Of a stretch of DNA of 64,000 nucleotides, positions 1 through 64,000 are shown one piece after another. The translations under genes and the position numbers were made by a program. Within the stretch, counting starts at the first letter, position 1. Every line of letters starts with the position of its first letter. The stretch is taken from contig CAWANJ010000009.1 in NCBI GenBank assembly GCA_963783385.1, forward strand, positions 832,001-896,000, read 5' to 3'. The stretch is from an uncultured Gemmatimonadales bacterium (GTDB lineage Bacteria; Gemmatimonadota; Gemmatimonadetes; Palauibacterales; Palauibacteraceae). The notes beneath the pieces were generated by a model. It did no database searches and was not told where the DNA came from. It saw only the letters and a list, made by a program, of their open reading frames with translations.

Positions 1-58
1 CGTCCTCGCCCGCGAACGAAGCGTCCCGGGACTCGCCCGGAACCTCGCGGCGCGCGGC

Positions 59-937
59 GTGGGGGTCGGCGCCAGGCCGGCGGCCACGGCCGCCGAGCTG
101 GACACGGAGGTGCGCCGCTGGGCCGCCGGGCACCTGGCCCTGCTGCGCCGCCGCATGGGCCATCGCCGCTCCCTCGCGGCGCGCGTGATCCTCGACGACG
201 CGGACCGGCGCGCGGTGCGCGCCCTCCTCCGGGGCGCAGCGGAGGGAGCTCCGGCCGCCGTCCGCCTGACCGGCGTCATCCCGTCTCCCCGCCTCCCTCT
301 CCCGCGGCTCGAGGAGCTGGCCCGGTGCGATTCCATCGAAGACCTGGGGGATCGGCTCGAGCGACTGGGGCACCCGGCAGCCGCTCCGCTCCATGCGGCC
401 CCCGGCGGAATGGTGCCGGACCTCTTCCGCCTCGAGGCCGCGCTGGACCGGGCCTACGCCCGTCGTGCCCTGGAGGGTCCCGGCCGCGGCGGGGACCTGC
501 TGGCCTTCGTGCGAGAGGAGATCGACCTGCGGAACGCCTGGTCGATCCTGACCCTGTCGGGCACCGCCGGCGCTGGCGACACGGACGGACTCCACCTGGA
601 GGGAGGGGAGCGGATCTCCCCTGCCCGCTTCCGGGACCTGTGCGGCACGGACCCCGAACGGGCCCGGCGCGCGCTGACCGGGACCTTCGCCGGCGGGCCC
701 CTCTCCGGCCTGTTCCGGGAGACGGCCTCGACGGCGACGCTGGAACGGCGGGCCCTGGAGCTGCGGGTCATCGCGTGGACGCGCCGCGGGCGGGCCCTCC
801 CCCTCGGACCCGCGCCGTTGCTGGCCTTCGCCCTGCGGCTCGCGGCCTCCACCTACGATCTGTGCTCGCTGGTGTGGGGGTGCGCGCTCGACGCTCCGCC
901 CGACCGGCGGCTGCCGGCGCTCCGGGAGGTCGCATGA
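59..937 (+). CDS. V/A-type ATP synthase subunit C (true start may lie upstream of the window)
   Basis: EAALDRAY and EEIDLRN motifs typical of subunit C; first gene of an overlapping C-F-A-B-D run. Confidence 0.75.
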
Positions 938-1260
938 AGCGTCGAGCCCGGATCGTGTGCACGCCGGCCCTCGCGCCGGGCTTCCGGCTCGCCGGGCTCC
1001 CCGTCCAGGAGGCGGTGACCGCCGCGGACGCCGCACGGGAGCTGTCGGCCCTGCGCCGTCGGCCCGAGGTGGGCATCGTGTTGGTGGAGCAGGGGCTGTT
1101 CGAGGCGCTCGCCGAGGACGAGCGGGCCGCGTCGGAGCGAGGGGCGCTTCCGGTCGTGGTCCCGTTCCCGGGCCCGGAGTGGGCGCGGGCGGAGGACGCC
1201 GAGGCCTACGTGGTCCGCCTCCTGCGCCGGGCCATCGGCTACCGGGTGAGGCTCCGGTGA
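934..1260 (+). CDS. V/A-type ATP synthase subunit F
   Basis: ATG at 934 overlaps the upstream TGA; GFRLAG motif and C-terminal RRAIG. Confidence 0.9.
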
Positions 1261-3050
1261 ACGGACCCCGGGTGGTCATGGCGGCCGGCGCCCTGGCCCG
1301 GCTCGAGCCTCTACGGGAAGCGTCCCTGAACGAGCTCGTGCGGGTCGGGGAGGCCGGTCTCCTCGGCGAGGTGATCCGTCTCCAGGGCGACGTTGCCACC
1401 GTGCAGGTGTTCGAGGAGACGGCCGGGCTGCGCCTGGGCGAGCCGGCTCGCCCGACCGGCGGCCCCCTGACCGCCGAGCTGGGTCCCGGCCTGGCCGGGG
1501 CGGTCCTCGACGGAGTGGGACGCCCGCTCGAGGCCGTGGCCCGGGCGTCGGGGGCCTTCCTGCCGCCGGGCGCCAAGGCGGCCACCCTGCCCCGGGACCG
1601 GCGGTGGGAGTTCCGGCCCACGGTCGGCCCGGGCTGGACGGTGGGCGGTGGAGACATCCTCGGAACGGTGGACGAGAAGCCGGGGCTCGAACACCGGATC
1701 CTGGTGCCGCCGCACGTGGCCGGCCGCATTTCCGCCCTCGAGGCCGGCAGCTACGCGGTAGACGAGCCGATCGGCGCCCTCGAGGACGGCACGGAGCTGC
1801 GGCTCGGCCACCGATGGCCGGTGCGCCTGCCCCGGCCCGTGGCCGCCCGCCTGCGCGGCGACCGGCCCATGGTCACGGGTCAGCGGGTCTTCGACCTCCT
1901 GTTCCCGGTCGCACAGGGAGGCACCGTGGCGGTCCCGGGCGGCTTCGGAACCGGCAAGACCGTCATCGAGCAGACGCTGGCCAAGTTCGCCGAGGCCGAC
2001 GTGGTCGTGTACGTCGGCTGCGGCGAGCGCGGCAACGAGATGGCGGAGGTGCTGGAGGAGTTCCCGGCCCTCGAGGACCCGCGCAGCGGACGCTCGATCA
2101 TGGATCGCACGGTGCTGGTCGTGAACACGTCCAACATGCCGGTGGCGGCGCGGGAGGCCTCGACCTACCTGGGGATGACGGTCGCCGAGTACTACCGGGA
2201 CATGGGCTACAGGGTGGCGCTCCTCTCGGACAGCCTGTCGCGCTGGGCCGAGGCGCTGCGGGAGATCGCCTCCCGCCTCCAGGAGCTGCCGGGCGAGGAG
2301 GGTTATCCCACCTACCTGTCCAGCCGCCTCGGGGCCCTGTTCGAGCGGGCCGGGCGCTGCGCTCCGCTCGGAAGCCCGGAGCGCGAGGGTGCCGTCACCT
2401 TCATCGCCGCGGTCTCTCCCCCCGGCGGCGACTTCTCGGAGCCGGTGACCCAGGCCTCCCTCCGGGCGGCGGGAGCCCTGTGGGCGCTCGACCCGGCCCT
2501 GGCCCACCAGCGCCAGTTCCCCGCCGTGGACTGGGAGGTGAGCTACAGCCTGTACGCCGGACCGACCGCCGGGTGGTTCGCCCACGAGGTGGGCGCGGAC
2601 TGGCCTGAGCTGCGCCAGGAGGTCCTCACCCTGCTGGAGAGGGACCGGGAGCTCCGGGACGTCGCGGGCCTCGTGGGACCCGAAGCGCTGGAGGACAGCG
2701 ACCGACTCCTCCTGCAGGTGGCGAGGCTGGTGCGGGAGCTGCTCATCGGACAGAGCGCGGTGGACCCGGTGGATGCGTTCTCGCCGCTCGCTCGGACGCA
2801 CGCGCTCGCCGAGCTCCTGATCGCGCTGCGGGATGGGGCGCGCTCGGCGATCGACCGCGGCCGCGCGCTCGAGTCGCTGGACCTGTCCCCCGCCGTTCGC
2901 GCCCTGTCGGCCGTCCGGCGCGCCGCCCCCGACGAGCTGCCCGGCCGCGTCGAGGAGGCCCGCGCCGCCATCGAGGCGCTACGCGAGAAGGGGACGGAGG
3001 GGGACCTCCCGGCCGGCGAGGACGTCACGGCGGGCGAGGGGGAAGCGTGA
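1257..3050 (+). CDS. V/A-type ATP synthase subunit A
   Basis: GTG at 1257; Walker [43 protein letters not shown]. Confidence 0.97.
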
Positions 3051-4429
3051 CCGCTCCGGTCCGGACCTACCGCGGCGCGGCGGGGGCCAGTGGCCCCCTG
3101 CTCTACCTCCCGGACGCCCGGGGCGCGGTCCTGGGCGAGTGGGTGGCGCTCGAATCCCCCGGCCAGCCGCCGCGACGCGGCCAGGTCATCGAGGTGGGCA
3201 CGCAGCTCACGGTCATCCAGCTCCTCGAGGAGAGCCACGGGCTGGCCCCGGCCAGCACGCGGGTCACACTCACGGGCGAGCTCGCCGGCACGCCGGTAGG
3301 CCTCGAGTTCCTGGGCCGGGTCCTGGACGGGGCCGGGAATCCCCTGGACGGACTGCCCCGTCCGGTCGGAGAGGCGTGGCGGCCCGTGTGGGGAGCCCCG
3401 CTCAATCCCGTCCGCCGCGCCCGACCGGCGGACGTGATCGAGACCGGGATCTCGGCCATCGACGGGCTCAACACGCTGGTCCGGGGGCAGAAGCTCCCCG
3501 TGTTTTCGGGACCGGGGCTGCCGGGGCTCGACCTGGCCGCCCGCGTCGTGGAGAGCGCCCGCGTCCCGGGTGGCGAGCCCTTCGCCGTCGTGTTCGTGGC
3601 CATCGGCATCACCGAGCGCGAGACCCGCGGCTTCCTCGAGCGGTTCGAGGACCGGGAGGCGCTGGAGCGCACCGTCGTGTTCCTGAACCGAACGAGCGAC
3701 CCGACGCTCGAGCGGCTCCTGGCGCCGCGACTGGCCCTCACGGTGGCCGAGTACCTGGCGTTCGACGCGGGACTGCACGTGCTGGTCGTCATGGCGGACA
3801 TCACCCACTACTGCGACGCTCTCCGGGAGATCGCGGCCTACCGGGAAGAGATCCCGGGGCGCCGCGGCTACCCCGGCTACATGTACTCCGATCTGGCCAC
3901 TCTCTTCGAGCGGGCCGGGATCCTCCGCGACGGGACGGGATCGCTCACACAGCTCCCGGTTCTCACCATGCCCGATGACGACATCACGCATCCGATCCCG
4001 GACCTCACGGGCTACATCACCGAGGGCCAGATCGTACTCGGGCGGGACCTTCACCGGCGCGGCATCTCTCCACCGGTGGACGTGCTCCCCTCCCTGTCGA
4101 GGCTCATGAAGGCCGGCATCGGCCGGGGACGGACGGCCTCCTTCCACCGCGCCTGGGCCGACCAGATCTACGCTCTGTACGCGCAGGGCCGCGAGGCCCG
4201 CCTCACCGCCGCGATCGTCGGCGAGGCCGGACTCTCGGAGGCCGACCGCAGGGCCGTCGGGTTCGCGGACCGCTTCGAGGGAGAGTTCCTGGGGCAGGGA
4301 GCCCGGCGTCGCTCCTTCGACGAGACCTTCGCCGTGGGCTGGACGCTGCTGGAGTCCATGCCCCGCGAGGAGCTCCTCCGCATCGACCACGAGACCTGGG
4401 CCGCACGGCCGGGCGCGGACGGAGGTTGA
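3047..4429 (+). CDS. V/A-type ATP synthase subunit B
   Basis: [43 protein letters not shown]. Confidence 0.97.
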
Positions 4430-5124
4430 CCGTGGCCACGGCGCGCGGCCCCGCCCCCACACGCTGGAACCTCCTGCGCACGACCCGACGGCTGGGCCGC
4501 GTTCGCAAGGGAGCCGAGCTCCTCAGCCGGAAGCGGAGGGCGCTCGTGACCGAGCTGTTCGATCTCGCCCGTCCCGCGCTCGAGGATCGCACCCGGCTCG
4601 CCCGACGTGCCGCCACCGCCTACCCGGCCCTCCTGCGGGCGCTATCGGTCCGCGGCGGAGCCGACGCGCGCGCCCTGGGTTGGCCGACCCGGGACCCCGA
4701 GGTCGAAATGGAGCTCCACGAGACGTGGGGGGTCCGCGTGGCCGAGATCCTCGGAGCCCCGGGGATCCGGCGAACCCCGTTCGAGCGGGGCGTGGCGCCC
4801 GCCTGCACCGGCCCCTCGGTGACCGAGGCCGCCGACGAGTTCGAGGACTTCGTGGCGCTCCTCCTCGAGGCCGCCTCCCGGGAGACGCAGATCCGCAGGC
4901 TTGCCCGGGCCCTGGCGCGCACTTCGCGGCAGGTCAACACGCTCGAGCAGCGCGTGGGTCCGGACCTGGCGAGACAGGCGGCCGAGATCCGGCGCACGCT
5001 CGAGGAGCGCGAGCGTGAGGACCATTTGAGGTTGCGTCGGCTGGGCAAGAAGAAGGGCGGCCGGCCAGGGTCGCTGGAGGAAGCCGGCGCCGTCAGCCCT
5101 TCGGGCTCACCGCGTACCCGATGA
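4426..5124 (+). CDS. V/A-type ATP synthase subunit D
   Basis: PTRWNL, LLSRKR and RQVNTLE/LEERERE motifs; operon position. Confidence 0.92.
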
Positions 5125-6193
5125 TCGTGAGCGTGACCATGTAGACGATCATCGCGACGCCGAGCCAGATGAAGAGGCGCGTCCGCCGGCCCCGGACCGC
5201 CGGCCGGTCCAGCACGGGAACCAGGAACAGGAGCAGTCCGGCCAGCCCGAAGCCCAGGATGCCCACGGCCTCTCCCTCGAACCCGAGGATGTAGGCGGGC
5301 AGGTACTTCAGGGTCTGGAACATGAACATGAAGTACCACTCGGGCTTGATGCCCACCGGCGCCGATGCGAACGGGTCCGCCTTCTTCCCCAGCTCCGCGG
5401 GAAGGTAAGCCGCCAACGCGGCCAGAACGGCCAGCGCGGCGAGCCAGCCCAACAGGTCCCGGAGAAGGAAGTCCGGCAGGAACGGAATGCTGCGTGCCGG
5501 CTTCTGCTCGCTCTCCACCTCGGGCGGCACGCTCATCCCATGTCTCTGAACCAGGTACACGTGCAGACCCAGCACGAGGAAGACGAGCGCCGGCAGCACC
5601 GCGGTGTGGAGCGCATAGAATCGGGTGAGCGTCGCTCCCGTGACGTCATTCCCTCCTCGGAGCGCCCGCAGGAGGAACTGACCCACCCCCGGGACCACCC
5701 CGACGATTCGCGTACCCACCGTCGTGGCGAAGTAGGAGAGCTCGTTCCAGGGCAGCAGGTAGCCGGTGAAGCCGAGCGTCATCCCGAGCGCCAGCAACAC
5801 CACGCCCGTGAACCAGGTCAACTCCCGGGGCGGCCGGTAAGCCCTCAGGAGGAGCACGCTGAACATGTGGATGAACAGCGTGAAGATCATGAGGTTGGCC
5901 GCCCAGTGATGGATGGAGCGGACCAGCCAGCCGAAGTGCACGTCGGTCATCAGGAACTGGATCGACTCGTACGCGCCCTCGGCGTTGGGCCGGTAGTAGA
6001 ACAGGAGGAGGACGCCGGTCACGACCTGAACGATGAACAGGAAGAGGGTCATCCCGCCCAGGTAGTACCAGATCGTGTGGCGGTGGAGGGGGACCTGCTT
6101 CTTCTTCCCCAGGCGCTCCATCTCGCCCAGGATGCCCACGCGGTCGTCGAACCACGCCCGGAGAGCGCCCAACCGGCTGCCCGTGCCGCTCAT
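5093..6193 (-). CDS. Cytochrome b of a Rieske/cytochrome b complex (unsplit, canonical Qo site)
   Basis: Four heme-b His ([19 protein letters not shown]), TGYLLPW and PEWYF; no heme ci Cys (YYLGG). Confidence 0.95.
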
Positions 6194-6684
6194 CCGGCCT
6201 GTCCCCGGCTCACGACGATGCGGTCACCCTGCACGTTGACGACGTACTCCGCGAGCGGCTTGGGAGGCGGACCGGACACGTTGATCCCCTGGAGGTTGTA
6301 GTGCCCGTTGTGACACGGACACCAGATCTGGCTCAGGTCCGGTCGGTACTCGACGATGCATCCCAGGTGCGTGCACACGGCGGTGAAGGCGCGCAGGTCG
6401 CCCGACGGGGTGCGGATCAGAATGGCCGGCTTGTTTCCGAACTTGAAGATCTGGCCCGAATTGGGCTTGACGTCCTCGGGCTTGACGGACAGCGCCACGC
6501 TGTTCGCCGCCGATTGGGCCTCCTCCGGAGGGACAATGTAGCGAACGATGGGATAGAACACGGCCGCGGCGACGCCGCCCGCCCCGAGGCCCAGGATCCA
6601 GTTGACGACCTCGCGGCGGCTGGAGCCGTCACGCTGCGAGCCGCCCCGGCGCCCGTGCTCCTGGCGGACTTCCTCACCGTCCAT
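6190..6684 (-). CDS. Rieske [2Fe-2S] subunit (canonical)
   Basis: SRREVV Tat-like motif plus TM helix; CTHLGC and CPCHNG boxes intact; alternative GTG start at 6696. Confidence 0.95.
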
Positions 6685-8080
6685 GGCTTCCCTCACCTCC
6701 GTTCCCGCGCTGTTTTCCTTCTCCGGATCCGGCCGACCTTCCGGTCTTCCGGATCTTCAGCACCAGCATCGTGATGACCAGCAGGATCAGGGCTGCGGAG
6801 ACCGCCAGGCCCAGCCTGCGGACCTGGAGCTCCTGCAGCGCGTCCCGGCCCCGGGTGGCGGACTCGTCAGCCACCTCGAGTCCGGGATCGACCTTGGCCT
6901 TCACCGAGTCCACCACGAACGAGTGGATGGCGGCCCGCGCCTGGATGAGCGCGTTCCGGGCGTTGCTGAGGTTGGCCTGGGCCTGGCTCACCTCCATGCC
7001 GGCGTCCGCGGCACGACCGAGGATGGAGTCCGCCACCTGCATGCGGCCCGCCAGCGAGTCGATCAGCGAGCGCTCGCCCGTGGCCACCTGCGCGCCCTTG
7101 CTGTCGGCCGTGTGGCACCGACCGCAAACCGCGCTGTCCCCGACTCCCAGGAAGGCGTCCGTGGGCGCGTGGATCTCGTGGTTCCCGTGGCAGGTGACGC
7201 ATCCGGGAGCCCCGATCATGCTGAAGATCTCCGAGTGGAAGCTGGCCTCGAAGCGCCCGGCCTGTACGGCGTGACACTGACCGCACACGTTCACCACGCT
7301 GGAAACGCCCGGAGGGGTGGCTCCGTGGCTGCCGTGGCAGTCGTTGCACGTCGGAGCCGAGAGGTCGCCCTTCTGCGAGAGCGTCGCCCAGTGGACGCTC
7401 TTCTCATACTTCTGCATCTGGTCCGTCGGAATGCCGTACGGCTTCATGTAGTCCGCATCCGCGTGGCAGCGGCCACAGGTCCGGGCCACGTGGACGGGGT
7501 ACACGTTGGACTTGGGGTCCGACGGGGGGCGAATGGAGTGAATGTGGTGGCAGTCGGCGCACGTGGCCACGAGCGTGTCCCCGGCCGCGAGGCGGCGGCC
7601 GTGGACCGAAGTCCGGTACTCGGCGACCTGATCGACGCGCAGCGACGGGTTGAAGCGCTTCATGAACTGCGCGTCGGAATGGCAGCGTCCGCACAGCTCC
7701 GGGATGTCCTTCCGCGAGGGTATGCCGATGAACCCCTTCGCCGGATCCATGGCGCCGAAGCCGGAGTCCTTGTCATCGCCCCCGTGACAGGCGACGCACC
7801 CGAATCCCTTGCTCGCGTGGATGTCGTCGTGGAACTGCTTCGCCGGCGCCGAGAAGCGCTCGGAGTCGAGGGACCGGTGGCAGGTGACGCAGCTCTCCTC
7901 GGGCCGAGTCGCGCCCGTCGTGTCCGCGCTCGCCGCCCCCGTCGTGTCGGCGGCCGCGGCCGTGTCTCCTCGCGCCGGGGCGGCGGCCTCAGGGGTTCCC
8001 TGAGCGAAGATCTGTACGGTTCCGAAAGGCGATGCGGCCACAGCGAGGACGAAGCAAGCGAGTAGGGAGCGCACGCTCAT
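6674..8080 (-). CDS. Nonaheme cytochrome c with C-terminal membrane anchor
   Basis: Signal peptide from ATG 8080, 9 CXXCH motifs, helical region and C-terminal TM helix. Confidence 0.92.
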   Translation of the reverse strand: MSVRSLLACFVLAVAASPFGTVQIFAQGTPEAAAPARGDTAAAADTTGAASADTTGATRPEESCVTCHRSLDSERFSAPAKQFHDDIHASKGFGCVACHGGDDKDSGFGAMDPAKGFIGIPSRKDIPELCGRCHSDAQFMKRFNPSLRVDQVAEYRTSVHGRRLAAGDTLVATCADCHHIHSIRPPSDPKSNVYPVHVARTCGRCHADADYMKPYGIPTDQMQKYEKSVHWATLSQKGDLSAPTCNDCHGSHGATPPGVSSVVNVCGQCHAVQAGRFEASFHSEIFSMIGAPGCVTCHGNHEIHAPTDAFLGVGDSAVCGRCHTADSKGAQVATGERSLIDSLAGRMQVADSILGRAADAGMEVSQAQANLSNARNALIQARAAIHSFVVDSVKAKVDPGLEVADESATRGRDALQELQVRRLGLAVSAALILLVITMLVLKIRKTGRSAGSGEGKQRGNGGEGSHGR

Positions 8081-9306
8081 CGTGACCTCGCGCTGAGTGA
8101 CTGCAGGTAGGTCGCCACGTCGGCCGTCTCCTGGGCCGTCAGAGACGGCCACCTGGTCCCCGGCGCGGTCGTCCCCGACACGGTGAGGTGGCTCCACAGA
8201 GCGGCCAGGACCGCGGGGACCGAGCTCAGGTTACGCACCTTTCCCAGGTCGCCGGCCTGTCCTCGGCCCGCCCCGTCGAGCGTATGGCAGGCGAGGCATC
8301 CCTTGCCGCGGATCAGGGCCCGGCCCCTGGCGGCGTCCCCCGAGGTGGAGAAGTAGCGGGCGGAATACAGGTAGGCCACCAGGTCGGCCATCTCGTCCGG
8401 ACCCACGGACGGCACCGCCATGCCCCGCCGCTCCATCCCCGCGATCATCGCGGGAGCCTCGTTCCACATGGCCGCCGCGAAGTCGATGAGCGTCCGCCCG
8501 GTGTCACGGCCGGAGAAGTCCGGGCCCCTCTGGCCCGGGCCCGTCCCATCGTGGCAAGTCGCGCAGCCCTTGGCCTCGAAGACCTGTCGTCCCATCTCCG
8601 CGCTCCCCGGTAGCACGTAGAACTGCCCTTCGCGGGGCGCCTCGGCACGGGACTCGAGGAAGGAGATGAGGTCGAGGAGCTGCTGGCCCGTGAAGGTGGG
8701 ACGCCGAATGCCCAGCGTGCGCATCTTCCGCATCATGGCCGGCCCATGGTTCCACAGGGCGGCGGCCACCACGATGGGCGAGCCGAACTGGCTGAGGAAG
8801 TCCAGGTCCGGGCCCACGACCCCGCCGGACCCGTCCACCTGGTGACACCGTATGCACTGCTTCTCCGAGAACAGCCGCTCCCCCCGGAGCGGGTCTCCCT
8901 GCTGGCCGAACGCGTTCACCGTCGACAGGAAGGCGCTCAGGTCACCGGCCTCCTCCGGCGTGAGGCGGAACGGCTTGACATCCCGCGCGAGCATGCGCTC
9001 GCGCATGCCCGGGAGATGGTTCCAGATGTCGGCGGCGAGGCCGAAGAAGGTGGGCGGCCCCTCCAGCCGGCCCAGGTCGGGGCCGATGTGGGCACCGATG
9101 CCGTTGATGGCATGACAGCCCGAGCATCCCTTGGAGCCGAAGACCCGGGCGCCCGTCAGGGCGCTCTCTGCGGAGGGAGGCGGCTGCTGGGCCGCCAGGC
9201 GGCCCGCGGGAATCCATCCGAACACCGCCAGCACCACGATCCCCACGAAGCGCAGAAGGCGTGGCCACACGCGGTCCGTCACCGAGGTGCGCATGGGGTG
9301 CGTCAC
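8077..9306 (-). CDS. Cytochrome c with four class-I-like monoheme domains
   Basis: CSGCH, CIRCH, CATCH and CLACH, with recurring GPDL and WNH-P-M elements. Confidence 0.88.
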   Translation of the reverse strand: MTHPMRTSVTDRVWPRLLRFVGIVVLAVFGWIPAGRLAAQQPPPSAESALTGARVFGSKGCSGCHAINGIGAHIGPDLGRLEGPPTFFGLAADIWNHLPGMRERMLARDVKPFRLTPEEAGDLSAFLSTVNAFGQQGDPLRGERLFSEKQCIRCHQVDGSGGVVGPDLDFLSQFGSPIVVAAALWNHGPAMMRKMRTLGIRRPTFTGQQLLDLISFLESRAEAPREGQFYVLPGSAEMGRQVFEAKGCATCHDGTGPGQRGPDFSGRDTGRTLIDFAAAMWNEAPAMIAGMERRGMAVPSVGPDEMADLVAYLYSARYFSTSGDAARGRALIRGKGCLACHTLDGAGRGQAGDLGKVRNLSSVPAVLAALWSHLTVSGTTAPGTRWPSLTAQETADVATYLQSLSARSR

Positions 9307-9379
9307 GGAAGGAACTCGGCCGCCGCGGGAAGGGGGGCCCTCGCCACGGCGTCCATGGAGCGAGCTGCCGATCCTGCTC

Positions 9380-9844
9380 CTAGCTCTTCCCCTGGCCCTT
9401 GTCTTCCTTTTCCGCCTTGGCCGGGTGATGGCACACCGGACACATGTCGCTGGTGCGGCCGGCGTGGCTGGCGGGAATGTCCGGCACGTTCTTCATGGCC
9501 CCGGGCTTGTGGCACATGAGACATTCGCTCCGTCCCTCCGTCTCGTGTGGGATCGCCGGCGGCGCGGCCTTCTGGACCTCGGCGTCCGGCGCGTGACACA
9601 GGAGGCACTCCTTGACCGTGCGGCCTTTGTGGTCCGCGGGCATGGCGGGCACGTTCTTCATGGCGCCCGAGTGGCACATGACGCAGTTGCTTCTTCCCTC
9701 CAGAGAGTGCTTGACGACCGGGGGAGTCTTCCACTGCGACGCCGCGGGCTTCGCCGGCGCTTCCTTCTCCTGCGCGGCCGCCGGGGAGGCGACAACGGCT
9801 CCGAACAGAAGTGCGACGGCACCGACCGAAGCTATACGATTCAT
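9380..9844 (-). CDS. Small periplasmic tetraheme cytochrome c (duplicated NapB-like diheme unit)
   Basis: Signal peptide from ATG 9844; two copies of PP-x-x-x-H...EGRS-x-CxxCH...GAMKNVP...H-x-GRT...CxxCH. Confidence 0.85.
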   Translation of the reverse strand: MNRIASVGAVALLFGAVVASPAAAQEKEAPAKPAASQWKTPPVVKHSLEGRSNCVMCHSGAMKNVPAMPADHKGRTVKECLLCHAPDAEVQKAAPPAIPHETEGRSECLMCHKPGAMKNVPDIPASHAGRTSDMCPVCHHPAKAEKEDKGQGKS

Positions 9845-10017
9845 AACGGCTCGCTCCTTAGAAGTACTGGAGGATCGACCCTGCACTCTAACGTCCCTTT
9901 CGGACCTCAGCAACAAGGACGGCACCGGGGCGCCCGACGTCACGCCATTCGCCCTCCCGGGGCGCTCACCCTGCGCAACGGCCACGCGCAGATTGGGGCC
10001 CGAGCAACCCTCCGGCA

Positions 10018-10155
10018 GTAGGGAGAAACCCGACCGGGCCGGTGGGGAAATCCGCCACCGCCTCGAGGCGCGGGCTTCGGGCGCAGTCCCCTGTCACGAT
10101 TCGTCATGGGACCGATGCAGGTTCTCCCCACGAACGCCGTCGGGAAGTTCCCGAC
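10018..10155. promoter_or_regulatory. Two pairs of 17-bp palindromic boxes in the divergent promoter region
   Basis: GTAGGG-AGAAA-CCCGAC (10018) and GTGGGG-AAATC-CGCCAC (10042); half-match box at 10115 and GTCGGG-AAGTT-CCCGAC (10139); 24-bp spacing in each pair. Confidence 0.55.
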
Positions 10156-10504
10156 AGCCCCACGCCGGCGCCTTGTGAATAATGGTACTTGAGTTTCGCC
10201 GCCCCGCGGCGAGCCTTCTCGGTTCCTCGACGAGGAGGCGTCGGAGGGGGTCGACAGCGCGTGGTCAAATCGATTATGATAGAAGCGTCTAAGCGTCGGG
10301 ACTGTACCCCCCTGGACCGGGTCGTGAACGACACGGCCGGCCAGTGTCACGCCCAGGGCCACCCAGGTGGCTCCAGACGATCAGACACCTCAGCGTGCAA
10401 GGTCTGCCTGTCCCGGCACCGATCCCGAGTCCGTCATGTTGGAGCCCGGTGAATGAGCGGTCCATTCGGGCACGCGTCGAGCTATTAGCTCCCAGGAGCG
10501 TTCT

Positions 10505-12079
10505 ATGCGATCCGTTCGTTGGCTGTCACGTTTCCTGGCCGCCCTGGTTGTGGTCGGCGGTGTCCTGGCCACCGGCTGTACGGACCGGGTGACGGTCTTC
10601 AAGCAGAAGCCCTTCTTCGACCAGCCCCCGGCCGGGGCCGGTGACTTCCTGGGCTACAGCGACCAGACGACCCAGACCACGGTGTGCGGCGACTGCCACG
10701 TCGGCGTGCAGGCGTCCTGGATCAAGACCAAGCACGCCAGCGCGTGGGCGGACCTCGAGGCGTCGGGGCATGCCAACGACACCTGCCGGCAGTGCCACAG
10801 TGTCAACGAGTTCGGCAACGCGACCACCGACTCGGGCGGCTGGACCACGACCAAGGACGCCCGCTACCAGGACGTCCAGTGCGAGAGCTGCCACGGTCCG
10901 GGACTCCAGCACGTCGAGAACCCGGATGCGAGCCAGCCGATCCCGTCCCTGGCGGTCCAGACGGACACCACGAGCCTCACGAACGGGTGCGCCGAGTGCC
11001 ACAACGGAACGCACCATCCCGTTCGTGGAGCAGTGGGCGCTGTCGAAGCACGCCACGTTCATCAACGGCGGGCCCACCGGCCACGCGGCGACGACCGAGG
11101 CGTGCGTCGGCTGCCACACCGGCCAGGGCGCGCTGGACCGGTGGGGCGTGACCGGGCCTTACAAGGAAAAGGACGCGTCGACGCCGATGCCGATCGTGTG
11201 CGGCGTGTGCCACGACCCGCACGGGAGCCCGAACCTGCACCAGCTCCGCTTCCCGATCGAGACCAGCTCGATCGAGACGCACCTGTGCGCCCAGTGCCAC
11301 AACTACGAGACGAGCCCCAATGGGGCGAGCCCGTACGGCCTCTCGCCGATGGCGCCCGAGGCGCAGCTCCTGGTGGGGACGGCCGGGTACTTCCCGCCCA
11401 ACCTCGACCTCACGCAGGCCGACTCGATCCACGGCACGCACGGGAGCACGGCGAACCCGACCCTGTGCACGACGTGTCACGTGCACGCGTTCAGCACGAC
11501 GCTGAAGGACACGGACGCGCCGTTCTCCGCGGTGGGCCACACCTTCAACGCGCTCCCCTGCATGGAGAACGGGGTACCCTCGGGGAACCTGGACTGCGCG
11601 ATCACGACCACGGCCCGGAGCTTCGACGCCTGCACCACCTCGGGGTGTCACGGTGACGCCGCCGCGACGCGCTCGGTCCTGATCTCGCGGCTCGTACTCG
11701 TCAAGGAGCGCTCGGACACGCTCAAGGCGATGCTCGACCGGATCGATCCCAACGGCACCCAGGCCGGCGGGGCCATCGATCCGAACGACGGCGTGCTGAC
11801 GCCGGCCGAGGGAGCCTTGTTCAACTACAATCTGGCCAACTGGCTGGAGGAAGTGAACGGCCAGAACAACAGCCCGGCTACTACCCGAACGGGTTCACCA
11901 ACCAGTACGTGAGCCTGCTGGGCTCGACGGTCCACAACCCGTTCCTTCTGACGGCGCTGCTGGACGGGAGCATCAATCAGCTGGCGACCACATACGCCGC
12001 GGCCAGCACGAACCCGACGTACCTGCAGCAGATCAAGACCGAGATCACGGACATCAAGGCCAAGGGCCAGGTCCACTGA
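10505..12079 (+). CDS. Multiheme cytochrome c lipoprotein, 8 CXXCH + 1 CX4CH (two apparent frameshifts, ~11018 and ~11875)
   Basis: Lipobox LATGC; ORFs 10505 and 10641 join, and a third frame reads ...GSTVHNPFLLTALLDGSI...GQVH* to TGA 12077-12079. Confidence 0.85.
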
Positions 12080-12105
12080 GGCCGGTCCGTGCGAGACGCC
12101 AGCGA

Positions 12106-12134
12106 GGCGGGCGGCCCCGGTCGGGCCGCCCGTC
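12106..12134 (+). other. GC-rich stem-loop after the cytochrome lipoprotein gene (stabiliser or terminator)
   Basis: GGCGGGCGGCCC-CGGTC-GGGCCGCCCGTC; no U-tract. Confidence 0.45.
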
Positions 12135-12177
12135 GCCTGGTTCGAGCCGCCCCTCCAACCCTCACTTCACGCAGATC

Positions 12178-13692
12178 ATGACGACCAGGCCCGGGCGCCT
12201 ACGCCGCGTGGGAGCGAGCCGTGCGCGGTGGATCCGGCGAGAGCTGCTCTCGCTCGTCGTGCTCGCGGCCGCGAGCCCGGCCGGGCTCGCGGCGCAGGGC
12301 TACAGCGCCAACGTCCAAGCGGGCATGGCCTCGGTGAAGCTCCGCCCGCTGGTCCGTGACAGCGTGCCCGAGTCCACCGTGCCGGGCCAGGGCCTTCTGC
12401 GGCGGCTCCCCAACGGCATCGTGGCGACCTGCATCCCGGGCGAGTACTGCCGATGGTACGGATCGGGCGCCGTGCGCTCGCTCACGACCGTGACCCAGGA
12501 GATCCACCTGGCCGCATGGCCCGGGATCCGGGGGCTGGCGGTCCACGCTCACATGCGTGGCTGGTACGGAAGCGACGGGGAGTGGCCGCTTTCGAGCCAC
12601 AGGCTCGAGGTGATGACCGCCTACCTCAGCTACGACATCTCCCGCTTCCATTTCGAGGGCGGCCGTCAGGACCGATTCGATGGCCTCGGGTACCGGAACT
12701 TCGACGGGCTCTCGGCCCGCTGGGACGGACTCGAGCCCCTGTCGGTCGAGGCCTACGGCGGTTGGTACCTGGCCCCCAACCTGGATGCGCCGCTCACCAG
12801 CTCGCTGATCTCCGACGCCGAGCCCCTGGCCTCGTGAACGACCGCGGACTGGTGTTCGGGGGCGAGCTCCAGGCCCACGCGGGTCGTCGCCTCTCCGGTT
12901 CGGCGGTCTACCAGCGGGTGATCCGGACGGACCGCCTGGCGCTGTACTCGGAGCGCGCGGCGCTGACGGCTCACGCCTTTCTCGGGCCCGCCAGCATGGA
13001 CCTCTCCGGGCGGTACGACTTCTCCTTCCAGCAGCTCGATCAGGTCCACGCGCGCGTGTCGGTGCCGGTTCGACCTTGCCTGGAACTCACGGCCGAGTAC
13101 CGACACTACCGTCCCTTCTTCCCGCTGTGGACGATCTGGGGCGCGTTCAGCCCGGTCGGCTACGACGGCGGCAGCGGCAGCCTGACCTGGCGGGTCCCCT
13201 CCCTCGGTCTCGGCCTGCAGGCCGGCGGCGGATACCGCTGGTACGAGAACTCGAGCACGGCGGGCGGAAACCTGGCCGGCTTCAAGGACACGGGCTGGCG
13301 CGCCTTCGGCGGCGCCAACTGGGCCTCCGGCGACTTGGTTCGCCAACGGCCAATACCAGGCGGACATCGGGCCGGGAGCGGCGGACATGGGTGGAGACCT
13401 GTCCGCCGGACGTCGCTTCGGCGAGAGGAGCTGGCTGGCTCTCCGGGCCACGTCCACCCGCAGCTTCGGCGAGTATCGGCTCGGTGACCAGCGGCTCACC
13501 GGCGCGGGACTCATCGGGTCCGCGCCGGTCGGCGACCTCCTGTTAACGGGCAGCGCGGGATTCTACCGGCTGTCCTACACGAACCGGCCGGCGATCACGG
13601 ACTGGACGCAGTTCCGGATGTTCCTGGGGGTGGGATACCACTTCGGCAGCGAGCCGACGGTCGCGTCGGTCCTGAAGGGGTACGGCCAATGA
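12178..13692 (+). CDS. Putative outer-membrane beta-barrel porin (apparent frameshifts ~12832 and ~13336)
   Basis: Signal peptide; alternating aromatic/Gly beta-strand pattern across ORFs 12178, 12453 and 13387; near-terminal FLGVGYHF; lies between two multiheme cytochromes. Confidence 0.75.
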
Positions 13693-15418
13693 GCGACCGC
13701 TGGCCAAGACGGATCGTCCTCGCGCTCGCCTTCCTGACCCTGACCGGCGGGCCCTGGGCCGGGTCGGCCCTGGCCGGCCAGGACACGACGGTCGTCCAGC
13801 GCCCCTTCCCGCACGCCCGCCACGTCGGACTGTTCCCGACCTGCGACGGCTGCCATGCGGGGATCCTGAACGGAGACTCGGCGAAGTGGCTCTCGGTGGG
13901 GCCCGAGTTCTGCCAGGTTTGCCACGACGGCGAGACGGTGAAGAAGATCGAGTGGACGACGCCCGAGCACCCTCGGACGAACCTCCACTTCACGCACGCC
14001 AAGCACGCTGCCGGATTCGAGAAGCTCGGGGCGCCGCCCGCGAAGTGCCAGACCTGTCACCAGGCCGAAGGCGGCACGGAACGTCCATGCAGGTGGTGAT
14101 GGCCAGGCCGACGCTCTGCGGGGCATGCCACTCACCGGACCACCTGTCGCTCCAGAACGACTGCGCCACGTGTCACGATCCGCTCACCCGGGCGTCGAAC
14201 CTGAGGACGTCCGACATCGCGGGCTTGCCCAAGCCTCCCTGGCACGATTCGGCCGACTTCCTCTTCCAGCACGGAGCGGAGGCCTCCGCGTCGGGCGCGG
14301 TGTGCTCCGTGTGCCACGCCCGCCAGAGCTGCACCCGCTGCCACCTGAACGCGTCGCAGGTGGAGCCGATCCAGGCCCTCGGCCCGGATCCGCGCGTCGC
14401 ACAGCTGGTCCACGGACGAGCGGGCCGGTGGCCGAAGCCGCCCAGCCACCGCGACCGGGACTGGGTCCTGTCCCACGGAGCGACGGCCCGGACCTCGCTG
14501 TCCACGTGCGCCGACTGCCACGCGGCTTCGAGCTGTGCGACCTGCCACCGCGGGCCGCGGGCCGGCTTCCTTTCGCAGATGCCGCGGGCCGTCGAGGGAG
14601 GACCGTCCGGGGTTCGCATCCACGCGTCGCCGCCTGGACACGGACCGGACTTCGCCACGCAGCACGGGGCGACCGCGGCCTCGGGTGCCATCGAGTGCTC
14701 CGCGTGTCACACGAAGGTCCAGTGCACGGCCTGCCATCGCGGGGGCGTGCCCTCCTCGCCGGCCGTCCACGCCCCCGGCACGGGCGGATCGGGAGGAGGG
14801 AACGAGCCGATGAGCCTCGGGAGCCCGAGCGTGCAGCCCGGGGAGCCGACGACACCGACGGACGAACGTCGCCCGCTGCGGAGGCCCGAGCCGCGCCCCG
14901 TAGTGTGGTTCGCCTCGCTGCGGACGACCGTTCGGACGGGGCCACGAGCCGTGCAGGACACCACGCCCCCGGCGTCCACGTCCTCTCGAGAAGACGGAGG
15001 ACAGGCAACCCCGGCCCCGCGGACCGGCGGCTTCCACCCACCCGATTACGTGCTCCGACACGGTGCCGACGCCTTCTCGCGTCGAGTCCAGTGCTCGGAG
15101 TGCCATTCGGCCCAGGCATTCTGCCTGACCTGCCACGAGAAAATGGGGATCGGACGGGGGGGCACGGCCGGGAGCCCCGCCTTTCACGATGCGGAGCCCA
15201 ACTGGCTGATCACGCACGGGCGGGCCGCCCGACAGAATATCGAGACCTGCATCTCCTGTCACCAGCAGAGCTCCTGCCTTCGGTGTCACAGCGCGAAGTT
15301 CGGATTCCGCATCGACCCGCACGGTCCGGGCTTCGATCCCAACCGCATCGCCGACCGCAGCACGATCTCCTGCGGAATCTGCCACTTCTCGCTCCCCAAA
15401 GGCGGAGGCGGGGGCTGA
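13689..15418 (+). CDS. 16-heme periplasmic cytochrome c (apparent frameshift ~14088)
   Basis: Signal peptide; 3 CXXCH before and 13 after the shift; repeated HG..A...CxxCH-x4-CxxCH modules. Confidence 0.85.
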
Positions 15419-15713
15419 CCGAGGCGGGATGAGGGTTCGCGCCCGACCCTCACGACCGGAGCATTCCGGCGAATCCCCCCGGGGAGTGTCGCACGAAATG
15501 CGGCCTCCGCGACGGCCGGGTATACTGGCTGGCGCGTGCGAGGCCTTGGGTCGTCGAGATCGAAGAACGGGTCAATGGACGAACGAGGAGACCTGGTGGT
15601 GGACGGAATATGGGATGAGGGGATGGGTGGTTCGGGAGGAGTGAGTCGTCCGTCACGGAGCGGCACGTGAGCACGGGGCCGCTCGCAGCGCCGCCCCGGC
15701 AGGCGAGGTTGCC

Positions 15714-16184
15714 ATGGTAGAGCCCACGGCTGCGCCGCTGGAGACGGACCCGCCGACCTGGCGACTGGCCTTCGGGGAGTACGTCCTCGCGGGCAGTGTC
15801 GCCATGCTGCTCCTGGGTGCCCTCGCCGCGGTGGTGCTGTACCTGATTCCTTCCAGCCCTCTGCAGCTGGAGGAGCTCCAGCCAGCGTACCAGGTGGCGC
15901 CCGAGGCCAACTTTCCGGTCAACAGCAGTCGCATCGTCAACTGGGGCGATCAGGTCATCCTGGTCGTTCGCACCGGGGATCAGTCGTATTCGGCGCTGCA
16001 GGGCACGGCCCCGACGGACGGCTGCATCCTGAGCTGGAACGAGACGTCGCTCCGCATCGTGTCGCCCTGCACCCACCTGGTCTACGACCTCCGTGGCAAC
16101 GTGGTCCGCGGACTCTCGACCGTCCCCCTCCAGCGCTATCCAGTGTTCATCCGTGACGGCGTCGTATACGTGGCGAGGCCGTAG
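15714..16184 (+). CDS. Degenerate Rieske-fold protein lacking [2Fe-2S] ligands
   Basis: TM anchor plus Rieske-like domain (YDLRGNVVRG..PL..YPV); boxes read APTDGC and SPCTHL instead of CTHLGC and CPCHGS. Confidence 0.8.
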   Translation: MVEPTAAPLETDPPTWRLAFGEYVLAGSVAMLLLGALAAVVLYLIPSSPLQLEELQPAYQVAPEANFPVNSSRIVNWGDQVILVVRTGDQSYSALQGTAPTDGCILSWNETSLRIVSPCTHLVYDLRGNVVRGLSTVPLQRYPVFIRDGVVYVARP

Positions 16185-16185
16185 C

Positions 16186-17469
16186 ATGGTCCCCAGAGAT
16201 TCGAAGCCTGCCAGGGAGTGGTTCGCCCGACTGTGGGCGGACCTGAAGGCCAGCACGGACGCGAGCCTGCTGGCGATCCTGCGCTTCGTCGGCCTCCTGT
16301 ATGGGCCGATCGACACCCGACTGCCCATGGGCGCGGCCTTCCGCAAGGCCCTGCGGCACCGGCTCTCCCCGGAGGCCGGATGGCGTCAGGCGTTCGGCGG
16401 GATCGCCTACCTTCTGTTCATGATCCTCGTGGTCACCGGCGTGCTCCTGTCCTTCTACTACCGGCCTTCTACACAGGAGGCCTACCAGAGCATTCAGCAC
16501 ATCGTGTCGGGCGTCTCCTTCGGCTGGCTCATGCGGGACCTGCACGTGTGGGCCGCGAACCTGGTGGTGCTCGCGGCGCTGCTGCACATGGCCCGCGTGT
16601 TCTTCGGTGCGGCCTACAAGCCTCCGCGCGAGACCAACTGGATCGTGGGAGTGCTCCTCCTGTTCAGCGTGTTCGCGTTCGGTGCGACGGGCTACCTCCT
16701 GCCGTGGGACCAGTGGTCGTACTGGACGGTGACCGAGGGACTGGACATCCTCGCCCGCGCACCCATCGTGGGAGGCTGGCTGGTCAGGGTCCTGCGGGCC
16801 GACCCGATCGTGTCCGGCGCCACCTTGAGCCGCTTCTTCGCCATCCACGTGATCGTGCTGCCCTGGCTGGTGCTCGGCCTGCTGGCCCTGCACTTCGCCC
16901 TGGTACGGAAGCATGGTGTCGCACCCCGCGTGAGCGGGACGCGGACGGGCGGGACGGGCGTTCCGTTCTTCCCGCACCACTTCCTGCGGATGGTGATCGC
17001 CGGAACGCTCGTCGTGGCCGTGGCCGTGACGGCCGCCCTCCTGTTCCCGCGTCCGGTCGCTGCTCCGGCCAACCCCGCGCAGCCGCCGGGAATGCTGTTC
17101 TCGACCTGGATCCTGGCCGACGTTTCTCGAGCCCTGATCTATTATCTCGGGGGCTGGGGCTTCGGCGCGTTCCTGCTGCTCGGAGCCGGGATGGTGCTCC
17201 TGCCGATCTTCGATCGTTCTCCCGAGAGGCGGCTTCGCCGCCGGCCGATCGTGGCCGCCCTGGGCGTCCTCTTCTTCCTGACCTTCGCGACCGCCTGGGG
17301 CGCCGGGTGGCGACTCCGCTCCGTTCCGACGACGACCTCGGGTGAGCTGACGCCGTTCCAGAAGCAGCCCACCGGGGCTACGCCGGGCGCTCCCCTGCCA
17401 CGCATCGCGCCCGCCAGCCGACCGGCGACGTCCGGATCGGACACGACGAATCCCGGGGGCGCGCCATGA
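16186..17469 (+). CDS. Second cytochrome b, Qo motif degenerate
   Basis: ATG at 16186; four His retained (DLHVWAAN..LHM, AIHV..LHF) and TGYLLPWDQ; PEWY position reads STWI. Confidence 0.9.
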   Translation: MVPRDSKPAREWFARLWADLKASTDASLLAILRFVGLLYGPIDTRLPMGAAFRKALRHRLSPEAGWRQAFGGIAYLLFMILVVTGVLLSFYYRPSTQEAYQSIQHIVSGVSFGWLMRDLHVWAANLVVLAALLHMARVFFGAAYKPPRETNWIVGVLLLFSVFAFGATGYLLPWDQWSYWTVTEGLDILARAPIVGGWLVRVLRADPIVSGATLSRFFAIHVIVLPWLVLGLLALHFALVRKHGVAPRVSGTRTGGTGVPFFPHHFLRMVIAGTLVVAVAVTAALLFPRPVAAPANPAQPPGMLFSTWILADVSRALIYYLGGWGFGAFLLLGAGMVLLPIFDRSPERRLRRRPIVAALGVLFFLTFATAWGAGWRLRSVPTTTSGELTPFQKQPTGATPGAPLPRIAPASRPATSGSDTTNPGGAP

Positions 17470-18758
17470 CGACCGCGCTGACGGCGCTGCTCACAGCCAC
17501 CCTCCTCGCTGCGCCCGCGGCGGGAAGGCCGGCTCCGGCTCGCCCTGCCGGACGTACGGCTCCGACGCTTCCGGCGCAGGTCCCCGGAGCCATGGCCGAC
17601 ACGGCCAACGGCTGCCTGGCCTGCCACGCGGCGCAGCGGCGGGCCGCGACCGAAGGGGTCCATGCCGAGCACGGCGTCACCTGCGTGAGCTGTCACGGCG
17701 GCGACCCGGCCGCCGTCACCCTGCCCCGGGGACACAGCGGGCACTTCGTCGGCAAGCCGGACAAGGCCGCCACCGCGGAACTGTGCGGCTCGTGCCACTC
17801 GGACCCGGACAAGATGCGGGAATACGGCCTGCCCACGGGACAACTGGCCCAGTTCCGCTCGAGCAAGCACGGCCAGTTGTTGTTCGGGCAGCACAACACG
17901 GACGTTCCGACCTGCACGGACTGTCACGGAACGCATGTCATCTACCCGCCCTACGACGCCCGGAGCCGCGTCTATCCGACGAACATTCCGGGGACCTGCG
18001 CGAGCTGCCACTCGGACCCGAAGCTCATGGCGAAGTACCACATTCGCACGGACCAGTTCGCGCAGTTTCGCAACAGCGCCCACGGCGTCGCCCTGTTCCA
18101 GAACCAGAACTTCGCGGCGCCCACGTGCGTCGGGTGCCACGGCGCGCACTCCGAGCTGCCGCCCACGGTGACCGAGATCGCCAGCGTGTGCGGGCGCTGT
18201 CACGTGCTCGTCGAGCAGGAGTTCGCGAAGGGGCCCCATGGCGCCGCCGCCCGTGCCGGGAAGCTGCCGGGCTGCCTGGCGTGCCACAGCAACCACGGCA
18301 CCGAACGTGTCGCGGCGGACAGCATCAGCGCCACCTGCGACCGATGTCACGGATCCAACTCCCAGGTCCACCAGTTCGCGGTCGACATCCAGCACCGGGT
18401 CGTGCAGGCCACGGCGGACATCCAGTCGGCCGAGCGGGCGATCGACCAGATGGCCGCCGCCGGCCAGCGGGTCGGCTACTATCGCTTCCGATTCAGGTCG
18501 GGGCTCACGTACTTCCGCGAGATCGCCCAGAAGCAGCACCGCCTCAACCTGGACACGCTCGACGACCTCGCTCGTCGGGTGCGGTCCGTGTCGATCGACC
18601 TCGACTCGCGGGCGAAGGCGACCCAGGAGAGCCGTTGGGAGCACAGGCTCCTGCTCCTTCCGGTGTGGTTCCTGTCGCTGTCCGCGGTCGCGCTCGCCCT
18701 GCTGGCCCTGCGCGGTCTCCGGAAGACGAACCGGGACTCGGACTCCTCCGGGCCATAG
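17466..18758 (+). CDS. Nonaheme cytochrome c with C-terminal anchor, paralog of 6674-8080
   Basis: 9 CXXCH with the same spacing; shared SxVYP..TC..CH.D..M..Y.I.TDQ and APTC motifs. Confidence 0.92.
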   Translation: MTTALTALLTATLLAAPAAGRPAPARPAGRTAPTLPAQVPGAMADTANGCLACHAAQRRAATEGVHAEHGVTCVSCHGGDPAAVTLPRGHSGHFVGKPDKAATAELCGSCHSDPDKMREYGLPTGQLAQFRSSKHGQLLFGQHNTDVPTCTDCHGTHVIYPPYDARSRVYPTNIPGTCASCHSDPKLMAKYHIRTDQFAQFRNSAHGVALFQNQNFAAPTCVGCHGAHSELPPTVTEIASVCGRCHVLVEQEFAKGPHGAAARAGKLPGCLACHSNHGTERVAADSISATCDRCHGSNSQVHQFAVDIQHRVVQATADIQSAERAIDQMAAAGQRVGYYRFRFRSGLTYFREIAQKQHRLNLDTLDDLARRVRSVSIDLDSRAKATQESRWEHRLLLLPVWFLSLSAVALALLALRGLRKTNRDSDSSGP

Positions 18759-18761
18759 CCT

Positions 18762-20786
18762 ATGTGGCCCACCGTACGCCGGCGGATCGCGCAATGGGGC
18801 GTCGTCCTGCTCCCGATCGTCATTCTGGCGGTCATTCTGATCAGCGTGGGCACGATCGGCTTCGTGGAGGTCTCCAGCCAGCCGTGGTTCTGCAAGAGCT
18901 GCCACATCATGAAGCCGTACTACCAGTCGTGGTCCACCTCTTCACACCGCGACGTAGCCTGCATCAAGTGCCACATCCCGCCCGGGGTGAAGTCCGAGGT
19001 CAGCCAGAAGATCCAGGCCGCCAACATGGTGGTGAAGTATTTCACCGGCGCCTACAGCACGCGGCCCTGGGCGGAGATCAGCGACGCTTCCTGTCTGCGC
19101 TCGGGCTGCCACGCCAGCCGGCTCATCGAGGGTGCGGTGGACTTCCACGGTGTCCGGTTCGATCACGCCCGGCATCTGGGGGAGATTCGGCGTGGCATGC
19201 AGCTCCACTGCACGAGCTGCCATTCCCAGATCGTCCAGGGAACGCACATCGCCGTGACGGAAGGCACCTGCTTCCTGTGTCACTTCAAGGACCGGCCGGC
19301 GGGCCAGCCACTGGGCGGCTGCACCGGGTGCCACCCCTCGCCGCCCAAGGTGACCTCTCCAGAGGGATTCGTGATCGATCACCCCCAGTTCGTGCGGGAC
19401 CGGATCGACTGTCTGTCCTGCCACAACGAGGTCACGCACGGAACCGGCGACGTCGACGAGGCGCGCTGCGTCAGCTGTCACAACGAGCCCGATCGTCTGG
19501 CCAAGCTCAACGAGCCTACGCTCCTGCACACCGTTCACGTCACGCAGCACAACATCGCCTGCATCCAGTGCCACACTACCATCGAGCACCGGATCGTGTC
19601 GCTGACGACGACCGTGGAGCTGGACTGCCGGAGCTGTCACAAGTCCGTGCACCTGGACCAGCAGAGGTTGTTCGCCGGCATCGGCGGGCACGGGGTGGAG
19701 CGTACGCCGAGCTCCATGTACAAGGCGCGCGTCTCGTGCGTGGCGTGTCACGACCAGGCCAAGAAGCTCCCGGCCCACGACACCGTGAACATGGCCAGCC
19801 AGTCCTCCTGCATGTCCTGCCACGGCATCCGGTACGCCAACGTGCTTCCCAGCTGGCAGAAGGGCATGAAGCGCAAGGTCGGCCTGGTGGCGCCCATCGT
19901 CGCCGCGGCCCGCGCGGCGGCCGCCGCAGTGCCGCTCGGCCGCCGCGGACCGGCGGACAGCCTCCTGAACATGGCCCAGGACAACCTGGAGTTCGTCCGC
20001 GAGGGCAAGGGCGCCCACAACATCGTCTACGCGGACAAGCTACTGCGGGCCGCCCTCGGCATGGTGCGCGAGGCCGTGAAGGAGGAGCACCTGCCCTACC
20101 GCGTGCCGGCGGTCGACCTGGGCCCGCCGTTGAGCGAGAACATATGCCTGCAGTGCCACCTGGGGATCGAGCAGCAGAAGGGCACGTTCCAGGGCGCGTC
20201 GTTCGACCACACGGCCCACGTGCTGCGCGCCGGGCTGCAGTGCAACGATTGCCACACGCCGTTCTCCAACCACGGCGGCATCACCCTCGCGTCGACCGCG
20301 AGCTGCAACGCTTGCCACCACCCGGTGGTGCAGCCCCGGAACTGCGCCACCTGCCACGAGGGACCGGGTGGGGCGCCGTCCAGGCCCATAACCCTGCCCC
20401 AGGGCATCTTCCCGCATCGGCCTCACGTCGCGGCGAACATCGCCTGCACGACCTGCCACACGGCACCGATGATGAACGCGCGGACCCTCCAGTGCGACAA
20501 CTGTCATGCACAGCACCACCAGCCGACGGTCACCTGCCTGAACTGCCATCGGGGCGGCGTCCTGGCCCTGCACGATCAGCAGAACCACGTGTTGTGTGCG
20601 CAGTGTCATACCTCGGTCCCGGCGTTGGCGCACTGGACGCGGCAGATATGCACGGTGTGCCACGCGGACAAGACCGATCACAACCCGGGACGAGCCTGCA
20701 GCGTGTGTCATAGAGTGCCGGCCATGGGAACGTCCCGCACCGCCGTGCCGGGCGCCGGCGCGGAGGAGCCACCTCAAGTCCACTAG
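18762..20786 (+). CDS. NapC/NirT-type membrane-anchored cytochrome with 21 CXXCH + 1 CX4CH
   Basis: N-terminal TM helix, SSQPWFCKSCHIM..YYQSW..SSH..VACIKCH signature, long heme-bearing extension. Confidence 0.9.
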   Translation: MWPTVRRRIAQWGVVLLPIVILAVILISVGTIGFVEVSSQPWFCKSCHIMKPYYQSWSTSSHRDVACIKCHIPPGVKSEVSQKIQAANMVVKYFTGAYSTRPWAEISDASCLRSGCHASRLIEGAVDFHGVRFDHARHLGEIRRGMQLHCTSCHSQIVQGTHIAVTEGTCFLCHFKDRPAGQPLGGCTGCHPSPPKVTSPEGFVIDHPQFVRDRIDCLSCHNEVTHGTGDVDEARCVSCHNEPDRLAKLNEPTLLHTVHVTQHNIACIQCHTTIEHRIVSLTTTVELDCRSCHKSVHLDQQRLFAGIGGHGVERTPSSMYKARVSCVACHDQAKKLPAHDTVNMASQSSCMSCHGIRYANVLPSWQKGMKRKVGLVAPIVAAARAAAAAVPLGRRGPADSLLNMAQDNLEFVREGKGAHNIVYADKLLRAALGMVREAVKEEHLPYRVPAVDLGPPLSENICLQCHLGIEQQKGTFQGASFDHTAHVLRAGLQCNDCHTPFSNHGGITLASTASCNACHHPVVQPRNCATCHEGPGGAPSRPITLPQGIFPHRPHVAANIACTTCHTAPMMNARTLQCDNCHAQHHQPTVTCLNCHRGGVLALHDQQNHVLCAQCHTSVPALAHWTRQICTVCHADKTDHNPGRACSVCHRVPAMGTSRTAVPGAGAEEPPQVH

Positions 20787-20803
20787 CGCGGAGGGATGAT
20801 CAC

Positions 20804-22117
20804 ATGCGCTCCGTGGTCCGATTCGTCTGGATTCTGGGCGCGCTCGCGCCGGGGCTCGTCGGAGTCCGGACTGTCTCGGCGCAGGCGAGCAGGGCGACGT
20901 CCACGCAGGTCGTGGAGTGCACCAAGTGCCACGCCGACCACGACCTCCTCGCCGCCAACGCCACCGGCCAGCGACAGGACTCTGCCCTCTACGTAACCAC
21001 GGCGGTCCTGGACAGCTCCGTGCACCGGTCGTTGCAGTGCACGGACTGTCACCGGGGCTTCGAGGCCGGCTTCCCCCACCAGGTCAGCCAGGTGGTGGTG
21101 CCCTGCTCCACCTGCCACGAGAAGGAGGGCCGGAACTGGGAGGCCTCGATCCACGCCCGGAACGCCGAGACGGTGGGCGACGCGCCCACCTGCGTGGGGT
21201 GCCACGGAAGCCACCGGGTCCTCGCCACCACCGACCCGCGGTCACCGACGTATCCGCTGAACGTGGCCGGCCTGTGCAGCCGCTGCCACGCGGACCCGCG
21301 CATCATCGGCCGCTACTTCACGGGCCCCGGCTACCAGGAGGCCCGCATCGCCGCCACGGCCTTCCCCAAGAGCGTGCACGGGATCGCGCTCACCAGGGAC
21401 GGACTCGTGGTATCGGCCACCTGCTCGGACTGTCACCGTGCGCACCTCATCCTGCCGCCCGACTCGGCGCGCTCCTCGGTCAACCGGGCCAACATCCCGC
21501 AGACCTGCGGGAAGTGCCACGCCGGCGTCGTCAAGGTGTACGAGGCCTCCGCGCACGGGCCCGACTACCCGCCGCAGCCGGGGATCGCCGAGGGGCATTC
21601 GCGGCCCGTGTGCATCGACTGTCACTCGGCGCACGAGATCGTCCGCGCCGACCGGCCGGCATGGCAGCGCAGTACGGTCCAGAAGTGCGGCAGCTGCCAC
21701 GAGCACCTGTACGAGACCTACTTCGAGACCTACCACGGACAGGTGACGCACCTGGGATCCAACCTGGCCGCCAAGTGCAGCGACTGCCACACGGCGCATG
21801 ACATGCGCTCGCCCACGGACCCGAAGTCCACGGTGTTCGCGGCCAACCTGGTCCAGACCTGCGGCCAGTGCCACGCGGGCGCCAACGCCAACTTCGTCAA
21901 GTACTACGCGCACGGTGACCCGACGCAGCGGACGCGGTACCCGCTCCTGTACTGGCCGTGGCTGCTCATGACCGGGCTGCTGGTGAGCGTGATGGCCTTC
22001 TTCGTGATCCACAGCGTGCTGTGGCTGATCCGGAACGGCATCGAGCACCGGCGGGGCGGACGCGGCTCCGGCGGGCCGGCGGCGGGACCACCGACGAGCG
22101 GAGGGAGGGAGTCATGA
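20804..22117 (+). CDS. 11-heme cytochrome c, CbcL-like c-type portion with C-terminal TM
   Basis: 11 CXXCH, TYHGQ..LG...AAKCSDCH, C-terminal helix FFVIHSVLWLIR. Confidence 0.85.
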   Translation: MRSVVRFVWILGALAPGLVGVRTVSAQASRATSTQVVECTKCHADHDLLAANATGQRQDSALYVTTAVLDSSVHRSLQCTDCHRGFEAGFPHQVSQVVVPCSTCHEKEGRNWEASIHARNAETVGDAPTCVGCHGSHRVLATTDPRSPTYPLNVAGLCSRCHADPRIIGRYFTGPGYQEARIAATAFPKSVHGIALTRDGLVVSATCSDCHRAHLILPPDSARSSVNRANIPQTCGKCHAGVVKVYEASAHGPDYPPQPGIAEGHSRPVCIDCHSAHEIVRADRPAWQRSTVQKCGSCHEHLYETYFETYHGQVTHLGSNLAAKCSDCHTAHDMRSPTDPKSTVFAANLVQTCGQCHAGANANFVKYYAHGDPTQRTRYPLLYWPWLLMTGLLVSVMAFFVIHSVLWLIRNGIEHRRGGRGSGGPAAGPPTSGGRES

Positions 22118-22965
22118 CGCGGCGTACGATGGACGCGGCCGGCCGGGGCCAGGGCCCGTACATCCGGCGCTTCACCGGCTTCCAGCGGACCCTCCACGTC
22201 ATGGTGATCGTGTCCTTCCTCGGCCTGGTCGCCACCGGGCTGCCGCTGCGCTTCGCGGCCGCGCCCTGGGCTCGCGGCGTCATGGACCTGTTCGGGGGCC
22301 CGGTGGCCGCGGGGCTCTTCCACCGGTTCTGCGCCATCATCACGTTCGGCTACTTCCTCGCGCACGTCATCCAGATCACCTACCGGCTGGTGAAGGTCGA
22401 GGGACCGAGGAAGCTGCTGTGGGGCCCGGACTCCATGGTACCGCAGCCCAAGGACATCCGGGACCTGATCCAGATGTTCAAGTGGTTCTTCGGCAAGGCC
22501 CCGCACCCCGAGTTCGAGCGCTTCAGCTACATGGAGAAGTTCGATTACTGGGCGGTGTTCTGGGGGGTGGCCATCATCGGCACGTCGGGGCTGTTCCTGT
22601 GGTTCCCGACCTTCTTCGCCCACATGATGCCCGGGTGGGTGTTCAACATCGCGACCATCGTGCACGGTGACGAGGCGCTGCTGGCCACGTCGTTCATCTT
22701 CACGATCCACTTCTTCAACGTGCACCTGCGGCCGGAGAAGTTCCCCATCGACACGGTGATCTTCACGGGCCGGGCCACCGCGGAGTACATGCAGGAGGAG
22801 CACGGCCTCGAGTACGAGCGTCTGCGGCGCGACGGCCGGGTCGAGGAGCGGTTGGTGCCGCCGGCCTCGCGCGCGGCCTACCTGTGGTCGGTGACGGTGG
22901 GCTTCATCGCCGTCGGGATCGGCACGGTGCTCATCGTCCTCGTCCTCTGGGCCCTCCTGGCATGA
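22114..22965 (+). CDS. FdnI/HydC-like b-type cytochrome, CbcL-like membrane portion
   Basis: ATG overlaps the upstream TGA; QRTLH, FHR, FSYMEKFDYWAVFWG, VHGDEALLA..FIFTIHFFN. Confidence 0.88.
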   Translation: MTRRTMDAAGRGQGPYIRRFTGFQRTLHVMVIVSFLGLVATGLPLRFAAAPWARGVMDLFGGPVAAGLFHRFCAIITFGYFLAHVIQITYRLVKVEGPRKLLWGPDSMVPQPKDIRDLIQMFKWFFGKAPHPEFERFSYMEKFDYWAVFWGVAIIGTSGLFLWFPTFFAHMMPGWVFNIATIVHGDEALLATSFIFTIHFFNVHLRPEKFPIDTVIFTGRATAEYMQEEHGLEYERLRRDGRVEERLVPPASRAAYLWSVTVGFIAVGIGTVLIVLVLWALLA

Positions 22966-22969
22966 TGCG

Positions 22970-24740
22970 GTGCGACGCCCCGACGTAGTCCTCGTCCACC
23001 CGCCCAGCGTCTACGACTTCCGTCGCAGAGCCATCTTCTACGGGCCGATCAGCGACGTCATCCCGTCGTCGACCGTGTTCGAGATGTACCCGATCGGCTT
23101 CGCGACCCTGGCCGCCCACCTGCAGCCGGCACGGGTACCGCGTCCGCATCGTGAACCTCGCCCTGCGCATGATGCGCAGCCGCCGCTTCCGCCCCGAGCG
23201 CTTCCTGCGACGCTACCGGCCCAGGCTGTTCGGCATCGATCTCCACTGGCTCCCGCACGCGCACGGCTCGCTCGAGGTGGCGGCCCTCCTCAAGCGGCTC
23301 CACCCGGACATCCCGATCGTGTTCGGAGGCATCTCCTCGAGCTACTTCCACGAGGAGCTCGTCCGGTATCCGCAGGTCGACTTCGTCCTGCGCGGCAGCG
23401 TCACCGAGCCCTGCCTGTTGGAGCTGGTTCGCGAGCTGGAGGGGAGCCGACGATTCGAGCGCGTGCCCAACCTGACCTGGAAGGAGGATGGGGAGGTACG
23501 GATCAATCCGGCCTCGTTCGTTCCGCTCTCCTTCGACGAGTTCGACTACGACCTCGGTTACTTCGTCGGTCAGGTGATCGGGCACCTGGACTTCTGGACG
23601 AACATCCCCTTCCACGCCTGGTGGAGCCACCCGATCACCGCCGTGTTCACCGTGCGCGGCTGCGGCCGCAGCTGCGTCACCTGCGGCGCGTCGGAGGAGG
23701 CCTTCCGCGGCTTCATGCCCGGCATGCATCCACTCCTGAGGAGCCCCGAGGCAATCGCCCGGCAGGTCCAAGACCTGGCGAGACTCACGCGGGCGCCGGT
23801 GTTCCTGGTGGGAGACGTGAACGACGGCGGCCCCAAGTACGCGCGCGCCGCGGTCGACGCCCTCGGCGCCACGGGCGTCTCGAACCGGATCGTGTTCGAG
23901 TTCTTCCGTCCGCCTCCGCGAGCGTTCGTGGAGCGAGCCGACGCCCGCCTTCCTCACTGGGGCGCGGAGCTCTCGCCGGAGAGCCACCACGAAGAGGTTC
24001 GGGCCCGGCTGGGCAAGGCCTCGTACACGAACGCGGAGCTGGAGGCGGGAATCGAGGCCGTGCTCGCCAGCCGCTGTGAGGCCCTGGACCTGTTCTACAT
24101 GATCGGGCTCCCGGGACAAAGCTACGACCACGTGATGCGGACCGTCGACGCGATCGAGGCCCTCTTTCGGCGCACGGATCGCCGGCTGTCCGCGTTCATC
24201 ACCCCCATGGGCCCGTTCATCGACCCGGGCAGCGTGGGGTTCGAGCGGCCCGGCGAGCACGGCTACCGGCTGCGCGCCCACACGCTGGCCGAGCATCGGG
24301 CGCTCCTGGAGCAGGGGGACTGGGAGTCCATCCTGAATTACGAAACGGACGCCATGACGCGAGCCGAGATCGTGAGCGCCACCTACGACGCGGCCGAGCG
24401 CCTCAACGAGCTGAAGCTACGCTACGGACGGATCGAGCCCGCGCGGGCCGCGGCCGTGGCGCGACGCCTGACGCGGGCCCGGGCCCTCCGACGCCGCATC
24501 CGCGAGACGGACGGTCGCCTGGACCCGCAGGCCCATCGCGAACTGTTGGGGGAGATCCGGGCCTACTCGGAGTCCACCGTCAACGACAAGGCCGAGCTGT
24601 TCCCGCCCGGAGCCTTCCTTCGGAACTTCCGATTGGGAGGGATCCTGCGGCTCCTGGCCGGAGAGGTTCTACGGCGCTGGACCCGGCCGGCGCCGTCCAC
24701 CCTCCACGACGTTGCGGCGGAGACCACCACACCGCGCTGA
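22970..24740 (+). CDS. B12-binding radical SAM protein (resembles TIGR04190/Ta0216 family; apparent frameshift ~23128)
   Basis: HPPSVYDFR..GPISDVIPSS.VFEMYPIGF N-terminus, DLHWLPHAHG, RGCGRSCVTC cluster motif. Confidence 0.8.
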
Positions 24741-24776
24741 TCTCTCACGCCGGGGCCAATGTGGCCCCGGACAGCC

Positions 24777-25229
24777 TCAGGTCGAGTCGTGTCTCGGCGA
24801 GGCGCCCGTCGTGCCCTGGGGCATCCCGGCCGGCGGCATCATTCCGCCATGCGGCAGGTTGTGTGCGCCGGCGGCCTGCTGCATGGCACCCAAATGTGTC
24901 TTCGCGGAGTCGGCCGCCGCCTGATGACCCATCGCCGTCTCCGCCATGTACACCCCGAACCACGCGGCCGTGAACTCCGGAGCCATACCCGTCGCCGCGC
25001 GGTAGTGATGGCTCGCCGTCGGGTAGTCCTTGGCCCGGTAGGCCACGTTTCCGCTGTCCAGCTGGGCGGTCACGGCGGGAGAGACCTGCGCGCGGGACAT
25101 GCGCGCCGCGGTGTCCGCGGCGCTGGTCGACGCCGCGCCGCTTCCCTGCCCCCCGGACCCGCCCCCGCCGCAGCCGACCACGGTCAGGCCGAGCGCCAGG
25201 AAAACCGTCGATGCGTGGATGCTCTTCAT
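24777..25229 (-). CDS. Small TPR-like lipoprotein
   Basis: Lipobox VVGC; GNVAYRAKDY..A...Y..A....P....AW helical repeat. Confidence 0.65.
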   Translation of the reverse strand: MKSIHASTVFLALGLTVVGCGGGGSGGQGSGAASTSAADTAARMSRAQVSPAVTAQLDSGNVAYRAKDYPTASHHYRAATGMAPEFTAAWFGVYMAETAMGHQAAADSAKTHLGAMQQAAGAHNLPHGGMMPPAGMPQGTTGASPRHDST

Positions 25230-25645
25230 TGCCCTCTCCCCGGATGTTCGATCCAGTCCGCTAGGAAGATGTTGGTCTCGCCCGGCAGGACGCCGCGCCG
25301 GTTGGACTCGAGCACCAGCCTGCGCCCGTCGCACGAGAACATGGGAAATCCGTCAAAATCCATATGTGTGGTCACTCGTTCCAGGCCGCTACCGTCCACT
25401 CCGATGAGGCACAGGTCGAAATCCCTCGAGATGGGATCCCGCGTGCTGGAAGCAAAGATGATCCTTCGTCCATCCGGATGAAAGTAGGGCGCGAAGTTCG
25501 CGGCCCCGTTGTGGGTGAGCCGGCGCACGTTCCCGCTGTCGACGCCCATCGTGTACATTTCGAGGTCGCCATCGCGCGTTGACGTGACCACGATCCGGGA
25601 GCCGTCCTGGGAGATAGTGGCCTCGGCATCGTAGTCGCGGCGGCG
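25226..25645 (-). pseudogene. Truncated TolB-like PD40-repeat protein remnant
   Basis: YDAEATISQDGSRIV.TSTRDGDLE.Y, NFAPYFHPDG.RIIF.S, FDGFPMFS.DG; no N-terminus; start coordinate approximate. Confidence 0.7.
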
Positions 25646-25699
25646 ACGGCCCACCGCCCGCCGGCCCGGCGTGGTTTCCTCGACCTGGAGTGTAGAGCC

Positions 25700-27031
25700 G
25701 TGTTCGATTCGGTGGTGGAGGGATCCCGACTTCGCGTGAGGCGTCGCGGCGCAACCGCGCCGCTGCTCCTGGCCCTGATCCTCGCCCCGCTCGCGGCCGC
25801 TTCGGGTCAGACGTCGTGCCCGGCGGCGGCCGGGCTCACCGGAGGAGCTCCCCAGCCCGAGGCCACCGTGCGCTACCTCGCGGACGACGCGCTCGAGGGA
25901 CGGCTGGCCGGCTCGCCGGGGGCTCGCTGCGCTGCCCTGTACGTGGCGGACCGGTTCCGCGCGGCGGGGCTCGAGCCCGGCGCCTCGGGAAGTTACCTCC
26001 AGGCCGTCCCTCTCGTCAGCGCCGTCGACCCGCACGCACCCGGCGGCACCGGGGTCAACGTGATCGGCGTCCTGCCCGGCTCCGATGCCGCGCTCGCGGG
26101 CCAGGCGGTCGTGATCGGCGCGCACTTCGACCACCTGGGCCGCGGACCCTTCGGCTCCCTGTCCCCGGAGCGGGCCGGAGAGATCCACAACGGGGCCGAC
26201 GACAACGCCTCGGGCGTCGCGGCGCTGGTCCTCGTGGCGCATCGCCTGGCCGCGGGCACCCGCCCCCGGCGAACCGTCGTGTTCGTCGCCTTCACCGGCG
26301 AGGAACTCGGGCTCCTCGGCTCGTCCTTCTACGTACGACACCCGGCCGTTCCGCTGGACTCGACCGTGGCCATGCTCAATATGGACATGGTCGGGCGCCT
26401 GGGCCACGACCAGCTCATCGTCTACGGCCTCGGCACCAGCCCGCAGTGGTCCGACCTGGTGGCGGACGCCGATCGGTCGGCAGGCCTGGAGCTGGCCTAC
26501 CAGCAGGCCGGCTTCGGCCCGAGCGACCACACCTCCTTCTACGGGAGGGGCGTCCCGGTCCTCCACTTCTTCACCAACCTCCACGCGGACTACCACCGTC
26601 CCTCGGACGACTGGCAGAAGATCGACTTCCCGGGCATCACTCGGGTCGCCGGGCTGGTGGCCGGGATCGCGGCGCGGGTCGCGGACCGACCGGAGCGCCT
26701 CGCGGTGATCGAGGGGGTCGGCGCCCGGCCGGAGGCGGGCGAGGGGGAGGGCTACGGCGCCTACCTGGGCACGGTGCCCGACTTCACGTTCACCGAGCGG
26801 GGGGTGCGCCTGGGCGGCGTCACGGGCGGCTCGCCCGCGGACCGGGCCGGGCTCCGATCCGGGGACGTCATGATCGGCTTCTCCGGTCGCGACATCGAGG
26901 ACCTGTACGGCCTCACGGCGGCGCTCCGGTCCCACGCCCCGGGCGACACGGTGGCCATCACCGTCCTGCGCGACGGCACGGAGGTCCGCGTCACGGCCGT
27001 GCTCGGCGACAGGTCTCGGGACCGGCACTAG
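25700..27031 (+). CDS. M28 family metallopeptidase with C-terminal PDZ domain
   Basis: GAHFDHLG, GADDNASG, FTGEELGLLGS, NMDMVG, SDH, DYH; PDZ GSPADRAGL..GD. Confidence 0.93.
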   Translation: MFDSVVEGSRLRVRRRGATAPLLLALILAPLAAASGQTSCPAAAGLTGGAPQPEATVRYLADDALEGRLAGSPGARCAALYVADRFRAAGLEPGASGSYLQAVPLVSAVDPHAPGGTGVNVIGVLPGSDAALAGQAVVIGAHFDHLGRGPFGSLSPERAGEIHNGADDNASGVAALVLVAHRLAAGTRPRRTVVFVAFTGEELGLLGSSFYVRHPAVPLDSTVAMLNMDMVGRLGHDQLIVYGLGTSPQWSDLVADADRSAGLELAYQQAGFGPSDHTSFYGRGVPVLHFFTNLHADYHRPSDDWQKIDFPGITRVAGLVAGIAARVADRPERLAVIEGVGARPEAGEGEGYGAYLGTVPDFTFTERGVRLGGVTGGSPADRAGLRSGDVMIGFSGRDIEDLYGLTAALRSHAPGDTVAITVLRDGTEVRVTAVLGDRSRDRH

Positions 27032-27222
27032 CGGACCGTGGCCGCAGCGCGACCGCCGCTTTCACACCGGCCGCACTCGGTTCGTCCTAGCCACGGATGA
27101 GGGACCCGTGGCCGGCTCGTCGGGACGGCAAGGGCACAGCGGAGGCCGGAGATGCGAGAGGGAATGATCGGAGTAGCGGCACTTCCCGTGGAGCGACCCG
27201 CCGGGGTCGCCGGCACCTGTCC

Positions 27223-27774
27223 GTGACGGAGAGCGGGGCGGCCAGGGCCCGGAAACCGTCCGTGGCGGCCTGGGTCGAGGAGCACGGCGGCGAGCTGCGC
27301 CGACACCTCGAGCGCATGCTCCCGGGACCGGACGCGGCGGACGACGTGCTCCAGACCGTGTGGATCACCGCGCATCGCAAGCCCCCCGAGGCACCGGACG
27401 GACCCGCCTTGCGCGCCTGGCTGTACCGGGTCGCCACCAACGCCGCCCTCGACCGGCTGGGCGCCGAGCGTCGCCGGCGGCGTGCTCTGGAAGGCCGCCC
27501 CCTGCTCCTGGCCCCCGAGCCACGACCGGCGCCGGACGCGGCCCTGAAGGGCCTGGGTGAGCGGGCGCGCCGGCGGGTGCGGGAGCACGTCGCGGCGCTG
27601 CCCCCCAAGCAGCGGCAGGCCGTGTGGATGCGGTGGGCCGAGGGCCGCAGCTACACCGACATCGCCGCCCGGCTCGGATGCTCCGAGGAGAGCGCCCGCG
27701 GCAACGTGTACCAGGGGATGAAGCGGCTCCGGTCGGAGCTGTTCGGGCTGTGGCACGAGGAGGCGGGAGCATGA
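27223..27774 (+). CDS. ECF sigma-70 factor
   Basis: ADDVLQ, RAWLYRVATN, region 4 LPPKQRQAV..SYTDIA..LG; start uncertain. Confidence 0.9.
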   Translation: MTESGAARARKPSVAAWVEEHGGELRRHLERMLPGPDAADDVLQTVWITAHRKPPEAPDGPALRAWLYRVATNAALDRLGAERRRRRALEGRPLLLAPEPRPAPDAALKGLGERARRRVREHVAALPPKQRQAVWMRWAEGRSYTDIAARLGCSEESARGNVYQGMKRLRSELFGLWHEEAGA

Positions 27775-28475
27775 TCGGACAGCCCTGCTGGGTTTCGGAA
27801 GAGGGCCTGGTGGCCTTCGTGGCCGGGGAGCTCGAGCCCGAGGCCGAAGTGGCGGTGGCCCGCCACCTGGCCGAGTGCGCCGCCTGCCGCGAAGAGGCGG
27901 CGCAGTACCGGCTGCTGGGGGCGGCCATGGCGGAGGAGGCCGGCGCCGAGGCGGTTCGCTGGCACGCCTTCTCGAGCCCCTTCGGACGGATGTACGCGGC
28001 CGCCACGCCCGGCGGCCTGGTCCGGGTCTCCTGGCAGCGGCCCGGCGACGACGCCTTCGAGGCCGAGCTGCACGACCTGCTGCCGGGCCGGCCGGTCCTG
28101 CACGATCCGAGCGATCACCTCCTGCTCGAGGCGGAGCGCCAGCTGGGCGAGTACTTCGCCGGCGAGCGGGAAGCCTTCGACCTTCCCGTGGACCTCGAGG
28201 CCCTCCCGACCTTCTCGCGGCGGGTGCTCGAGGCGCTGCAGGAGGTGGAGTTCGGCCAGGTGGTGGCCTACTCGGACCTGGCCCGCCGGATCGGACGGCC
28301 GCGGGCCTCGCGGGCCGTCGGCAACGCCCTGGGCCGGAACCCGGTGGCCATCGTCGTGCCCTGTCACCGCGTCGTGCGCCAGGATGGCTCGCTGGGCGGC
28401 TACGGCGGCGGCGTCGAGTACAAGGAGCGCCTGCTGGCGGTCGAGGGTCGACAGGACCTTCTCCGGGCGGGCTGA
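27771..28475 (+). CDS. ogt: Zinc anti-sigma (zf-HC2) domain fused to methylated-DNA-protein-cysteine methyltransferase
   Basis: N-terminal HLAECAAC; C-terminal RAVGNALGRNP..VPCHRVV..GY.GG...K..LL..E. Confidence 0.88.
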   Translation: MIGQPCWVSEEGLVAFVAGELEPEAEVAVARHLAECAACREEAAQYRLLGAAMAEEAGAEAVRWHAFSSPFGRMYAAATPGGLVRVSWQRPGDDAFEAELHDLLPGRPVLHDPSDHLLLEAERQLGEYFAGEREAFDLPVDLEALPTFSRRVLEALQEVEFGQVVAYSDLARRIGRPRASRAVGNALGRNPVAIVVPCHRVVRQDGSLGGYGGGVEYKERLLAVEGRQDLLRAG

Positions 28476-28491
28476 CCCGAGCGGTGGCGGC

Positions 28492-29016
28492 TCAGGCCGC
28501 CGTCCCGCCGGGGACGAGCCGCACTCCGGCTGCCAGGGCATCGTCGAAGGCGATCTCGGCGTGGTCCACCCGGACGATCCACGCCGGATAACGCTGCACG
28601 ACCTCCACCGCGACGCCGGGGAGTACGCCCAGACTCGCCAGGGCGCGGCCCTCGGCACTGGCGGGATCCTCGAGACCCGCCACGGTGGCGCGCTCTCCGG
28701 GCTGGAGCTCGAGCAGGGTGCCGGGGGCGCTGACACGGCGGCGGGCCCCGAGGCCGGCCACGAGACGGCGCAGGAAGCCGCCACCTTCCCGCCGGCCCTC
28801 CCGTGCCCTTCCCCGCTCGATCCAGGCCGGCTCGACGGGGTTCTCGTAGCCGCAGTGGGGACAGCGGACGTAACGGCAGGCTCGCGCCAGGGGGCAGCCC
28901 GCGCAGACGGGCTGAGCCCGATCCTCGCGGAACCGGCGACCGCAGAGCCCACATTCCACCTGGCGACCGCCGTGGCCGGAAGCAATCGACGCGGAAGCCG
29001 GCGACGAGCCGTTCAC
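28492..29016 (-). CDS. feoA: FeoA with N-terminal 7-Cys domain
   Basis: GTG at 29016 overlaps the feoB stop; CGLC..CAGCPL..C...CPHCGY followed by an SH3-like LASLGVLPG domain. Confidence 0.8.
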   Translation of the reverse strand: MNGSSPASASIASGHGGRQVECGLCGRRFREDRAQPVCAGCPLARACRYVRCPHCGYENPVEPAWIERGRAREGRREGGGFLRRLVAGLGARRRVSAPGTLLELQPGERATVAGLEDPASAEGRALASLGVLPGVAVEVVQRYPAWIVRVDHAEIAFDDALAAGVRLVPGGTAA

Positions 29017-31073
29017 AGGCCGATCCCCCGCAGCGCAAGGTTGAGCACGAACCCGACCCCGAACGCGAACGTCACGGCGAACGCGAAGATCCCGGCCGCG
29101 ATCTTCGGCCCCCTCTCCTTCCACATCATGAGGAACTGCGCCACGCACGGGACGAACAGCGTGAGCGTCACCGCCGACACGAGGAGCCCGACCGTGTCCA
29201 GGACCCCCGTCCGCTGAAGCTCGTACAGGCCCGCGGCCCCGTAGTCGCGCCGGAAGAACCCGAGGAGGAACACCGATGCCGTCTGCCGGGGGAGGCCCAG
29301 CGCGGCCACCATCGGGTGGAGAAGGTTCAGGACCCGGTCCAGGAGCCCGGTGACCTGTCCCGCCCACAGGAGCACGCTGGCCAGCATGAACAGCGGAATG
29401 ACCTCCAGCAGGTACCAGTGCAGGCGCGTGGCGGTCTTCCGGACCACGTTGGAGGCGCGCGGCACGCGCAGGGGCGGGAGCTCCATGTGGAAGGCCGCCG
29501 ACCGCCCCGGCAGGACCCTCGCCCCCACCGCCCCGATCAGGAGGAAGGTGCCGGCCAGGACCGCCACCCACAGCCCGAGCGCGACCGGCTGTCCCGAGAG
29601 GATGGCCAGGATCACGCCGAGCTGGGCCGAGCACGGTATCGCCAGGGCGAGCAGGACCGTGGCCAGGATCCTCTCACGCCGGGTCTCGAGCGTCCGGGCG
29701 ACCATCGTGGCCATGGTGTCGCACGCGAACCCGAGCACGATGGGAATCACCGCCCTCCCGTTGAGGCCGAGCCGCTTGAACAGCCGATCCACGAGCAGGG
29801 CCAGCCGGGGCAGGTACCCGCTGTCCTCGAGCACGGAGAAGAACAGGAAGAAGGTTGCGACGATCGGCAGGATGATGGCGATCGCGTAGCGGAGGCCCAG
29901 GGTGAGGAGCCCGTAGTCGCCCACCCACAGCCCCCGGAGCCACGGCCAGGGAATGCCTCGGAACAGGCTCTCCAGGAACGGATTGACGCGGCCCAGGAAC
30001 AGGGAGCGCTCCAGCCAGTCCACCAGGGTGCCGGCTCCGAAGTGCCCCACGAACTCGTACAGACCCAGCCACAGGACGACCACCAGGACGGGGATGCCGG
30101 GCAGCGGCCGCGCCAGCCAGCGGCCGAGTCTCTCCGCGACCCTGACCCGACGTTCACCCGTTCTCTCGAGCACGTGCTCGGCCAGGGACCGAGCCACCTC
30201 GTGACGCTCCACCGCCGACCGGTAGGCCGTCCCGTCCTGCGTCCCGGCCGCGACCTCCCGGATCGCCTCTCCCGCCCGCCGTCCTCCATCCGTCTCGGTG
30301 GCCTCCACCATCGCTTGCGTCTCTTCGTCCGCCTGGAGGAGGAAGGAGGCGACCGCTCGCCGCGGCATGGCATAGCGGCCGGACAGGGCACCCGTCACGG
30401 CCTCGACCGCCACGGCCACATCGGGTCGCCGCCGCACCGGCTCGGGCGCCTCGCCCGCGCGGATGGCCCGGAGGATCGCCCGCTCCAGCTCCGTCACCCC
30501 CTCCCCGGTCACCGCCACGATCGGGACGACATCCAGGCCCAGCCGCAGGGCGAGGAGGTCCGGCCGCAGCTCCAGGCCGAGCGGATCGAGCTCGTCCACC
30601 ATGTTGAGGGCGAGGACGAGGGGCTTCCCGAGCTCCATGAGGTCGAGCGTGAGGGGGAGGGACCGCGCCACGCAGCGGGCCTCGACGACGTGGACCAGCG
30701 CGTCGATGCCCTCCTCGAGCACCAGGCGCCGGGAGACGCGCTCCTCCTCGGTGGTGGGCGACAGCGAGTACAGACCGGGCGTGTCCACCACGCGCGCGAC
30801 GTGCCCGTCCAGCCGACCCACGCCGTAGGTCACCTCGACCGAGGTCCGGGGATAGTTGGAGACGGTGACGTACCGCCCGGTCAGGCGGTGGAAGAGGGTG
30901 CTCTTCCCCACGTTGGGGGCCCCCACGAGGGCCACGCGCCAGGCGGCCTCCTCCGGCGCGCTCCCCGACGGGATCGGCGCGCTTCGCCGGGCCCGCGGCG
31001 GGGAGCACATGGGACACGCGCCCGATTCCTCGAGGGCGGTCCGTGCCATCGGCGCGTTCGGTCGCAGGCTCAT
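29013..31073 (-). CDS. feoB: Ferrous iron transporter FeoB
   Basis: GAPNVGKST, DTPGLYSL, NMVD, LEDSGYLPR, IPCSAQ, MELPP, LFVPCVA. Confidence 0.95.
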   Translation of the reverse strand: MSLRPNAPMARTALEESGACPMCSPPRARRSAPIPSGSAPEEAAWRVALVGAPNVGKSTLFHRLTGRYVTVSNYPRTSVEVTYGVGRLDGHVARVVDTPGLYSLSPTTEEERVSRRLVLEEGIDALVHVVEARCVARSLPLTLDLMELGKPLVLALNMVDELDPLGLELRPDLLALRLGLDVVPIVAVTGEGVTELERAILRAIRAGEAPEPVRRRPDVAVAVEAVTGALSGRYAMPRRAVASFLLQADEETQAMVEATETDGGRRAGEAIREVAAGTQDGTAYRSAVERHEVARSLAEHVLERTGERRVRVAERLGRWLARPLPGIPVLVVVLWLGLYEFVGHFGAGTLVDWLERSLFLGRVNPFLESLFRGIPWPWLRGLWVGDYGLLTLGLRYAIAIILPIVATFFLFFSVLEDSGYLPRLALLVDRLFKRLGLNGRAVIPIVLGFACDTMATMVARTLETRRERILATVLLALAIPCSAQLGVILAILSGQPVALGLWVAVLAGTFLLIGAVGARVLPGRSAAFHMELPPLRVPRASNVVRKTATRLHWYLLEVIPLFMLASVLLWAGQVTGLLDRVLNLLHPMVAALGLPRQTASVFLLGFFRRDYGAAGLYELQRTGVLDTVGLLVSAVTLTLFVPCVAQFLMMWKERGPKIAAGIFAFAVTFAFGVGFVLNLALRGIGL

Positions 31074-31202
31074 GTCTCGGATCGACCCGCTCCCCGGAGA
31101 AGAATGAGACCCGGTATCATTGACTCCAGGCTAACGCCCGAGCCGGGGACCGTCTGTAGGGCTTGCTCCTTGCACGCGCGTGGTCGCCCTCCGAAAATCG
31201 GT

Positions 31203-31293
31203 GTGGGGAATCCCCCCTCGGCCCCCCACGGGGGGACCGTTCCGACAGCGGGAAGAGGGTTTCTTACGACTTGACTGTAGGGCGTTTCCCTAC
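31203..31293. promoter_or_regulatory. 17-bp palindromic boxes in the feoB/cyc2 divergent region
   Basis: Box with perfectly inverted arms CTGTAGGG-CGTTT-CCCTACAG (core 31277-31293); GTGGGG-AATCC-CCCCTC at 31203. Confidence 0.6.
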
Positions 31294-31388
31294 AGCACAC
31301 GCAGATAGGGTAGGGTAGATCGGTATACCGAGAGGCGGGACCGGCAGCGGCCCTGCATGGCGCCTACGACGCCGGAAGGAGAAGGCAC

Positions 31389-32786
31389 ATGTTCAATAAG
31401 TTGAGGAGTTCCGCCATTTTGGGCGGGCCACTCTCGTTGGTCGCGATCCTGGTACTCGCCGGGGCACGGACGGGCGAAGCCAGCGTGTCGGCCGGAAAGG
31501 CCATGTCACTCAAGGACGTTCCGATTCCGAGCTTCTCCCGTCAGACCGGCCTGGCCTGCTCGGCATGCCACACCGCGTTTCCGCAGCTCACCCCGTTCGG
31601 TCGCCAGTTCAAGCTGGACGGCTACACCATGATGGGCGGTGAGCAGAAGGTCGAGGCCAAGAAGAAGGACGGCGGCACGTCGCTCCAGCTGGGCGTCATT
31701 CCGCCCCTGTCCTTCATGCTCCAGAGCGCGTACTCGGTCGTGAACACGAAGGTACCCGACACGCAGAACGGCGACCTTCAGTTCCCGCAGGAGTTCAGCG
31801 TGTTCGTCGGCGGCGAGATCGCGCCGAAGCTCGGCTCCTTCGTTCAGATTACGTACGACCCGGAGGGCGCGGCGCTCGGCCTGGACAACACGGATCTCCG
31901 CTTCGCGACCCACAGCTCCCTGGACTCGAAGGACCTGACGCTCGGCCTGACGCTGAACAACAATCCGACGGTCGAGGACCTGTGGAACTCGACCCCGGCG
32001 TGGGGCTATCCGTACGCCTCGTCGGAGGTGGGCCCCGGACCCGCCGCCGGCACCCTGGTGGACGGGGCGCTCGGCCAGGAGGTCGCCGGGCTCGGCGGCT
32101 ACGGGATGTTCAACAGCACCCTGTACGGAGCCTTCACGCTGTACCGATCGGCCCAGCAGGGAGGCCCCCAGCCGCCGGACGTGACCGCGGAGGGCGTGAT
32201 CAGCGGCGTGGCGCCCTACTGGCGTGCGGCCCTCACCCACGACTGGGGCACGAACTCCTTCGAGCTCGGGACCTTCGGCCTGCACGCGCAGATGTTCCCC
32301 AACGGCATCAGCGGCCTGACCAACAAGTTCACCGACGTGGCCCTGGACGCCCAGTACCAGCACATCACGGCACTGGGAGCGCTGACCGCGCACGGGGCGT
32401 TCATCCACGAAAAGCAGACCCTGGACGCCACGTACCAGGCGGGTGAGTCGGACAATCCCACGAACAATCTGAATACGGTCCGGGGCGACGTCTCCTACCA
32501 CTGGAACGACGCGGGCCTGGGCCTGACGCTGGGAGCCTTCTCGACCACGGGCACCACCGACGCCGGCCTGTACGGCCTCGCGGCGGTGGATGGCAGCGCC
32601 ACCGGGAACCCCAAGACGAACGGCTTCATGGGCCAGATCGGCTACATGCCCTGGCTCAACACGCGCTTCGTCCTCCAGTACGTGCTGTACAACGATTTCA
32701 ACGGCGGCAGCACGAACTACGACGGGTTCGGACGCTCCGCCTCCGACAACAACACGCTCTATCTGCTGAGCTGGATCATGTTTTGA
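31389..32786 (+). CDS. cyc2: Cyc2-like fused monoheme cytochrome-porin
   Basis: IPSFSRQTGLACSACH..FPQLTPFGRQFKLDGY signature followed by a beta-barrel ending in F. Confidence 0.85.
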   Translation: MFNKLRSSAILGGPLSLVAILVLAGARTGEASVSAGKAMSLKDVPIPSFSRQTGLACSACHTAFPQLTPFGRQFKLDGYTMMGGEQKVEAKKKDGGTSLQLGVIPPLSFMLQSAYSVVNTKVPDTQNGDLQFPQEFSVFVGGEIAPKLGSFVQITYDPEGAALGLDNTDLRFATHSSLDSKDLTLGLTLNNNPTVEDLWNSTPAWGYPYASSEVGPGPAAGTLVDGALGQEVAGLGGYGMFNSTLYGAFTLYRSAQQGGPQPPDVTAEGVISGVAPYWRAALTHDWGTNSFELGTFGLHAQMFPNGISGLTNKFTDVALDAQYQHITALGALTAHGAFIHEKQTLDATYQAGESDNPTNNLNTVRGDVSYHWNDAGLGLTLGAFSTTGTTDAGLYGLAAVDGSATGNPKTNGFMGQIGYMPWLNTRFVLQYVLYNDFNGGSTNYDGFGRSASDNNTLYLLSWIMF

Positions 32787-32806
32787 CCGTTCACACCGCG
32801 TCTCGC

Positions 32807-32838
32807 GCCGGGCCCGACCCTTCGGGGTCGGACCCGGC
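32807..32838 (+). other. UUCG-capped hairpin after cyc2
   Basis: GCCGGGCCCGACCC-TTCG-GGGTCGGACCCGGC with one mismatch. Confidence 0.5.
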
Positions 32839-33018
32839 CGTGGCGTCCCCCCCACCCGGCCGCGTCCCGGTGTACACTCGCTACCCAACCCGATTGAGCG
32901 GACCCCAGCGCCAACCGCTCCGCGCGGGCGCCATCCGTCGTTCGGTCGCGGATGGGTCTTCAGCGGGCCCGCCGGGTACACAAGCGCTCGGACAGCTCGA
33001 ACTCGATGGGAGGACTGG

Positions 33019-33435
33019 ATGACGAAGGTGAGACTCACGGCCATGATGACCGTCCTGTTCACCCTCGCCCTGGTCGGAGGGGCCGCCGCGCGCGAGCCGC
33101 AACCGGCGGTGGCGAGGTGGGCGACCGCCGCCGACTCCGACACGGCCGCCCAGATCACCGAGGCCATGATCAATGCGGGGCGGAAGATCTTCCACGGGCC
33201 GGGCAGCTGCTTCGCCTGCCATGGACAGAACCTCCAGGGGACCGCGATCGCCCCGCGTCTGAGCGATTCCACCTGGAAGAACGGAGACGGAAGCTACGCC
33301 GACATCGTCAAGATCATCACGAACGGCGTGCCGGGAACCGCCATGGTGTCACACCCGGGAGGCATCAGTGATCAGCAGCTCCTGAAGGTGGCAGCCTACG
33401 TGTGGGCGGTGAGCCACGGGAAGGCGAAGGACTAG
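33019..33435 (+). CDS. Periplasmic monoheme cytochrome c
   Basis: Signal peptide, CFACH, G.AP.L.D..W, distal Met in GVPGTAM. Confidence 0.9.
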   Translation: MTKVRLTAMMTVLFTLALVGGAAAREPQPAVARWATAADSDTAAQITEAMINAGRKIFHGPGSCFACHGQNLQGTAIAPRLSDSTWKNGDGSYADIVKIITNGVPGTAMVSHPGGISDQQLLKVAAYVWAVSHGKAKD

Positions 33436-33478
33436 GGAGGGTTCATCCCCCGGGGAGAGCTCCTCCCCCAGGTACACC

Positions 33479-33515
33479 AAGAGGCGGGCCCGCGTCGATC
33501 GCGGGCCCGCCTCTT
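33479..33515. terminator. Likely bidirectional terminator between convergent genes
   Basis: Perfect 16-bp stem AAGAGGCGGGCCCGCG-TCGAT-CGCGGGCCCGCCTCTT. Confidence 0.65.
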
Positions 33516-33574
33516 CATGTGCTCCTGTCCGGTCGCGAGCGGGCCCCTCGCGGGAGCCCGCCCGGGGACATGGC

Positions 33575-34108
33575 TCAGTGGTTCGGTGCGCTCACGGCGG
33601 AGGGCGGCTCACCGGTGACGGCGATCGTTCCCTTCATCCCGAACGACTGGTGCGGCACGCACTCGTAGGAGTAGGTGCCCGCAGGAAAGTACGCCGGGTC
33701 GATCACCAGCTGGTACGTCGCCCCCTGGCTCACGAGGAAGGGGCTCATCTTGGGAGGCGCCCCCTTGGCGTCGAAGACGGTGCGGCTCGCCGCCATGATC
33801 GTGGGAAAGCTACGGGAGGAAAGCCGACCCCCCGAAGGCTCATTCGTGAACTCGACGTCGTGGGGCGTGTTCGTGGTGTTGACCCATCGCACCGTGTCGC
33901 CGGGCACGACCGTGACGTTCGAGGGAACGAACTTGAAGTTCTCCATCTGGATCGTGACCGTATGGGGGTGCCCGGTGTCCTGCTGGGCCGCCGCGCTCGT
34001 GGCGGTGATCGCCAGCGCGACCAGCGCGGCGCCGATCACGAGCTGGAGGGACCAGATCAGATCTATCTGTCGTCGTGACACTTTCGGTCTCCGGACTGTT
34101 CGAGTCAT
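33575..34108 (-). CDS. Type-1 blue copper protein (plastocyanin/azurin family)
   Basis: F.PS.VTV.PGDTVRWVN, PHDV, YECVPHQSFGMKG (His/Cys/His/Met ligands). Confidence 0.92.
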   Translation of the reverse strand: MTRTVRRPKVSRRQIDLIWSLQLVIGAALVALAITATSAAAQQDTGHPHTVTIQMENFKFVPSNVTVVPGDTVRWVNTTNTPHDVEFTNEPSGGRLSSRSFPTIMAASRTVFDAKGAPPKMSPFLVSQGATYQLVIDPAYFPAGTYSYECVPHQSFGMKGTIAVTGEPPSAVSAPNH

Positions 34109-34182
34109 CCATCGCCCAGAACCATCGGTTCCGGGAGCGAACTCTCACAGCCAGAATAAAACAAAGCGCGGGCTCCTCCACC

Positions 34183-34247
34183 GTAGGGAATTCCCCCACG
34201 AACAGGGTGGGGCAACTCTCCATCGGGTGTGAGGGGCCCGCGCCTAC
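34183..34247. promoter_or_regulatory. Three 17-bp boxes at 24-bp period upstream of the cupredoxin
   Basis: GTAGGG-AATTC-CCCCAC (34183), GTGGGG-CAACT-CTCCAT (34207), GAGGGG-CCCGC-GCCTAC (34231). Confidence 0.55.
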
Positions 34248-34277
34248 ATCTGTAGACCGGGTCGCGCGCCGCCTACA

Positions 34278-35096
34278 TCAGTCGGCGCCGCGGCCTCTGG
34301 CCGCGTGAGCCTTCAGGAACGACTCGATCCCGCTGAGCTGGTCCGTGGTCAGGGTGTCGACCTGCATCAAATGCATGTTCTGCTGCATGCGCGGAACGAC
34401 CTCGCTCCACTCGGACGCCGTGTGAGCCTTGGGTGAAGGCGTCTGGTGGCACACCGTGCACCGGCTGACGAAGACGGCCGCCTCCGGACCCGACGGTATC
34501 TCTCCGGCCTTCGCGACGGGTAGGGCGTTCCGCGTCAGGTAGGCCCGCAGGGAATCGATCTGCTCCCCGGTCGGCAGCGACCGGAAGGTCACGGCCGAGC
34601 GGAGCTGCTCCCCTCCGACGCGCTGCAGGAAGGGCCCGTTCACCCTGCCCTCGAGCAGGCTCATCCGCAGCTCCATGCGGCGCAGCAGGATGGGCCACTC
34701 CACCGCCGAGTGCATCTGGGGCGTCGGCAGCCAGTGGCACTGCGTGCAGTACGCCTGGAGAAGACCGGCCCCCGTGCTGTGTGGCTCCGGCAGAGCGGCG
34801 GCCGTGAAGCCCGCCGGGGGCAGGCCCGTCCCCAGCGACGCCACGGCACGCCAGCGCTGCGCCCGGCTCAGCTGAGCGAACTGCGGACCGCCCAGTTCCT
34901 CCATGAAGCTGTCGGCCCTGGCCACGATCGTTCCGTTCTGCGTCGACTGCGCGGCCTGCGGCGCGCCGCCTCGGGCGCACGCCACCAGGGCGAGCCCGGC
35001 CACGGCCAGCCCCAGCGGGAGAACCCAGCCGGATCCTCCCCTGCTCCGTCTGTGCGACGAGGCCGGGTGCTCGTCCGCCACTCCCTCGGTGCCCAT
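34278..35096 (-). CDS. Diheme cytochrome c, probable lipoprotein
   Basis: LVAC lipobox; two repeats of CxxCH..P.P..H.A.EW....RM. Confidence 0.85.
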   Translation of the reverse strand: MGTEGVADEHPASSHRRSRGGSGWVLPLGLAVAGLALVACARGGAPQAAQSTQNGTIVARADSFMEELGGPQFAQLSRAQRWRAVASLGTGLPPAGFTAAALPEPHSTGAGLLQAYCTQCHWLPTPQMHSAVEWPILLRRMELRMSLLEGRVNGPFLQRVGGEQLRSAVTFRSLPTGEQIDSLRAYLTRNALPVAKAGEIPSGPEAAVFVSRCTVCHQTPSPKAHTASEWSEVVPRMQQNMHLMQVDTLTTDQLSGIESFLKAHAARGRGAD

Positions 35097-35313
35097 GCTG
35101 CCTCCCTCGTGCTGTGGCGCGCCCGCTCCAGCGAGCGGACGCACCCCTGTCGTCCCTTCACCCATCCTTCGAGGTCGCGGTCGCCGAGCCCACCGTCCGT
35201 CCCATCCATCCCTGTCCGGGCGGGCTCGGCGCACTTTGCGCCGCGACGGTCTCTAGAGTGCTGAGGAAGCCCGCTCGACGCAATACGTAGGAGACGAACG
35301 GGAGCCACGGCAA

Positions 35314-35363
35314 CGGAGGGGGTGGGATTCGAATCCACAAGGGCTCTCGACCGACGGTTTTCA
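35314..35363 (-). repeat. Degenerate duplicate of the tRNA-Ser 3' half (att-like)
   Basis: 25 of the first 26 nt match 46077 onward (CGGAGGGGGTGGGATTCGAA-t/c-CCACA); weaker similarity continues to GGTTTTCA. Confidence 0.8.
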
Positions 35364-35535
35364 GAATGGATCGGGCGGGTTTCGCAGGACTCCGTTTGAG
35401 TCCCTTCAGGTCCGCTTGAGGCTACGTGCGTTGAACTTTCATGACCAGCCCGTTTTCACGCTCCGTCACATGCGCCGTCTACAGCCGCCTCCGTCCCCGA
35501 CAATTCTCCCAACGGTGACCTGAGCGACCTGCCCC

Positions 35536-35584
35536 GCTCGCCTCCACAGTCGTCGGTCATGGCGGCACCGAACCACAAGTCGCT
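35536..35584 (+). repeat. 49-bp perfect direct repeat, copy 1
   Basis: GCTCGCCTCCACAGTCGTCGGTCATGGCGGCACCGAACCACAAGTCGCT, identical to 45031-45079. Confidence 0.95.
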
Positions 35585-35788
35585 CCTGGAGTGTCGGGAT
35601 CGGAGCTGGCTACGCCCACTCCGTCCCGCCTACGAGAGCGACCGAGCTGTCACATTCTCAGCCGCCACGACCGTCACATTTACGACCGCCGCTGACACTC
35701 CCATGACCTGCAGGTCCCGACCGGAGCCTCGCCCAAGGCGACGAAGGGACCGTCCTTCGACCTGTCGACCTGCACCAGCTCGGCCCAG

Positions 35789-36080
35789 TACGTGGCCGTT
35801 GATCTGGACACCCTGGATGGCACGGGGAGCGTGGCGTTTGGCATCAACACGGCCGGCCAGGTGGTGGGAGAGAGCCAGATCTCCGGCGTCGCCGCGTGGC
35901 ATGCCTTCCTGTGGCAGGACGGTACGATGCAGGACCTGGGCACCCTGGGCGGCGCATAGAGCGGGGCCGGGGGCATCACTACGGGCGGGCAGGTAGCAGG
36001 TTCGAGCCAGACCACAGACGGCGTGCCGCACGCCACCCTCTGGCCCCTGATCACTCCCGTCGAGCAGGTGGACAACCTCC
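35789..36080 (+). pseudogene. HAF-repeat extracellular protein remnant
   Basis: Manual translation: [38 protein letters not shown]...GQVAGSS; in-frame TAG at 35957; not in the ORF track in this frame. Confidence 0.75.
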
Positions 36081-36119
36081 CTGGGAAGCACACTGCTCAC
36101 GGACGCGGACGTTGTCCAC

Positions 36120-37076
36120 GTGAGCGAGAACGTGGAATCGCGCTACCTGGCCATGTTCGAGGCCCATGTCAGGAATCCCGAGCCGGGTGCGCTTCGTTTC
36201 GACGACGGGCAACTCGACCACGCGTGGGCCGTACGTAGGGGGCGACGACTCGAAGTCTGGTCCATCCCGATGCTGGCGCGGCTGATGGACACGCAGCTGG
36301 ACCAGGCCCCGGTCTATCACGAATTCGTGGAGCCGGCCGGCATGACGCATGGGGCGATCGTCACGGCCCCGGTCTCTTCCGAAGAGGCCATCCTCGGCAT
36401 GTCACATTCGCAGCCTGGCCGCACCGACTTCTGCGAGAGGAGGGCTCTCGGCCTGATGCGCCTGGTGGCACCCGCCTTCAAGGCAGAGGTCGATACGCTC
36501 CTCCGGCTGCAGCCGATCTGGAGCTCGCTGGCGCGTACCCTGGATGACCTCGCCCACGCGCTCGCCGTGTTCGATGCCGGCGGCCGGCTGCTCTAACAGA
36601 CCCGAGCCCTCCAGGTCCTGGACCGGGAGGAAGCGGCGGAAGGCACTCTCTCCGAAGAGATCCATTGCCTGGCGGCGACCGTGACGAACCGGCGGCTGCC
36701 CCCAACCCCCGACGCGGTCGTTCGGTCCGGCACGGCGACGGTGGAAGTCGAGACCCCGACGGCCAGGTACGTGCTCCGAGCCACCCGGGTGCGCGCCGGA
36801 CTGCTGTCGATAGATGTATCCGTCCTCATCAGCGTGGAGCGTCTCACCCCCCGCATGCCCGATCCGGGGACGCTGATGGAACGCTATGGGCTCACGCCGC
36901 GGCAGGCGGAGGTAGTCGTTCTGCTCGCCCGAGGTCTCTCGGACGCTGAGATCGCGGAGCGGCTCTCGATCAGCCCCCACACGGTCCACCACCACACAGA
37001 GTTGGTGTTCCTGGCGCTGGGGATCCACACCAGGAAGGGGCTGGGCCTCAAGCTCCTGGAGGACGAGGGGACCTAG
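36120..37076 (+). pseudogene. LuxR-type HTH regulator with an in-frame TAA at 36594
   Basis: ORFs 36120 and 36681 are in the same frame; YGLTPRQAEVV.LLARGLSDAEIAERLSISPHTV. Confidence 0.75.
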
Positions 37077-37165
37077 CTCGCCGGCGACCGTTACGGCTCA
37101 AGTATCCGCGTCACCCGGGTCCTCCACCGCCTCGGCCGAGGACCTCCAGGACACCGGCCGCTCCG

Positions 37166-37507
37166 TCAGCCATCGCACCGCGTGCAGCGGTAGCCAGGAT
37201 TCAGCTCGAAGGCGCCGGCCTCGATCCCCCCCGCCGCCTCCAGCAGCATTCCCGGCATGCGTCCGACCTGCTCTTCGCCGTGGCGGGCCACCTCGAAGGA
37301 CGTCTGCGAGGGGAGGCGGTCGAGCGTCAAGCGGCCGACGTCCCTGCCCAGCTTCTGCTCGGTCTCGGTCCCGCCCGCGGTCGTGTTGTCGATCCAGTCC
37401 ACGTAGCCCGGGAACGGTAGGCCCTCGACCTTGAAGGCGAAGCGCTCCTGGACGGCGAGCGCGAGCTCAAAGCCGTCGGCGCGCTTCCGGTGGTAGGGCT
37501 CGACCAT
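37166..37507 (-). pseudogene. PD-(D/E)XK (RecB/AddB-like) nuclease fragment
   Basis: E.F.F.VEG..F.GYVDWID and terminal F..NPG..CxxCD; central part appears deleted. Confidence 0.5.
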
Positions 37508-37587
37508 GGCGAGGCCGTCGGCCTTCGTTACATCTCGCGACTCGCGTAGATTACCTTTGGTGCACGTTCCGGACTCGAGAGCCCCGG

Positions 37588-39012
37588 ATGTCGGAGCTCA
37601 CCGCAGCGACTCGGGCATGCCCTCACCCCCTGCACCTTCTGGAAGGAGCTCCCAGCACCGTGCCACTTCCGACCTTTCGGTCCGTCGCCGCTCGCATGGA
37701 TGGAGTCCGCTCTCCGGTCAGACTCCGGGGCATATCGCCCGACGCCGTCGAGAGGCTGCTCGATCCTGACGACCTGTTCTGGCTCGGCTATCGGTCCGGG
37801 CCCAATGGACCTTCCCTGGACGAGCTCTGCCCGACGGTGGCCGCGGGCGATCACCGGGTCGCCGTGGACAACACGCGCGGGTACATGGACGGCCGGGACA
37901 AGGGTCTCTGGCAGGTGCATCGACACCTCAAGGATCACGAAGCCGTCTCGCTCCGAAGCCTCCTCGCTCGCCACGACCGATCGGAGCGCAGCCGCGCCCA
38001 TCACGTGCTGTGGTACAACACCTACCTGCTGCGGCCGTTCTGGGTGGGGGTTCCCGGCTCCGGCCGCATGTTCCAGATCGAGGCGACCCCCGACTCCGAC
38101 CACCGCAGGACCCAGATCGGCGCCGCCATCGAGGAGGTCGGATACAGCATCGCCGGGCTGTGCGAGGTGTGGAACGACGACGATCGAGGAGCCCTGCTGC
38201 GGGAGATACCGCATCGCGAGTCGAAGACGGGCGTCCGAACACCCACCGTGGGGAGCGGCCCCCTGGGGGTCGAGAGCCTGAAGGGCAGCGGGCTGGTCAC
38301 GCTCACCCGGGGACCGGACGACGCACGGCCGCACATCATGCGCGACGAGCACACGACGTTCAGCGATCAGGGAGAACCGTTCAGGGACACTGACGCCTAC
38401 TCGCGCAAAGGCGTGCTCCTGACCGAGATCGACCTCGGCCCGGGTCACCTCGACCTGTACACGACGCACCTCATCAGCGGGGGAGGCGTTCCCGAGACGA
38501 TCCGGGCGTCGATGTCCGGATTCCCGCTCCGACCGCTGAGAGAGATCCGGGCCCGGCAGATCCGCGAGCTCGCGGAGTTCATCGCCCGCACGCACAAGCC
38601 CGAGAACCCCGCTCTGGTGCTCGGCGACTTCAACGTCCATGCGAAGCCCGGCGATGCGGCCACGGAGTACCAGGGCCTCCTGAAGGCAATGTACGCTCTC
38701 GGGCTGCAGGACGCGTGGCTCGGTCGCGGAAGTCCGTGGGGCGACTCCTACGAGCCCGCGTCCGCGTGCGAGCGCGACGCGACGAGCGGGCCGGCCGGGC
38801 TATGCGTGGACTACCCCGAGGACCGGGGCCCGGCGGAGGAGTCGAACCGCTTCGACTACGTCTTTCTGGAGTTCCCGAGCCCCCACCACGCGTTCCAATT
38901 GGATATCGGTCGGATTCGGCGTGCATCGTTCTGGCGCGGCGGCGACGAACCGCCGCCCTACCTCTCGGATCACCTCGGGCTCGACTTCACCCTGGTCGCC
39001 AGCCCTCGGTAG
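37588..39012 (+). CDS. Endonuclease/exonuclease/phosphatase family protein (sphingomyelinase-like)
   Basis: WYNTYL, LCEVW, KGVL, TTHL, LGDFN, RFDYVF, SDHLG. Confidence 0.85.
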   Translation: MSELTAATRACPHPLHLLEGAPSTVPLPTFRSVAARMDGVRSPVRLRGISPDAVERLLDPDDLFWLGYRSGPNGPSLDELCPTVAAGDHRVAVDNTRGYMDGRDKGLWQVHRHLKDHEAVSLRSLLARHDRSERSRAHHVLWYNTYLLRPFWVGVPGSGRMFQIEATPDSDHRRTQIGAAIEEVGYSIAGLCEVWNDDDRGALLREIPHRESKTGVRTPTVGSGPLGVESLKGSGLVTLTRGPDDARPHIMRDEHTTFSDQGEPFRDTDAYSRKGVLLTEIDLGPGHLDLYTTHLISGGGVPETIRASMSGFPLRPLREIRARQIRELAEFIARTHKPENPALVLGDFNVHAKPGDAATEYQGLLKAMYALGLQDAWLGRGSPWGDSYEPASACERDATSGPAGLCVDYPEDRGPAEESNRFDYVFLEFPSPHHAFQLDIGRIRRASFWRGGDEPPPYLSDHLGLDFTLVASPR

Positions 39013-39036
39013 CCGGGCGCCGCCACGTGTCGGCGT

Positions 39037-40788
39037 TCATCTCGAAAGGCTGAACTGGTCTGTGAAGTTGTTGTCGAACACGCCCAGGGCGTTGAACCGG
39101 CGGTACGCCGCCAGCCACTTGTCCAGGCGTGGGAAGGCCGCCTCGAGGTCGCTCCGGTTCATCTCGGTGTACTTGCCCAGGTGCGGCCGGACGGGGATCC
39201 GACCCTCGTCGATGAGCGCTCGCTCCATCGCCGCCAGCTCGCGCTTGGCGAGGACCATCCGCCGCTCGACTTCCGCCTCCCGGCCCGCTTCGATGAGGAT
39301 CGGAACCTCGATCATCGCGGTGAAGCGGCCCTGCGAGGCGTCCAGGTAGTGCGCGGAGGGACCCGTGAACCGGATGCCCATCGGCGTGGCGAACAGGGAG
39401 TCGCTCTGGCCGATGAACTCGAGCACCCTCCCGACGGTCTCAGCCGTCGAATTCACGGGCACCGCGAACTCGGTGGAGATGGCCCGATCGGGCGGCTCGG
39501 GAGCTTCGTCGGGGCCCGTGGTGTTCCTGAGTCTTCGGAGCGCGATGTAGCTGGCGGACGCGGTGCGCCTCTTCACGAACGGCGGGCGGTTCGCTTCGGG
39601 CTCGAAATAGTAGTTCTTGAGCTTGTTGCCGATGCCGGGTCGATGCGAGTCGGGAGCCGGATGGCCGCCGATGATGGCCCGGACGATGTCTCGCACCGTC
39701 GTCCGCCTTCTCTCGGGTGGCCAGTCGGGCCGCCACGAGTCGGGCTTGGACTCGGCGCCCGTCTCTGCGTGCCGCTTGATGAGGCACGTGACGTTGTCGA
39801 CGGGCGGATCGGCCTGCCGCTCCGCAATGTTGACCAGCACCCCCACGTGCCGGTGGTCAAGCAGGAACTCCGGCACGTCCACGTCTCCCTCGATGCGCAT
39901 CTTCGGACCAGCGAGCCGGCGCTCGAGTCCCTCCAGATCGGTGAGCTCGCTGCTCTCCTCAAGCCAGTACTCGTCGCGGACCTCAAGAGTGTAGGCGACC
40001 GCGATCCCCATGCATCCGTAGCCCACCACGACGGAGCGGAACAGATCGGTGTCCTGCAGCAGGACCATCCCGTGCCGCCCGAAGTCCCGCTCGAACCGGA
40101 CGGGATCGGTGATCCCGTGCTCGGGCTCCAGCCGCAGCGGCTGGACCACGTGTCTGCCCGTGTCGGTCGCGAGGAGGGTCACGAGTTCGACGGAGCGGAC
40201 GAAGTCGGCCATGGTGGCCAGCAGGAGACCCGTCCCGTGCGTGCCGGTGTTCACCGCTCCGGCGACCGTCTGCCCGTCGAAGGAACCCATGTTCATCAGG
40301 GCGCGGCGGGCATCGGGCAGGATGCTCCGGTTCAGCTTCTTGATGGTGGTGCCCGCCCGCACGCGGATCAGGTGCTCAGCGTCCACGCCCGGACGGATCC
40401 AACCCTCGTGAGCGAGTTTCCCCTGGAGCGCCGAGAGATCCACCCGGATGTCCCGGACGTCCGCTCCCGGGCAGGCCGCGTTGGAGTGGGAATGCCCGGA
40501 GCCCACAGCCCGGATCCGGACGCCGCGTCGCACCGCCTCCTGTAGGGCGCCGATCACCTGGGCGCGTTGCGTCGGACGGACCGTGAAGGTAGAGACGGCA
40601 TGGTCCCCCAGCCAGTTCGCCCACGCACTGACCGAGAGCTCGGGCGGATCCTCCGGAAGCGCCGCGAACTGCTCTCGAAGACCGACGGGGCGCGCTGCCT
40701 CCCCGTGCCGGCGTGCCAGGTCGTCCAGGCCCGCCGCTTCGTCGTCCTCGCCGCGGGCCCGGATCAGCGTTCGGAACGAGAGGGGCAT
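39037..40788 (-). CDS. FAD-linked oxidase, aldonolactone oxidase (ALO-like) family
   Basis: RAVGSGHSHS, QTVAGAVNTGTHGTG, C-terminal RPHLGK and F.N.F. Confidence 0.85.
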   Translation of the reverse strand: MPLSFRTLIRARGEDDEAAGLDDLARRHGEAARPVGLREQFAALPEDPPELSVSAWANWLGDHAVSTFTVRPTQRAQVIGALQEAVRRGVRIRAVGSGHSHSNAACPGADVRDIRVDLSALQGKLAHEGWIRPGVDAEHLIRVRAGTTIKKLNRSILPDARRALMNMGSFDGQTVAGAVNTGTHGTGLLLATMADFVRSVELVTLLATDTGRHVVQPLRLEPEHGITDPVRFERDFGRHGMVLLQDTDLFRSVVVGYGCMGIAVAYTLEVRDEYWLEESSELTDLEGLERRLAGPKMRIEGDVDVPEFLLDHRHVGVLVNIAERQADPPVDNVTCLIKRHAETGAESKPDSWRPDWPPERRRTTVRDIVRAIIGGHPAPDSHRPGIGNKLKNYYFEPEANRPPFVKRRTASASYIALRRLRNTTGPDEAPEPPDRAISTEFAVPVNSTAETVGRVLEFIGQSDSLFATPMGIRFTGPSAHYLDASQGRFTAMIEVPILIEAGREAEVERRMVLAKRELAAMERALIDEGRIPVRPHLGKYTEMNRSDLEAAFPRLDKWLAAYRRFNALGVFDNNFTDQFSLSR

Positions 40789-40962
40789 GCCAGTGCTCCG
40801 GCTGGAGTGGAGGCGTAATCCAAACTAGTCCGGACACTCGAGGGGCACCACGGTCGACTCGCCGGCCCCGGTGTCCACGACTCCCTCCGTGCGGAGGTCG
40901 GAGTTATAGTTATGGAGGCTCTTATTTTCCGACAGCCTCATCCCAGGACCCCGGGGGATCCC

Positions 40963-41601
40963 ATGGCGACCGACATCGTGCTGACGCAAGACGAGGTGCA
41001 GCTCATCGGCCAGGTCTCGGGCCGGTCCAAGGAGGACGCCGAGGACACGTTCAAGCTCGATACCGTCCACGGGAACCTCCGCCTCGGAAGGGGACAGCAG
41101 GATGGCGACGTGTTCCTGGACGACGGAGAGGGCAAGAGGCGCGTGCACCTGTCGGCAGGTGAGCAGAGCCGGGACGCCAGCGTCCGTGTTCTGGTGGACG
41201 GCAGTCTCGGCAACGTGACCTTGGGCGGGGACGACGCCGACGGCGACCTCGTGATGCTCGACGGTCACGGCACGGCGACCGTCCATATCACGGCGGGCGG
41301 CGGTCCCATCCAGAGCACAGCCCGGGTCCTCCTGGACGCGGAACACGGGGTCTTCGTTCTGCGGAATCACGAAAACGACGTGATCCTGGATGTCCGCGGC
41401 AACGCGCTCAAAGTGACCACGACCGGCGGCATGGTCGTACAGGCCGGGCACACATCGACCTTCCTCGGGCCCAACGGGGCCATGGTCGTTGGCGGTGGGA
41501 AGCGGGTGGAGATCACGCCCGGAGACGTGAAGGTCCACACGGGCGACAAAACCATCTCCCTGACCGACCTCGAGGAGCGAGTCGCGGCCCTCGAAGGCTG
41601 A
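40963..41601 (+). CDS. Hypothetical beta-rich repeat protein with C-terminal coiled coil
   Basis: Two repeats of GN.xLG...DGD...DG.G...VH..AG.....RVL.D; ends LEERVAALEG. Confidence 0.6.
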   Translation: MATDIVLTQDEVQLIGQVSGRSKEDAEDTFKLDTVHGNLRLGRGQQDGDVFLDDGEGKRRVHLSAGEQSRDASVRVLVDGSLGNVTLGGDDADGDLVMLDGHGTATVHITAGGGPIQSTARVLLDAEHGVFVLRNHENDVILDVRGNALKVTTTGGMVVQAGHTSTFLGPNGAMVVGGGKRVEITPGDVKVHTGDKTISLTDLEERVAALEG

Positions 41602-41661
41602 GGGGCTCGGCCACCTTCCCCAGATCCCGACGCTCGCCTCACTTCTCGAAGGAGACCGTCC

Positions 41662-43311
41662 GTGCGAATCGTGGCCATTGGGGACTCCGTCGTGTGGGGA
41701 CAGGGGCTCCTCCACGAAGACAAGTTCGTCCGCATCGTAGCCGATCAGCTGGGCGGGGACCTCGAGGTTCCCGGGGACTTCCTGGCCCATTCCGGCGCGG
41801 TGATCGGACCGGCGGACCCCGACGGCTGCCAGGGGGTGGACGCCCGGATCACGGATTTCACGGCGCGCGGGGAGGTGCCCTGTGACGCACCGACCGTCGT
41901 CAAACAGCTGGCGGACGTCACGGACCCGGAGAGCGTGGACCTGCTCATCCTGGACGGAGGGGCCAACGACCTCGAGTCGGGCTTCTTCATGACCCTCGTG
42001 GACCCCCTCAAGACGCTCCCCGGGTTGGAGCGAAAGATGGGGCGTGCCTTCCTCGGGGTGCCGGCTCTCATCGCCAAGGCCCGAGCTCGATGCCCGAACG
42101 CCGTGATCGTCTACACGGGCTACTACGCCGGGGTCTCCCGGGAGACCGACACGCGCGCCATCGACAAGCTAGCTTTTCTCCAGTTCATGTCCAACAACGC
42201 GGTCACGGCGCTCGCCCTCGTCGCCGCACGGAACTCGATCGTCATCAACAACCTGTTCTTCGGACACGACCAGCTCCGCCGGATCCGCAGGGCCGTGTCC
42301 GAAGCCATGTCGGACCCGGAGGTTCGGGGACCCGGCATCCTTTTCGCCCACCCCAGGTTCGCGTCCACGAACGCCCTTGGCGCCCGCGGAGGCGACGGGT
42401 GGGTCCAGCTGGTGCTGGGGACGTACATCGACGACGCCCAGTTCGACGTCCGCAAGGTAGCCTGCAGGATCCAATACGGTCCCGATGCGGATGCCCTCCT
42501 CGCGCAACTCGATAACGCGGCGCGGGACGGCCCGCCTCGTGCGGTCGGCCCCGAGCTCCTGGCCCTGCGGGAGGAGCTGCTGGGCGAGCCGTTCGAGCGA
42601 TTCACCTGCCAGATCGCGGGGAACTTCCATCCCACGGTGGAGGGGGCTCGGAAGGGCTACGCCAGGGCGGTCCTCGATGCGTTCCATTCGAATCAAACGA
42701 TCTCGGTCGGCGACCTGGCGCACGAGCTCGCACCGACCACCGGTTCGGTGCGACGAGGCCTGCGCCGGTACGGCCTCGATGGACTCGCCGATCAACAGGG
42801 CAACGTGAGCCTCCGAGACGTGAACCAGCACCTGGTGGCCGACGTGCTCATGGTGGCGGTCCAGACCGGTCACCGGGATGGTCCGTTCGGAGGCGGCGAA
42901 GGAACGGACCACGAGATCCACCTGGACCTGGGGCGCCGCTCCTGGCACCTGACGAGGGCGGCCGGGCGTAGTCGGCATCGACATCCCGTCAACGAGTTCC
43001 AGGCGAGCGAGGAGCCTCACCTGTTCACGGTGGATCCGTCATACGCTCCGGACGATGGAGCTGGGGAGGGCGAGCCCCTGAGGCTCTCGGACATCACCCG
43101 GGTCCGGATCCGAAAAGTGGTGGATCAGCCCGCCGTGTCACCCGACCTCTTCCTGGGCAACGTCATGCTCACTCTGAACGAGCGCGTCGTCATCTACGAC
43201 GCCAGCGGAGGCTCGGGCTCCGCCGACGCCATCGACAAGGCGCTGACGCATGACGATCCCACGTGGACCTCGGGCGAGCAGGATACTCCCTTGTATCCGC
43301 TTCCCGAGTAG
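41662..43311 (+). CDS. SGNH/GDSL hydrolase with putative C-terminal PLAT/LH2-like domain
   Basis: GDSVVWGQG, AHSGA, DGGAND, FHP; V.VQTG...GTD..I.L and NEFQ...F in the tail. Confidence 0.75.
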   Translation: MRIVAIGDSVVWGQGLLHEDKFVRIVADQLGGDLEVPGDFLAHSGAVIGPADPDGCQGVDARITDFTARGEVPCDAPTVVKQLADVTDPESVDLLILDGGANDLESGFFMTLVDPLKTLPGLERKMGRAFLGVPALIAKARARCPNAVIVYTGYYAGVSRETDTRAIDKLAFLQFMSNNAVTALALVAARNSIVINNLFFGHDQLRRIRRAVSEAMSDPEVRGPGILFAHPRFASTNALGARGGDGWVQLVLGTYIDDAQFDVRKVACRIQYGPDADALLAQLDNAARDGPPRAVGPELLALREELLGEPFERFTCQIAGNFHPTVEGARKGYARAVLDAFHSNQTISVGDLAHELAPTTGSVRRGLRRYGLDGLADQQGNVSLRDVNQHLVADVLMVAVQTGHRDGPFGGGEGTDHEIHLDLGRRSWHLTRAAGRSRHRHPVNEFQASEEPHLFTVDPSYAPDDGAGEGEPLRLSDITRVRIRKVVDQPAVSPDLFLGNVMLTLNERVVIYDASGGSGSADAIDKALTHDDPTWTSGEQDTPLYPLPE

Positions 43312-43336
43312 CCGACCGATATAGCCGGGAGGCGAG

Positions 43337-43714
43337 ATGGCCAAGCAAACAGCCAGGGTGGGCGGCGTGCGGGTCGTGTTCCGGACCTTCGACCTGAACC
43401 TGGGCGTCTTCCGGCGCATGGGGTGTAGCGTTCACCTCAAGGGGGGGCGCCGGACGACCGGCGACATCCACCTTGTGAACACGTACTACGCATCGGTGGA
43501 CGGGGTCACCCTGGACGTGGCGACGGTCGAGAAGGAGCGCCGGGGCGTGAAGCACTGTTCCCTCGCCGACTTCTGGGTCGGTCTCTCGGCCACGGTCGAC
43601 ACGGGAGGTGACGTGTCTCCCGGCTCCGCTCCACAGGCGTCCGTGGACGGAGTCAGGACCGCCGCCATGGTCGTCGTGAACGGTGAGAGCCACAGGTTCA
43701 CGGGAGAGACCTGA
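43337..43714 (+). CDS. Hypothetical protein
   Basis: GGAGG RBS; co-oriented directly after the SGNH gene. Confidence 0.55.
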   Translation: MAKQTARVGGVRVVFRTFDLNLGVFRRMGCSVHLKGGRRTTGDIHLVNTYYASVDGVTLDVATVEKERRGVKHCSLADFWVGLSATVDTGGDVSPGSAPQASVDGVRTAAMVVVNGESHRFTGET

Positions 43715-43847
43715 CCGGAATCCGGGCGTCCCTTACGGCTCCGGGCACCCTCACGGATGACCCCGGCAACCCGCACCTCCCTGACCGGGCAGCCGATCCA
43801 TCCCCGGCGGCGCGGCTCGCGATCACGACCACCATGCAGGAGGCGCC

Positions 43848-44883
43848 GTGACGTCCACGCTAGCGGAGGCGCTCCACGACATCGGCCTCGCGCCGCCCTT
43901 CAGCTGGCGCAGGACCATCACCGGCCCGCGCCCCCGCCGTCTGAGTGAGCTCATCGCCGCATGCCGCCCGCCGCGCATGGCCGATTGGACCAATCCCACC
44001 AGGTCTCGGGTCGAGAACCAGGACTACACCGAGGAAGCCAACGGTATGGTCACGGACGGATCGGCCTGGTATGTCACGAGCAACGCTGATGATCGGCGAG
44101 AGGGACTGTACAAGCTGAGTTCTGGGTTTCGACGTGCTCGGCAGGCTCGCCGCGCCGCTCGATCCGGACGATACCCATTCGGGTTCCCTGTGTGTCCGCG
44201 ACGGGCTGCTCTACGTGCCCTGCCAGCGACGCTACGGCATCTGGGTCGTCTCTTCGGATCTCCAGTCCAGCACCTTCCTAGCCATCGACCAGCTCCCCGA
44301 CGGTGACCTGTTCGCGTGGTGCGACATCCACCCCGCCAACGGGCTGATCTACACCTGCAATTTTTCCAACCCCACGCAAATGCGGGCCTACGAGATCGCC
44401 AGCACGCAGGCGGTCTACCGCCCGGAGCAAGATATCCCGATCCTCCAGCCCGGAGACGGAAAACGCACCGACCAGGTACAGTCGGCGTGCTTCACTTCGC
44501 ATCACAGGTGGTTCGCCGTCTGCGACGTCGATGGTGCCGAGCGCATCCACTGTCACACGACCCTCACCGGACGGTTCCTGGATCGCCGTACCCTGCGCGC
44601 CAGCGCCGACGAGGACACCTGGCCTCATAGTCAACCTGAGGGCCGCTGGCCACGTAACGAGCTCGAGGGCATTCGGATTCACCCACTCCAGACCACCGAC
44701 GGAACGCCCGTGGAAGTGCATGTCCTGGAGCTCAACAACGAAGTGGGCTCGCCGGACGACATCTACCTCTGGCACTTCTCCGCGCCGGACCCTTCCGCGC
44801 TGTGGGCGGCGCATTCTCAGGCCCACGGGATCATTTTCTCGAACCTGGCTCGACCCGTCGTCCGCTTGGGCCTGCTGGCGTAG
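43848..44883 (+). CDS. Hypothetical protein, possibly a beta-propeller (apparent frameshift ~44130)
   Basis: AGGAGG RBS; ORFs 43848 and 44134 join if one T in GGGTTTCGAC is removed. Confidence 0.5.
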
Positions 44884-45030
44884 GGGACCGGGACCGGCGG
44901 GCGATCGAGATTTCGACCCGCGCCTGGGCCAGGCCGAGGGCTCGGACGCGTGGCCCTTCCTCCTCGGCGACGTCGAGCGCACAGTGCGGCGCATGCCTCT
45001 CTGGAAGCTCCAGACCGTGGGGAGCCGGAA

Positions 45031-45079
45031 GCTCGCCTCCACAGTCGTCGGTCATGGCGGCACCGAACCACAAGTCGCT
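45031..45079 (+). repeat. 49-bp perfect direct repeat, copy 2
   Basis: Identical to 35536-35584. Confidence 0.95.
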
Positions 45080-45354
45080 GGGCGGAGGGGAGCGATGGTT
45101 CGGAACCGCTTTCGCGGTCGAGACCCGCCGGGTCGCCGTACGGGCCGACGCGAGCACGGGACGTGGTGACCTAACGTGAGCTCGCGCCGATGCCGCTGCG
45201 GACGTTCGCCCCTGACGCCGGGGGAGGATCCGATCCGGAACCTGGGCACCCTGAGCCATAAGGTGGCGATCCTGGCGCAGACGCCGGTCCTCCTCATCTG
45301 AGCGGGTATGAGAAGTGCGGGGTGTGGAGAGCATCCACGGAGAGGAGGAAAGCG

Positions 45355-45720
45355 ATGGTGAGGAACGGCTTTCGCAGTCGAGACCGGTCCAAAGCGCGGA
45401 TCGGACTCCTGCTGGTGGCGGTCGCGGCGCTCGGGGCCTGCAGTTCGACCACCCAGATCGGAGACCTGCTGGCCGATCCGGGGCGATACGATGGGCGCAA
45501 GGTCCGGGTCGAGGGGGAGGTGGGCTCCTCGGTCGGGCTCCTGGGTCACGGGGCCTACCAGATCGACGACGGGACCGGCTCGCTCCCGGTGGTGAGCAAG
45601 CAGTTCGGCGTGCCGGCCCAGAGGACGCATGTCACGGTGGAGGGGATCTTCCACGCCCTGTTCACGCTGGGGTCGCGCAGCGTGGCGATCCTGGAGCAGA
45701 CGCGCAGCGTCATCCCCTGA
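45355..45720 (+). CDS. Small OB-fold-like lipoprotein
   Basis: GAGGAGG RBS; lipobox LGAC; I.DLL.DP.RYDG.KV.VEG.V and Y.IDDGTG.L.VV. Confidence 0.7.
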   Translation: MVRNGFRSRDRSKARIGLLLVAVAALGACSSTTQIGDLLADPGRYDGRKVRVEGEVGSSVGLLGHGAYQIDDGTGSLPVVSKQFGVPAQRTHVTVEGIFHALFTLGSRSVAILEQTRSVIP

Positions 45721-45892
45721 CGACGCGACCGCTCTCCGGCCGGTCCCGCCGCCCGCTCGAGAGACTCGGGGCGTCTCGCGCGCCTTCCACTTCCGCCCGC
45801 GTGAGATACGTTTCCAGGTGGGTCCGGACGAGGCGGTGCAGGACCGTTCGTTCGGGGCGCCGGCGGCGGTACACGCCTGAACTCCCGGCCAT
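45710..45892 (-). pseudogene. N-terminal remnant of an IS91-type transposase
   Basis: VYRRRRPERTVLHRLVRTHLETYL resembles the start of IS91-family transposase zinc-binding domains; truncated after ~40 aa. Confidence 0.55.
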
Positions 45893-46076
45893 GCCACAGG
45901 GCTCTCGGGCCTCTGCCTGAACCTCCCCCCCGTGCGCGGCCGCGATCCACCCTGGTCCGGTCTATGCCGTCGAGGATGGCTGGAGGGCGCTGGCCCGCTG
46001 TCTGCCCCGGCATTCCGAAGGGAGCTCCGTCGCCACCAGCGCGGCCGGCCGGCGCCGCCAGTCGTTGCGGTGCAAG

Positions 46077-46160
46077 CGGAGGGGGTGGGATTCGAACCCA
46101 CATGGGGCTTTCGCCCCGCCGGTTTTCAAGACCGGTGCATTGCCGTTCTGCCACCCCTCC
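46077..46160 (-). tRNA. tRNA-Ser(TGA)
   Basis: GGAGGGG acceptor stem, anticodon arm CCGGT-CTTGAAA-ACCGG, long variable arm GGGGC-GAAA-GCCCC, GGTTCGAATCC; CCA not encoded. Confidence 0.95.
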
Positions 46161-46636
46161 GGCACGGCCAAGCTAACGCGGTTCGTCCGGGCTTCCCACC
46201 GGTCGGCGGTGCGGGAACGTGACATCCGCCCGACACCATGCGCTGCGCCCGGCCAACACGGCCGACCTTTTGTTGAAACTATTAGATGCTAGAAATTATA
46301 TAACGAATTATATTAGAACCACTTACAGATGTCGCACAGCTGGCATTCTCCATGCATCTCTGTCCGTTTCGACATGACAACCGACAGGACGTTCTCCAGC
46401 CTCCCCTGGACGGGCCGTCTCCGCGCTTCGGTCGCAGGGACGGCCTCCGGGCAGCAGACGCGCGGAGGGCGTCCTCCGAGGTCGTCCGCGCGTCCCCCCT
46501 CCGCTTCTCCCCGCTCCGTGCACCAGCCGCATGACGCCTCCATTCCCCGTTCCGCGTCCGTCGCAGGAGCGACACGAAGGGCGCGCCGATCCCGCGCGGG
46601 CCGGCGCGCGATCTCCCCAGAAAGGACAGCTCGGAC

Positions 46637-47425
46637 ATGAACCCTCAGGCGCAGCATAGAGCGGACTCGGCCGCACCCTTCCCGTTCACCACCCGGCTAG
46701 CGCAGATGGTCCGCCGGGTCGCACGACGGATCAGCCCCGACGGAAGACCGGACCGACGCCTGGACGCGCCCGAGTGGTGGGACCGGATCTACCGGAATCG
46801 GGGACCGTTCGCCGCCTCGGGGCACTACGGGGCACCGGAGGACCTCAACGCACAAGGCTTCTCCGACCGCTGGAGGACGCTGAGAGACGTGATCGAGGCG
46901 CACACCGCGCCGGGCCATCGTCTTCTCGAAGTGGGCTGTGGCAACGGGCGCATGACCCGCGAGCTACTCGCCATGGGGTTCGACGTGACCGCCTTCGACG
47001 TCTCGGACGAGGCCCTCCGCCTGGCCCGTAGCTACGTCGGTGCGACCGCGCCCTGCCGGTGGCTGCGGTCCTCGGCCACCACGTTCGACTCGGAGATCCG
47101 GTTCGATGCCGTGCTGTGTGCGGGCGTGCTATGCGCTGTCGTCGACGACGACGAGCACGCGCGCGCCGTGGCCAATCTCGTCCGCCACGTTGCCCCGGGG
47201 GGTCGCTTCATCCTCGAGGAGATCATGATTCCCCTGGTCGATGTGGCCGACCATCCTTACCAGCCGGGCTCCCGCATCCGGCTGCGGACCCAGGAAGCCT
47301 ACGAAGCCCTGCTGGAGGAGGCCGGCTACCGTGCTCTCGACGTCGTCTACCACGTGAATCCGGTTTTCCACCAGACCTGGACCCTCATGGTGTTCGCGCG
47401 AGACGGAGTCGAGCTCGTCGACTAG
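46637..47425 (+). CDS. Class I SAM-dependent methyltransferase
   Basis: LLEVGCGNG, FDVS..AL..A, FDAV, APGG. Confidence 0.88.
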   Translation: MNPQAQHRADSAAPFPFTTRLAQMVRRVARRISPDGRPDRRLDAPEWWDRIYRNRGPFAASGHYGAPEDLNAQGFSDRWRTLRDVIEAHTAPGHRLLEVGCGNGRMTRELLAMGFDVTAFDVSDEALRLARSYVGATAPCRWLRSSATTFDSEIRFDAVLCAGVLCAVVDDDEHARAVANLVRHVAPGGRFILEEIMIPLVDVADHPYQPGSRIRLRTQEAYEALLEEAGYRALDVVYHVNPVFHQTWTLMVFARDGVELVD

Positions 47426-47477
47426 GGCGGCACGGACCCCGTGGCGCTCCGGGGCGCCACGACCTACCCTGCCCGAC

Positions 47478-48731
47478 ATGCCGCAGGAACCGTCCTCCCG
47501 TCCCTCGCTCCGCGAAACGCTCTCCGGGAACCCCCTCGGCCTGGGGATCACCTCCTTCTGGGCGGACGTGGCGGGAGAGATGATGTACCCGCTCCTTCCG
47601 GCGTTCCTCACGGTCGTGCTGGGCGCCAACGCGGCCTTCCTGGGCCTCGTGGAAGGCGTGGCGGAGAGCACGGCCAGCCTGCTCAAGCTGGGCGGCGGCT
47701 GGCTCTCGGACCGGCTGGGCGTCCGCAAGCCCCTGGCGGCGTGGGGCTACGGCATCGCGGCCGTAGCCCGGCCCCTCCTCGCCCTGGTGACGGCGCCCTG
47801 GCAGCTCCTCGTCGCCCGGGCCGCCGACCGTGCCGGCAAGGGGATCCGCGCCGCGCCGCGCGACGCTCTCCTCGCCGGGTCGGTGGACGCGGAGCGGAGG
47901 GGCGTGGCCTTCGGCTTCCAGCGGGCCATGGACAATGCGGGAGCCGTGGTGGGCCCTCTCGTGGCCGCCGGCCTCATGGCCCTGTGGGCCGGGGGCTACC
48001 GGCGCGTGTTCGCGCTCTCGGCGGTTCCGGGCGTGCTCTCGGTCCTGGCCGTCCTGCGCCTGACGCGGGAGGTCGGGCCAGGCGGGGCCGCGGCGGGCCT
48101 CGGACCCGAGGCGGTCGGCGGCGCGGAGCCCGAAGGTCCCGCCCTGCCCTCCCGCCCGCGCCTGTCGCTCACCGCGTTCGGCGAACCCTTCCGGGGCTAC
48201 CTGGGCGCCGTCTTCCTGTTCACCCTCGGCAACTCCTCGGATGCCTTCCTCCTGCTGCGGGCGGGACAGCTCGGCGTGGCCACCGCCGCCATCCCCCTCC
48301 TGTGGGCCGCGTTCAACCTCTCGAAGACCGTGTGGAACCTGCCCGGAGGCGCACTGTCGGACCGGCTCGGACCCCGGCGTTCGATCCTGCTCGGCTGGGG
48401 CCTGTACGCGCTCGTGTACGCGGGCTTCGCGCTCGCCGGCCATACGTGGCACGCCTGGGCGCTGTTTCTCGTGTACGGGCTGTTCTACGGGCTCACGGAG
48501 GCGCCGGAGCGGGCCTACGTGGCCCAGATGGCACCCGAGGAGCTCCGCAGCATGGCCTACGGCACCTTCCACTTCGCGGTCGGGCTCGCCGCCCTGCCCG
48601 CCAGCCTCCTGTTCGGGGCCGTGTGGGAGATGGTGAGCCCCTCCGCGGCGTTCCTGGTGGGGGCGGGGCTCGGGGTGGCCGCGGCGATCCTCCTGACCCT
48701 GCTCACGCCGTCGCGGCCGGCACCCGCCTAG
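47478..48731 (+). CDS. MFS transporter
   Basis: About 12 hydrophobic helices, GWLSDRLG.RK, DR.GKGIR.APRDAL. Confidence 0.92.
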   Translation: MPQEPSSRPSLRETLSGNPLGLGITSFWADVAGEMMYPLLPAFLTVVLGANAAFLGLVEGVAESTASLLKLGGGWLSDRLGVRKPLAAWGYGIAAVARPLLALVTAPWQLLVARAADRAGKGIRAAPRDALLAGSVDAERRGVAFGFQRAMDNAGAVVGPLVAAGLMALWAGGYRRVFALSAVPGVLSVLAVLRLTREVGPGGAAAGLGPEAVGGAEPEGPALPSRPRLSLTAFGEPFRGYLGAVFLFTLGNSSDAFLLLRAGQLGVATAAIPLLWAAFNLSKTVWNLPGGALSDRLGPRRSILLGWGLYALVYAGFALAGHTWHAWALFLVYGLFYGLTEAPERAYVAQMAPEELRSMAYGTFHFAVGLAALPASLLFGAVWEMVSPSAAFLVGAGLGVAAAILLTLLTPSRPAPA

Positions 48732-48812
48732 CGCCGCGGCGCGGGGCGGGTGCCGGAACCCCGGACCGGGGCGCGCCGGGAGGGAGGCCGACGGCTCCCG
48801 GAAACGGCGGCC

Positions 48813-49637
48813 CTACCGCCCCGGAGAGTCTCCGATCCGCGACCAGCGCACGGACGTGACGACCGGGAGGGGCCGGGGCGAGGAGGTGTCGTAGGACCAG
48901 TACAGGAAGGCCAGCTTCCCCTCGAACCGCGAGCGATCCAGGAAGCCCCAGAAGCGCGAGTCGAGGCTGTGCTCGCGGTTGTCCCCCATGACGAAGTACT
49001 GGTGCGGCGGCACCACGATCGGTCCCCAGTTCTCCAGCGTGGGGCGGTAGGTCTTCCGGTCCACGCCGGGAGCCAGGAACCGATACTGCCACACCATCCA
49101 CGGGTGGGTCTGGTCGGCCACCGTCGAGTCGCGCACCACGTACGGCTCGACCTGCGGCTTGCCGTCTCGGATGAGGGTGCCGTCGCGCATGGCCAGCGTG
49201 TCGCCCGGCACCCCGATGACGCGCTTGACCACGTCCACGTCCGGCTCCCAGGCGGGCCGGAAGATGGCGATCTCGCCCCGCCGCGGGTCCTGGTAGCCCG
49301 GCAGCCGGGCGTGCGTCCCGGGAATGGGCGCCCCGTAGGCGACCTTGTTCACCATGAGGACGTCGCCCACCAGGAGCGTGTTCTCCATGGAGCCCGAGGA
49401 GATGTAGAAGCTCTGCAGGAGGAAGGTCCGGACGACCAGGAACAGCACGATCGCGAACAGGATCGTCTTCGTCCACTCCCACAGGGCGCTGGTGCGCGCG
49501 GGCGGAGCGCCGGCCGCCGGGCCACCCTTCGGCGACCTGTCGCCGGCCCCGGGCGAGGCCGCGCCTCCCCGGGACGATCCCTTCCGGCCGGATCCGCCCT
49601 CCGGTCCGCTCGACTTCGACTTTCGCTTCCTGGCCAT
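48813..49637 (-). CDS. lepB: Signal peptidase I
   Basis: SGSMENTL, VKRVIGVPGD, GDNREHSLDSRFWG. Confidence 0.95.
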   Translation of the reverse strand: MARKRKSKSSGPEGGSGRKGSSRGGAASPGAGDRSPKGGPAAGAPPARTSALWEWTKTILFAIVLFLVVRTFLLQSFYISSGSMENTLLVGDVLMVNKVAYGAPIPGTHARLPGYQDPRRGEIAIFRPAWEPDVDVVKRVIGVPGDTLAMRDGTLIRDGKPQVEPYVVRDSTVADQTHPWMVWQYRFLAPGVDRKTYRPTLENWGPIVVPPHQYFVMGDNREHSLDSRFWGFLDRSRFEGKLAFLYWSYDTSSPRPLPVVTSVRWSRIGDSPGR

Positions 49638-49839
49638 CGGCCCCCGTCGGAATGGATGGTCGGACGCCTCCGAGGATAGGGGTACGGCGCCCGCGGGGCC
49701 ACACCGGCATCCCGGCCTCCCGGGGTTTCGCGGCCGCCTCGGGCGCCGCTAGCTTTCGGCGGCCGTCACGGCGGCCTCGGTGAGAGCCCCCGGCGTCCAC
49801 CGACGCGCTTCCCTGGGAACCCGTACCCGGAGTGAGCCC

Positions 49840-51987
49840 ATGCACGGCCCCGCCTCCGAAAGCGTCTCCCGCTCGACCTTCGCGGCCCCCCTCGCCGTCC
49901 TGGTCGTCTCCGCGTGCCTCGCCGGCGCCTCGACGGTCGCGCGCGCCCAGGACGCGAGCGCCGCGCCGAACAGCGAGCGTCTCACCCTCGACAAGTACAT
50001 GGACATGGAGGGCGTGCGGGACCCGAGGCTGTCCCCCTCCGGCCGCGAGATCGCGTACGTGCGGAGCTGGATCGACCCGATGGCCGACAGCCACAAGTCG
50101 GCCGTGTGGATCATGAACGCCGACGGCTCCCGGAATCGCTACCTCGTGGAGGGCGGCTCGCCCCGCTGGTCGCCCTCGGGCGACCGGCTGGCCTTCCTGG
50201 CTTGCGGCACCGCCGGTGGGGACCGCAGCGCCCTCGAAGACTGCGAGGAGGGCTCCCACCGCCAGATCTACGTGCGCATCATGGCGGGAATGGGCGCAGG
50301 CTCGGTGACGCAGGTGACCCGGCTCACCCACAGCGCCTCGGACGTCGCCTGGTCGCCGGACGGCGCGACGCTCGCCTTCCGCTCCTTCGTGCCCTCGCGC
50401 GACAAGTGGACGATCGACCTGCCACACCGTCCCGAGGGCGCGAAGTGGACGCCCGACCCGCGGGTGGTGGACCGCCTGGACTACCGCGCCGACCGCCGCG
50501 GCTTCCTCCCGAAGGGCTTCCGGCACCTGTTCACGGTCCCGTCCACGGGTGGCACGCCCCGGCAGGTCACCGACGGCGAATGGGATGACGGGGCGCCCGC
50601 CTGGAGCCCCGACGGGAAGACCCTCTACTTCGACGGGCTCCGGCTTCCCGACGCGGACTACCATCTGCGGGAGTCCGAGATCTACGCGGTCGACGCGGCC
50701 TCGAAGCGGGTCCGGCAGCTCACCCACCGGCACGGACCCGACCACTCCCCGGTGGTGTCCCCGGACGGCCGTCACATCGCCTACGTGGGGATCGACTCCT
50801 CCCACTGGACCTACTCGGTGCAGAAGCTCTACGTCATGGGAGCCGACGGGTCCGCGGCCCACGCGGTCGAGGGCGACCTGGACCGGAGCCCCTCCGACGT
50901 CACCTGGGCGCCCGGCTCGGACGGCGTGTACTTCACGGTCGCCGACCACGGCGTGCACGACGTGGTCTTCGCCGACCTCCAGGGCCGCGTGCGGCGCGTG
51001 ACCCACGGCGAGCACGTCCTGTCGCTGTCCGACATCGGGAAGGACGGCACGGCCGTCGGGGTGATGTCGACGCCCCACCGGCCGGGCGACATCGTCTCCT
51101 TCGCCCTCGACCACCCCGATCCGCGGTGGCTCACGGCGGTGAACCAGGACGTGCTGGGCGACGTCGAGCTCGGGGAGGTGGAGGAGATCGAGTTCAGGTC
51201 GAAGGACGGCCTCCCGATCCAGGGATGGATCGTCAAGCCACCCGATTTCGACCCGGGGAAGAAGTACCCGCTCATCCTCCACATCCACGGCGGGCCGTGG
51301 GCCATGTACGGTGTGGGGTTCAACTTCTCCTTCCAGGACTTCGCGGCCAACGACTACGTGGTCCTGTACGTCAACCCGCGCGGCTCCACCGGTTACGGCT
51401 CGGACTTCGTGCATGGCATCGAGCACGCCTACCCGGGCCAGGACTTCGACGACCTCGTGGCGGGCGTCGACGCGGTGCTGAAGCGCGGCTACGTGAACCC
51501 GAAGGACCTGTACGTGACCGGCTGCAGCGGCGGAGGGGCGCTTTCGGCCTGGACGGTGGGCCACACGGACCGGTTCGCGGCCGCCGTCGTCCGCTGCCCT
51601 GTGATCGACTGGCTCTCCTTCGTGGGGACGACGGACGGGCCCTACTGGTACCACAACTTCGCCCATTTTCCCTGGGAGGACCCGTCCGAGCACCTGCGGC
51701 GCTCGCCCCTCACGTACGTGGGGAACGTGACCACGCCCACGCTGCTCATGACCGGCGTGCTGGACATGCGCACGCCGATCTCGCAGACGGAGGAGTTCTA
51801 CGACGCGCTCAAGATCCGGAAGGTGCCCACCAAGATGATCCGCATGAACAAGGAGTACCACGGCACCGGGTCGCAGCCGTCCAACTTCCTGCGCACGCAG
51901 CTCTACATCATGAAGTGGTTCGGAGAGTACATGACCGACGACGTCGCCGCGGGCCGCAAGGACGGCCACCTGGCCGGGGGAGCGTAG
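49840..51987 (+). CDS. S9 family serine peptidase with PD40 propeller
   Basis: WSPDG repeats, IHGGP, NPRGSTGYG, GCSGGG nucleophile motif, D.R.P, YHG. Confidence 0.93.
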   Translation: MHGPASESVSRSTFAAPLAVLVVSACLAGASTVARAQDASAAPNSERLTLDKYMDMEGVRDPRLSPSGREIAYVRSWIDPMADSHKSAVWIMNADGSRNRYLVEGGSPRWSPSGDRLAFLACGTAGGDRSALEDCEEGSHRQIYVRIMAGMGAGSVTQVTRLTHSASDVAWSPDGATLAFRSFVPSRDKWTIDLPHRPEGAKWTPDPRVVDRLDYRADRRGFLPKGFRHLFTVPSTGGTPRQVTDGEWDDGAPAWSPDGKTLYFDGLRLPDADYHLRESEIYAVDAASKRVRQLTHRHGPDHSPVVSPDGRHIAYVGIDSSHWTYSVQKLYVMGADGSAAHAVEGDLDRSPSDVTWAPGSDGVYFTVADHGVHDVVFADLQGRVRRVTHGEHVLSLSDIGKDGTAVGVMSTPHRPGDIVSFALDHPDPRWLTAVNQDVLGDVELGEVEEIEFRSKDGLPIQGWIVKPPDFDPGKKYPLILHIHGGPWAMYGVGFNFSFQDFAANDYVVLYVNPRGSTGYGSDFVHGIEHAYPGQDFDDLVAGVDAVLKRGYVNPKDLYVTGCSGGGALSAWTVGHTDRFAAAVVRCPVIDWLSFVGTTDGPYWYHNFAHFPWEDPSEHLRRSPLTYVGNVTTPTLLMTGVLDMRTPISQTEEFYDALKIRKVPTKMIRMNKEYHGTGSQPSNFLRTQLYIMKWFGEYMTDDVAAGRKDGHLAGGA

Positions 51988-52023
51988 GCCCCGCCGCGCG
52001 GAACCCCGGGGGGCGCGGCGGCC

Positions 52024-52515
52024 TCAGCCGAACAGCGCCGCGCCCCCCACCACCAGGACCACCACCCCGACCGAGATCTTGAGCGCCGCCGAAGCGGCCC
52101 GCCCGAGGACGGCCCCCCAGCCCACCCGGGCCGCGGTCGGCGCATGCCGCGTCTCCCACAGGGCCGCGGCCGCCGCTCCGACGAACGTGCCGAGCACGCC
52201 CGCCACCAGGGTGCCCACCACCGGGATCGGCGAGCCGACCGCCGCCCCCACGAATCCGCCCAGGATCGCGCCCCAGAACGCCCACCCCGAGCCCCCGTAG
52301 CGCGCCGAGATCCGCTTCACCAGGGCCCACTCGGCCGCCTCCGCCGCCGCCACCAGGCCGACCAGGAGGGCGAGCGTGACCCACCCGACCCGACCCGCCA
52401 CCGTGCCGGCGATCGGCACCAGGAGCATGAGCCACGTGCCCGGGAGTCCCAGCGGGACGAGGAGGAGGCACAGGGCCATGAAGGCGACGCCGAGCACCAG
52501 CAGGATGGTGGTCAT
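52024..52515 (-). CDS. DUF456-like membrane protein
   Basis: LPGTWL, YGGS.WA.WGA..GG..G, G.FVGA motifs. Confidence 0.75.
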   Translation of the reverse strand: MTTILLVLGVAFMALCLLLVPLGLPGTWLMLLVPIAGTVAGRVGWVTLALLVGLVAAAEAAEWALVKRISARYGGSGWAFWGAILGGFVGAAVGSPIPVVGTLVAGVLGTFVGAAAAALWETRHAPTAARVGWGAVLGRAASAALKISVGVVVLVVGGAALFG

Positions 52516-52640
52516 GGAACGGTGCGCGGGCGCACTCCGTTGAAGGGAGGAGCGGGCTCCGGTCCGGCTTGCGGCCGCCGGGAGCACGCTCCTATGGTGG
52601 CGGAGGCCGGACGGTCGCGCCAGTCCAGGGAGGTATCGCC

Positions 52641-53411
52641 GTGCACGAGCGCCTCGCATCCCGCACGGGCCTCGTCGGCTTCACGGGGCTCATCGCCGCC
52701 GCCCTCGTCGCCGCGTCCGGCGCCCTCCGCCCGGCCGCGGCCCAGGAGCCGGGCACCCTGGTGGGTCGCGTCGTCACCTCCCCCGACCGCGCGCCCGTCG
52801 CGGGGGCCCGTGTGGCCATCGTCGGCGCGCGGGACACGGCCGTCACCGACGAGGACGGCCTGTTTCGATTCCGGGGCCTCTCCGCCGCGCCCCTCGTACT
52901 CCGCATCGAGTACCTGGGCATGCGGTCCCGAGACGTCCCCGTGGATCTCGATCCCCGGGGTCCGTCGTCCCTGGAGGTCGCCGTGCGGATGTCGGTGATC
53001 CCCGTGGCCGAGCTCTTCGTCGCGGTGGACCAGAGCCTGCCGGTGAGCAAGCTGTACGACTTCTACCGGCGCATGGCCCACGGGCACGGCTACTTCTTCA
53101 CGCGCGCGGACGTCCTGCGCAGGCACCCGGCCCGCGTCACGGACCTGCTGCAGCGGGTCCCGGGCATCGACGTGGGCCCGCACCGGCTGGGGCGCATCTC
53201 GGTGACCATGGGGCGCCGGAAGGGCTGCGTGCCCGAGTACTACGTGGATGGGGCCCGGGCGCCCTACTTCGATCTGGACGACCTCCAGCCCGCCGACCTG
53301 GCCGGCCTCGAGGTCTACCGGGGGAACTCAGAGGTCCCACTCGAGTTCAAAGCGTTCGAACAATGCGGAGCGATTATCGTCTGGACGCGGGATCCGGGGG
53401 CCGGACGCTGA
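52641..53411 (+). CDS. Carboxypeptidase-regulatory-like domain plus TonB plug-like domain protein 1
   Basis: TDEDG.FRF, DLLQRVPG, C.P.YYVDG, EVYRG, CGAI.VWT. Confidence 0.75.
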   Translation: MHERLASRTGLVGFTGLIAAALVAASGALRPAAAQEPGTLVGRVVTSPDRAPVAGARVAIVGARDTAVTDEDGLFRFRGLSAAPLVLRIEYLGMRSRDVPVDLDPRGPSSLEVAVRMSVIPVAELFVAVDQSLPVSKLYDFYRRMAHGHGYFFTRADVLRRHPARVTDLLQRVPGIDVGPHRLGRISVTMGRRKGCVPEYYVDGARAPYFDLDDLQPADLAGLEVYRGNSEVPLEFKAFEQCGAIIVWTRDPGAGR

Positions 53412-53478
53412 CCCACGGAGCCCCATGCGCCGGGCGCCCGTGACCGCGCCCCGAACGCACCGGGAGGACGACGAGACC

Positions 53479-54297
53479 GTGCCCCGAACGACCCATGCGC
53501 GACCCTGCCGCCGGAGCCCCACGGCTACCACCCTCCCGGCGATCCTCCTCCTGCTCCTGGCCTCGGCTCTCCCGCTGGGCGCCCAGGACCGGCAGGAGAA
53601 GAGCGAGCTTCCCGTCGACACGACCGCCACCCTGACGGGCACGGTCGTCTCGGCCATGACGGGCGGTCGCCTGGCCAACGCGCGGGTCGTCTTGATCGAG
53701 TCCGGCTTCGGTGCCTTCACGGACAGCACCGGGGCGTTCCGCATTCCCAGGGTCCCGTCCGGGCTGGACACGGTGGAGGTCTCGCTGCTGGGGTACGCCA
53801 GCGCCAAGGCCCCGCTCCTCCTGCAGAAGGGGGCCACCACCACGGCCACCTTCTCGCTGAGCCAGACCGTGCTCAGGGTCGAAGAGCTCCACGTCGAGGT
53901 GAAGCGGGCCGCCGGCATGGGCAAGCTGGCGCAGTTCGACGAGCACCGCCTCCACGGTCTGGGGTTCTACATCACCCCGCAGATGATCGAGAAGCGCCAC
54001 GCTCAGCACCCCAGCGACCTGCTGCGCATGGTCCCCGGTCTCGAGGTCGGTCCCTACAACCTGGGCCACGCCAACGTCCGGGTGGTCCGGGCCACGCTCA
54101 ACTGCAATCCGCCGATCTACGTGGATGGCATCCTGAGCCCCAGCCTGTCGATCGACGACCTGAACCGTGACGACATCATGGCCATCGAGGTCTACCGCGG
54201 GCCGTCCGAGACGCCGGCGGAGTACGAACAGGGGCGGAACAACTGCGGGGCCGTGGTCGTGTGGACGCAGGCAGGGGGCACGCAGGATGGGCACTGA
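53479..54297 (+). CDS. Carboxypeptidase-regulatory-like domain plus plug-like domain protein 2
   Basis: Same architecture; SDLLRMVPG, IEVYRGPSETP, CGAVVVWT. Confidence 0.75.
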   Translation: MPRTTHARPCRRSPTATTLPAILLLLLASALPLGAQDRQEKSELPVDTTATLTGTVVSAMTGGRLANARVVLIESGFGAFTDSTGAFRIPRVPSGLDTVEVSLLGYASAKAPLLLQKGATTTATFSLSQTVLRVEELHVEVKRAAGMGKLAQFDEHRLHGLGFYITPQMIEKRHAQHPSDLLRMVPGLEVGPYNLGHANVRVVRATLNCNPPIYVDGILSPSLSIDDLNRDDIMAIEVYRGPSETPAEYEQGRNNCGAVVVWTQAGGTQDGH

Positions 54298-55150
54298 GGT
54301 GGCCGGACGGGACGGGCGCGCGGGGCGGGTCGCCGGGCTCGCGTTCCTTGCCTGCACGCTGCTCCTGCCGGCCGGCGCCACGGCCCAGCAGTCGGGCGCC
54401 GATACCGCCACCACGGCGGGCCCGGACACGGCCGGAACGGCCATCCCGGCCGGGGAGCGCACGTCGACCCTGGAGGGCCAGGTCGTCTCGGCCATGACGG
54501 GAGGCCCCCTGCCCAACGCGCTCGTGTCGCTCGGGGGAACCAGGCTCGGCGCCTACTCGGACAGCACCGGGCACTTCGTCATCCAGGACGCTCCGGCCGG
54601 TCTCCTGCCCGTGAAGGTCCGCCTGATCGGCTTCGCCAACCAGCAGGTCCAGGTGCGGCTCCAGCCGAGCGCCATCACGCACGTCACCCTGCTCCTCAGC
54701 CAGACCGTGCTGCGGGTGGAGGCGCTCCACGTGGAGGTCAAGGCGGCCCCCACCGAGACCAAGGAGCTCAAGGGGTTCTACGCGCGCATGCACCGCACGG
54801 CCGGCTTCTTCATCACGCCGCAGATGGTCAAGAAGCTGGCCCCAGAGCACCCGAGCGACCTGCTGCGGGTCGTGCCGGGCGTGCAGGTCGGGCCGTGGCA
54901 GCTGGGCGAGGGCGCGCCGGTCTACTTCACCCGCAGCCGCATGGACTGCAACGCCTATCTGATCGTGGACGGCCTGCGCGAGCGTGGCATGACCATCGAC
55001 GACCTCAACGAGGCCGACATCCTGGCCATCGAGGTCTACCACGGTCCCTCCGAGACGCCCCCCGCCTTCCGGTTCCAGGAGGGCTCGTGCGGCACGATCG
55101 TCGTATGGACCAGGAGCGGGGGCGCCCCGGCCGACACGACGGGAGATTGA
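54287..55150 (+). CDS. Carboxypeptidase-regulatory-like domain plus plug-like domain protein 3
   Basis: Close paralog of the previous gene (VVSAMTGG, LSQTVLRVE.LHVEVK). Confidence 0.75.
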   Translation: MGTEVAGRDGRAGRVAGLAFLACTLLLPAGATAQQSGADTATTAGPDTAGTAIPAGERTSTLEGQVVSAMTGGPLPNALVSLGGTRLGAYSDSTGHFVIQDAPAGLLPVKVRLIGFANQQVQVRLQPSAITHVTLLLSQTVLRVEALHVEVKAAPTETKELKGFYARMHRTAGFFITPQMVKKLAPEHPSDLLRVVPGVQVGPWQLGEGAPVYFTRSRMDCNAYLIVDGLRERGMTIDDLNEADILAIEVYHGPSETPPAFRFQEGSCGTIVVWTRSGGAPADTTGD

Positions 55151-55184
55151 GCGTCGGCCCGGCGCCGGCGCGCGCGGCGGCCGC

Positions 55185-55601
55185 CTAGGGCTCGATCTCG
55201 ATCTCGACCTGCGCGGTCTCGCGGAGCTCGGGGTCCAGCGAGTGGTAGACGCTGCAGTACCTGTCCAGCGACAGCGCCACGGCCCGTTCCACCTTCGCCC
55301 GGTCCACGTCGCCCCGCACCCTGAAGCGCAGGCGCAGCCGGGTGTAGCGCCGCGGCGGCTCCTCCCTCCGCTCGCCCCCCATCTCCACCGTGAGCCCCTC
55401 CAGCGGCTGGCGGCCCTTGCGCAGGATGTCGACCACGTCGATGGCCGAGCAGGCACCGATGGCCTCGAGGAGCAGCTGCGTGGGCGAGGCTCCCGCCTGG
55501 CCGTCCCCGTCGATCGACGTCACCTTGCCGCCCCGCGTGACTCCCTCCAGCCGGAAGTCGTCCTGCCACGTCAGGCTCACGATCGCGTCCCGTCGGTCCA
55601 T
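55185..55601 (-). CDS. OsmC family protein
   Basis: SP.QLLL.AIGACSAIDVV.IL.K and SL.RYCSV. Confidence 0.9.
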   Translation of the reverse strand: MDRRDAIVSLTWQDDFRLEGVTRGGKVTSIDGDGQAGASPTQLLLEAIGACSAIDVVDILRKGRQPLEGLTVEMGGERREEPPRRYTRLRLRFRVRGDVDRAKVERAVALSLDRYCSVYHSLDPELRETAQVEIEIEP

Positions 55602-55778
55602 GCCGGCCTCTCTCCCGCTCGCCTCGATCGCCTCTCGCCCCGCCCACGTTGCGGAGCCTCCGCGAGGCAGGAATGTTGAGAGGGACGGACCCGGCCGCCA
55701 CCGGGGCCCCTGCACGGGACCCGCCCCTGAAACCCGCCCTCGGATGGACTCGTAGGTTGGGGTGGAGGTGATGCTGAC

Positions 55779-56054
55779 ATGATCGACATGCTGATGATGG
55801 GCATAGCCGGCGCGGGCGTGGTGACGAGCTACCTCACCGTGCGCCGGTTCGTGCGGGACCGACTTCGCTACGTGGATGCGGTGCGCAAGCCGTCGGCGCC
55901 CTTCGTGGCCGGCGCGGTGGCCACCCTGGCGGCGGCGCCCGTGGCGTGGCTCCTCCCCGTGATCGGAGGCGGCTCGGCGCTGCTGTTCGGCGTGGCCGTA
56001 GGCGCCGGAGTCGTTTCGGGCCGCCGCGACATGAAGCGGCTGCCGCCCGGCTGA
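55779..56054 (+). CDS. Small membrane protein
   Basis: GGAGGTG RBS; hydrophobic helices; RRFVRDRLRYVDAV. Confidence 0.6.
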   Translation: MIDMLMMGIAGAGVVTSYLTVRRFVRDRLRYVDAVRKPSAPFVAGAVATLAAAPVAWLLPVIGGGSALLFGVAVGAGVVSGRRDMKRLPPG

Positions 56055-56145
56055 CCCTCCGCCGGCGGCCCTTGCCGCCGCGAGGTGAGCCCCCGACCTT
56101 GCGCCGCTCTCGGGCGGTCCGGGTTCCGCGGCGCGGAGGACGAGG

Positions 56146-57105
56146 TTGGGGGGAGATGGACTCCAGGAGCGGGCGGAGGGCTGGCGCGTGCGTGCGGCCC
56201 TCGCCGTCGTGTACCTGGTGTGGGGCTCCACCTTCCTGGCCATCCGCTACGCCGTCCGCACCCTCCCTCCCCTGCTCATGGCCGGCGCGCGCTACTCCAT
56301 CGCCGGCGGCATCCTGTACGGATTCCTCCGCCTGAAGGGCGCCCGTCCGCCGTCGCGGTCGCAGTGGCTCAGCGCCCTGGTGGTGGGAGCCCTCATGATC
56401 GGGCTCGGGAACGGTCTCCTCACCTGGTCGGAGCTCGTGGTCCCCTCTGGCACGGCCGCCCTCCTGGTCGCTGCCATGCCGTTGTGGATGGTGCTGCTGG
56501 ACTGGCTCGTCTTCGGCGGGCGGAGGCCGCGCCTTCCGGTCGGCCTGGGCCTGGTGGCGGGATTCGCCGGAGTGGCCCTTCTCCTCGGTCCCTCGCGCGG
56601 CTCGGGCGGGGGGCACGCCGCCCTGCTCAGCGGCTTCGCGATCCTGGTCGGCACCCTCGGGTGGGCCTACGGGTCCCTGTGGTCGCGGGGCGCCGCCATG
56701 GCCGACCCGCCGCTCCTCGGAACGGCGTCGCACATGCTCGCCGGCGGCCTCCTCCTCGTGGCCGCGGGCCTCGCCCTGGGAGAGGGCGGTGACCTGTCCG
56801 TGCGCGCCGCCTCGACGCGGTCGCTTCTCAGCTTCGCCTATCTCATCGTGCTCGGGTCGCTGGTCACCTACACGACCTACATGTGGCTGCTACGCCACGC
56901 GCAGGCGTCGCTGGTCAGCACCTACGCCTACGTGAATCCCGTGGTGGCCGTGTTCCTGGGATGGCTGCTGGCCGGCGAGGCCGTCACGGCCCGCACCCTG
57001 GTGGCGGCGACCGTCATCGTCGGGGCCGTGGCCCTCATCGTCACCTTTCGGAGGGCCGGCCCCCGGCCGCCGGCGCGTTCGCTGACGAGGGCGGCCGGTA
57101 CGTAG
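56146..57105 (+). CDS. EamA/DMT transporter (YedA-like)
   Basis: VYLVWGSTFLAI and YAYVNPVVAVFLG. Confidence 0.93.
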   Translation: MGGDGLQERAEGWRVRAALAVVYLVWGSTFLAIRYAVRTLPPLLMAGARYSIAGGILYGFLRLKGARPPSRSQWLSALVVGALMIGLGNGLLTWSELVVPSGTAALLVAAMPLWMVLLDWLVFGGRRPRLPVGLGLVAGFAGVALLLGPSRGSGGGHAALLSGFAILVGTLGWAYGSLWSRGAAMADPPLLGTASHMLAGGLLLVAAGLALGEGGDLSVRAASTRSLLSFAYLIVLGSLVTYTTYMWLLRHAQASLVSTYAYVNPVVAVFLGWLLAGEAVTARTLVAATVIVGAVALIVTFRRAGPRPPARSLTRAAGT

Positions 57106-57140
57106 ACGGCACCGGGCCGGGATCGGCTCGCCGGCTTCCG

Positions 57141-58625
57141 TCAGGCCCCGGGGAGTCCGCCGAACACGACGGGCAGGAGGAGCCAGGTCGCCAGCACCAG
57201 GAGCCCCAGGAAGAGGGCGTTGAGGAGGATCCCGGCCCGGGCCATCTGCGGCACCGTGAGGGCACCGCTACCGTAGACGATGGCGTTGGGCGGCGTGGCC
57301 ACCGGCAGCATGAAGGCGCAGCTCGCCGCCACCGCGGCCGGGACGACCAGCGACATCGGCGCCAGCCCGACCCCGACGGCGACCGAGGCGAGCACCGGCA
57401 GGAAGGCCGCGGCCGTGGCCGTGTTGCTGGTGAGCTCGGTGAGCAGGATCACGATCGCCGCCGTCACGGCCACCAGGGCGAGAGGCGGCACCCCCGCCAG
57501 GGAGCGCGCCACGCCCCCGATCGCCTCGGTGAGGCCGGATGACTGGAACGCCGACGCCAGGCTGAGCCCGCCCCCGAACAGGAGCAGCACGCCCCACGGC
57601 AACCCGCGGGCATCCTCCCAGTCCAGGAGCGCCTCCCCCGACCCGCCCCCGGCCGGGAGGAGGAAGAGCAGCACGCCCCCGCCCACGCCGATGCCCGCGT
57701 CGGAGAGCCCCGCCACCAGCCGGCCGAGCAGCGGGCGCGTCACCCACAGGAGGGCGACGACCACGAACACGACGGCCACCCGCCGCTCGGGCCCGCGCAG
57801 CGGTCCGAGCGCGCTCCGCTGCCGCCGCAGGAGCTCCCGCCCACCCTCGATGGACTCGCTCCCCAGCCTCGTCACCAGGCGGGTGAGGACGAGGTAGGCG
57901 AGCGGCAGGCCGACCAGGACGAGCGGCACGCCGAACGCCATCCAGCGGGCGAAGCCGATGCGGACGCCGTACTCCTCGGACATGAAGGCGGCCAGGAAGG
58001 CGTTGGGAGGGGTGCCGATGAGGGTGCCCAGCCCGCCTATGCTGGCCGAGTAGGCGATCCCGAGCATGAGCGCCACGGCGAGGTCGCTCCGGCCCGATTC
58101 GTCCGGCTCGAGCAGCTCCAGGACCGACAGGCCGATCGGGAGCATGATCATGGCGGTCGCGGTGTTGCTCACCCACATGCTGAGGAGCGCGGTGGCCAGC
58201 ATGAAGCCGCCCACCACCCCGCGCGGCGATGTCCCGGAGAAGCCCACCACCCGGAGCGCGATGCGTCGCGGGAGCCCCCACCTCTCCATCCCGCGCGCCA
58301 GCAGAAAGCCGCCCAGGAACAGGAACACGAGGTCGTTCGCGTAGGGAGCGGCCGCCGCGCCGATCTCGGCGATGCCGAGGGGCGGGAACAGCACGATCGG
58401 AAGGAGCGAGGTGACCGGAATCGGCAGGGCCTCCGTCACCCACCATGTGGCCATGAGCATGGCGCAGGCGGCCGTCCGCCACGCCGCCACCGTCATCCCG
58501 CCGGGCGGCTGGATCACGAGGCCGACCGCCAGGAACGCGAGGCCGAGGCCGAGGCCCACCCGACGCCTGACCGGCCCGGCCCGCCCGAAGCCGCCCCCCC
58601 GCGTGCCACCCGGCGCCATCCCCAT
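57141..58625 (-). CDS. SLC13/DASS sodium-coupled anion symporter
   Basis: SMWVSNTAT, GTLIGTPPN, TSNTAT, AFMLPVATPPNAIVY. Confidence 0.95.
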   Translation of the reverse strand: MGMAPGGTRGGGFGRAGPVRRRVGLGLGLAFLAVGLVIQPPGGMTVAAWRTAACAMLMATWWVTEALPIPVTSLLPIVLFPPLGIAEIGAAAAPYANDLVFLFLGGFLLARGMERWGLPRRIALRVVGFSGTSPRGVVGGFMLATALLSMWVSNTATAMIMLPIGLSVLELLEPDESGRSDLAVALMLGIAYSASIGGLGTLIGTPPNAFLAAFMSEEYGVRIGFARWMAFGVPLVLVGLPLAYLVLTRLVTRLGSESIEGGRELLRRQRSALGPLRGPERRVAVVFVVVALLWVTRPLLGRLVAGLSDAGIGVGGGVLLFLLPAGGGSGEALLDWEDARGLPWGVLLLFGGGLSLASAFQSSGLTEAIGGVARSLAGVPPLALVAVTAAIVILLTELTSNTATAAAFLPVLASVAVGVGLAPMSLVVPAAVAASCAFMLPVATPPNAIVYGSGALTVPQMARAGILLNALFLGLLVLATWLLLPVVFGGLPGA

Positions 58626-58946
58626 GCAGCCTCCCGCGTGCTGGCGTCACGCCCGGACGGGATCCGCGTCCCGCCCCGCGCCCGCCAACCTACGGCCGCC
58701 TCCGCCGGCTGTCTCCCCACCCGCGTGCAGCCTCGAGGCGGGGCCGATAACATGAACGTCGGTTCCACGTCCCGACACCAGACGGATTTCGGCACCCGAT
58801 GGAGGCGAGCATGCGCGAGCCGATCTACCTGACCCTCCTCCTGAGCGCCGCCGTGGCGGACACCACGGTGACGTACGGAACCGTGGACGGCCGGACGCGC
58901 ACGCTGGCCTTCCTGGACGAGCACCTGAACAGCGGGGCCTGACCGC

Positions 58947-59765
58947 GTGGAGATCCGACCCCTCGCATCCTGGAGCGAGTACCGGGCCTGCGAGGCCGTG
59001 CAGCGCGAGGTGTGGGGGGAGGCGTTCACCGAGCTGGCCCCGGCCAGTCTCCTCAAGATCGCCCAGCACGTCGGTGGGGTGACCTCGGGGGCCTTCGACG
59101 AGACGGGGGCGCTGGTGGGATTCGTGTACGGGCTCACCGGCCTCGAGCACGGCCGGCCGGTGCACTGGTCCCACATGCTCGCCGTGCGCGGGACCCACCG
59201 CGGGCGGGGCCTGGGGAGGGCCCTGAAGCGACACCAGCGCGAGCGGCTCGTGGCGGCCGGCATCGAGATCTGCTACTGGACCTATGACCCTATCATGTCG
59301 TCGAATGCACACCTCAACCTGAACCATTTTCTAGCAAGAGTGGATCGCTACGTGGTGGACATGTACGGGGAGACCGGCAGCCACCTGCACGAGGGGCTGG
59401 GCACCGACCGGTTCGTGGTGGTGTGGCCTCTGGACGAAAGCGCGCCGGACCCGTTCGACGCCGCGGACCCGGAGCGCGCCCTGCGCGAGGCCGAGCTCGG
59501 GAGGCACGCGGCGGCGGCGCTGGCCAATCCCGGCGGCGCGGACGACGCCCCGCTCCCCGACGGCCCGGCGGTCCGGGTGGCGATTCCGGCCGACGTCCTC
59601 GCCGTGCGCCACCGGGACCCCGGGGCCGCCCGCCGGTGGCGCACCTCCACGCGCCGCGCCTTCCGTCACTACCTGGGGGCTGGCTACCGGGTGGCGGGCT
59701 ACCTGCCCCCGGCCCCCGGCGACCCGGAGGGGCACTACGTCCTGCTCCGCGGTGAACGCCTGTGA
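58947..59765 (+). CDS. GNAT acyltransferase associated with OSBS/NAAAR
   Basis: HWSHMLAV...RGRGLG.ALK..QR, WTYDP...NA.LN, TDRF. Confidence 0.85.
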   Translation: MEIRPLASWSEYRACEAVQREVWGEAFTELAPASLLKIAQHVGGVTSGAFDETGALVGFVYGLTGLEHGRPVHWSHMLAVRGTHRGRGLGRALKRHQRERLVAAGIEICYWTYDPIMSSNAHLNLNHFLARVDRYVVDMYGETGSHLHEGLGTDRFVVVWPLDESAPDPFDAADPERALREAELGRHAAAALANPGGADDAPLPDGPAVRVAIPADVLAVRHRDPGAARRWRTSTRRAFRHYLGAGYRVAGYLPPAPGDPEGHYVLLRGERL

Positions 59766-60895
59766 TCCCGCCCCTCCGTGCCGACCGCCTCGTGCTGCGC
59801 GAGCTGAGCATGCCCCTGCGACAGCCGTTCCGCATCTCCTCGGGCGAGATGTCCGATCGGCGCGTGTTCCTCCTCGAGCTTCGCCACCCGGACGGGGCGG
59901 TGGGATGGGGCGAGTGCGTGGCGGGCACGAGGCCCAACTACAGTCCCGAGACCACCGACACGGCGTGGCTGGCCATCACCCGCTGGCTGGCGCCCCGGGC
60001 GCTGGGACGGGAGTTCGCCGGTGCCCGGGACGTGGCTCCCGTCCTCGCCGAGGACATCCGGGGGCACCTGATGGCGAAGGCCGCCGTCGAGATGAGCTTC
60101 TGGGCCCTCGAGGCCGACCTCCGGGGCGAGCCGCTGGCGCGGCTCCTGGGCGGCACGCGCGACCGGGTCGCGGCGGGCATTTCGCTGGGCATCCAGGAGA
60201 GCCCCGCCGCCCTGGCCGAGAAGGTGTCCGCGGGCCGGGACGAGGGCTACCGGCGGATCAAGGTCAAGATCGAGCCGGAACGCGACGTGGCCTTCGTGGC
60301 CGCGGCCCGGGCCGCGGCCGGACCGGACCTGCCCCTCAGCGCCGACGCCAACGCGGCCTACGGACGCGGGGACGCCGAGCGGCTCGCGGAGCTCGACCCC
60401 TTCGGCCTGGTCTACCTGGAGCAGCCGCTCGAGGCGGACGACTTCCTGGGCCTGGCGCGGCTGCAGGCGAGGCTGCGGACGCCGCTGTGCCTGGACGAGT
60501 CGATCGAGTCCGCGGCCCGGGCCGCGGACATGCTGGAGCTGGACGCCGGGCGGGTCATCAACCTCAAGCCCGGCCGTGTGGGCGGCTTCGCCTCCTCGCT
60601 GGGCATCCACGAGCTGTGCCGCGAGCGCGGTGTCCCCCTGTGGTGCGGCGGCATGCTCGAGAGCGGCATCGGTCGGGCGCACAACGTGGCGCTCGCCTCC
60701 CTGCCCGGCTTCACGCTGCCGGGCGACCTGTCGGCCAGCGCCCGCTACTGGGAGCGCGACATCGTCCGGCCCGAGTGGACGCTCGAGGCCGACGGGACGC
60801 TGCGGGTCCCGCTCGAGGAACCGGGCATCGGTGTCGCGGTCGACCTGGACCGGATCGACGATCTCACGGTGCGAAGGGAGATCCTCGAGGCCTGA
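59762..60895 (+). CDS. menC: o-succinylbenzoate synthase / N-succinylamino acid racemase
   Basis: KVK, DAN, EQP, LDES, NLKPGRVGG, WCGGMLESGIG, LPGDLSAS. Confidence 0.9.
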   Translation: MIPPLRADRLVLRELSMPLRQPFRISSGEMSDRRVFLLELRHPDGAVGWGECVAGTRPNYSPETTDTAWLAITRWLAPRALGREFAGARDVAPVLAEDIRGHLMAKAAVEMSFWALEADLRGEPLARLLGGTRDRVAAGISLGIQESPAALAEKVSAGRDEGYRRIKVKIEPERDVAFVAAARAAAGPDLPLSADANAAYGRGDAERLAELDPFGLVYLEQPLEADDFLGLARLQARLRTPLCLDESIESAARAADMLELDAGRVINLKPGRVGGFASSLGIHELCRERGVPLWCGGMLESGIGRAHNVALASLPGFTLPGDLSASARYWERDIVRPEWTLEADGTLRVPLEEPGIGVAVDLDRIDDLTVRREILEA

Positions 60896-60944
60896 GGGAT
60901 CATCGAGGCCTGGGGAGAGCCGGCCGCGGCCCCGACCCCGGGCC

Positions 60945-62324
60945 TCAGCCGGTTCGCTCGCGCACCCGGCGGACGACCTCCCGATAGCGCTCCCGGACCT
61001 CGCCGCCCTCCGGGGGGTGCCCGCCACGGGCCACGCGCCGCCCGCCCACGTAGACGTCCCCCAGGTCCGCGCGAGACGCCCCGGTGACCAGGGCATCCAG
61101 GACCGCCTCGCCCCCCTGGCCCAGCCAGGGCGCCGCGTCCTCGTCCAGCACGACGAGGTCGGCGAAGCGGCCCGGCTCCAGCAAGCCTACGGGCAGGCCG
61201 AGCGCCGCCGCGCCGCCGGCCGCGCACCGGCGCCACAGGGGACCGCCCAGCCCTTCGGCCCCGGCCAGCCGCGCCCGGGCCCCGGACGAGAGCCGCTGCC
61301 CGAACTCCAGCCAGCGCAACTCGCCGACCGCGTCGATGCGGACGTTTCCGTCCGAGCCCACCGCGATCCCGCCGCCGCTGGCGACGTGCTCCGCCGCGGG
61401 GAACAGGCCGTCCCCGAGCCACGCCTCGGTCAGGGGACACAGCGCCGTCGTGGCGCCCGCGGCGCGGATCCGGACGAGCTCGCCCGGCGTGGCGTGCGTG
61501 GCGTGCACCAGGGTCCAGCGCGCCCCGAGGGGCGCGTGCCGGTCCAGGAGGTCGATGGGCGTCGTGCCGTGCGCCGCCCGGCACGCCTCCACCTCGGCCG
61601 GCTGCTCGGACACGTGCACGTGGACCGGAAAGGCGTCGCCCAGCACCTCGCGCGCTCCCTCGAGCAGCGCCGGCAGGTGCCCCGGATCCACCGCGCGCAG
61701 CGAGTGGGGCGCCACCCCCAGGCTCCAGGCCGGTCCGGAGCGTCCGTCCCGCGCGGCCTCCTCCGATCTCCGCCGTGCCGAGAGGCCGGCGAGGAGCCGG
61801 AGGTAGCCCGGCAGTCCTCCCGCGGAGAAGGGTCGCTGCTCGGGGCGCAGGGGCTCGCCGAAGCCCCCGCGCTCGTACAGCACCGGGAGCAGGACCAGCC
61901 GGATGCCCGCGTCCCGGGCGGCGCCGAGGATGGCGTCCGCCATGTCCGCGGGACCCGCCCCGTCGGCGCCGTGGTGCAGGTAGTGGAACTCGGCCACGCT
62001 GGTGAACCCGGCGGCCAGCATCTCCCCGAACGCGAACCGGGCCACGGCCGCCACGTCTTCGGACGTGAGCGAATCCGCCAGCCCGTACATCGCCTCGCGC
62101 CAGCTCCAGAAGCTGTCCTCGCCCCGGCGCGCCTCGCCGCGGCCCGCCAGGGCCCGCTGGAAGGCGTGGCTGTGCGCGTTCGGCATGCCCGGCAGGGCCA
62201 GGTAACCGTCCCACGGGCCCGGGTCGGGCTCCACGGCCGCGATGCGACCCTCGTCGTCCACGACCAGGGCCCGGCCCTCCGCCAGGCCGCCCGGCTCGAG
62301 GAGATAGCGGAAGGAGATCCTCAT
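60945..62324 (-). CDS. hutF: Formimidoylglutamate deiminase
   Basis: PNAHSHAFQR, VAEFHYLHH, APHSLRAV, HVHVSEQ, CPLTE..LGDG, GSD. Confidence 0.93.
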   Translation of the reverse strand: MRISFRYLLEPGGLAEGRALVVDDEGRIAAVEPDPGPWDGYLALPGMPNAHSHAFQRALAGRGEARRGEDSFWSWREAMYGLADSLTSEDVAAVARFAFGEMLAAGFTSVAEFHYLHHGADGAGPADMADAILGAARDAGIRLVLLPVLYERGGFGEPLRPEQRPFSAGGLPGYLRLLAGLSARRRSEEAARDGRSGPAWSLGVAPHSLRAVDPGHLPALLEGAREVLGDAFPVHVHVSEQPAEVEACRAAHGTTPIDLLDRHAPLGARWTLVHATHATPGELVRIRAAGATTALCPLTEAWLGDGLFPAAEHVASGGGIAVGSDGNVRIDAVGELRWLEFGQRLSSGARARLAGAEGLGGPLWRRCAAGGAAALGLPVGLLEPGRFADLVVLDEDAAPWLGQGGEAVLDALVTGASRADLGDVYVGGRRVARGGHPPEGGEVRERYREVVRRVRERTG

Positions 62325-63559
62325 GCGTCCGTCCGCCACGCCACCCGGCCTCCGATGACGGTGGCGACGCAGGCGTTGGGCCGGTGGTGGTAGAGCCACG
62401 TCTCGACATCCGGCGCGTCGAGGATGGCGAAGTCGGCGGCCTTTCCCTTCTCGAGCGATCCCGCCCGCTCCTCCTCTCCGCAGGCCCGCGCCGCGATCAG
62501 GGTGGCGCCCTTGAGCGCTTCCGCGGGCGTGAGCCCACCCTGGACGCAGGCCAGCGTCATGGCCAGCGGGAGATCGTAGCTCGGAGCCGAGCCGGGGTTG
62601 AAGTCGGTCGCCACGGCCACCGCGACGCCGTCCCGCACCATGCGGCGGGCCGGAGCGGGGGGGGCGCCCAGGTAGAGCGAGGCGAGCGGGAGCGCGACGC
62701 CCACCGTGGACGCGGCCGCCAGCGCCCGGATCCCGGCGGGCGAGACGTGCTCGAGGTGGTCGGCCGAGACCGCGTCGAGCTCGGCCGCGAGCTCGGCCCC
62801 GCCGCCGTCCCGCAGCTGGTCGACGTGGAGCCGGGGCGCCATGCCGTGCTTCCGGCCCGCCTCCAGGACCCGCCGCGCGTCGGCCGGCGTGAACGCCCCC
62901 TCCTCGACGAACACGTCGCAGAAACGGGCCAGCCCCTCCTCGGCGGCCGCGGGGACGATCTCCTCGCACACCAGCCACACGTAGCCTTCGCGGTCCCCGG
63001 CGTACTCCGGCGGCACCGCATGCGCGGCCAGCAGGGTGGGCACCAGCGCCTGCGGGACGCGCTCGGCGAGGCGGCGGTAGACCCGCAGGAGCTTGATCTC
63101 CTGGTGGAGGTCGAGCCCGTAGCCGCTCTTGGCCTCCACCGTGGTGACGCCCAGGGCCAGCATCCGCTCCAGGAAACCGGCGGCGCGCTCGACCAGCTCG
63201 TCCTCCGACGTCTCGCGCGTGGCGCGCACGGTGGCGAGGATGCCGCCGCCCGCCCGCGCGATGTCAGCGTAGGTCTCGCCCCGGGCACGCCGCACGAACT
63301 CGTCGGCGCGCCACCCGCCGAAGGCCAGGTGCGTGTGGCAGTCGACCAGGCCCGGAACCACGAGGCGGCCGGCGGCGTCCAGGTCGTCGTCGGACTTCCA
63401 GGCCGCCAGGCGCCGGGGCATCTTCGCCTGCGGCCCGGCCCAGGTGATGCGGCCGTCGTCGTCCCAGGCCAGCGCGGCCTCGGGGACCGCGTGGATCTCC
63501 CCCTGCCCCCCCTCGGCCGCGCAGGTGGCCAGGAGGCCGATGTTGCGGAGGGCGGGCAC
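62321..63559 (-). CDS. hutI: Imidazolonepropionase
   Basis: PGLVDCHTHL, GGGI..TVRATR, EAKSGYGL, ATDFNPGS. Confidence 0.95.
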   Translation of the reverse strand: MPALRNIGLLATCAAEGGQGEIHAVPEAALAWDDDGRITWAGPQAKMPRRLAAWKSDDDLDAAGRLVVPGLVDCHTHLAFGGWRADEFVRRARGETYADIARAGGGILATVRATRETSEDELVERAAGFLERMLALGVTTVEAKSGYGLDLHQEIKLLRVYRRLAERVPQALVPTLLAAHAVPPEYAGDREGYVWLVCEEIVPAAAEEGLARFCDVFVEEGAFTPADARRVLEAGRKHGMAPRLHVDQLRDGGGAELAAELDAVSADHLEHVSPAGIRALAAASTVGVALPLASLYLGAPPAPARRMVRDGVAVAVATDFNPGSAPSYDLPLAMTLACVQGGLTPAEALKGATLIAARACGEEERAGSLEKGKAADFAILDAPDVETWLYHHRPNACVATVIGGRVAWRTDA

Positions 63560-63560
63560 C

Positions 63561-64000
63561 TCAGCCGATCCCGGAGGCCGGGGGACCGTCCAGCATGGGG
63601 ACGTCGACGCCCCGCTCGCGGGCCGTGTGGATGGCCTCCTCGTAGCCGGCGTCAGCGTGGCGCGCCACGCCCGAGCCCGGGTCGGCCGTGAGCACCCGCT
63701 CCAGCCGCCGGTCGGCCATCTCCGAGCCCTCGGCCACGCACACCATGCCCCCGTGGATCGAGTAGCCGATCCCGACGCCTCCGCCGTGGTGCAGGGACAC
63801 CCAGCTGGCGCCGCACGCCGTGTTGAGGAGGGCGTTGAGCAGCGGCCAGTCGGCGATCGCGTCGGAGCCGTCCTTCATCCCCTCCGTCTCCCGGTTGGGC
63901 GAAGCCACCGAGCCCGTGTCCAGGTGGTCGCGGCCGATCACGATGGGGGCGTCCACCTTCCCCTTCCGGACCAGCCAGTTGAAGCGCAGCCCCATCTCGG
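63561..64000 (-). CDS. hutU: Urocanate hydratase, C-terminal part (runs off the window)
   Basis: [28 protein letters not shown] and HHGGGVG.G. Confidence 0.96.

What the first reader, a model, noticed from the sequence alone, without database searches (positions are those of the whole stretch)
5093..35096. Large redox island with ~88 heme-c motifs and candidate routes for electrons both out and in
Seen: heme-c motif counts of 9+4+4+9+16+9+22+11 in 6.6-22.1 kb (including two CX4CH) and 1+1+2 at 31-35 kb. There are three kinds of quinone interface (bc-type twice, NapC/NirT-type, CbcL-like), a porin-cytochrome trio, Cyc2, a cupredoxin and FeoAB. Established: porin-cytochrome conduits and CbcL serve metal reduction in Geobacter, and Cyc2 serves Fe(II) oxidation. 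Inference: a complete inner-membrane-to-surface chain, possibly for Fe redox cycling, in a lineage (probably Gemmatimonadota) with little experimental evidence for this.
Basis: partly seen in the sequence, partly recalled or inferred. Interest (0 to 1): 0.82.

Follow-up and report, generated by a model that had tools for sequence, protein, structure and literature searches.

The report
Electron conduit with cluster-less Rieske complex
This bacterium carries genes for a heme wire from its inner membrane to the cell surface, probably for breathing on iron minerals or humic matter, and one respiratory complex in the cluster has lost the iron-sulfur centre and quinol site that define its kind yet is still conserved.

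Summary
The 88 heme motifs are real (86 CxxCH plus 2 CX4CH) and 12178 is a 22-strand beta-barrel, but the interpretation needs three corrections. (1) It is not an island. Gene order is inherited in the genus, and the porin family occurs in 133 of 301 sampled Gemmatimonadota-phylum genomes. The surface lipoprotein is homologous to the Fe(III)-oxide reductase OcwA, favouring outward transfer. (2) The Cyc2-like/FeoAB block is separate and patchy, so inward flow is weakly supported. (3) The second 'bc' is not a working bc complex. Its Rieske-fold protein lacks all four [2Fe-2S] ligands (113 of 113 homologues) and the Tat motif. Its cytochrome b keeps four heme histidines but lacks PEWY (43 of 43). 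Both are under purifying selection. The pair is followed by a 9-heme and a 22-heme NapC-type gene, which co-occurs in 30 of 30 genomes, and in two near-complete genomes it is the only cytochrome b. The same gene order with an intact Rieske occurs in another class. The scan noted the cluster-less pair before in another genome. Six frameshifts here are probably consensus errors. Mechanism and substrate are inferred.

The parts
5093..6193 (-). Cytochrome b (long form) of a canonical Rieske/cytb complex; four heme His and PEWY present
   Evidence: PF00033 and PF00032; PEWY and the Qi-position Asp in 26 of 26 orthologues
6190..6696 (-). Canonical Rieske protein (CTHLGC/CPCH, twin-arginine motif)
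   Evidence: PF00355 over cut-off; 29 of 29 printed orthologues show both boxes, 28 of 29 a Tat-like motif
6674..8077 (-). 9-heme cytochrome c with C-terminal membrane anchor; likely acceptor of the canonical complex
8077..9306 (-). Periplasmic cytochrome with four class I monoheme domains
   Evidence: PF00034, 4 stretches
9380..9844 (-). Small tetraheme periplasmic cytochrome
10505..12079 (+). 9-heme (8 CxxCH + CX4CH) lipoprotein cytochrome, OcwA homologue; candidate surface reductase; frameshifts near 11020 and 11875
   Evidence: intact G003 orthologue hits PDB 6I5B at E 1.1e-10; 6I5B is OcwA; indels
12178..13692 (+). Outer-membrane beta-barrel, 22 strands, no plug; frameshifts near 12834 and 13335
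   Evidence: model of G003 orthologue pLDDT 90.9; barrels incl. MtrB, Z 16.6
13689..15418 (+). 16-heme periplasmic cytochrome partner of the porin; frameshift near 14082
   Evidence: a 14-16-heme gene follows the porin in 12 of 12 further loci
15714..16184 (+). Membrane-anchored Rieske-fold protein without [2Fe-2S] ligands or Tat motif; keeps the two disulfide Cys
   Evidence: dN/dS about 0.10
16192..17469 (+). Cytochrome b with four heme His but no PEWY (STWI) and a changed cd1 helix
   Evidence: dN/dS 0.09-0.12
17466..18758 (+). 9-heme cytochrome c with C-terminal anchor; paralogue of 6674-8077
18762..20786 (+). 22-heme cytochrome with NapC/NirT-type N-terminal domain; constant partner of the cluster-less pair
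   Evidence: PF03264 over cut-off; NrfH hit; same 30 of 301 genomes
20804..22117 (+). 11-heme cytochrome with C-terminal anchor (c-type half of a split CbcL/CbcBA-like pair)
22114..22965 (+). Cytochrome b561-type membrane subunit (b-type half)
   Evidence: PF01292 over cut-off
22970..24740 (+). B12-binding radical SAM protein (TIGR04190-like); frameshift near 23121; follows the NapC-type gene in G160 and G391
24777..28475 (.). Intervening genes not evidently redox-related: TPR lipoprotein, M28 peptidase-PDZ, ECF sigma factor, anti-sigma/DNA methyltransferase-like fusion
   Evidence: Pfam; the last gene read by eye from the translation
28492..29016 (-). FeoA with a Cys-rich N-terminal region (start approximate)
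   Evidence: PF04023; translation
29013..31073 (-). FeoB ferrous iron transporter
   Evidence: TIGR00437 over cut-off
31389..32786 (+). Cyc2-like monoheme cytochrome-porin fusion; cluster not assigned
   Evidence: motif PSFSRQTxxxCxxCH...PQL against the published consensus; Atlas neighbours; close orthologues in 5 of 145 order genomes
33019..33435 (+). Monoheme class I cytochrome c
33575..34108 (-). Type 1 blue copper protein (plastocyanin/amicyanin-like)
   Evidence: PF00127
34278..35096 (-). Diheme cytochrome c

Best explanation
The 5.1-23 kb block is an inherited Gemmatimonadota locus for anaerobic respiration on extracellular acceptors. Electrons from H2, formate or organic substrates enter the quinone pool. 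They leave through several quinol-oxidising modules, pass via periplasmic multiheme cytochromes and the 16-heme cytochrome through the 22-strand barrel, and reach an OcwA-like surface lipoprotein that reduces Fe(III) oxides or humic quinones. One exit module is a bc-derived four-subunit complex that has given up the Q-cycle. I infer that the Rieske-fold protein is a cofactor-free cap over the dead Qo site, cytochrome b is a two-heme transmembrane wire, the 9-heme subunit takes the cytochrome c1 position, and the 22-heme NapC-type subunit supplies the periplasm-side quinol site. The cell would then hold exits of different proton yield for acceptors of different potential, as Geobacter does with ImcH, CbcL and CbcBA. 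SHOWN: parts, motifs, barrel fold, ligand and PEWY loss, purifying selection, gene order, co-occurrence. INFERRED: complex formation, absence of cofactor in the protein, direction, substrate, role of each subunit. My odds: no cluster and no Q-cycle 0.9; outward transfer as main role 0.6; NapC as the quinol site of this complex 0.45. The Cyc2-like/FeoAB block is a separate, patchy add-on.
For: Barrel. OcwA homology over several stretches, including the His-His pair that aligns to OcwA H281/H282; OcwA reduces iron oxides and electron shuttles (PMC6703420 passages). Porin flanked by an OcwA-like lipoprotein and a 14-16-heme gene in 12 of 12 further loci that I picked. Donor side: periplasmic group-1-type [NiFe] hydrogenase with cytochrome b subunit about 4 kb before the window, next to the V-ATPase. 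Aerobic chain is elsewhere (caa3-type oxidase, alternative complex III). RuBisCO not found. Degenerate module: ligands lost and disulfide Cys kept in 113 of 113; Tat motif in 0 of 76 against 28 of 29 canonical Rieske orthologues; four His kept and PEWY lost in 43 of 43; dN/dS about 0.10, like its neighbours; four-gene order in 11 of 11 neighbourhoods; NapC-type orthologue about 3 kb downstream in exactly the same 30 of 301 genomes, all 30 also with the porin; sole cytochrome b family gene in G323 and G391; same order with intact, Tat-bearing Rieske in G153 and G150 of another class.
Against: No physiology or biochemistry. CbcL-type and CymA-type proteins serve both reducers and oxidisers (PMC6295460), so they do not fix the direction. 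OcwA-family proteins also reduce nitrite or NO in vitro (PMC9250108), and the second OcwA His pair is not kept (H380 kept in most homologues but Met in this genus; H381 position usually Ser or Ala). The NapC-type domain keeps the CxxCHxM and Lys of NrfH but not the Asp (residue roles recalled). The Asp at the Qi position is not conserved in the degenerate cytochrome b, so what heme bH talks to is open. Trees do not resolve the G153/G150 cytochrome b as sister of the degenerate clade. The porin occurs without the degenerate module in 103 of 133 genomes, so the module is dispensable for the conduit. Five of six frameshifts fall in the three conduit genes (p about 0.001), so the conduit may be broken in this strain.
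Confidence: 0.55

Rival explanations
1. Electrogenic redox loop or inward route: the degenerate module takes electrons from periplasmic hemes (from an outside donor or a periplasmic dehydrogenase) down hemes bL and bH to reduce quinone on the cytoplasmic side, and the NapC-type subunit reoxidises the quinol on the periplasmic side, moving protons outward without a Rieske step.
For: Both b hemes kept (43 of 43). The Arg five residues after the last heme His, in register with cytochrome b6, is kept in 43 of 43, with new conserved acidic residues (Glu 41 of 43 in cd1, Asp 42 of 43 after the Trp). Strict linkage to the NapC-type gene. CbcL/MtoC and CymA families work in both directions.
Against: The Asp at the Qi position is not conserved and there is no heme cn cysteine. 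No donor-side enzyme is linked to the module in the neighbourhoods examined.
Confidence: 0.2
2. Asymmetric bc dimer: the degenerate pair is the silent half of a heterodimer with a canonical Rieske/cytb monomer, linked through the bL-bL bridge.
For: 57 of 62 order genomes with the cluster-less Rieske also carry the canonical orthologue, often within 10-20 kb. Both pairs have paralogous 9-heme partners.
Against: 8 of 24 genomes outside the order lack the canonical orthologue. G323 (96% complete, 4 contigs) and G391 (93%) have no other cytochrome b family gene. The two cytochromes b are only about 40% identical and fall in separate long-stemmed clades. An optional heterodimer is not excluded.
Confidence: 0.1
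3. One reading: one locus for Fe redox cycling, with outward flow through the porin-cytochrome and inward flow from Fe(II) through Cyc2, the blue copper protein and small cytochromes to O2 or uphill through the bc complex.
For: Near-consensus Cyc2 motif; adjacent monoheme, cupredoxin, diheme and FeoAB genes, colinear in G003; caa3-type oxidase in the genome; holders from sediment, soil and salt marsh.
Against: Separated from the conduit by about 6 kb of unrelated genes. Close orthologues in 5 of 145 order genomes, against 62 for the degenerate module. The motif reads FSR rather than FAR. The few named close relatives are Gemmatimonadota and Calditrichia, not known Fe oxidisers. Cluster 3 Cyc2 function is considered most uncertain (10.1101/228056), though I could not assign the cluster. 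RuBisCO not found.
Confidence: 0.15
4. In this particular strain the conduit is decaying: the frameshifts in lipoprotein, porin and 16-heme genes are real.
For: 5 of 6 uncompensated frameshifts lie in 18% of the coding sequence (p about 0.001). For runs X1 and X5 the table does not list the correcting indel at most sites, and 12 rows were not shown.
Against: G003 and G001 are intact. A 17.4 kb contig of run X6 lacks the extra bases at 11017, 12831, 13333 and 14079; RNA run X16 lacks the one at 11017; X1 shows one at 12831. The same stretch is the most strain-variable (165 differences over 10014-14943 against 21 over 15711-22562), where a mixed-strain consensus would err.
Confidence: 0.12

Closest known systems
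Rieske/cytochrome b (bc1, b6f) complexes; nearest solved chains are cytochrome b6 (7r0w, E 3.6e-51) and b6f-type Rieske (8hn2, E 7.3e-13)
   Same: Gene order Rieske - cytochrome b - c-type acceptor; Rieske fold with N-terminal anchor and disulfide pair; four heme-b histidines.
   Different: Second module: no cluster ligands, no Tat motif, no PEWY, changed cd1 helix, multiheme acceptors and a constant NapC-type partner. The first module (5093-8077) is canonical.
Atypical cytochrome b clades of Dibrova et al. 2017 (PMC5600118; section 8 part 1 and part 2 of supplementary file 3 read)
   Same: Cytochromes b with a deviating (SxWF, clade L) or missing (clade H, Ignavibacterium, Melioribacter) Qo motif, and clade G' in large conserved operons of unknown function, are known.
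   Different: A partner Rieske without ligands was not mentioned in the parts read. The only Gemmatimonas entry found carries PEWY. I did not place our proteins in their tree.
Porin-cytochrome conduits (Shewanella MtrCAB, Geobacter Pcc/Ext, PCC3/PCC4 of He et al. 2017)
   Same: Surface multiheme, barrel and periplasmic multiheme in one operon with inner-membrane quinone-active partners. PCCs next to petB/petC and NapC/NirT genes are reported (PMC13264449 section 18; PMC5566968 passages).
   Different: The barrel has 22 strands and 8% identity to MtrB, with no NCBIfam or Pfam hit. The surface partner is OcwA-like rather than MtrC-like.
OcwA of Thermincola potens (PDB 6I5B)
   Same: Nine hemes, about 510-526 residues, homologous over several stretches, first His pair kept.
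   Different: Here a lipoprotein of a diderm beside a porin; second His pair not kept; one heme as CX4CH.
Geobacter ImcH / CbcL / CbcBA quinol oxidases
   Same: Several parallel inner-membrane exits; multiheme c plus b561-type subunit. Relatives carry 19-heme c-b fusions.
   Different: Split genes here; orthology to the Geobacter proteins was not tested.
Cyc2
   Same: Signal peptide, near-consensus N-terminal motif, single CxxCH with PxL, 465 residues, porin-like neighbours in the Atlas.
   Different: FSR for FAR; no fold computed; cluster and activity unknown.
NirD-type Rieske-fold proteins without a cluster (PF13806; cofactor-free status recalled, not checked)
   Same: Rieske fold kept without cluster ligands; weak PF13806 match below cut-off.
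   Different: NirD is a soluble nitrite reductase subunit; this protein is membrane-anchored in the Rieske slot of a bc-like operon.

Membership tests
Rieske/cytb complex (module 15714-18758) | Rieske [2Fe-2S] ligands CxH...CxxH | tested here: not met
   All four replaced in 113 of 113 homologues and 30 of 30 genome loci
Rieske/cytb complex (module 15714-18758) | Twin-arginine export motif on the Rieske protein | tested here: not met
   0 of 76 homologues with a usable N-terminus, against 28 of 29 canonical orthologues
Rieske/cytb complex (module 15714-18758) | Four heme-b histidines | tested here: met
   43 of 43
Rieske/cytb complex (module 15714-18758) | Qo motif PEWY or close variant | tested here: not met
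   P, E and Y each 0 of 43; W kept in 43 of 43
Rieske/cytb complex (module 15714-18758) | Qi/Qn site residues | tested here: inconclusive
   Asp position not conserved, b6-type Arg kept in 43 of 43, no heme cn Cys; residue roles recalled
Rieske/cytb complex (module 15714-18758) | Q-cycle turnover | not testable with these tools
   needs purified complex
Rieske/cytb complex (module 5093-8077) | Cluster ligands, Tat motif, four His, PEWY | tested here: met
Porin-cytochrome conduit | Large outer-membrane beta-barrel | tested here: met
   G003 orthologue model, 22 strands, pLDDT 90.9; Z 16.6 to MtrB, rmsd 4.5 over 362 residues
Porin-cytochrome conduit | Adjacent periplasmic and lipoprotein multiheme genes | tested here: met
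   window, G003, G001; 12 of 12 further loci
Porin-cytochrome conduit | Sequence membership of the MtrB/PioB or a Geobacter porin family | tested here: inconclusive
   no Pfam or NCBIfam hit; Geobacter OmbB profiles may not be in these libraries
Porin-cytochrome conduit | Surface exposure and electron transfer across the outer membrane | not testable with these tools
   needs cells or proteoliposomes
OcwA/OmhA surface cytochromes | Nine hemes and sequence homology | tested here: met
   E 1.1e-10 to 6I5B, the only PDB hit
OcwA/OmhA surface cytochromes | Both distal His pairs (H281/H282, H380/H381) | tested here: not met
   first pair kept in the genus and many homologues; second pair incomplete
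NapC/NirT quinol dehydrogenases | N-terminal membrane helix and PF03264 domain with CxxCHxM and conserved Lys | tested here: met
NapC/NirT quinol dehydrogenases | Acidic residue at the NrfH Asp89 position (recalled) | tested here: not met
   Val in 15 of 15 by my register count; numbering from memory
CbcL | Multiheme c domain fused to a b-type membrane domain | tested here: not met
   two genes, 20804-22117 and 22114-22965, also in G003; fused paralogues exist in relatives
Cyc2 | AxPxFAR[QK][TY] motif, single CxxCH, PxL, over 365 residues | tested here: inconclusive
   all met except Ser for Ala in FAR and the first Ala
Cyc2 | C-terminal porin domain | tested here: inconclusive
   Atlas neighbour at 0.97 with PF07396 on 20% of members; no model computed
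Cyc2 | Cluster assignment and Fe(II) oxidase activity | not testable with these tools
   FeGenie profiles not available here
Recently acquired genomic island | Absence from close kin, mobility marks | tested here: not met
   colinear in the genus; only tRNA lies at 46 kb; GC 0.67-0.72 over 5-25 kb against 0.71 for the genome

The most novel reading that the evidence does not exclude
The four genes at 15714-20786 encode an undescribed respiratory enzyme descended from a bc complex, in which the iron-sulfur step was abolished and a 22-heme NapC-type subunit took over quinol chemistry while the b-heme wire stayed active. It feeds a porin-cytochrome conduit carried by over 40% of sampled Gemmatimonadota, which would make this abundant soil and sediment phylum a largely unrecognised group of mineral- or humic-respiring bacteria.
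Probability: 0.35. Interest if true: 0.87.

Novelty: new variant of a known kind. Interest (0 to 1): 0.7.

Why it matters
Quinol oxidation at a Rieske cluster is what defines complex III. A conserved, selected derivative that keeps the scaffold and both b hemes but drops the cluster, the Tat export motif and PEWY, with an intact same-order relative in another class, offers a natural test of what cytochrome b can do without the Q-cycle. It may also show how cells tune proton yield to low-potential acceptors. Automatic annotation calls these proteins Rieske or nitrite reductase subunits, so genomes are being credited with a bc complex they may lack. Separately, one porin-cytochrome family in 133 of 301 sampled genomes gives concrete targets for testing extracellular respiration in a phylum where the papers I saw offer only genome annotations.

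Tried and rejected
Single-sequence fold of the porin failed (pLDDT 28.8); repeated with a 118-row alignment. Complex prediction of degenerate cytochrome b, cluster-less Rieske, the 9-heme C-terminal part and the NapC-type N-terminal part as partner gave no answer (0.15 against a mark of 0.32); this is no evidence either way. Obligate heterodimer with the canonical bc was my first idea and was dropped. Pseudogene decay of the Rieske-like gene was rejected. Two trees left the relation among cytochrome b clades unresolved (quick tree in place of an unfinished careful one). No PDB sequence relative of the Cyc2-like protein. RNA run X16 has short contigs over 13 of 30 bins, mostly the lipoprotein cytochrome, but contigs cannot show expression level and DNA may be present. 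Eleven of the 21 runs had shares under 0.2; only X16 of these was laid. Paper searches for a ligand-less Rieske in a bc operon gave nothing relevant. Searches for this cluster in Gemmatimonadota gave only annotation-level mentions. These searches miss most subscription papers: Dibrova 2013 could not be opened and ten Brink 2013 was not looked up; either, or unseen supplements of PMC11316326 and PMC13264449, could describe the module. PMC7908018, PMC4122944 and PMC7399161 (passages only) had nothing on it. The host's order and family could not be named from the coded output.

Full report
1. Observation. The heme counts are right. Six-frame scanning finds 86 CxxCH in 5093-35096, one in the rest of the window, and 1.14 on average in 50 base shuffles; two CX4CH bring the total to 88. 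The window holds over half of the 148 motifs that lie in multi-motif frames of the 3.54 Mb genome. Pfam and NCBIfam confirm the named parts. Three genes exist only across frameshifts: the lipoprotein cytochrome, the porin and the 16-heme cytochrome; the radical SAM gene has a sixth.

2. Host and inheritance. Titled records with 79% and 48% porin identity and named protein hits are Gemmatimonadota. Order and family are coded and I could not name them. In G003 (same genus) every gene from the V-ATPase to the last diheme cytochrome is colinear and in frame; G001 is the same up to its contig end. So this is an inherited locus, not an island. Runs holding the stretch come from sediment, soil and salt marsh; three DNA runs were laid and show long near-identical pieces, and one of them may be the source sample.

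3. Frameshifts. Five of six fall in the conduit genes, 18% of the coding length (p about 0.001). One 17.4 kb contig of run X6 lacks the extra bases at four sites; X16 and X1 confirm one each; other X1/X5 sites are not listed and 12 rows were hidden. That stretch is also the most variable between strains (165 against 21 differences over similar lengths), and the middle of the lipoprotein is closer to G001 (91%) than to G003 (84%). Consensus error in a strain-variable stretch is the likelier cause; strain-specific decay is not excluded.

4. The conduit. The G003 porin, folded with a 118-row alignment, gives 22 long strands at pLDDT 90.9. It matches outer-membrane barrels: FyuA Z 18.5, MtrB Z 16.6 at 8% identity. 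The lipoprotein's only PDB relative is 6I5B (E 1.1e-10), which is OcwA (PMC9250108 passages), a nonaheme surface reductase shown to reduce iron oxides and shuttles (PMC6703420 passages). The His-His pair aligning to H281/H282 is kept in the genus; the second pair is incomplete. The porin profile finds 133 of 301 phylum genomes at E 1e-20 or better. In 12 of 12 loci that I picked for long contigs across families, the porin is followed by a 14-16-heme gene and preceded by an OcwA-like lipoprotein gene, usually with a roughly 20-heme gene between. The other porin loci of that search were mostly not inspected.

5. The second 'bc' module. The Rieske-fold gene at 15714 reads APTDGC and SPCT where the canonical paralogue at 6190 reads CTHLGC and CPCH. 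All four ligands are replaced and both disulfide cysteines kept in 113 of 113 homologues and 30 of 30 genome loci. These sets were gathered by similarity to the query, so they show a conserved family and not its limits. A profile search of 1.84 billion representatives gives a compact top group of 14 (E 1.8e-26 or better), all without ligands, then mostly canonical Rieske proteins; named members are Gemmatimonadota. The twin-arginine motif is missing in 76 of 76 usable N-termini, against 28 of 29 canonical orthologues that have it; that fits a protein with no cofactor to load before export (established knowledge of Tat). The partner cytochrome b keeps four heme His in 43 of 43 and has (S)(T/S)W(V/I) for PEWY in 43 of 43. 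It has Thr for the conserved small cd1 residue (43 of 43), new acidic residues (Glu 41, Asp 42 of 43), and no conserved Asp at the Qi position, where the canonical paralogue has it in 26 of 26. dN/dS is 0.09-0.12 for both genes against G003 and G001, the same as for the canonical pair and V-ATPase B.

6. What it travels with. The order cluster-less Rieske, cytochrome b, 9-heme, 22-heme NapC-type holds in 11 of 11 neighbourhoods read and in G003, G016 and G017. In the phylum sample the NapC-type orthologue (E 1e-108 or better) is in exactly the 30 of 301 genomes with the cluster-less Rieske, on the same contig and strand about 3 kb downstream; the profile was built from 15 such loci, and kin are not independent. 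All 30 also carry the porin. Within the order, 62 of 145 genomes have the cluster-less gene and 57 of those the canonical cytochrome b orthologue, which first suggested a heterodimer. But 8 of 24 genomes outside the order lack that orthologue, and in G323 and G391 the degenerate gene is the only PF00033 match. The module can therefore stand alone.

7. Origin. Eight genomes of other classes hold more distant NapC-type genes. In two, G153 and G150, the same four-gene order appears with an intact, twin-arginine Rieske and a cytochrome b bearing PEWY or, in a separate subunit IV frame, PDWY. They share the N-terminal extension of the degenerate cytochrome b, and their Rieske scores 73-82 bits on the cluster-less profile against 40-45 for the canonical paralogues. 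Their cd1 helix is also unusual (Lys at the small position). The trees leave the clades in a polytomy, so descent from this form is suggested, not shown.

8. Host metabolism. Just before the window lies a periplasmic-type [NiFe] hydrogenase operon with cytochrome b subunit and maturation genes, then the V/A-type ATPase. Elsewhere are a caa3-type oxidase, alternative complex III, a formate dehydrogenase-like molybdoenzyme, a second hydrogenase, heme c assembly genes and a second multiheme-porin-like locus. RuBisCO was not found (genome 92% complete). This reads as a facultative heterotroph whose bc-family genes are confined to this cluster.

9. The Cyc2 block. The gene at 31389 nearly matches the published motif (FSR for FAR; 10.1101/228056 passages) and has porin-like Atlas neighbours. 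It is cut off from the conduit by a TPR lipoprotein, a peptidase, an ECF sigma factor and a methyltransferase-like gene. Full-length close orthologues occur in 5 of 145 order genomes, one more partial, with weak N-terminal matches in 37 others. I could not assign a cluster. Inward Fe(II) oxidation remains possible but is poorly supported.

10. Mechanism. Best reading (0.55): outward respiration through parallel quinol exits, one of them the Q-cycle-free module with the NapC-type subunit as quinol site. The analogy is Geobacter's ImcH, CbcL and CbcBA, each needed in a range of acceptor potential (PMC12133095 passage). Rivals are a redox loop or inward route, an optional heterodimer, Fe cycling through Cyc2, and decay of the conduit in this strain. 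Residue roles for NrfH, b6 and bc1 are recalled, not taken from a call.

11. What is known. Genome surveys already list Cyc2, MtrABC and multiheme genes in Gemmatimonadota (PMC11316326 and PMC9769843 passages), CbcL and ImcH homologues (PMC6295460) and an mto-like system in a Gemmatimonas MAG (PMC6137239 passage). Conduits beside petB/petC and NapC genes are reported (PMC13264449 section 18). Cytochromes b with odd or missing Qo motifs are known (PMC5600118). I found no paper on a ligand-less Rieske in a bc operon, with the gaps stated under Tried and rejected.

12. Verdict. Observation confirmed; interpretation partly supported. New variant of a known kind, interest 0.70. The value lies less in the heme count than in the degenerate bc-NapC module and the phylum-wide conduit.

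Noticed in passing
G000:C9:823000-829000 (L153), just before the window: Group-1-type [NiFe] hydrogenase (small, large, cytochrome b subunits, hyp genes) divergent from the V/A-type ATPase operon that runs into the window. V-ATPase genes also sit close to the degenerate module in G160, G188, G323 and G391.
   Followed up: partly
G000:C2:278700-287000 (L149): Second multiheme locus: 17-, 12- and 18-heme genes around a large porin-like gene and a ferredoxin/flavin oxidoreductase-like gene (read by eye); resembles the PCC group with ferredoxin-NADP reductase in PMC13264449.
   Followed up: partly
proteins P0252, P0257, P0259, P0261, P0264, P0265, P0279, P0282, P0300: A different set of about 216-residue Rieske-like proteins has lost box-1 ligands but keeps CPCH; named members are Planctomycetota. 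Possibly an independent partial degeneration.
   Followed up: partly
window 22970-24740: B12-binding radical SAM gene (TIGR04190-like, function unknown) follows the cluster and directly follows the NapC-type gene in G160 and G391 at over 70% identity; it may modify a quinone, lipid or subunit.
   Followed up: no
G000:C9:441257-442156 (L152): Fragment of an OcwA-like lipoprotein paralogue (2 hemes, 57% to the window gene) next to the second hydrogenase; looks truncated.
   Followed up: no
window 10251-10280: Sigma-70-like promoter match (10 of 12) facing the conduit in the divergent 9.85-10.5 kb gap; 0.1 expected in shuffles.
   Followed up: no
G000:C3:156845-158188 (L150): Octaheme HAO-like cytochrome (PF13447) and a nearby diheme peroxidase-family gene.
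   Followed up: no
L089 (G241), L038, L020 (G017): Tandem copies (two or three) of the OcwA-like lipoprotein in some relatives, suggesting substrate-specific variants.
   Followed up: no
genus g17 of the host family: The cluster-less Rieske is absent from all 16 sampled g17 genomes and the porin from 15 of 16, a lineage-wide loss or absence.
   Followed up: no
window 28492-29016: FeoA carries an N-terminal Cys-rich region (CxxC, CxxC, CxxxxC, CxxC pattern) that may bind a metal or Fe-S cluster.
   Followed up: no
window 46076-46160: tRNA-Ser(TGA), with lower-GC sequence at 35-46 kb beside it that may be an integrated region unrelated to the finding.
   Followed up: no

Follow-up and report, generated by a model that had tools for sequence, protein, structure and literature searches.

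What appears from sequence to be a complete paralogue of a Rieske/cytochrome b complex, devoid of both the iron-sulfur cluster site and the PEWY loop, is kept under strong selection across a bacterial class of the Gemmatimonadota, a phylum that is abundant in soils and sediments and has been little studied. Energy conservation by complex-III-type enzymes is commonly defined by the Rieske cluster and the PEWY loop; if the paralogue is active, the same scaffold would be capable of a different kind of electron transfer between quinones and cytochromes. The genes were found in a stretch of 64,000 nucleotides from an uncultured Gemmatimonadales bacterium (hereafter, the window), which encodes a cluster-less Rieske-fold subunit (pR), a cytochrome b paralogue (cytb2) and several multihaem cytochromes, together with a canonical Rieske/cytochrome b locus (Table 1). 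The best reading of this module is that it probably connects menaquinone to multihaem cytochromes without bifurcating electrons, with a Rieske subunit that would play no redox role.

Table 1. Features of the window, in positions of the whole stretch
Feature	Position	Strand	Details
Canonical cytochrome b with PEWY	5093..6193	-	translation, Pfam
Canonical Rieske protein, CTHLGC / CPCHNG, RR motif	6190..6696	-	translation, Pfam
9-haem cytochrome c of the canonical locus, C-terminal anchor	6674..8197	-	
Cytochrome c with four class-I domains, canonical locus	8077..9306	-	
Multihaem cytochrome c gene upstream of the operon	10505..11912	+	8-9 haems in relatives; window frame broken near 11017
Outer-membrane beta-barrel gene	12178..13653	+	window frame broken near 12831 and 13333
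16-haem cytochrome c gene, 3 + 13 CXXCH	13689..15418	+	window frame broken near 14079
pR, cluster-less Rieske-fold subunit	15714..16184	+	156 aa; N-terminal membrane helix, residues 24-42
Box I of pR, APTDGC (canonical CTHLGC)	residues 99-104, nt 16008-16025	+	translation
Box II of pR, SPCTHL (canonical CPCHNG)	residues 117-122, nt 16062-16079	+	translation
cytb2, cytochrome b paralogue	16186..17469	+	427 aa, ~8 hydrophobic helices
STWI at the PEWY position of cytb2	residues 306-309, nt 17101-17112	+	alignment to canonical PEWY
MHC_A, 9-haem cytochrome c	17466..18758	+	signal peptide; C-terminal membrane anchor as in cytochrome c1
MHC_B, 21-haem cytochrome c	18762..20786	+	N-terminal membrane helix; NrfH/NapC-like first module
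MHC_C, 11-haem cytochrome c	20804..22117	+	C-terminal membrane anchor
Dihaem cytochrome b, b561/FdnI type	22114..22965	+	paired with MHC_C

pR aligns with the canonical Rieske protein of the window (6190-6696) at 28% identity (ungapped BLASTP, E 1e-11), and in this alignment all four 2Fe-2S ligands are substituted (C108>A99, H110>T101, C126>S117 and H129>T120), with retention of the cysteine pair (C113=C104 and C128=C119) whose disulfide bond, which would bridge the two cluster loops, is predicted from the presence of the two residues. This confirms what the initial annotation had seen in the two boxes, that is, the replacement of the four ligands and the preservation of both disulfide cysteines. 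Its statement that pR has no twin-arginine motif holds as well: no RR is present ahead of the single N-terminal membrane helix, in contrast to the SRRE of the canonical copy, and an RR precedes the membrane helix in just 6 of 103 pR homologues, being gone in the other 97. The same replacements run through the database homologues of pR (113 in total), where position 99 is occupied by A (58) or S (55), S117 is present in 112, and neither position 101 nor position 120 is His in any of them; C104 and C119 are each found in 113/113, and Asp102, a residue that is new in box I, in 106.

The predicted structure of pR (AF2 pLDDT 88.6) is, with high confidence, a Rieske beta-sandwich. Its top Foldseek match is the b6f-type Rieske domain of Chlorobaculum (8hn2_A; E 9e-9, TM 0.82 on the target, rmsd 1.4 over 98 columns). 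The Pfam scores stay under the cut-off for both Rieske_2 (PF13806, 24.5 bits vs. 27) and Rieske (PF00355, 17.1 bits vs. 20.3), and the PetC models of NCBIfam reach 34-36 bits against cut-offs of 154-250.

The start of cytb2 is the ATG at 16186, one base past the TAG stop of pR, and not the GTG at 16093 of the mechanical ORF. The protein had been described as an intact four-His cytochrome b with STWI at the PEWY position, and this is indeed what the window encodes, with all the ligands of haems bL and bH (H120, H134, H221 and H236, on helices B and D) in place; among the 44 partner cytochromes b associated with pR homologues, the four haem His are found in all and PEWY in none. The family motif at the PEWY site, in the ef loop, is [ST][ST]W[VI]xxDV, with Glu at position 2 in 0/44 and the Trp in 44/44. 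Natural variants of PEWY have been published (PDWY and PVWY), and we know of no published variant reading S/T-S/T-W. New conserved residues appear near the former Qo site (E184 and D312, in 41/44 each, and H265, in 43/44), and the N-side pocket residues can be assigned tentatively by comparison with bc1 and b6f. Regarding family models, cytb2 scores 164 bits on Pfam Cytochrome_B (PF00033, cut-off 27.2) and shares 48% identity with its canonical counterpart across 200 residues, which make up the four-helix core, and its C-terminal part, without a PF00032 match, comprises 3-4 further hydrophobic helices with a weak match to ExtQ (21.7 bits). The best NCBIfam match is ExtP (219 bits, under the cut-off of 290); since this is below the cut-off and the canonical cytochrome b scores about the same (214 bits), the match is taken as likeness and not as orthology.

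The losses of the cluster site, the Tat signal and the PEWY loop are matched, and they are held under purifying selection. In 41 related genomes there are 27 orthologues, all of them devoid of the four ligands and with both Cys in place; the pattern recurs in 18/18 additional loci that belong to other families within the class, and 113/113 database homologues are without any cluster ligand. Ligand loss and PEWY loss go together, with 0/113 homologues keeping a ligand and 0/44 partner cytochromes b keeping PEWY. The dN/dS values, from two within-genus comparisons for each gene, are 0.099 and 0.104 for pR and 0.094 and 0.119 for cytb2, vs. 0.134 and 0.121 for the canonical Rieske protein and 0.108 and 0.099 for the canonical cytochrome b, i.e., about 0.10, below 1 and like those of the canonical pair. 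The proposal of the initial annotation that matched loss reflects selection rather than decay is supported by this conservation in every homologue examined and by these low ratios, and a lineage-specific decay is ruled out, given that the loss is shared by the whole set of homologues. A read error or an assembly artefact is equally ruled out by the agreeing contigs of four independent studies: those from four of four public runs, each belonging to a different study, span pR and cytb2 without insertions or deletions, and one public-run contig has 0 differences across 15754-17121, both boxes included. No RNA runs covering 15400-19000 were listed; the sites whose DNA contains the locus are salt marshes and sediments.

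The neighbourhood is conserved too. cytb2 comes directly after pR in 27/27 loci (one of them cut by a contig end) and in 18/18 further loci, and the 9-haem and 21-haem genes are found downstream in 17 of 18, the exception being locus L058, which is without them directly downstream. Complete genomes of the sister family, each on one contig (G028, G030 and G031), have the operon as well. MHC_A and the 9-haem cytochrome of the canonical locus (6674-8197) share 30% identity (E 8e-60), the same haem spacing and a C-terminal anchor. The NrfH score of MHC_B (59 bits) is below the cut-off; its NrfH-like head could be the real quinol dehydrogenase, in which case the role of cytb2 would be open. Upstream of pR, the barrel gene has an ortholog whose model contains ~24 strands and whose Foldseek matches are outer-membrane barrels. 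The ORF at 14125-15432 was discarded as a real gene, being in the wrong frame by GC3 analysis.

On the basis of these comparisons, pR, cytb2 and MHC_A are, as far as sequences can tell, an old paralogue of a complete three-subunit complex in the class Gemmatimonadetes; as the c1-like 9-haem cytochrome has also been duplicated, the paralogy extends to the whole complex. An intact outgroup exists in two genomes of another class, in the form of an operon for a Rieske protein, a cytochrome b, a 9-haem cytochrome and a 20-haem cytochrome. Both outgroup Rieske proteins have CxH, CxxH and an RRxF motif, and PEWY is present in locus L056, the one of the two loci where the region was located (the cytochrome b ORF of the other, L057, ends after helix D). 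The existence of such a sister-class operon with an intact Rieske protein, and with PEWY in one locus, points to one old and matched loss of the cluster site and PEWY. The unrooted cytochrome b tree contains three long-branched groups whose order was not recovered, and the ancestry of the intact outgroup operon is therefore drawn from the shared gene order and the 9-haem and 20/21-haem homologues, and not from the tree alone.

What could such a complex do? With no iron-sulfur acceptor, a Rieske-dependent bifurcating Q cycle is impossible in a pR/cytb2 complex. The four b-haem ligands, the c1-like 9-haem and the 21-haem cytochromes, the nearby 11-haem cytochrome with its FdnI-like cytochrome b, and the barrel with the 16-haem cytochrome have all been kept, which leads to the reading as a link between quinone and multihaem cytochromes. 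One of the two options of the initial annotation had been a quinone module that does not bifurcate and is wired to multihaem cytochromes, and the conserved gene order favours it. We infer an assembly into one complex and, for the electron route and its direction, the quinone site and the role of pR, the following picture. Having lost the cluster site together with the Tat signal and PEWY, and having become fixed in this state by purifying selection, the complex would join the menaquinone pool to a periplasmic and outer-membrane multihaem network. Haems bH and bL of cytb2 would carry electrons across the membrane, the quinone would bind on the N side, in the pocket that has been retained there, or in a remodelled pocket on the P side, and pR, as a non-redox subunit, would hold the dimer together and cap the former Qo pocket, its Asp102 perhaps relaying protons. 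To our knowledge, no solved bc complex explains an electron route of this kind, from quinol to c-type haems with no iron-sulfur centre in between. Complex prediction gives weak support to the pairing of pR and cytb2, with a score of 0.40 vs. 0.00 for the best control, in a calibration where the pass mark was reached by 58 of 80 solved complexes and 2 of 110 mismatched pairs, and where the passing scores of 0.60 or less comprised just 7 of the 80 solved complexes plus both passing mismatches. The prediction runs share at least 95% of contacts, with a partner pLDDT of at least 78, and they may merely mirror known complexes, because solved bc complexes exist.

A different option, raised from the start, is an asymmetric heterodimer in which a Qo-silent pR/cytb2 monomer would pair with a canonical Rieske/cytochrome b monomer and communicate with it by bL-bL transfer. 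A single contig indeed carries both loci, at a distance of ~9-10 kb, in the window as in many relatives (e.g., L042 and L050), the 48% identity over the four-helix core would suit such a pairing, and a canonical-type cytochrome b is present in 30 of the 41 genomes with pR; conversely, 39 genomes of the class have a canonical-type cytochrome b, and pR is found in 30 of these (hand count). Nonetheless, this co-occurrence is weak evidence, because related genomes are not independent samples, and the other 11 of the 41 pR genomes, all of them 90-100% complete, have no canonical-type cytochrome b. Furthermore, cytb2 is the sole PF00033 match in two fairly complete genomes, G226 (96% complete, 4 contigs) and G303 (93% complete), so the heterodimer cannot hold in general, and the paralogue owns a c1-like 9-haem subunit, which makes it complete on its own. 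As a general mechanism, dimerisation with the canonical pair is thus not supported and appears very unlikely. Being the only bc-type cytochrome b of two genomes also fits poorly with a catalytically dead relic that would serve as a scaffold only, as proposed for the deranged bc1 complex of Acidocella. That proposal provides a precedent, since the publication describes a ligand-less Rieske protein with its disulfide beside a degenerate cytochrome b, read as structural (PMC10715153), and the loss of cluster, Tat motif and PEWY is consistent with lost catalysis. However, the haem ligands are complete in 44/44 partner cytochromes b, the former Qo loops of both pR and cytb2 have acquired new, fixed residues, dN/dS is as low as in the working paralogue, and the genes of the redox partners (with 9, 21 and 11 haems) remain in conserved order, all of which renders a dead scaffold rather improbable.

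Those same former Qo loops, which are among the best-conserved parts of both proteins and carry new acidic residues in each, are what speaks for a P-side quinol oxidase, in which menaquinol would be oxidised at the remodelled Qo site and would deliver its electrons directly to a c-type haem of the 9-haem cytochrome and to bL, with Asp102 of pR and Glu184 and Asp312 of cytb2 as possible proton acceptors. Against it stands the lack of a model in which a c-type haem reaches the pocket normally filled by the Rieske head, and we regard this oxidase as unlikely. The persistence of a cluster on alternative ligands, for example on the shifted His of SPCTH that the initial annotation had offered as a way to refute the loss, could appeal to the fact that His121 of the pR of the window adjoins the lost His position. 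This position is, however, His in just 25 of the 113 homologues and Tyr in 82, by which the shifted His is ruled out as a ligand; moreover, apart from the disulfide pair no Cys is invariant in the family, nor is any His, and the Tat motif, without which a folded cofactor protein would not be exported, is missing in 97 of the 103 homologues, so that a cluster bound in some other way has hardly any probability left.

Extending the preferred reading of a non-bifurcating link, the module might add to the bc1 and b6f Q cycles a third way in which the Rieske/cytochrome b scaffold works, a tentative proposal that may well prove wrong. In this third mode bifurcation would have been abandoned, bH and bL would act as a wire from a menaquinone site to roughly 40-60 c-type haems and on to an outer-membrane conduit, and pR would be a non-redox lid whose new invariant Asp would join in proton handling. 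In a bolder variant, the Cys pair of pR, located at the quinone pocket, would perform thiol-quinone chemistry of the DsbB/VKOR kind. Being naturally "cluster-free", the complex can serve as a control in the study of the bifurcation mechanism and, if the third mode were true, would be a natural experiment on the need for the cluster. If active, it would also add an inner-membrane module to the candidate extracellular electron-transfer machinery of Gemmatimonadota.

Close known relatives are the b6f-like menaquinol Rieske/cytochrome b complexes of the green clade, including the canonical locus of the window (5093-9306, minus strand), with which three homologous subunits are shared: an anchored Rieske fold, a 9-haem cytochrome c anchored at its C-terminus, and a four-His cytochrome b, to which in cytb2 a subunit-IV-like part may be fused. 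The best solved match of pR is likewise a b6f-type Rieske domain. Unlike these complexes, the Gemmatimonadota module has no 2Fe-2S ligands, Tat motif or PEWY, and it adds the 21-haem and 11-haem cytochromes. In metal reducers such as Geobacter, CbcL, CbcBA and ImcH are Rieske-less inner-membrane modules of b-type and multihaem c-type cytochromes that pass electrons from menaquinone to periplasmic carriers with no Q cycle; they have no Rieske-fold subunit, whereas pR keeps the fold, the anchor and the disulfide Cys. Rieske folds without a cluster are known from the NirD proteins, and it is the NirD-type small subunits (Rieske_2, PF13806) that provide the best Pfam match of pR, with the NirD-like 4aiv and 3c0d among its fold matches. 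NirD is, however, soluble and cytoplasmic, with NirB as its partner, while pR is membrane-anchored, is partnered with a cytochrome b and is closest to the b6f Rieske proteins.

The deranged bc1 complexes of Acidocella and Acidiphilium are a partial parallel in print. Their Rieske proteins lack three or four ligands and keep the disulfide Cys pair, their cytochromes b have lost conserved residues including the bH histidines, and the genes have been retained in a petABC operon with an ordinary cytochrome c1; the authors' interpretation is a non-functional or structural complex, maybe stabilising another respiratory complex (PMC10715153, Degli Esposti et al. 2023). pR resembles them in being ligand-less with a disulfide Cys pair, although cytb2 keeps all four His and loses PEWY instead, and the Gemmatimonadota module is usually a second copy, has multihaem partners and is under selection as strong as that on the working copy. 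A literature search, with most subscription journals outside its reach, found no description of this arrangement for Gemmatimonadota, and the earlier assertion that none is known has to be qualified by the partial precedent of Acidocella. The gene clustering finds a counterpart in the ExtMNOPQS (Cbc6-type) system of Geobacter sulfurreducens, which includes a Rieske protein (ExtO), a cytochrome b (ExtP), a membrane protein (ExtQ) and multihaem cytochromes, with the porin-like ExtI adjoining (PMC5877670). Genes for a Rieske fold, a cytochrome b and multihaem c-type cytochromes are also clustered in Gemmatimonadota beside an outer-membrane porin-like gene, with the difference that ExtO, compared here by its annotation, is annotated as an iron-sulfur protein (PMC5877670) and pR is cluster-less.

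With respect to nomenclature, the homologues of pR are named "Rieske (2Fe-2S) protein" or "ubiquinol-cytochrome c reductase iron-sulfur subunit" in their sources. Judging by the residues at the ligand positions, such "iron-sulfur" names claim more than the sequences bear out.

In the cytochrome-rich module near the canonical Rieske/cytochrome b pair of the window (G+C around 70%; source genome of 3.54 Mb in 9 contigs, 92% complete), a Rieske-fold protein without cluster ligands (pR) is encoded directly ahead of a cytochrome b without the PEWY motif (cytb2). For this Gemmatimonadota module, selection and the multihaem wiring proposed by the initial annotation stand, and a general heterodimer with the canonical pair and a cluster held by alternative ligands do not. 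pR aligns without gaps to the canonical Rieske protein (28% identity, E 1e-11), and in this alignment the four 2Fe-2S ligands are all substituted (C to A99, H to T101, C to S117 and H to T120), the two disulfide cysteines (C104 and C119) being retained; the RR that stands ahead of the anchor in the canonical protein is missing. pR scores under the cut-offs of the Pfam Rieske models, and its AlphaFold2 model, with 27 orthologues as input, is confident (pLDDT 88.6), with the soluble domain of the Chlorobaculum b6f-type Rieske protein as top PDB match (E 9e-9, rmsd 1.4 Å), again the top match in a profile search of the PDB sequences. The features are collected in the following table.

Features of the module and its surroundings (window coordinates unless a locus is named)
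Feature	Position	Strand	Remarks
V/A-type ATP synthase subunit D gene	4426-5124	+	flank of the respiratory island; Pfam ATP-synt_D, 123 bits
Canonical cytochrome b	5093-6193	-	PEWY
Canonical Rieske protein	6190-6696	-	
Large outer-membrane barrel (predicted)	12178-13653; L046 (fetched locus):11130-12656		about 500 residues, no Pfam family
pR	15714-16184	+	ORF of 156 residues, one N-terminal hydrophobic helix
cytb2	16186-17469	+	427 residues; ATG at 16186, one base past the pR stop codon
9-haem cytochrome c	17466-18758	+	signal peptide, C-terminal anchor
21-haem cytochrome	18762-20786	+	N-terminal membrane helix and NrfH/NapC-like module
11-haem cytochrome c	20804-22117	+	C-terminal anchor
FdnI/b561-type dihaem cytochrome b	22114-22965	+	downstream of the 11-haem gene
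B12-binding radical SAM gene	23151-24740	+	other flank of the respiratory island

None of 113 database homologues of pR has any cluster ligand and all 113 have both cysteines; Asp102 is newly fixed (106/113). The proposal that a cluster could still be bound through the shifted His of SPCTH is refuted, this position being occupied by His in 25 of the 113 and by Tyr in 82. A twin-arginine motif occurs in only 6 of the 103 homologues with a complete N-terminus, which fits a protein that no longer requires folded export with its cofactor. When 1.84 billion representative proteins are searched by profile, the family is compact (about 14 full-length clusters, all without ligands), and beyond it there is an abrupt change to ordinary CxH/CxxH proteins. 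cytb2, in turn, matches Pfam Cytochrome_B with 164 bits, shares 48% identity with the canonical cytochrome b (the only other cytochrome b gene of the genome, also inside the window) across the four-helix core, and keeps the four haem histidines, with STWI in place of PEWY. This position reads [ST][ST]W[VI] in all 26 complete cytb2 of related genomes, and among the 44 cytb2 collected the four histidines are universal, PEWY is never found and Glu184 (41/44), Asp312 (41/44) and His265 (43/44) are newly fixed. The most conserved parts of both proteins include the loops that formerly carried the cluster and the PEWY motif, with the new fixed residues. Alignment bears out the paired loss described by the initial annotation, and none of the orthologues collected keeps the ligands (pR) or PEWY (cytb2).

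The search of 41 related genomes gave 27 pR orthologues (43-93% identity), all without the four ligands and with both cysteines, and all followed directly by cytb2 (interrupted in one case by a contig end). Of 401 genomes sampled evenly across the phylum, 41 contain an orthologue (E <= 1e-55), spread over six families of one class, and the 18 loci fetched from these are all in the same ligand-less, PEWY-less state. The dN/dS values (Nei-Gojobori, two within-genus comparisons per gene) are 0.099 and 0.104 for pR and 0.094 and 0.119 for cytb2, near those of the canonical Rieske protein (0.134, 0.121) and cytochrome b (0.108, 0.099); given these low values and a state conserved in all homologues, decay can be dismissed as the cause in favour of selection. 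Read error can also be dismissed, since both genes are spanned, free of insertions and deletions, by contigs from four public runs, each of a different study; one contig shows zero differences across 15754-17121.

The genes after cytb2 run in the same direction, with stops and starts overlapping or almost abutting. The 9-haem protein and its counterpart in the canonical locus are paralogues over their full length (30% identity, E 8e-60), with equal haem spacing and the same anchor, so that the whole three-subunit complex was duplicated and not two genes alone. Behind cytb2, the 9-haem and 21-haem genes are present in 17 of the 18 fetched loci, in agreement with the wiring to multihaem cytochromes; in the sole exception (L058, G418:C1:933636-948049, from a complete-looking genome) they do not come after pR and cytb2. 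The 11-haem gene and its FdnI-like partner, which share a 4-base ATGA overlap in the window, are contiguous with the operon or near it in most fetched loci and, as they may also lie nearby in divergent orientation in relatives, appear to be a separate quinone-linked module. Upstream there are genes for two cytochromes, with 8-9 and 16 haems, and for a predicted outer-membrane barrel; several relatives keep the order barrel then 16-haem near the operon. For a barrel orthologue the model shows a signal helix plus about 24 predicted strands, and it matches outer-membrane barrels of the PDB (MtrB at rank 8); from this gene content, the neighbourhood resembles a porin-cytochrome conduit. Judged by third-position G+C, these three genes (10505-15418) shift frame near 11017, 12831, 13333 and 14079. 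Other public-run contigs differ by 1 or 2 bases exactly at such sites, which would restore single frames, and at 14079 the closest run matches the window; the changes are probably assembly insertion/deletion errors, or partly true frameshifts of the strain.

Regarding the origin of the paralogue, two genomes from a different class of the phylum share the order Rieske, cytochrome b, 9-haem and 20-haem (34% and 37-38% identity to the window for the last two). Their Rieske proteins are both intact (CPHKGC / CPCHAA and CTHKGC / CPCHAA, with RRSF/RRTF), and PEWY was located in the cytochrome b of one locus (L056) alone, the ORF of the other stopping after helix D. On the simplest reading, cluster, Tat signal and PEWY were lost together, once and early, at the base of the class, and the co-occurrence of ligand and PEWY loss across the module loci goes back to this one event, inherited many times, and not to many independent ones. 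In the cytochrome b tree, the 44 cytb2, 5 canonical and 2 outgroup sequences form separate groups with strong support; being unrooted and long-branched, the tree does not put these groups in order.

The idea that pR/cytb2 is obligatorily paired with the canonical monomer draws on the module and canonical loci adjoining in many genomes and on the canonical-type cytochrome b found in 30 of the 41 pR genomes (hand count). However, the other 11, all 90-100% complete, lack it, the paralogue owns a c1-like subunit and looks self-sufficient, and cytb2 is the sole PF00033 match in G226 (96% complete, 4 contigs) and G303 (93% complete), which excludes such a heterodimer for these two genomes. Where a genome has both, mixed cytb2/canonical dimers may form. 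In two module-bearing genomes the canonical-type cytochrome b is broken (in-frame TGA at G056:C2:1229483-1230550; two pieces at G327:C76:55136-56166), which may be decay of that copy or assembly error. A third kind of Rieske/cytochrome b pair also occurs in the phylum (G086:C4:555013-556458, partly in locus L051; G113:C42; G242:C13), its cytochrome b ORFs having 490-690 residues and about 40-45% identity to the canonical one; in G086 it lies about 10 kb downstream of the cluster-less operon.

Without an iron-sulfur acceptor, bifurcation at Qo as in bc1/b6f is impossible; both b haems being retained, transmembrane electron transfer would, judging from sequence, still be the purpose of the complex. 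A non-bifurcating wire is a reasonably probable reading, in its simplest form leading from a menaquinone site over bH and bL to the 9-haem subunit with its c-type haems, and beyond. Were quinol oxidised on the N-side, the membrane potential would aid electron export, which would suit acceptors of low driving force; low-potential periplasmic donors feeding the wire would instead give a redox loop generating proton-motive force. Oxidation at a remodelled P-side pocket, with the new acidic residues, is at best a doubtful alternative, and the N-side site is likewise tentative at most. pR would be a non-redox subunit of this wire. Its complex with cytb2 is weakly predicted (score 0.40 against 0.00 for the best control), in runs with at least 95% contact agreement and a partner pLDDT of at least 78. 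In calibration, the pass mark is reached by 58 of the 80 solved complexes and by 2 of the 110 mismatched pairs, and at scores up to 0.60 these are 7 of the solved complexes and both mismatches; the prediction may reflect mere likeness to solved bc complexes.

The closest working analogues combine a Rieske/cytochrome b cluster with multihaem cytochromes adjoining porin genes, as in Geobacter ExtMNOPQS (PMC5877670). Dibrova et al. 2013, as cited in PMC5317091, proposed that the early Rieske/cyt b complexes had multihaem acceptors. The literature searched, outside most subscription journals and supplements, gives no description of the Gemmatimonadota module, in line with the initial annotation, although Acidocella offers a partial precedent: its "deranged" bc1 combines a Rieske protein that has no cluster with a degenerate cytochrome b (PMC10715153). 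Unlike the module, it has lost the bH ligands and is partnered by a normal c1, and its authors suggest a purely structural role. Altered Rieske-like lineages occur elsewhere in the representative library (P0021, P0023, P0026, P0030, P0043, P0051, P0066 and P0102), for example one of about 216 residues with CTMEDC ... CPCHGC, the first His being Met, and further partial ligand changes read CTSEVC, CPRTGC/CPCDYS and SYTEEC; from these motifs, Rieske sites may have become degenerate or altered on several occasions.
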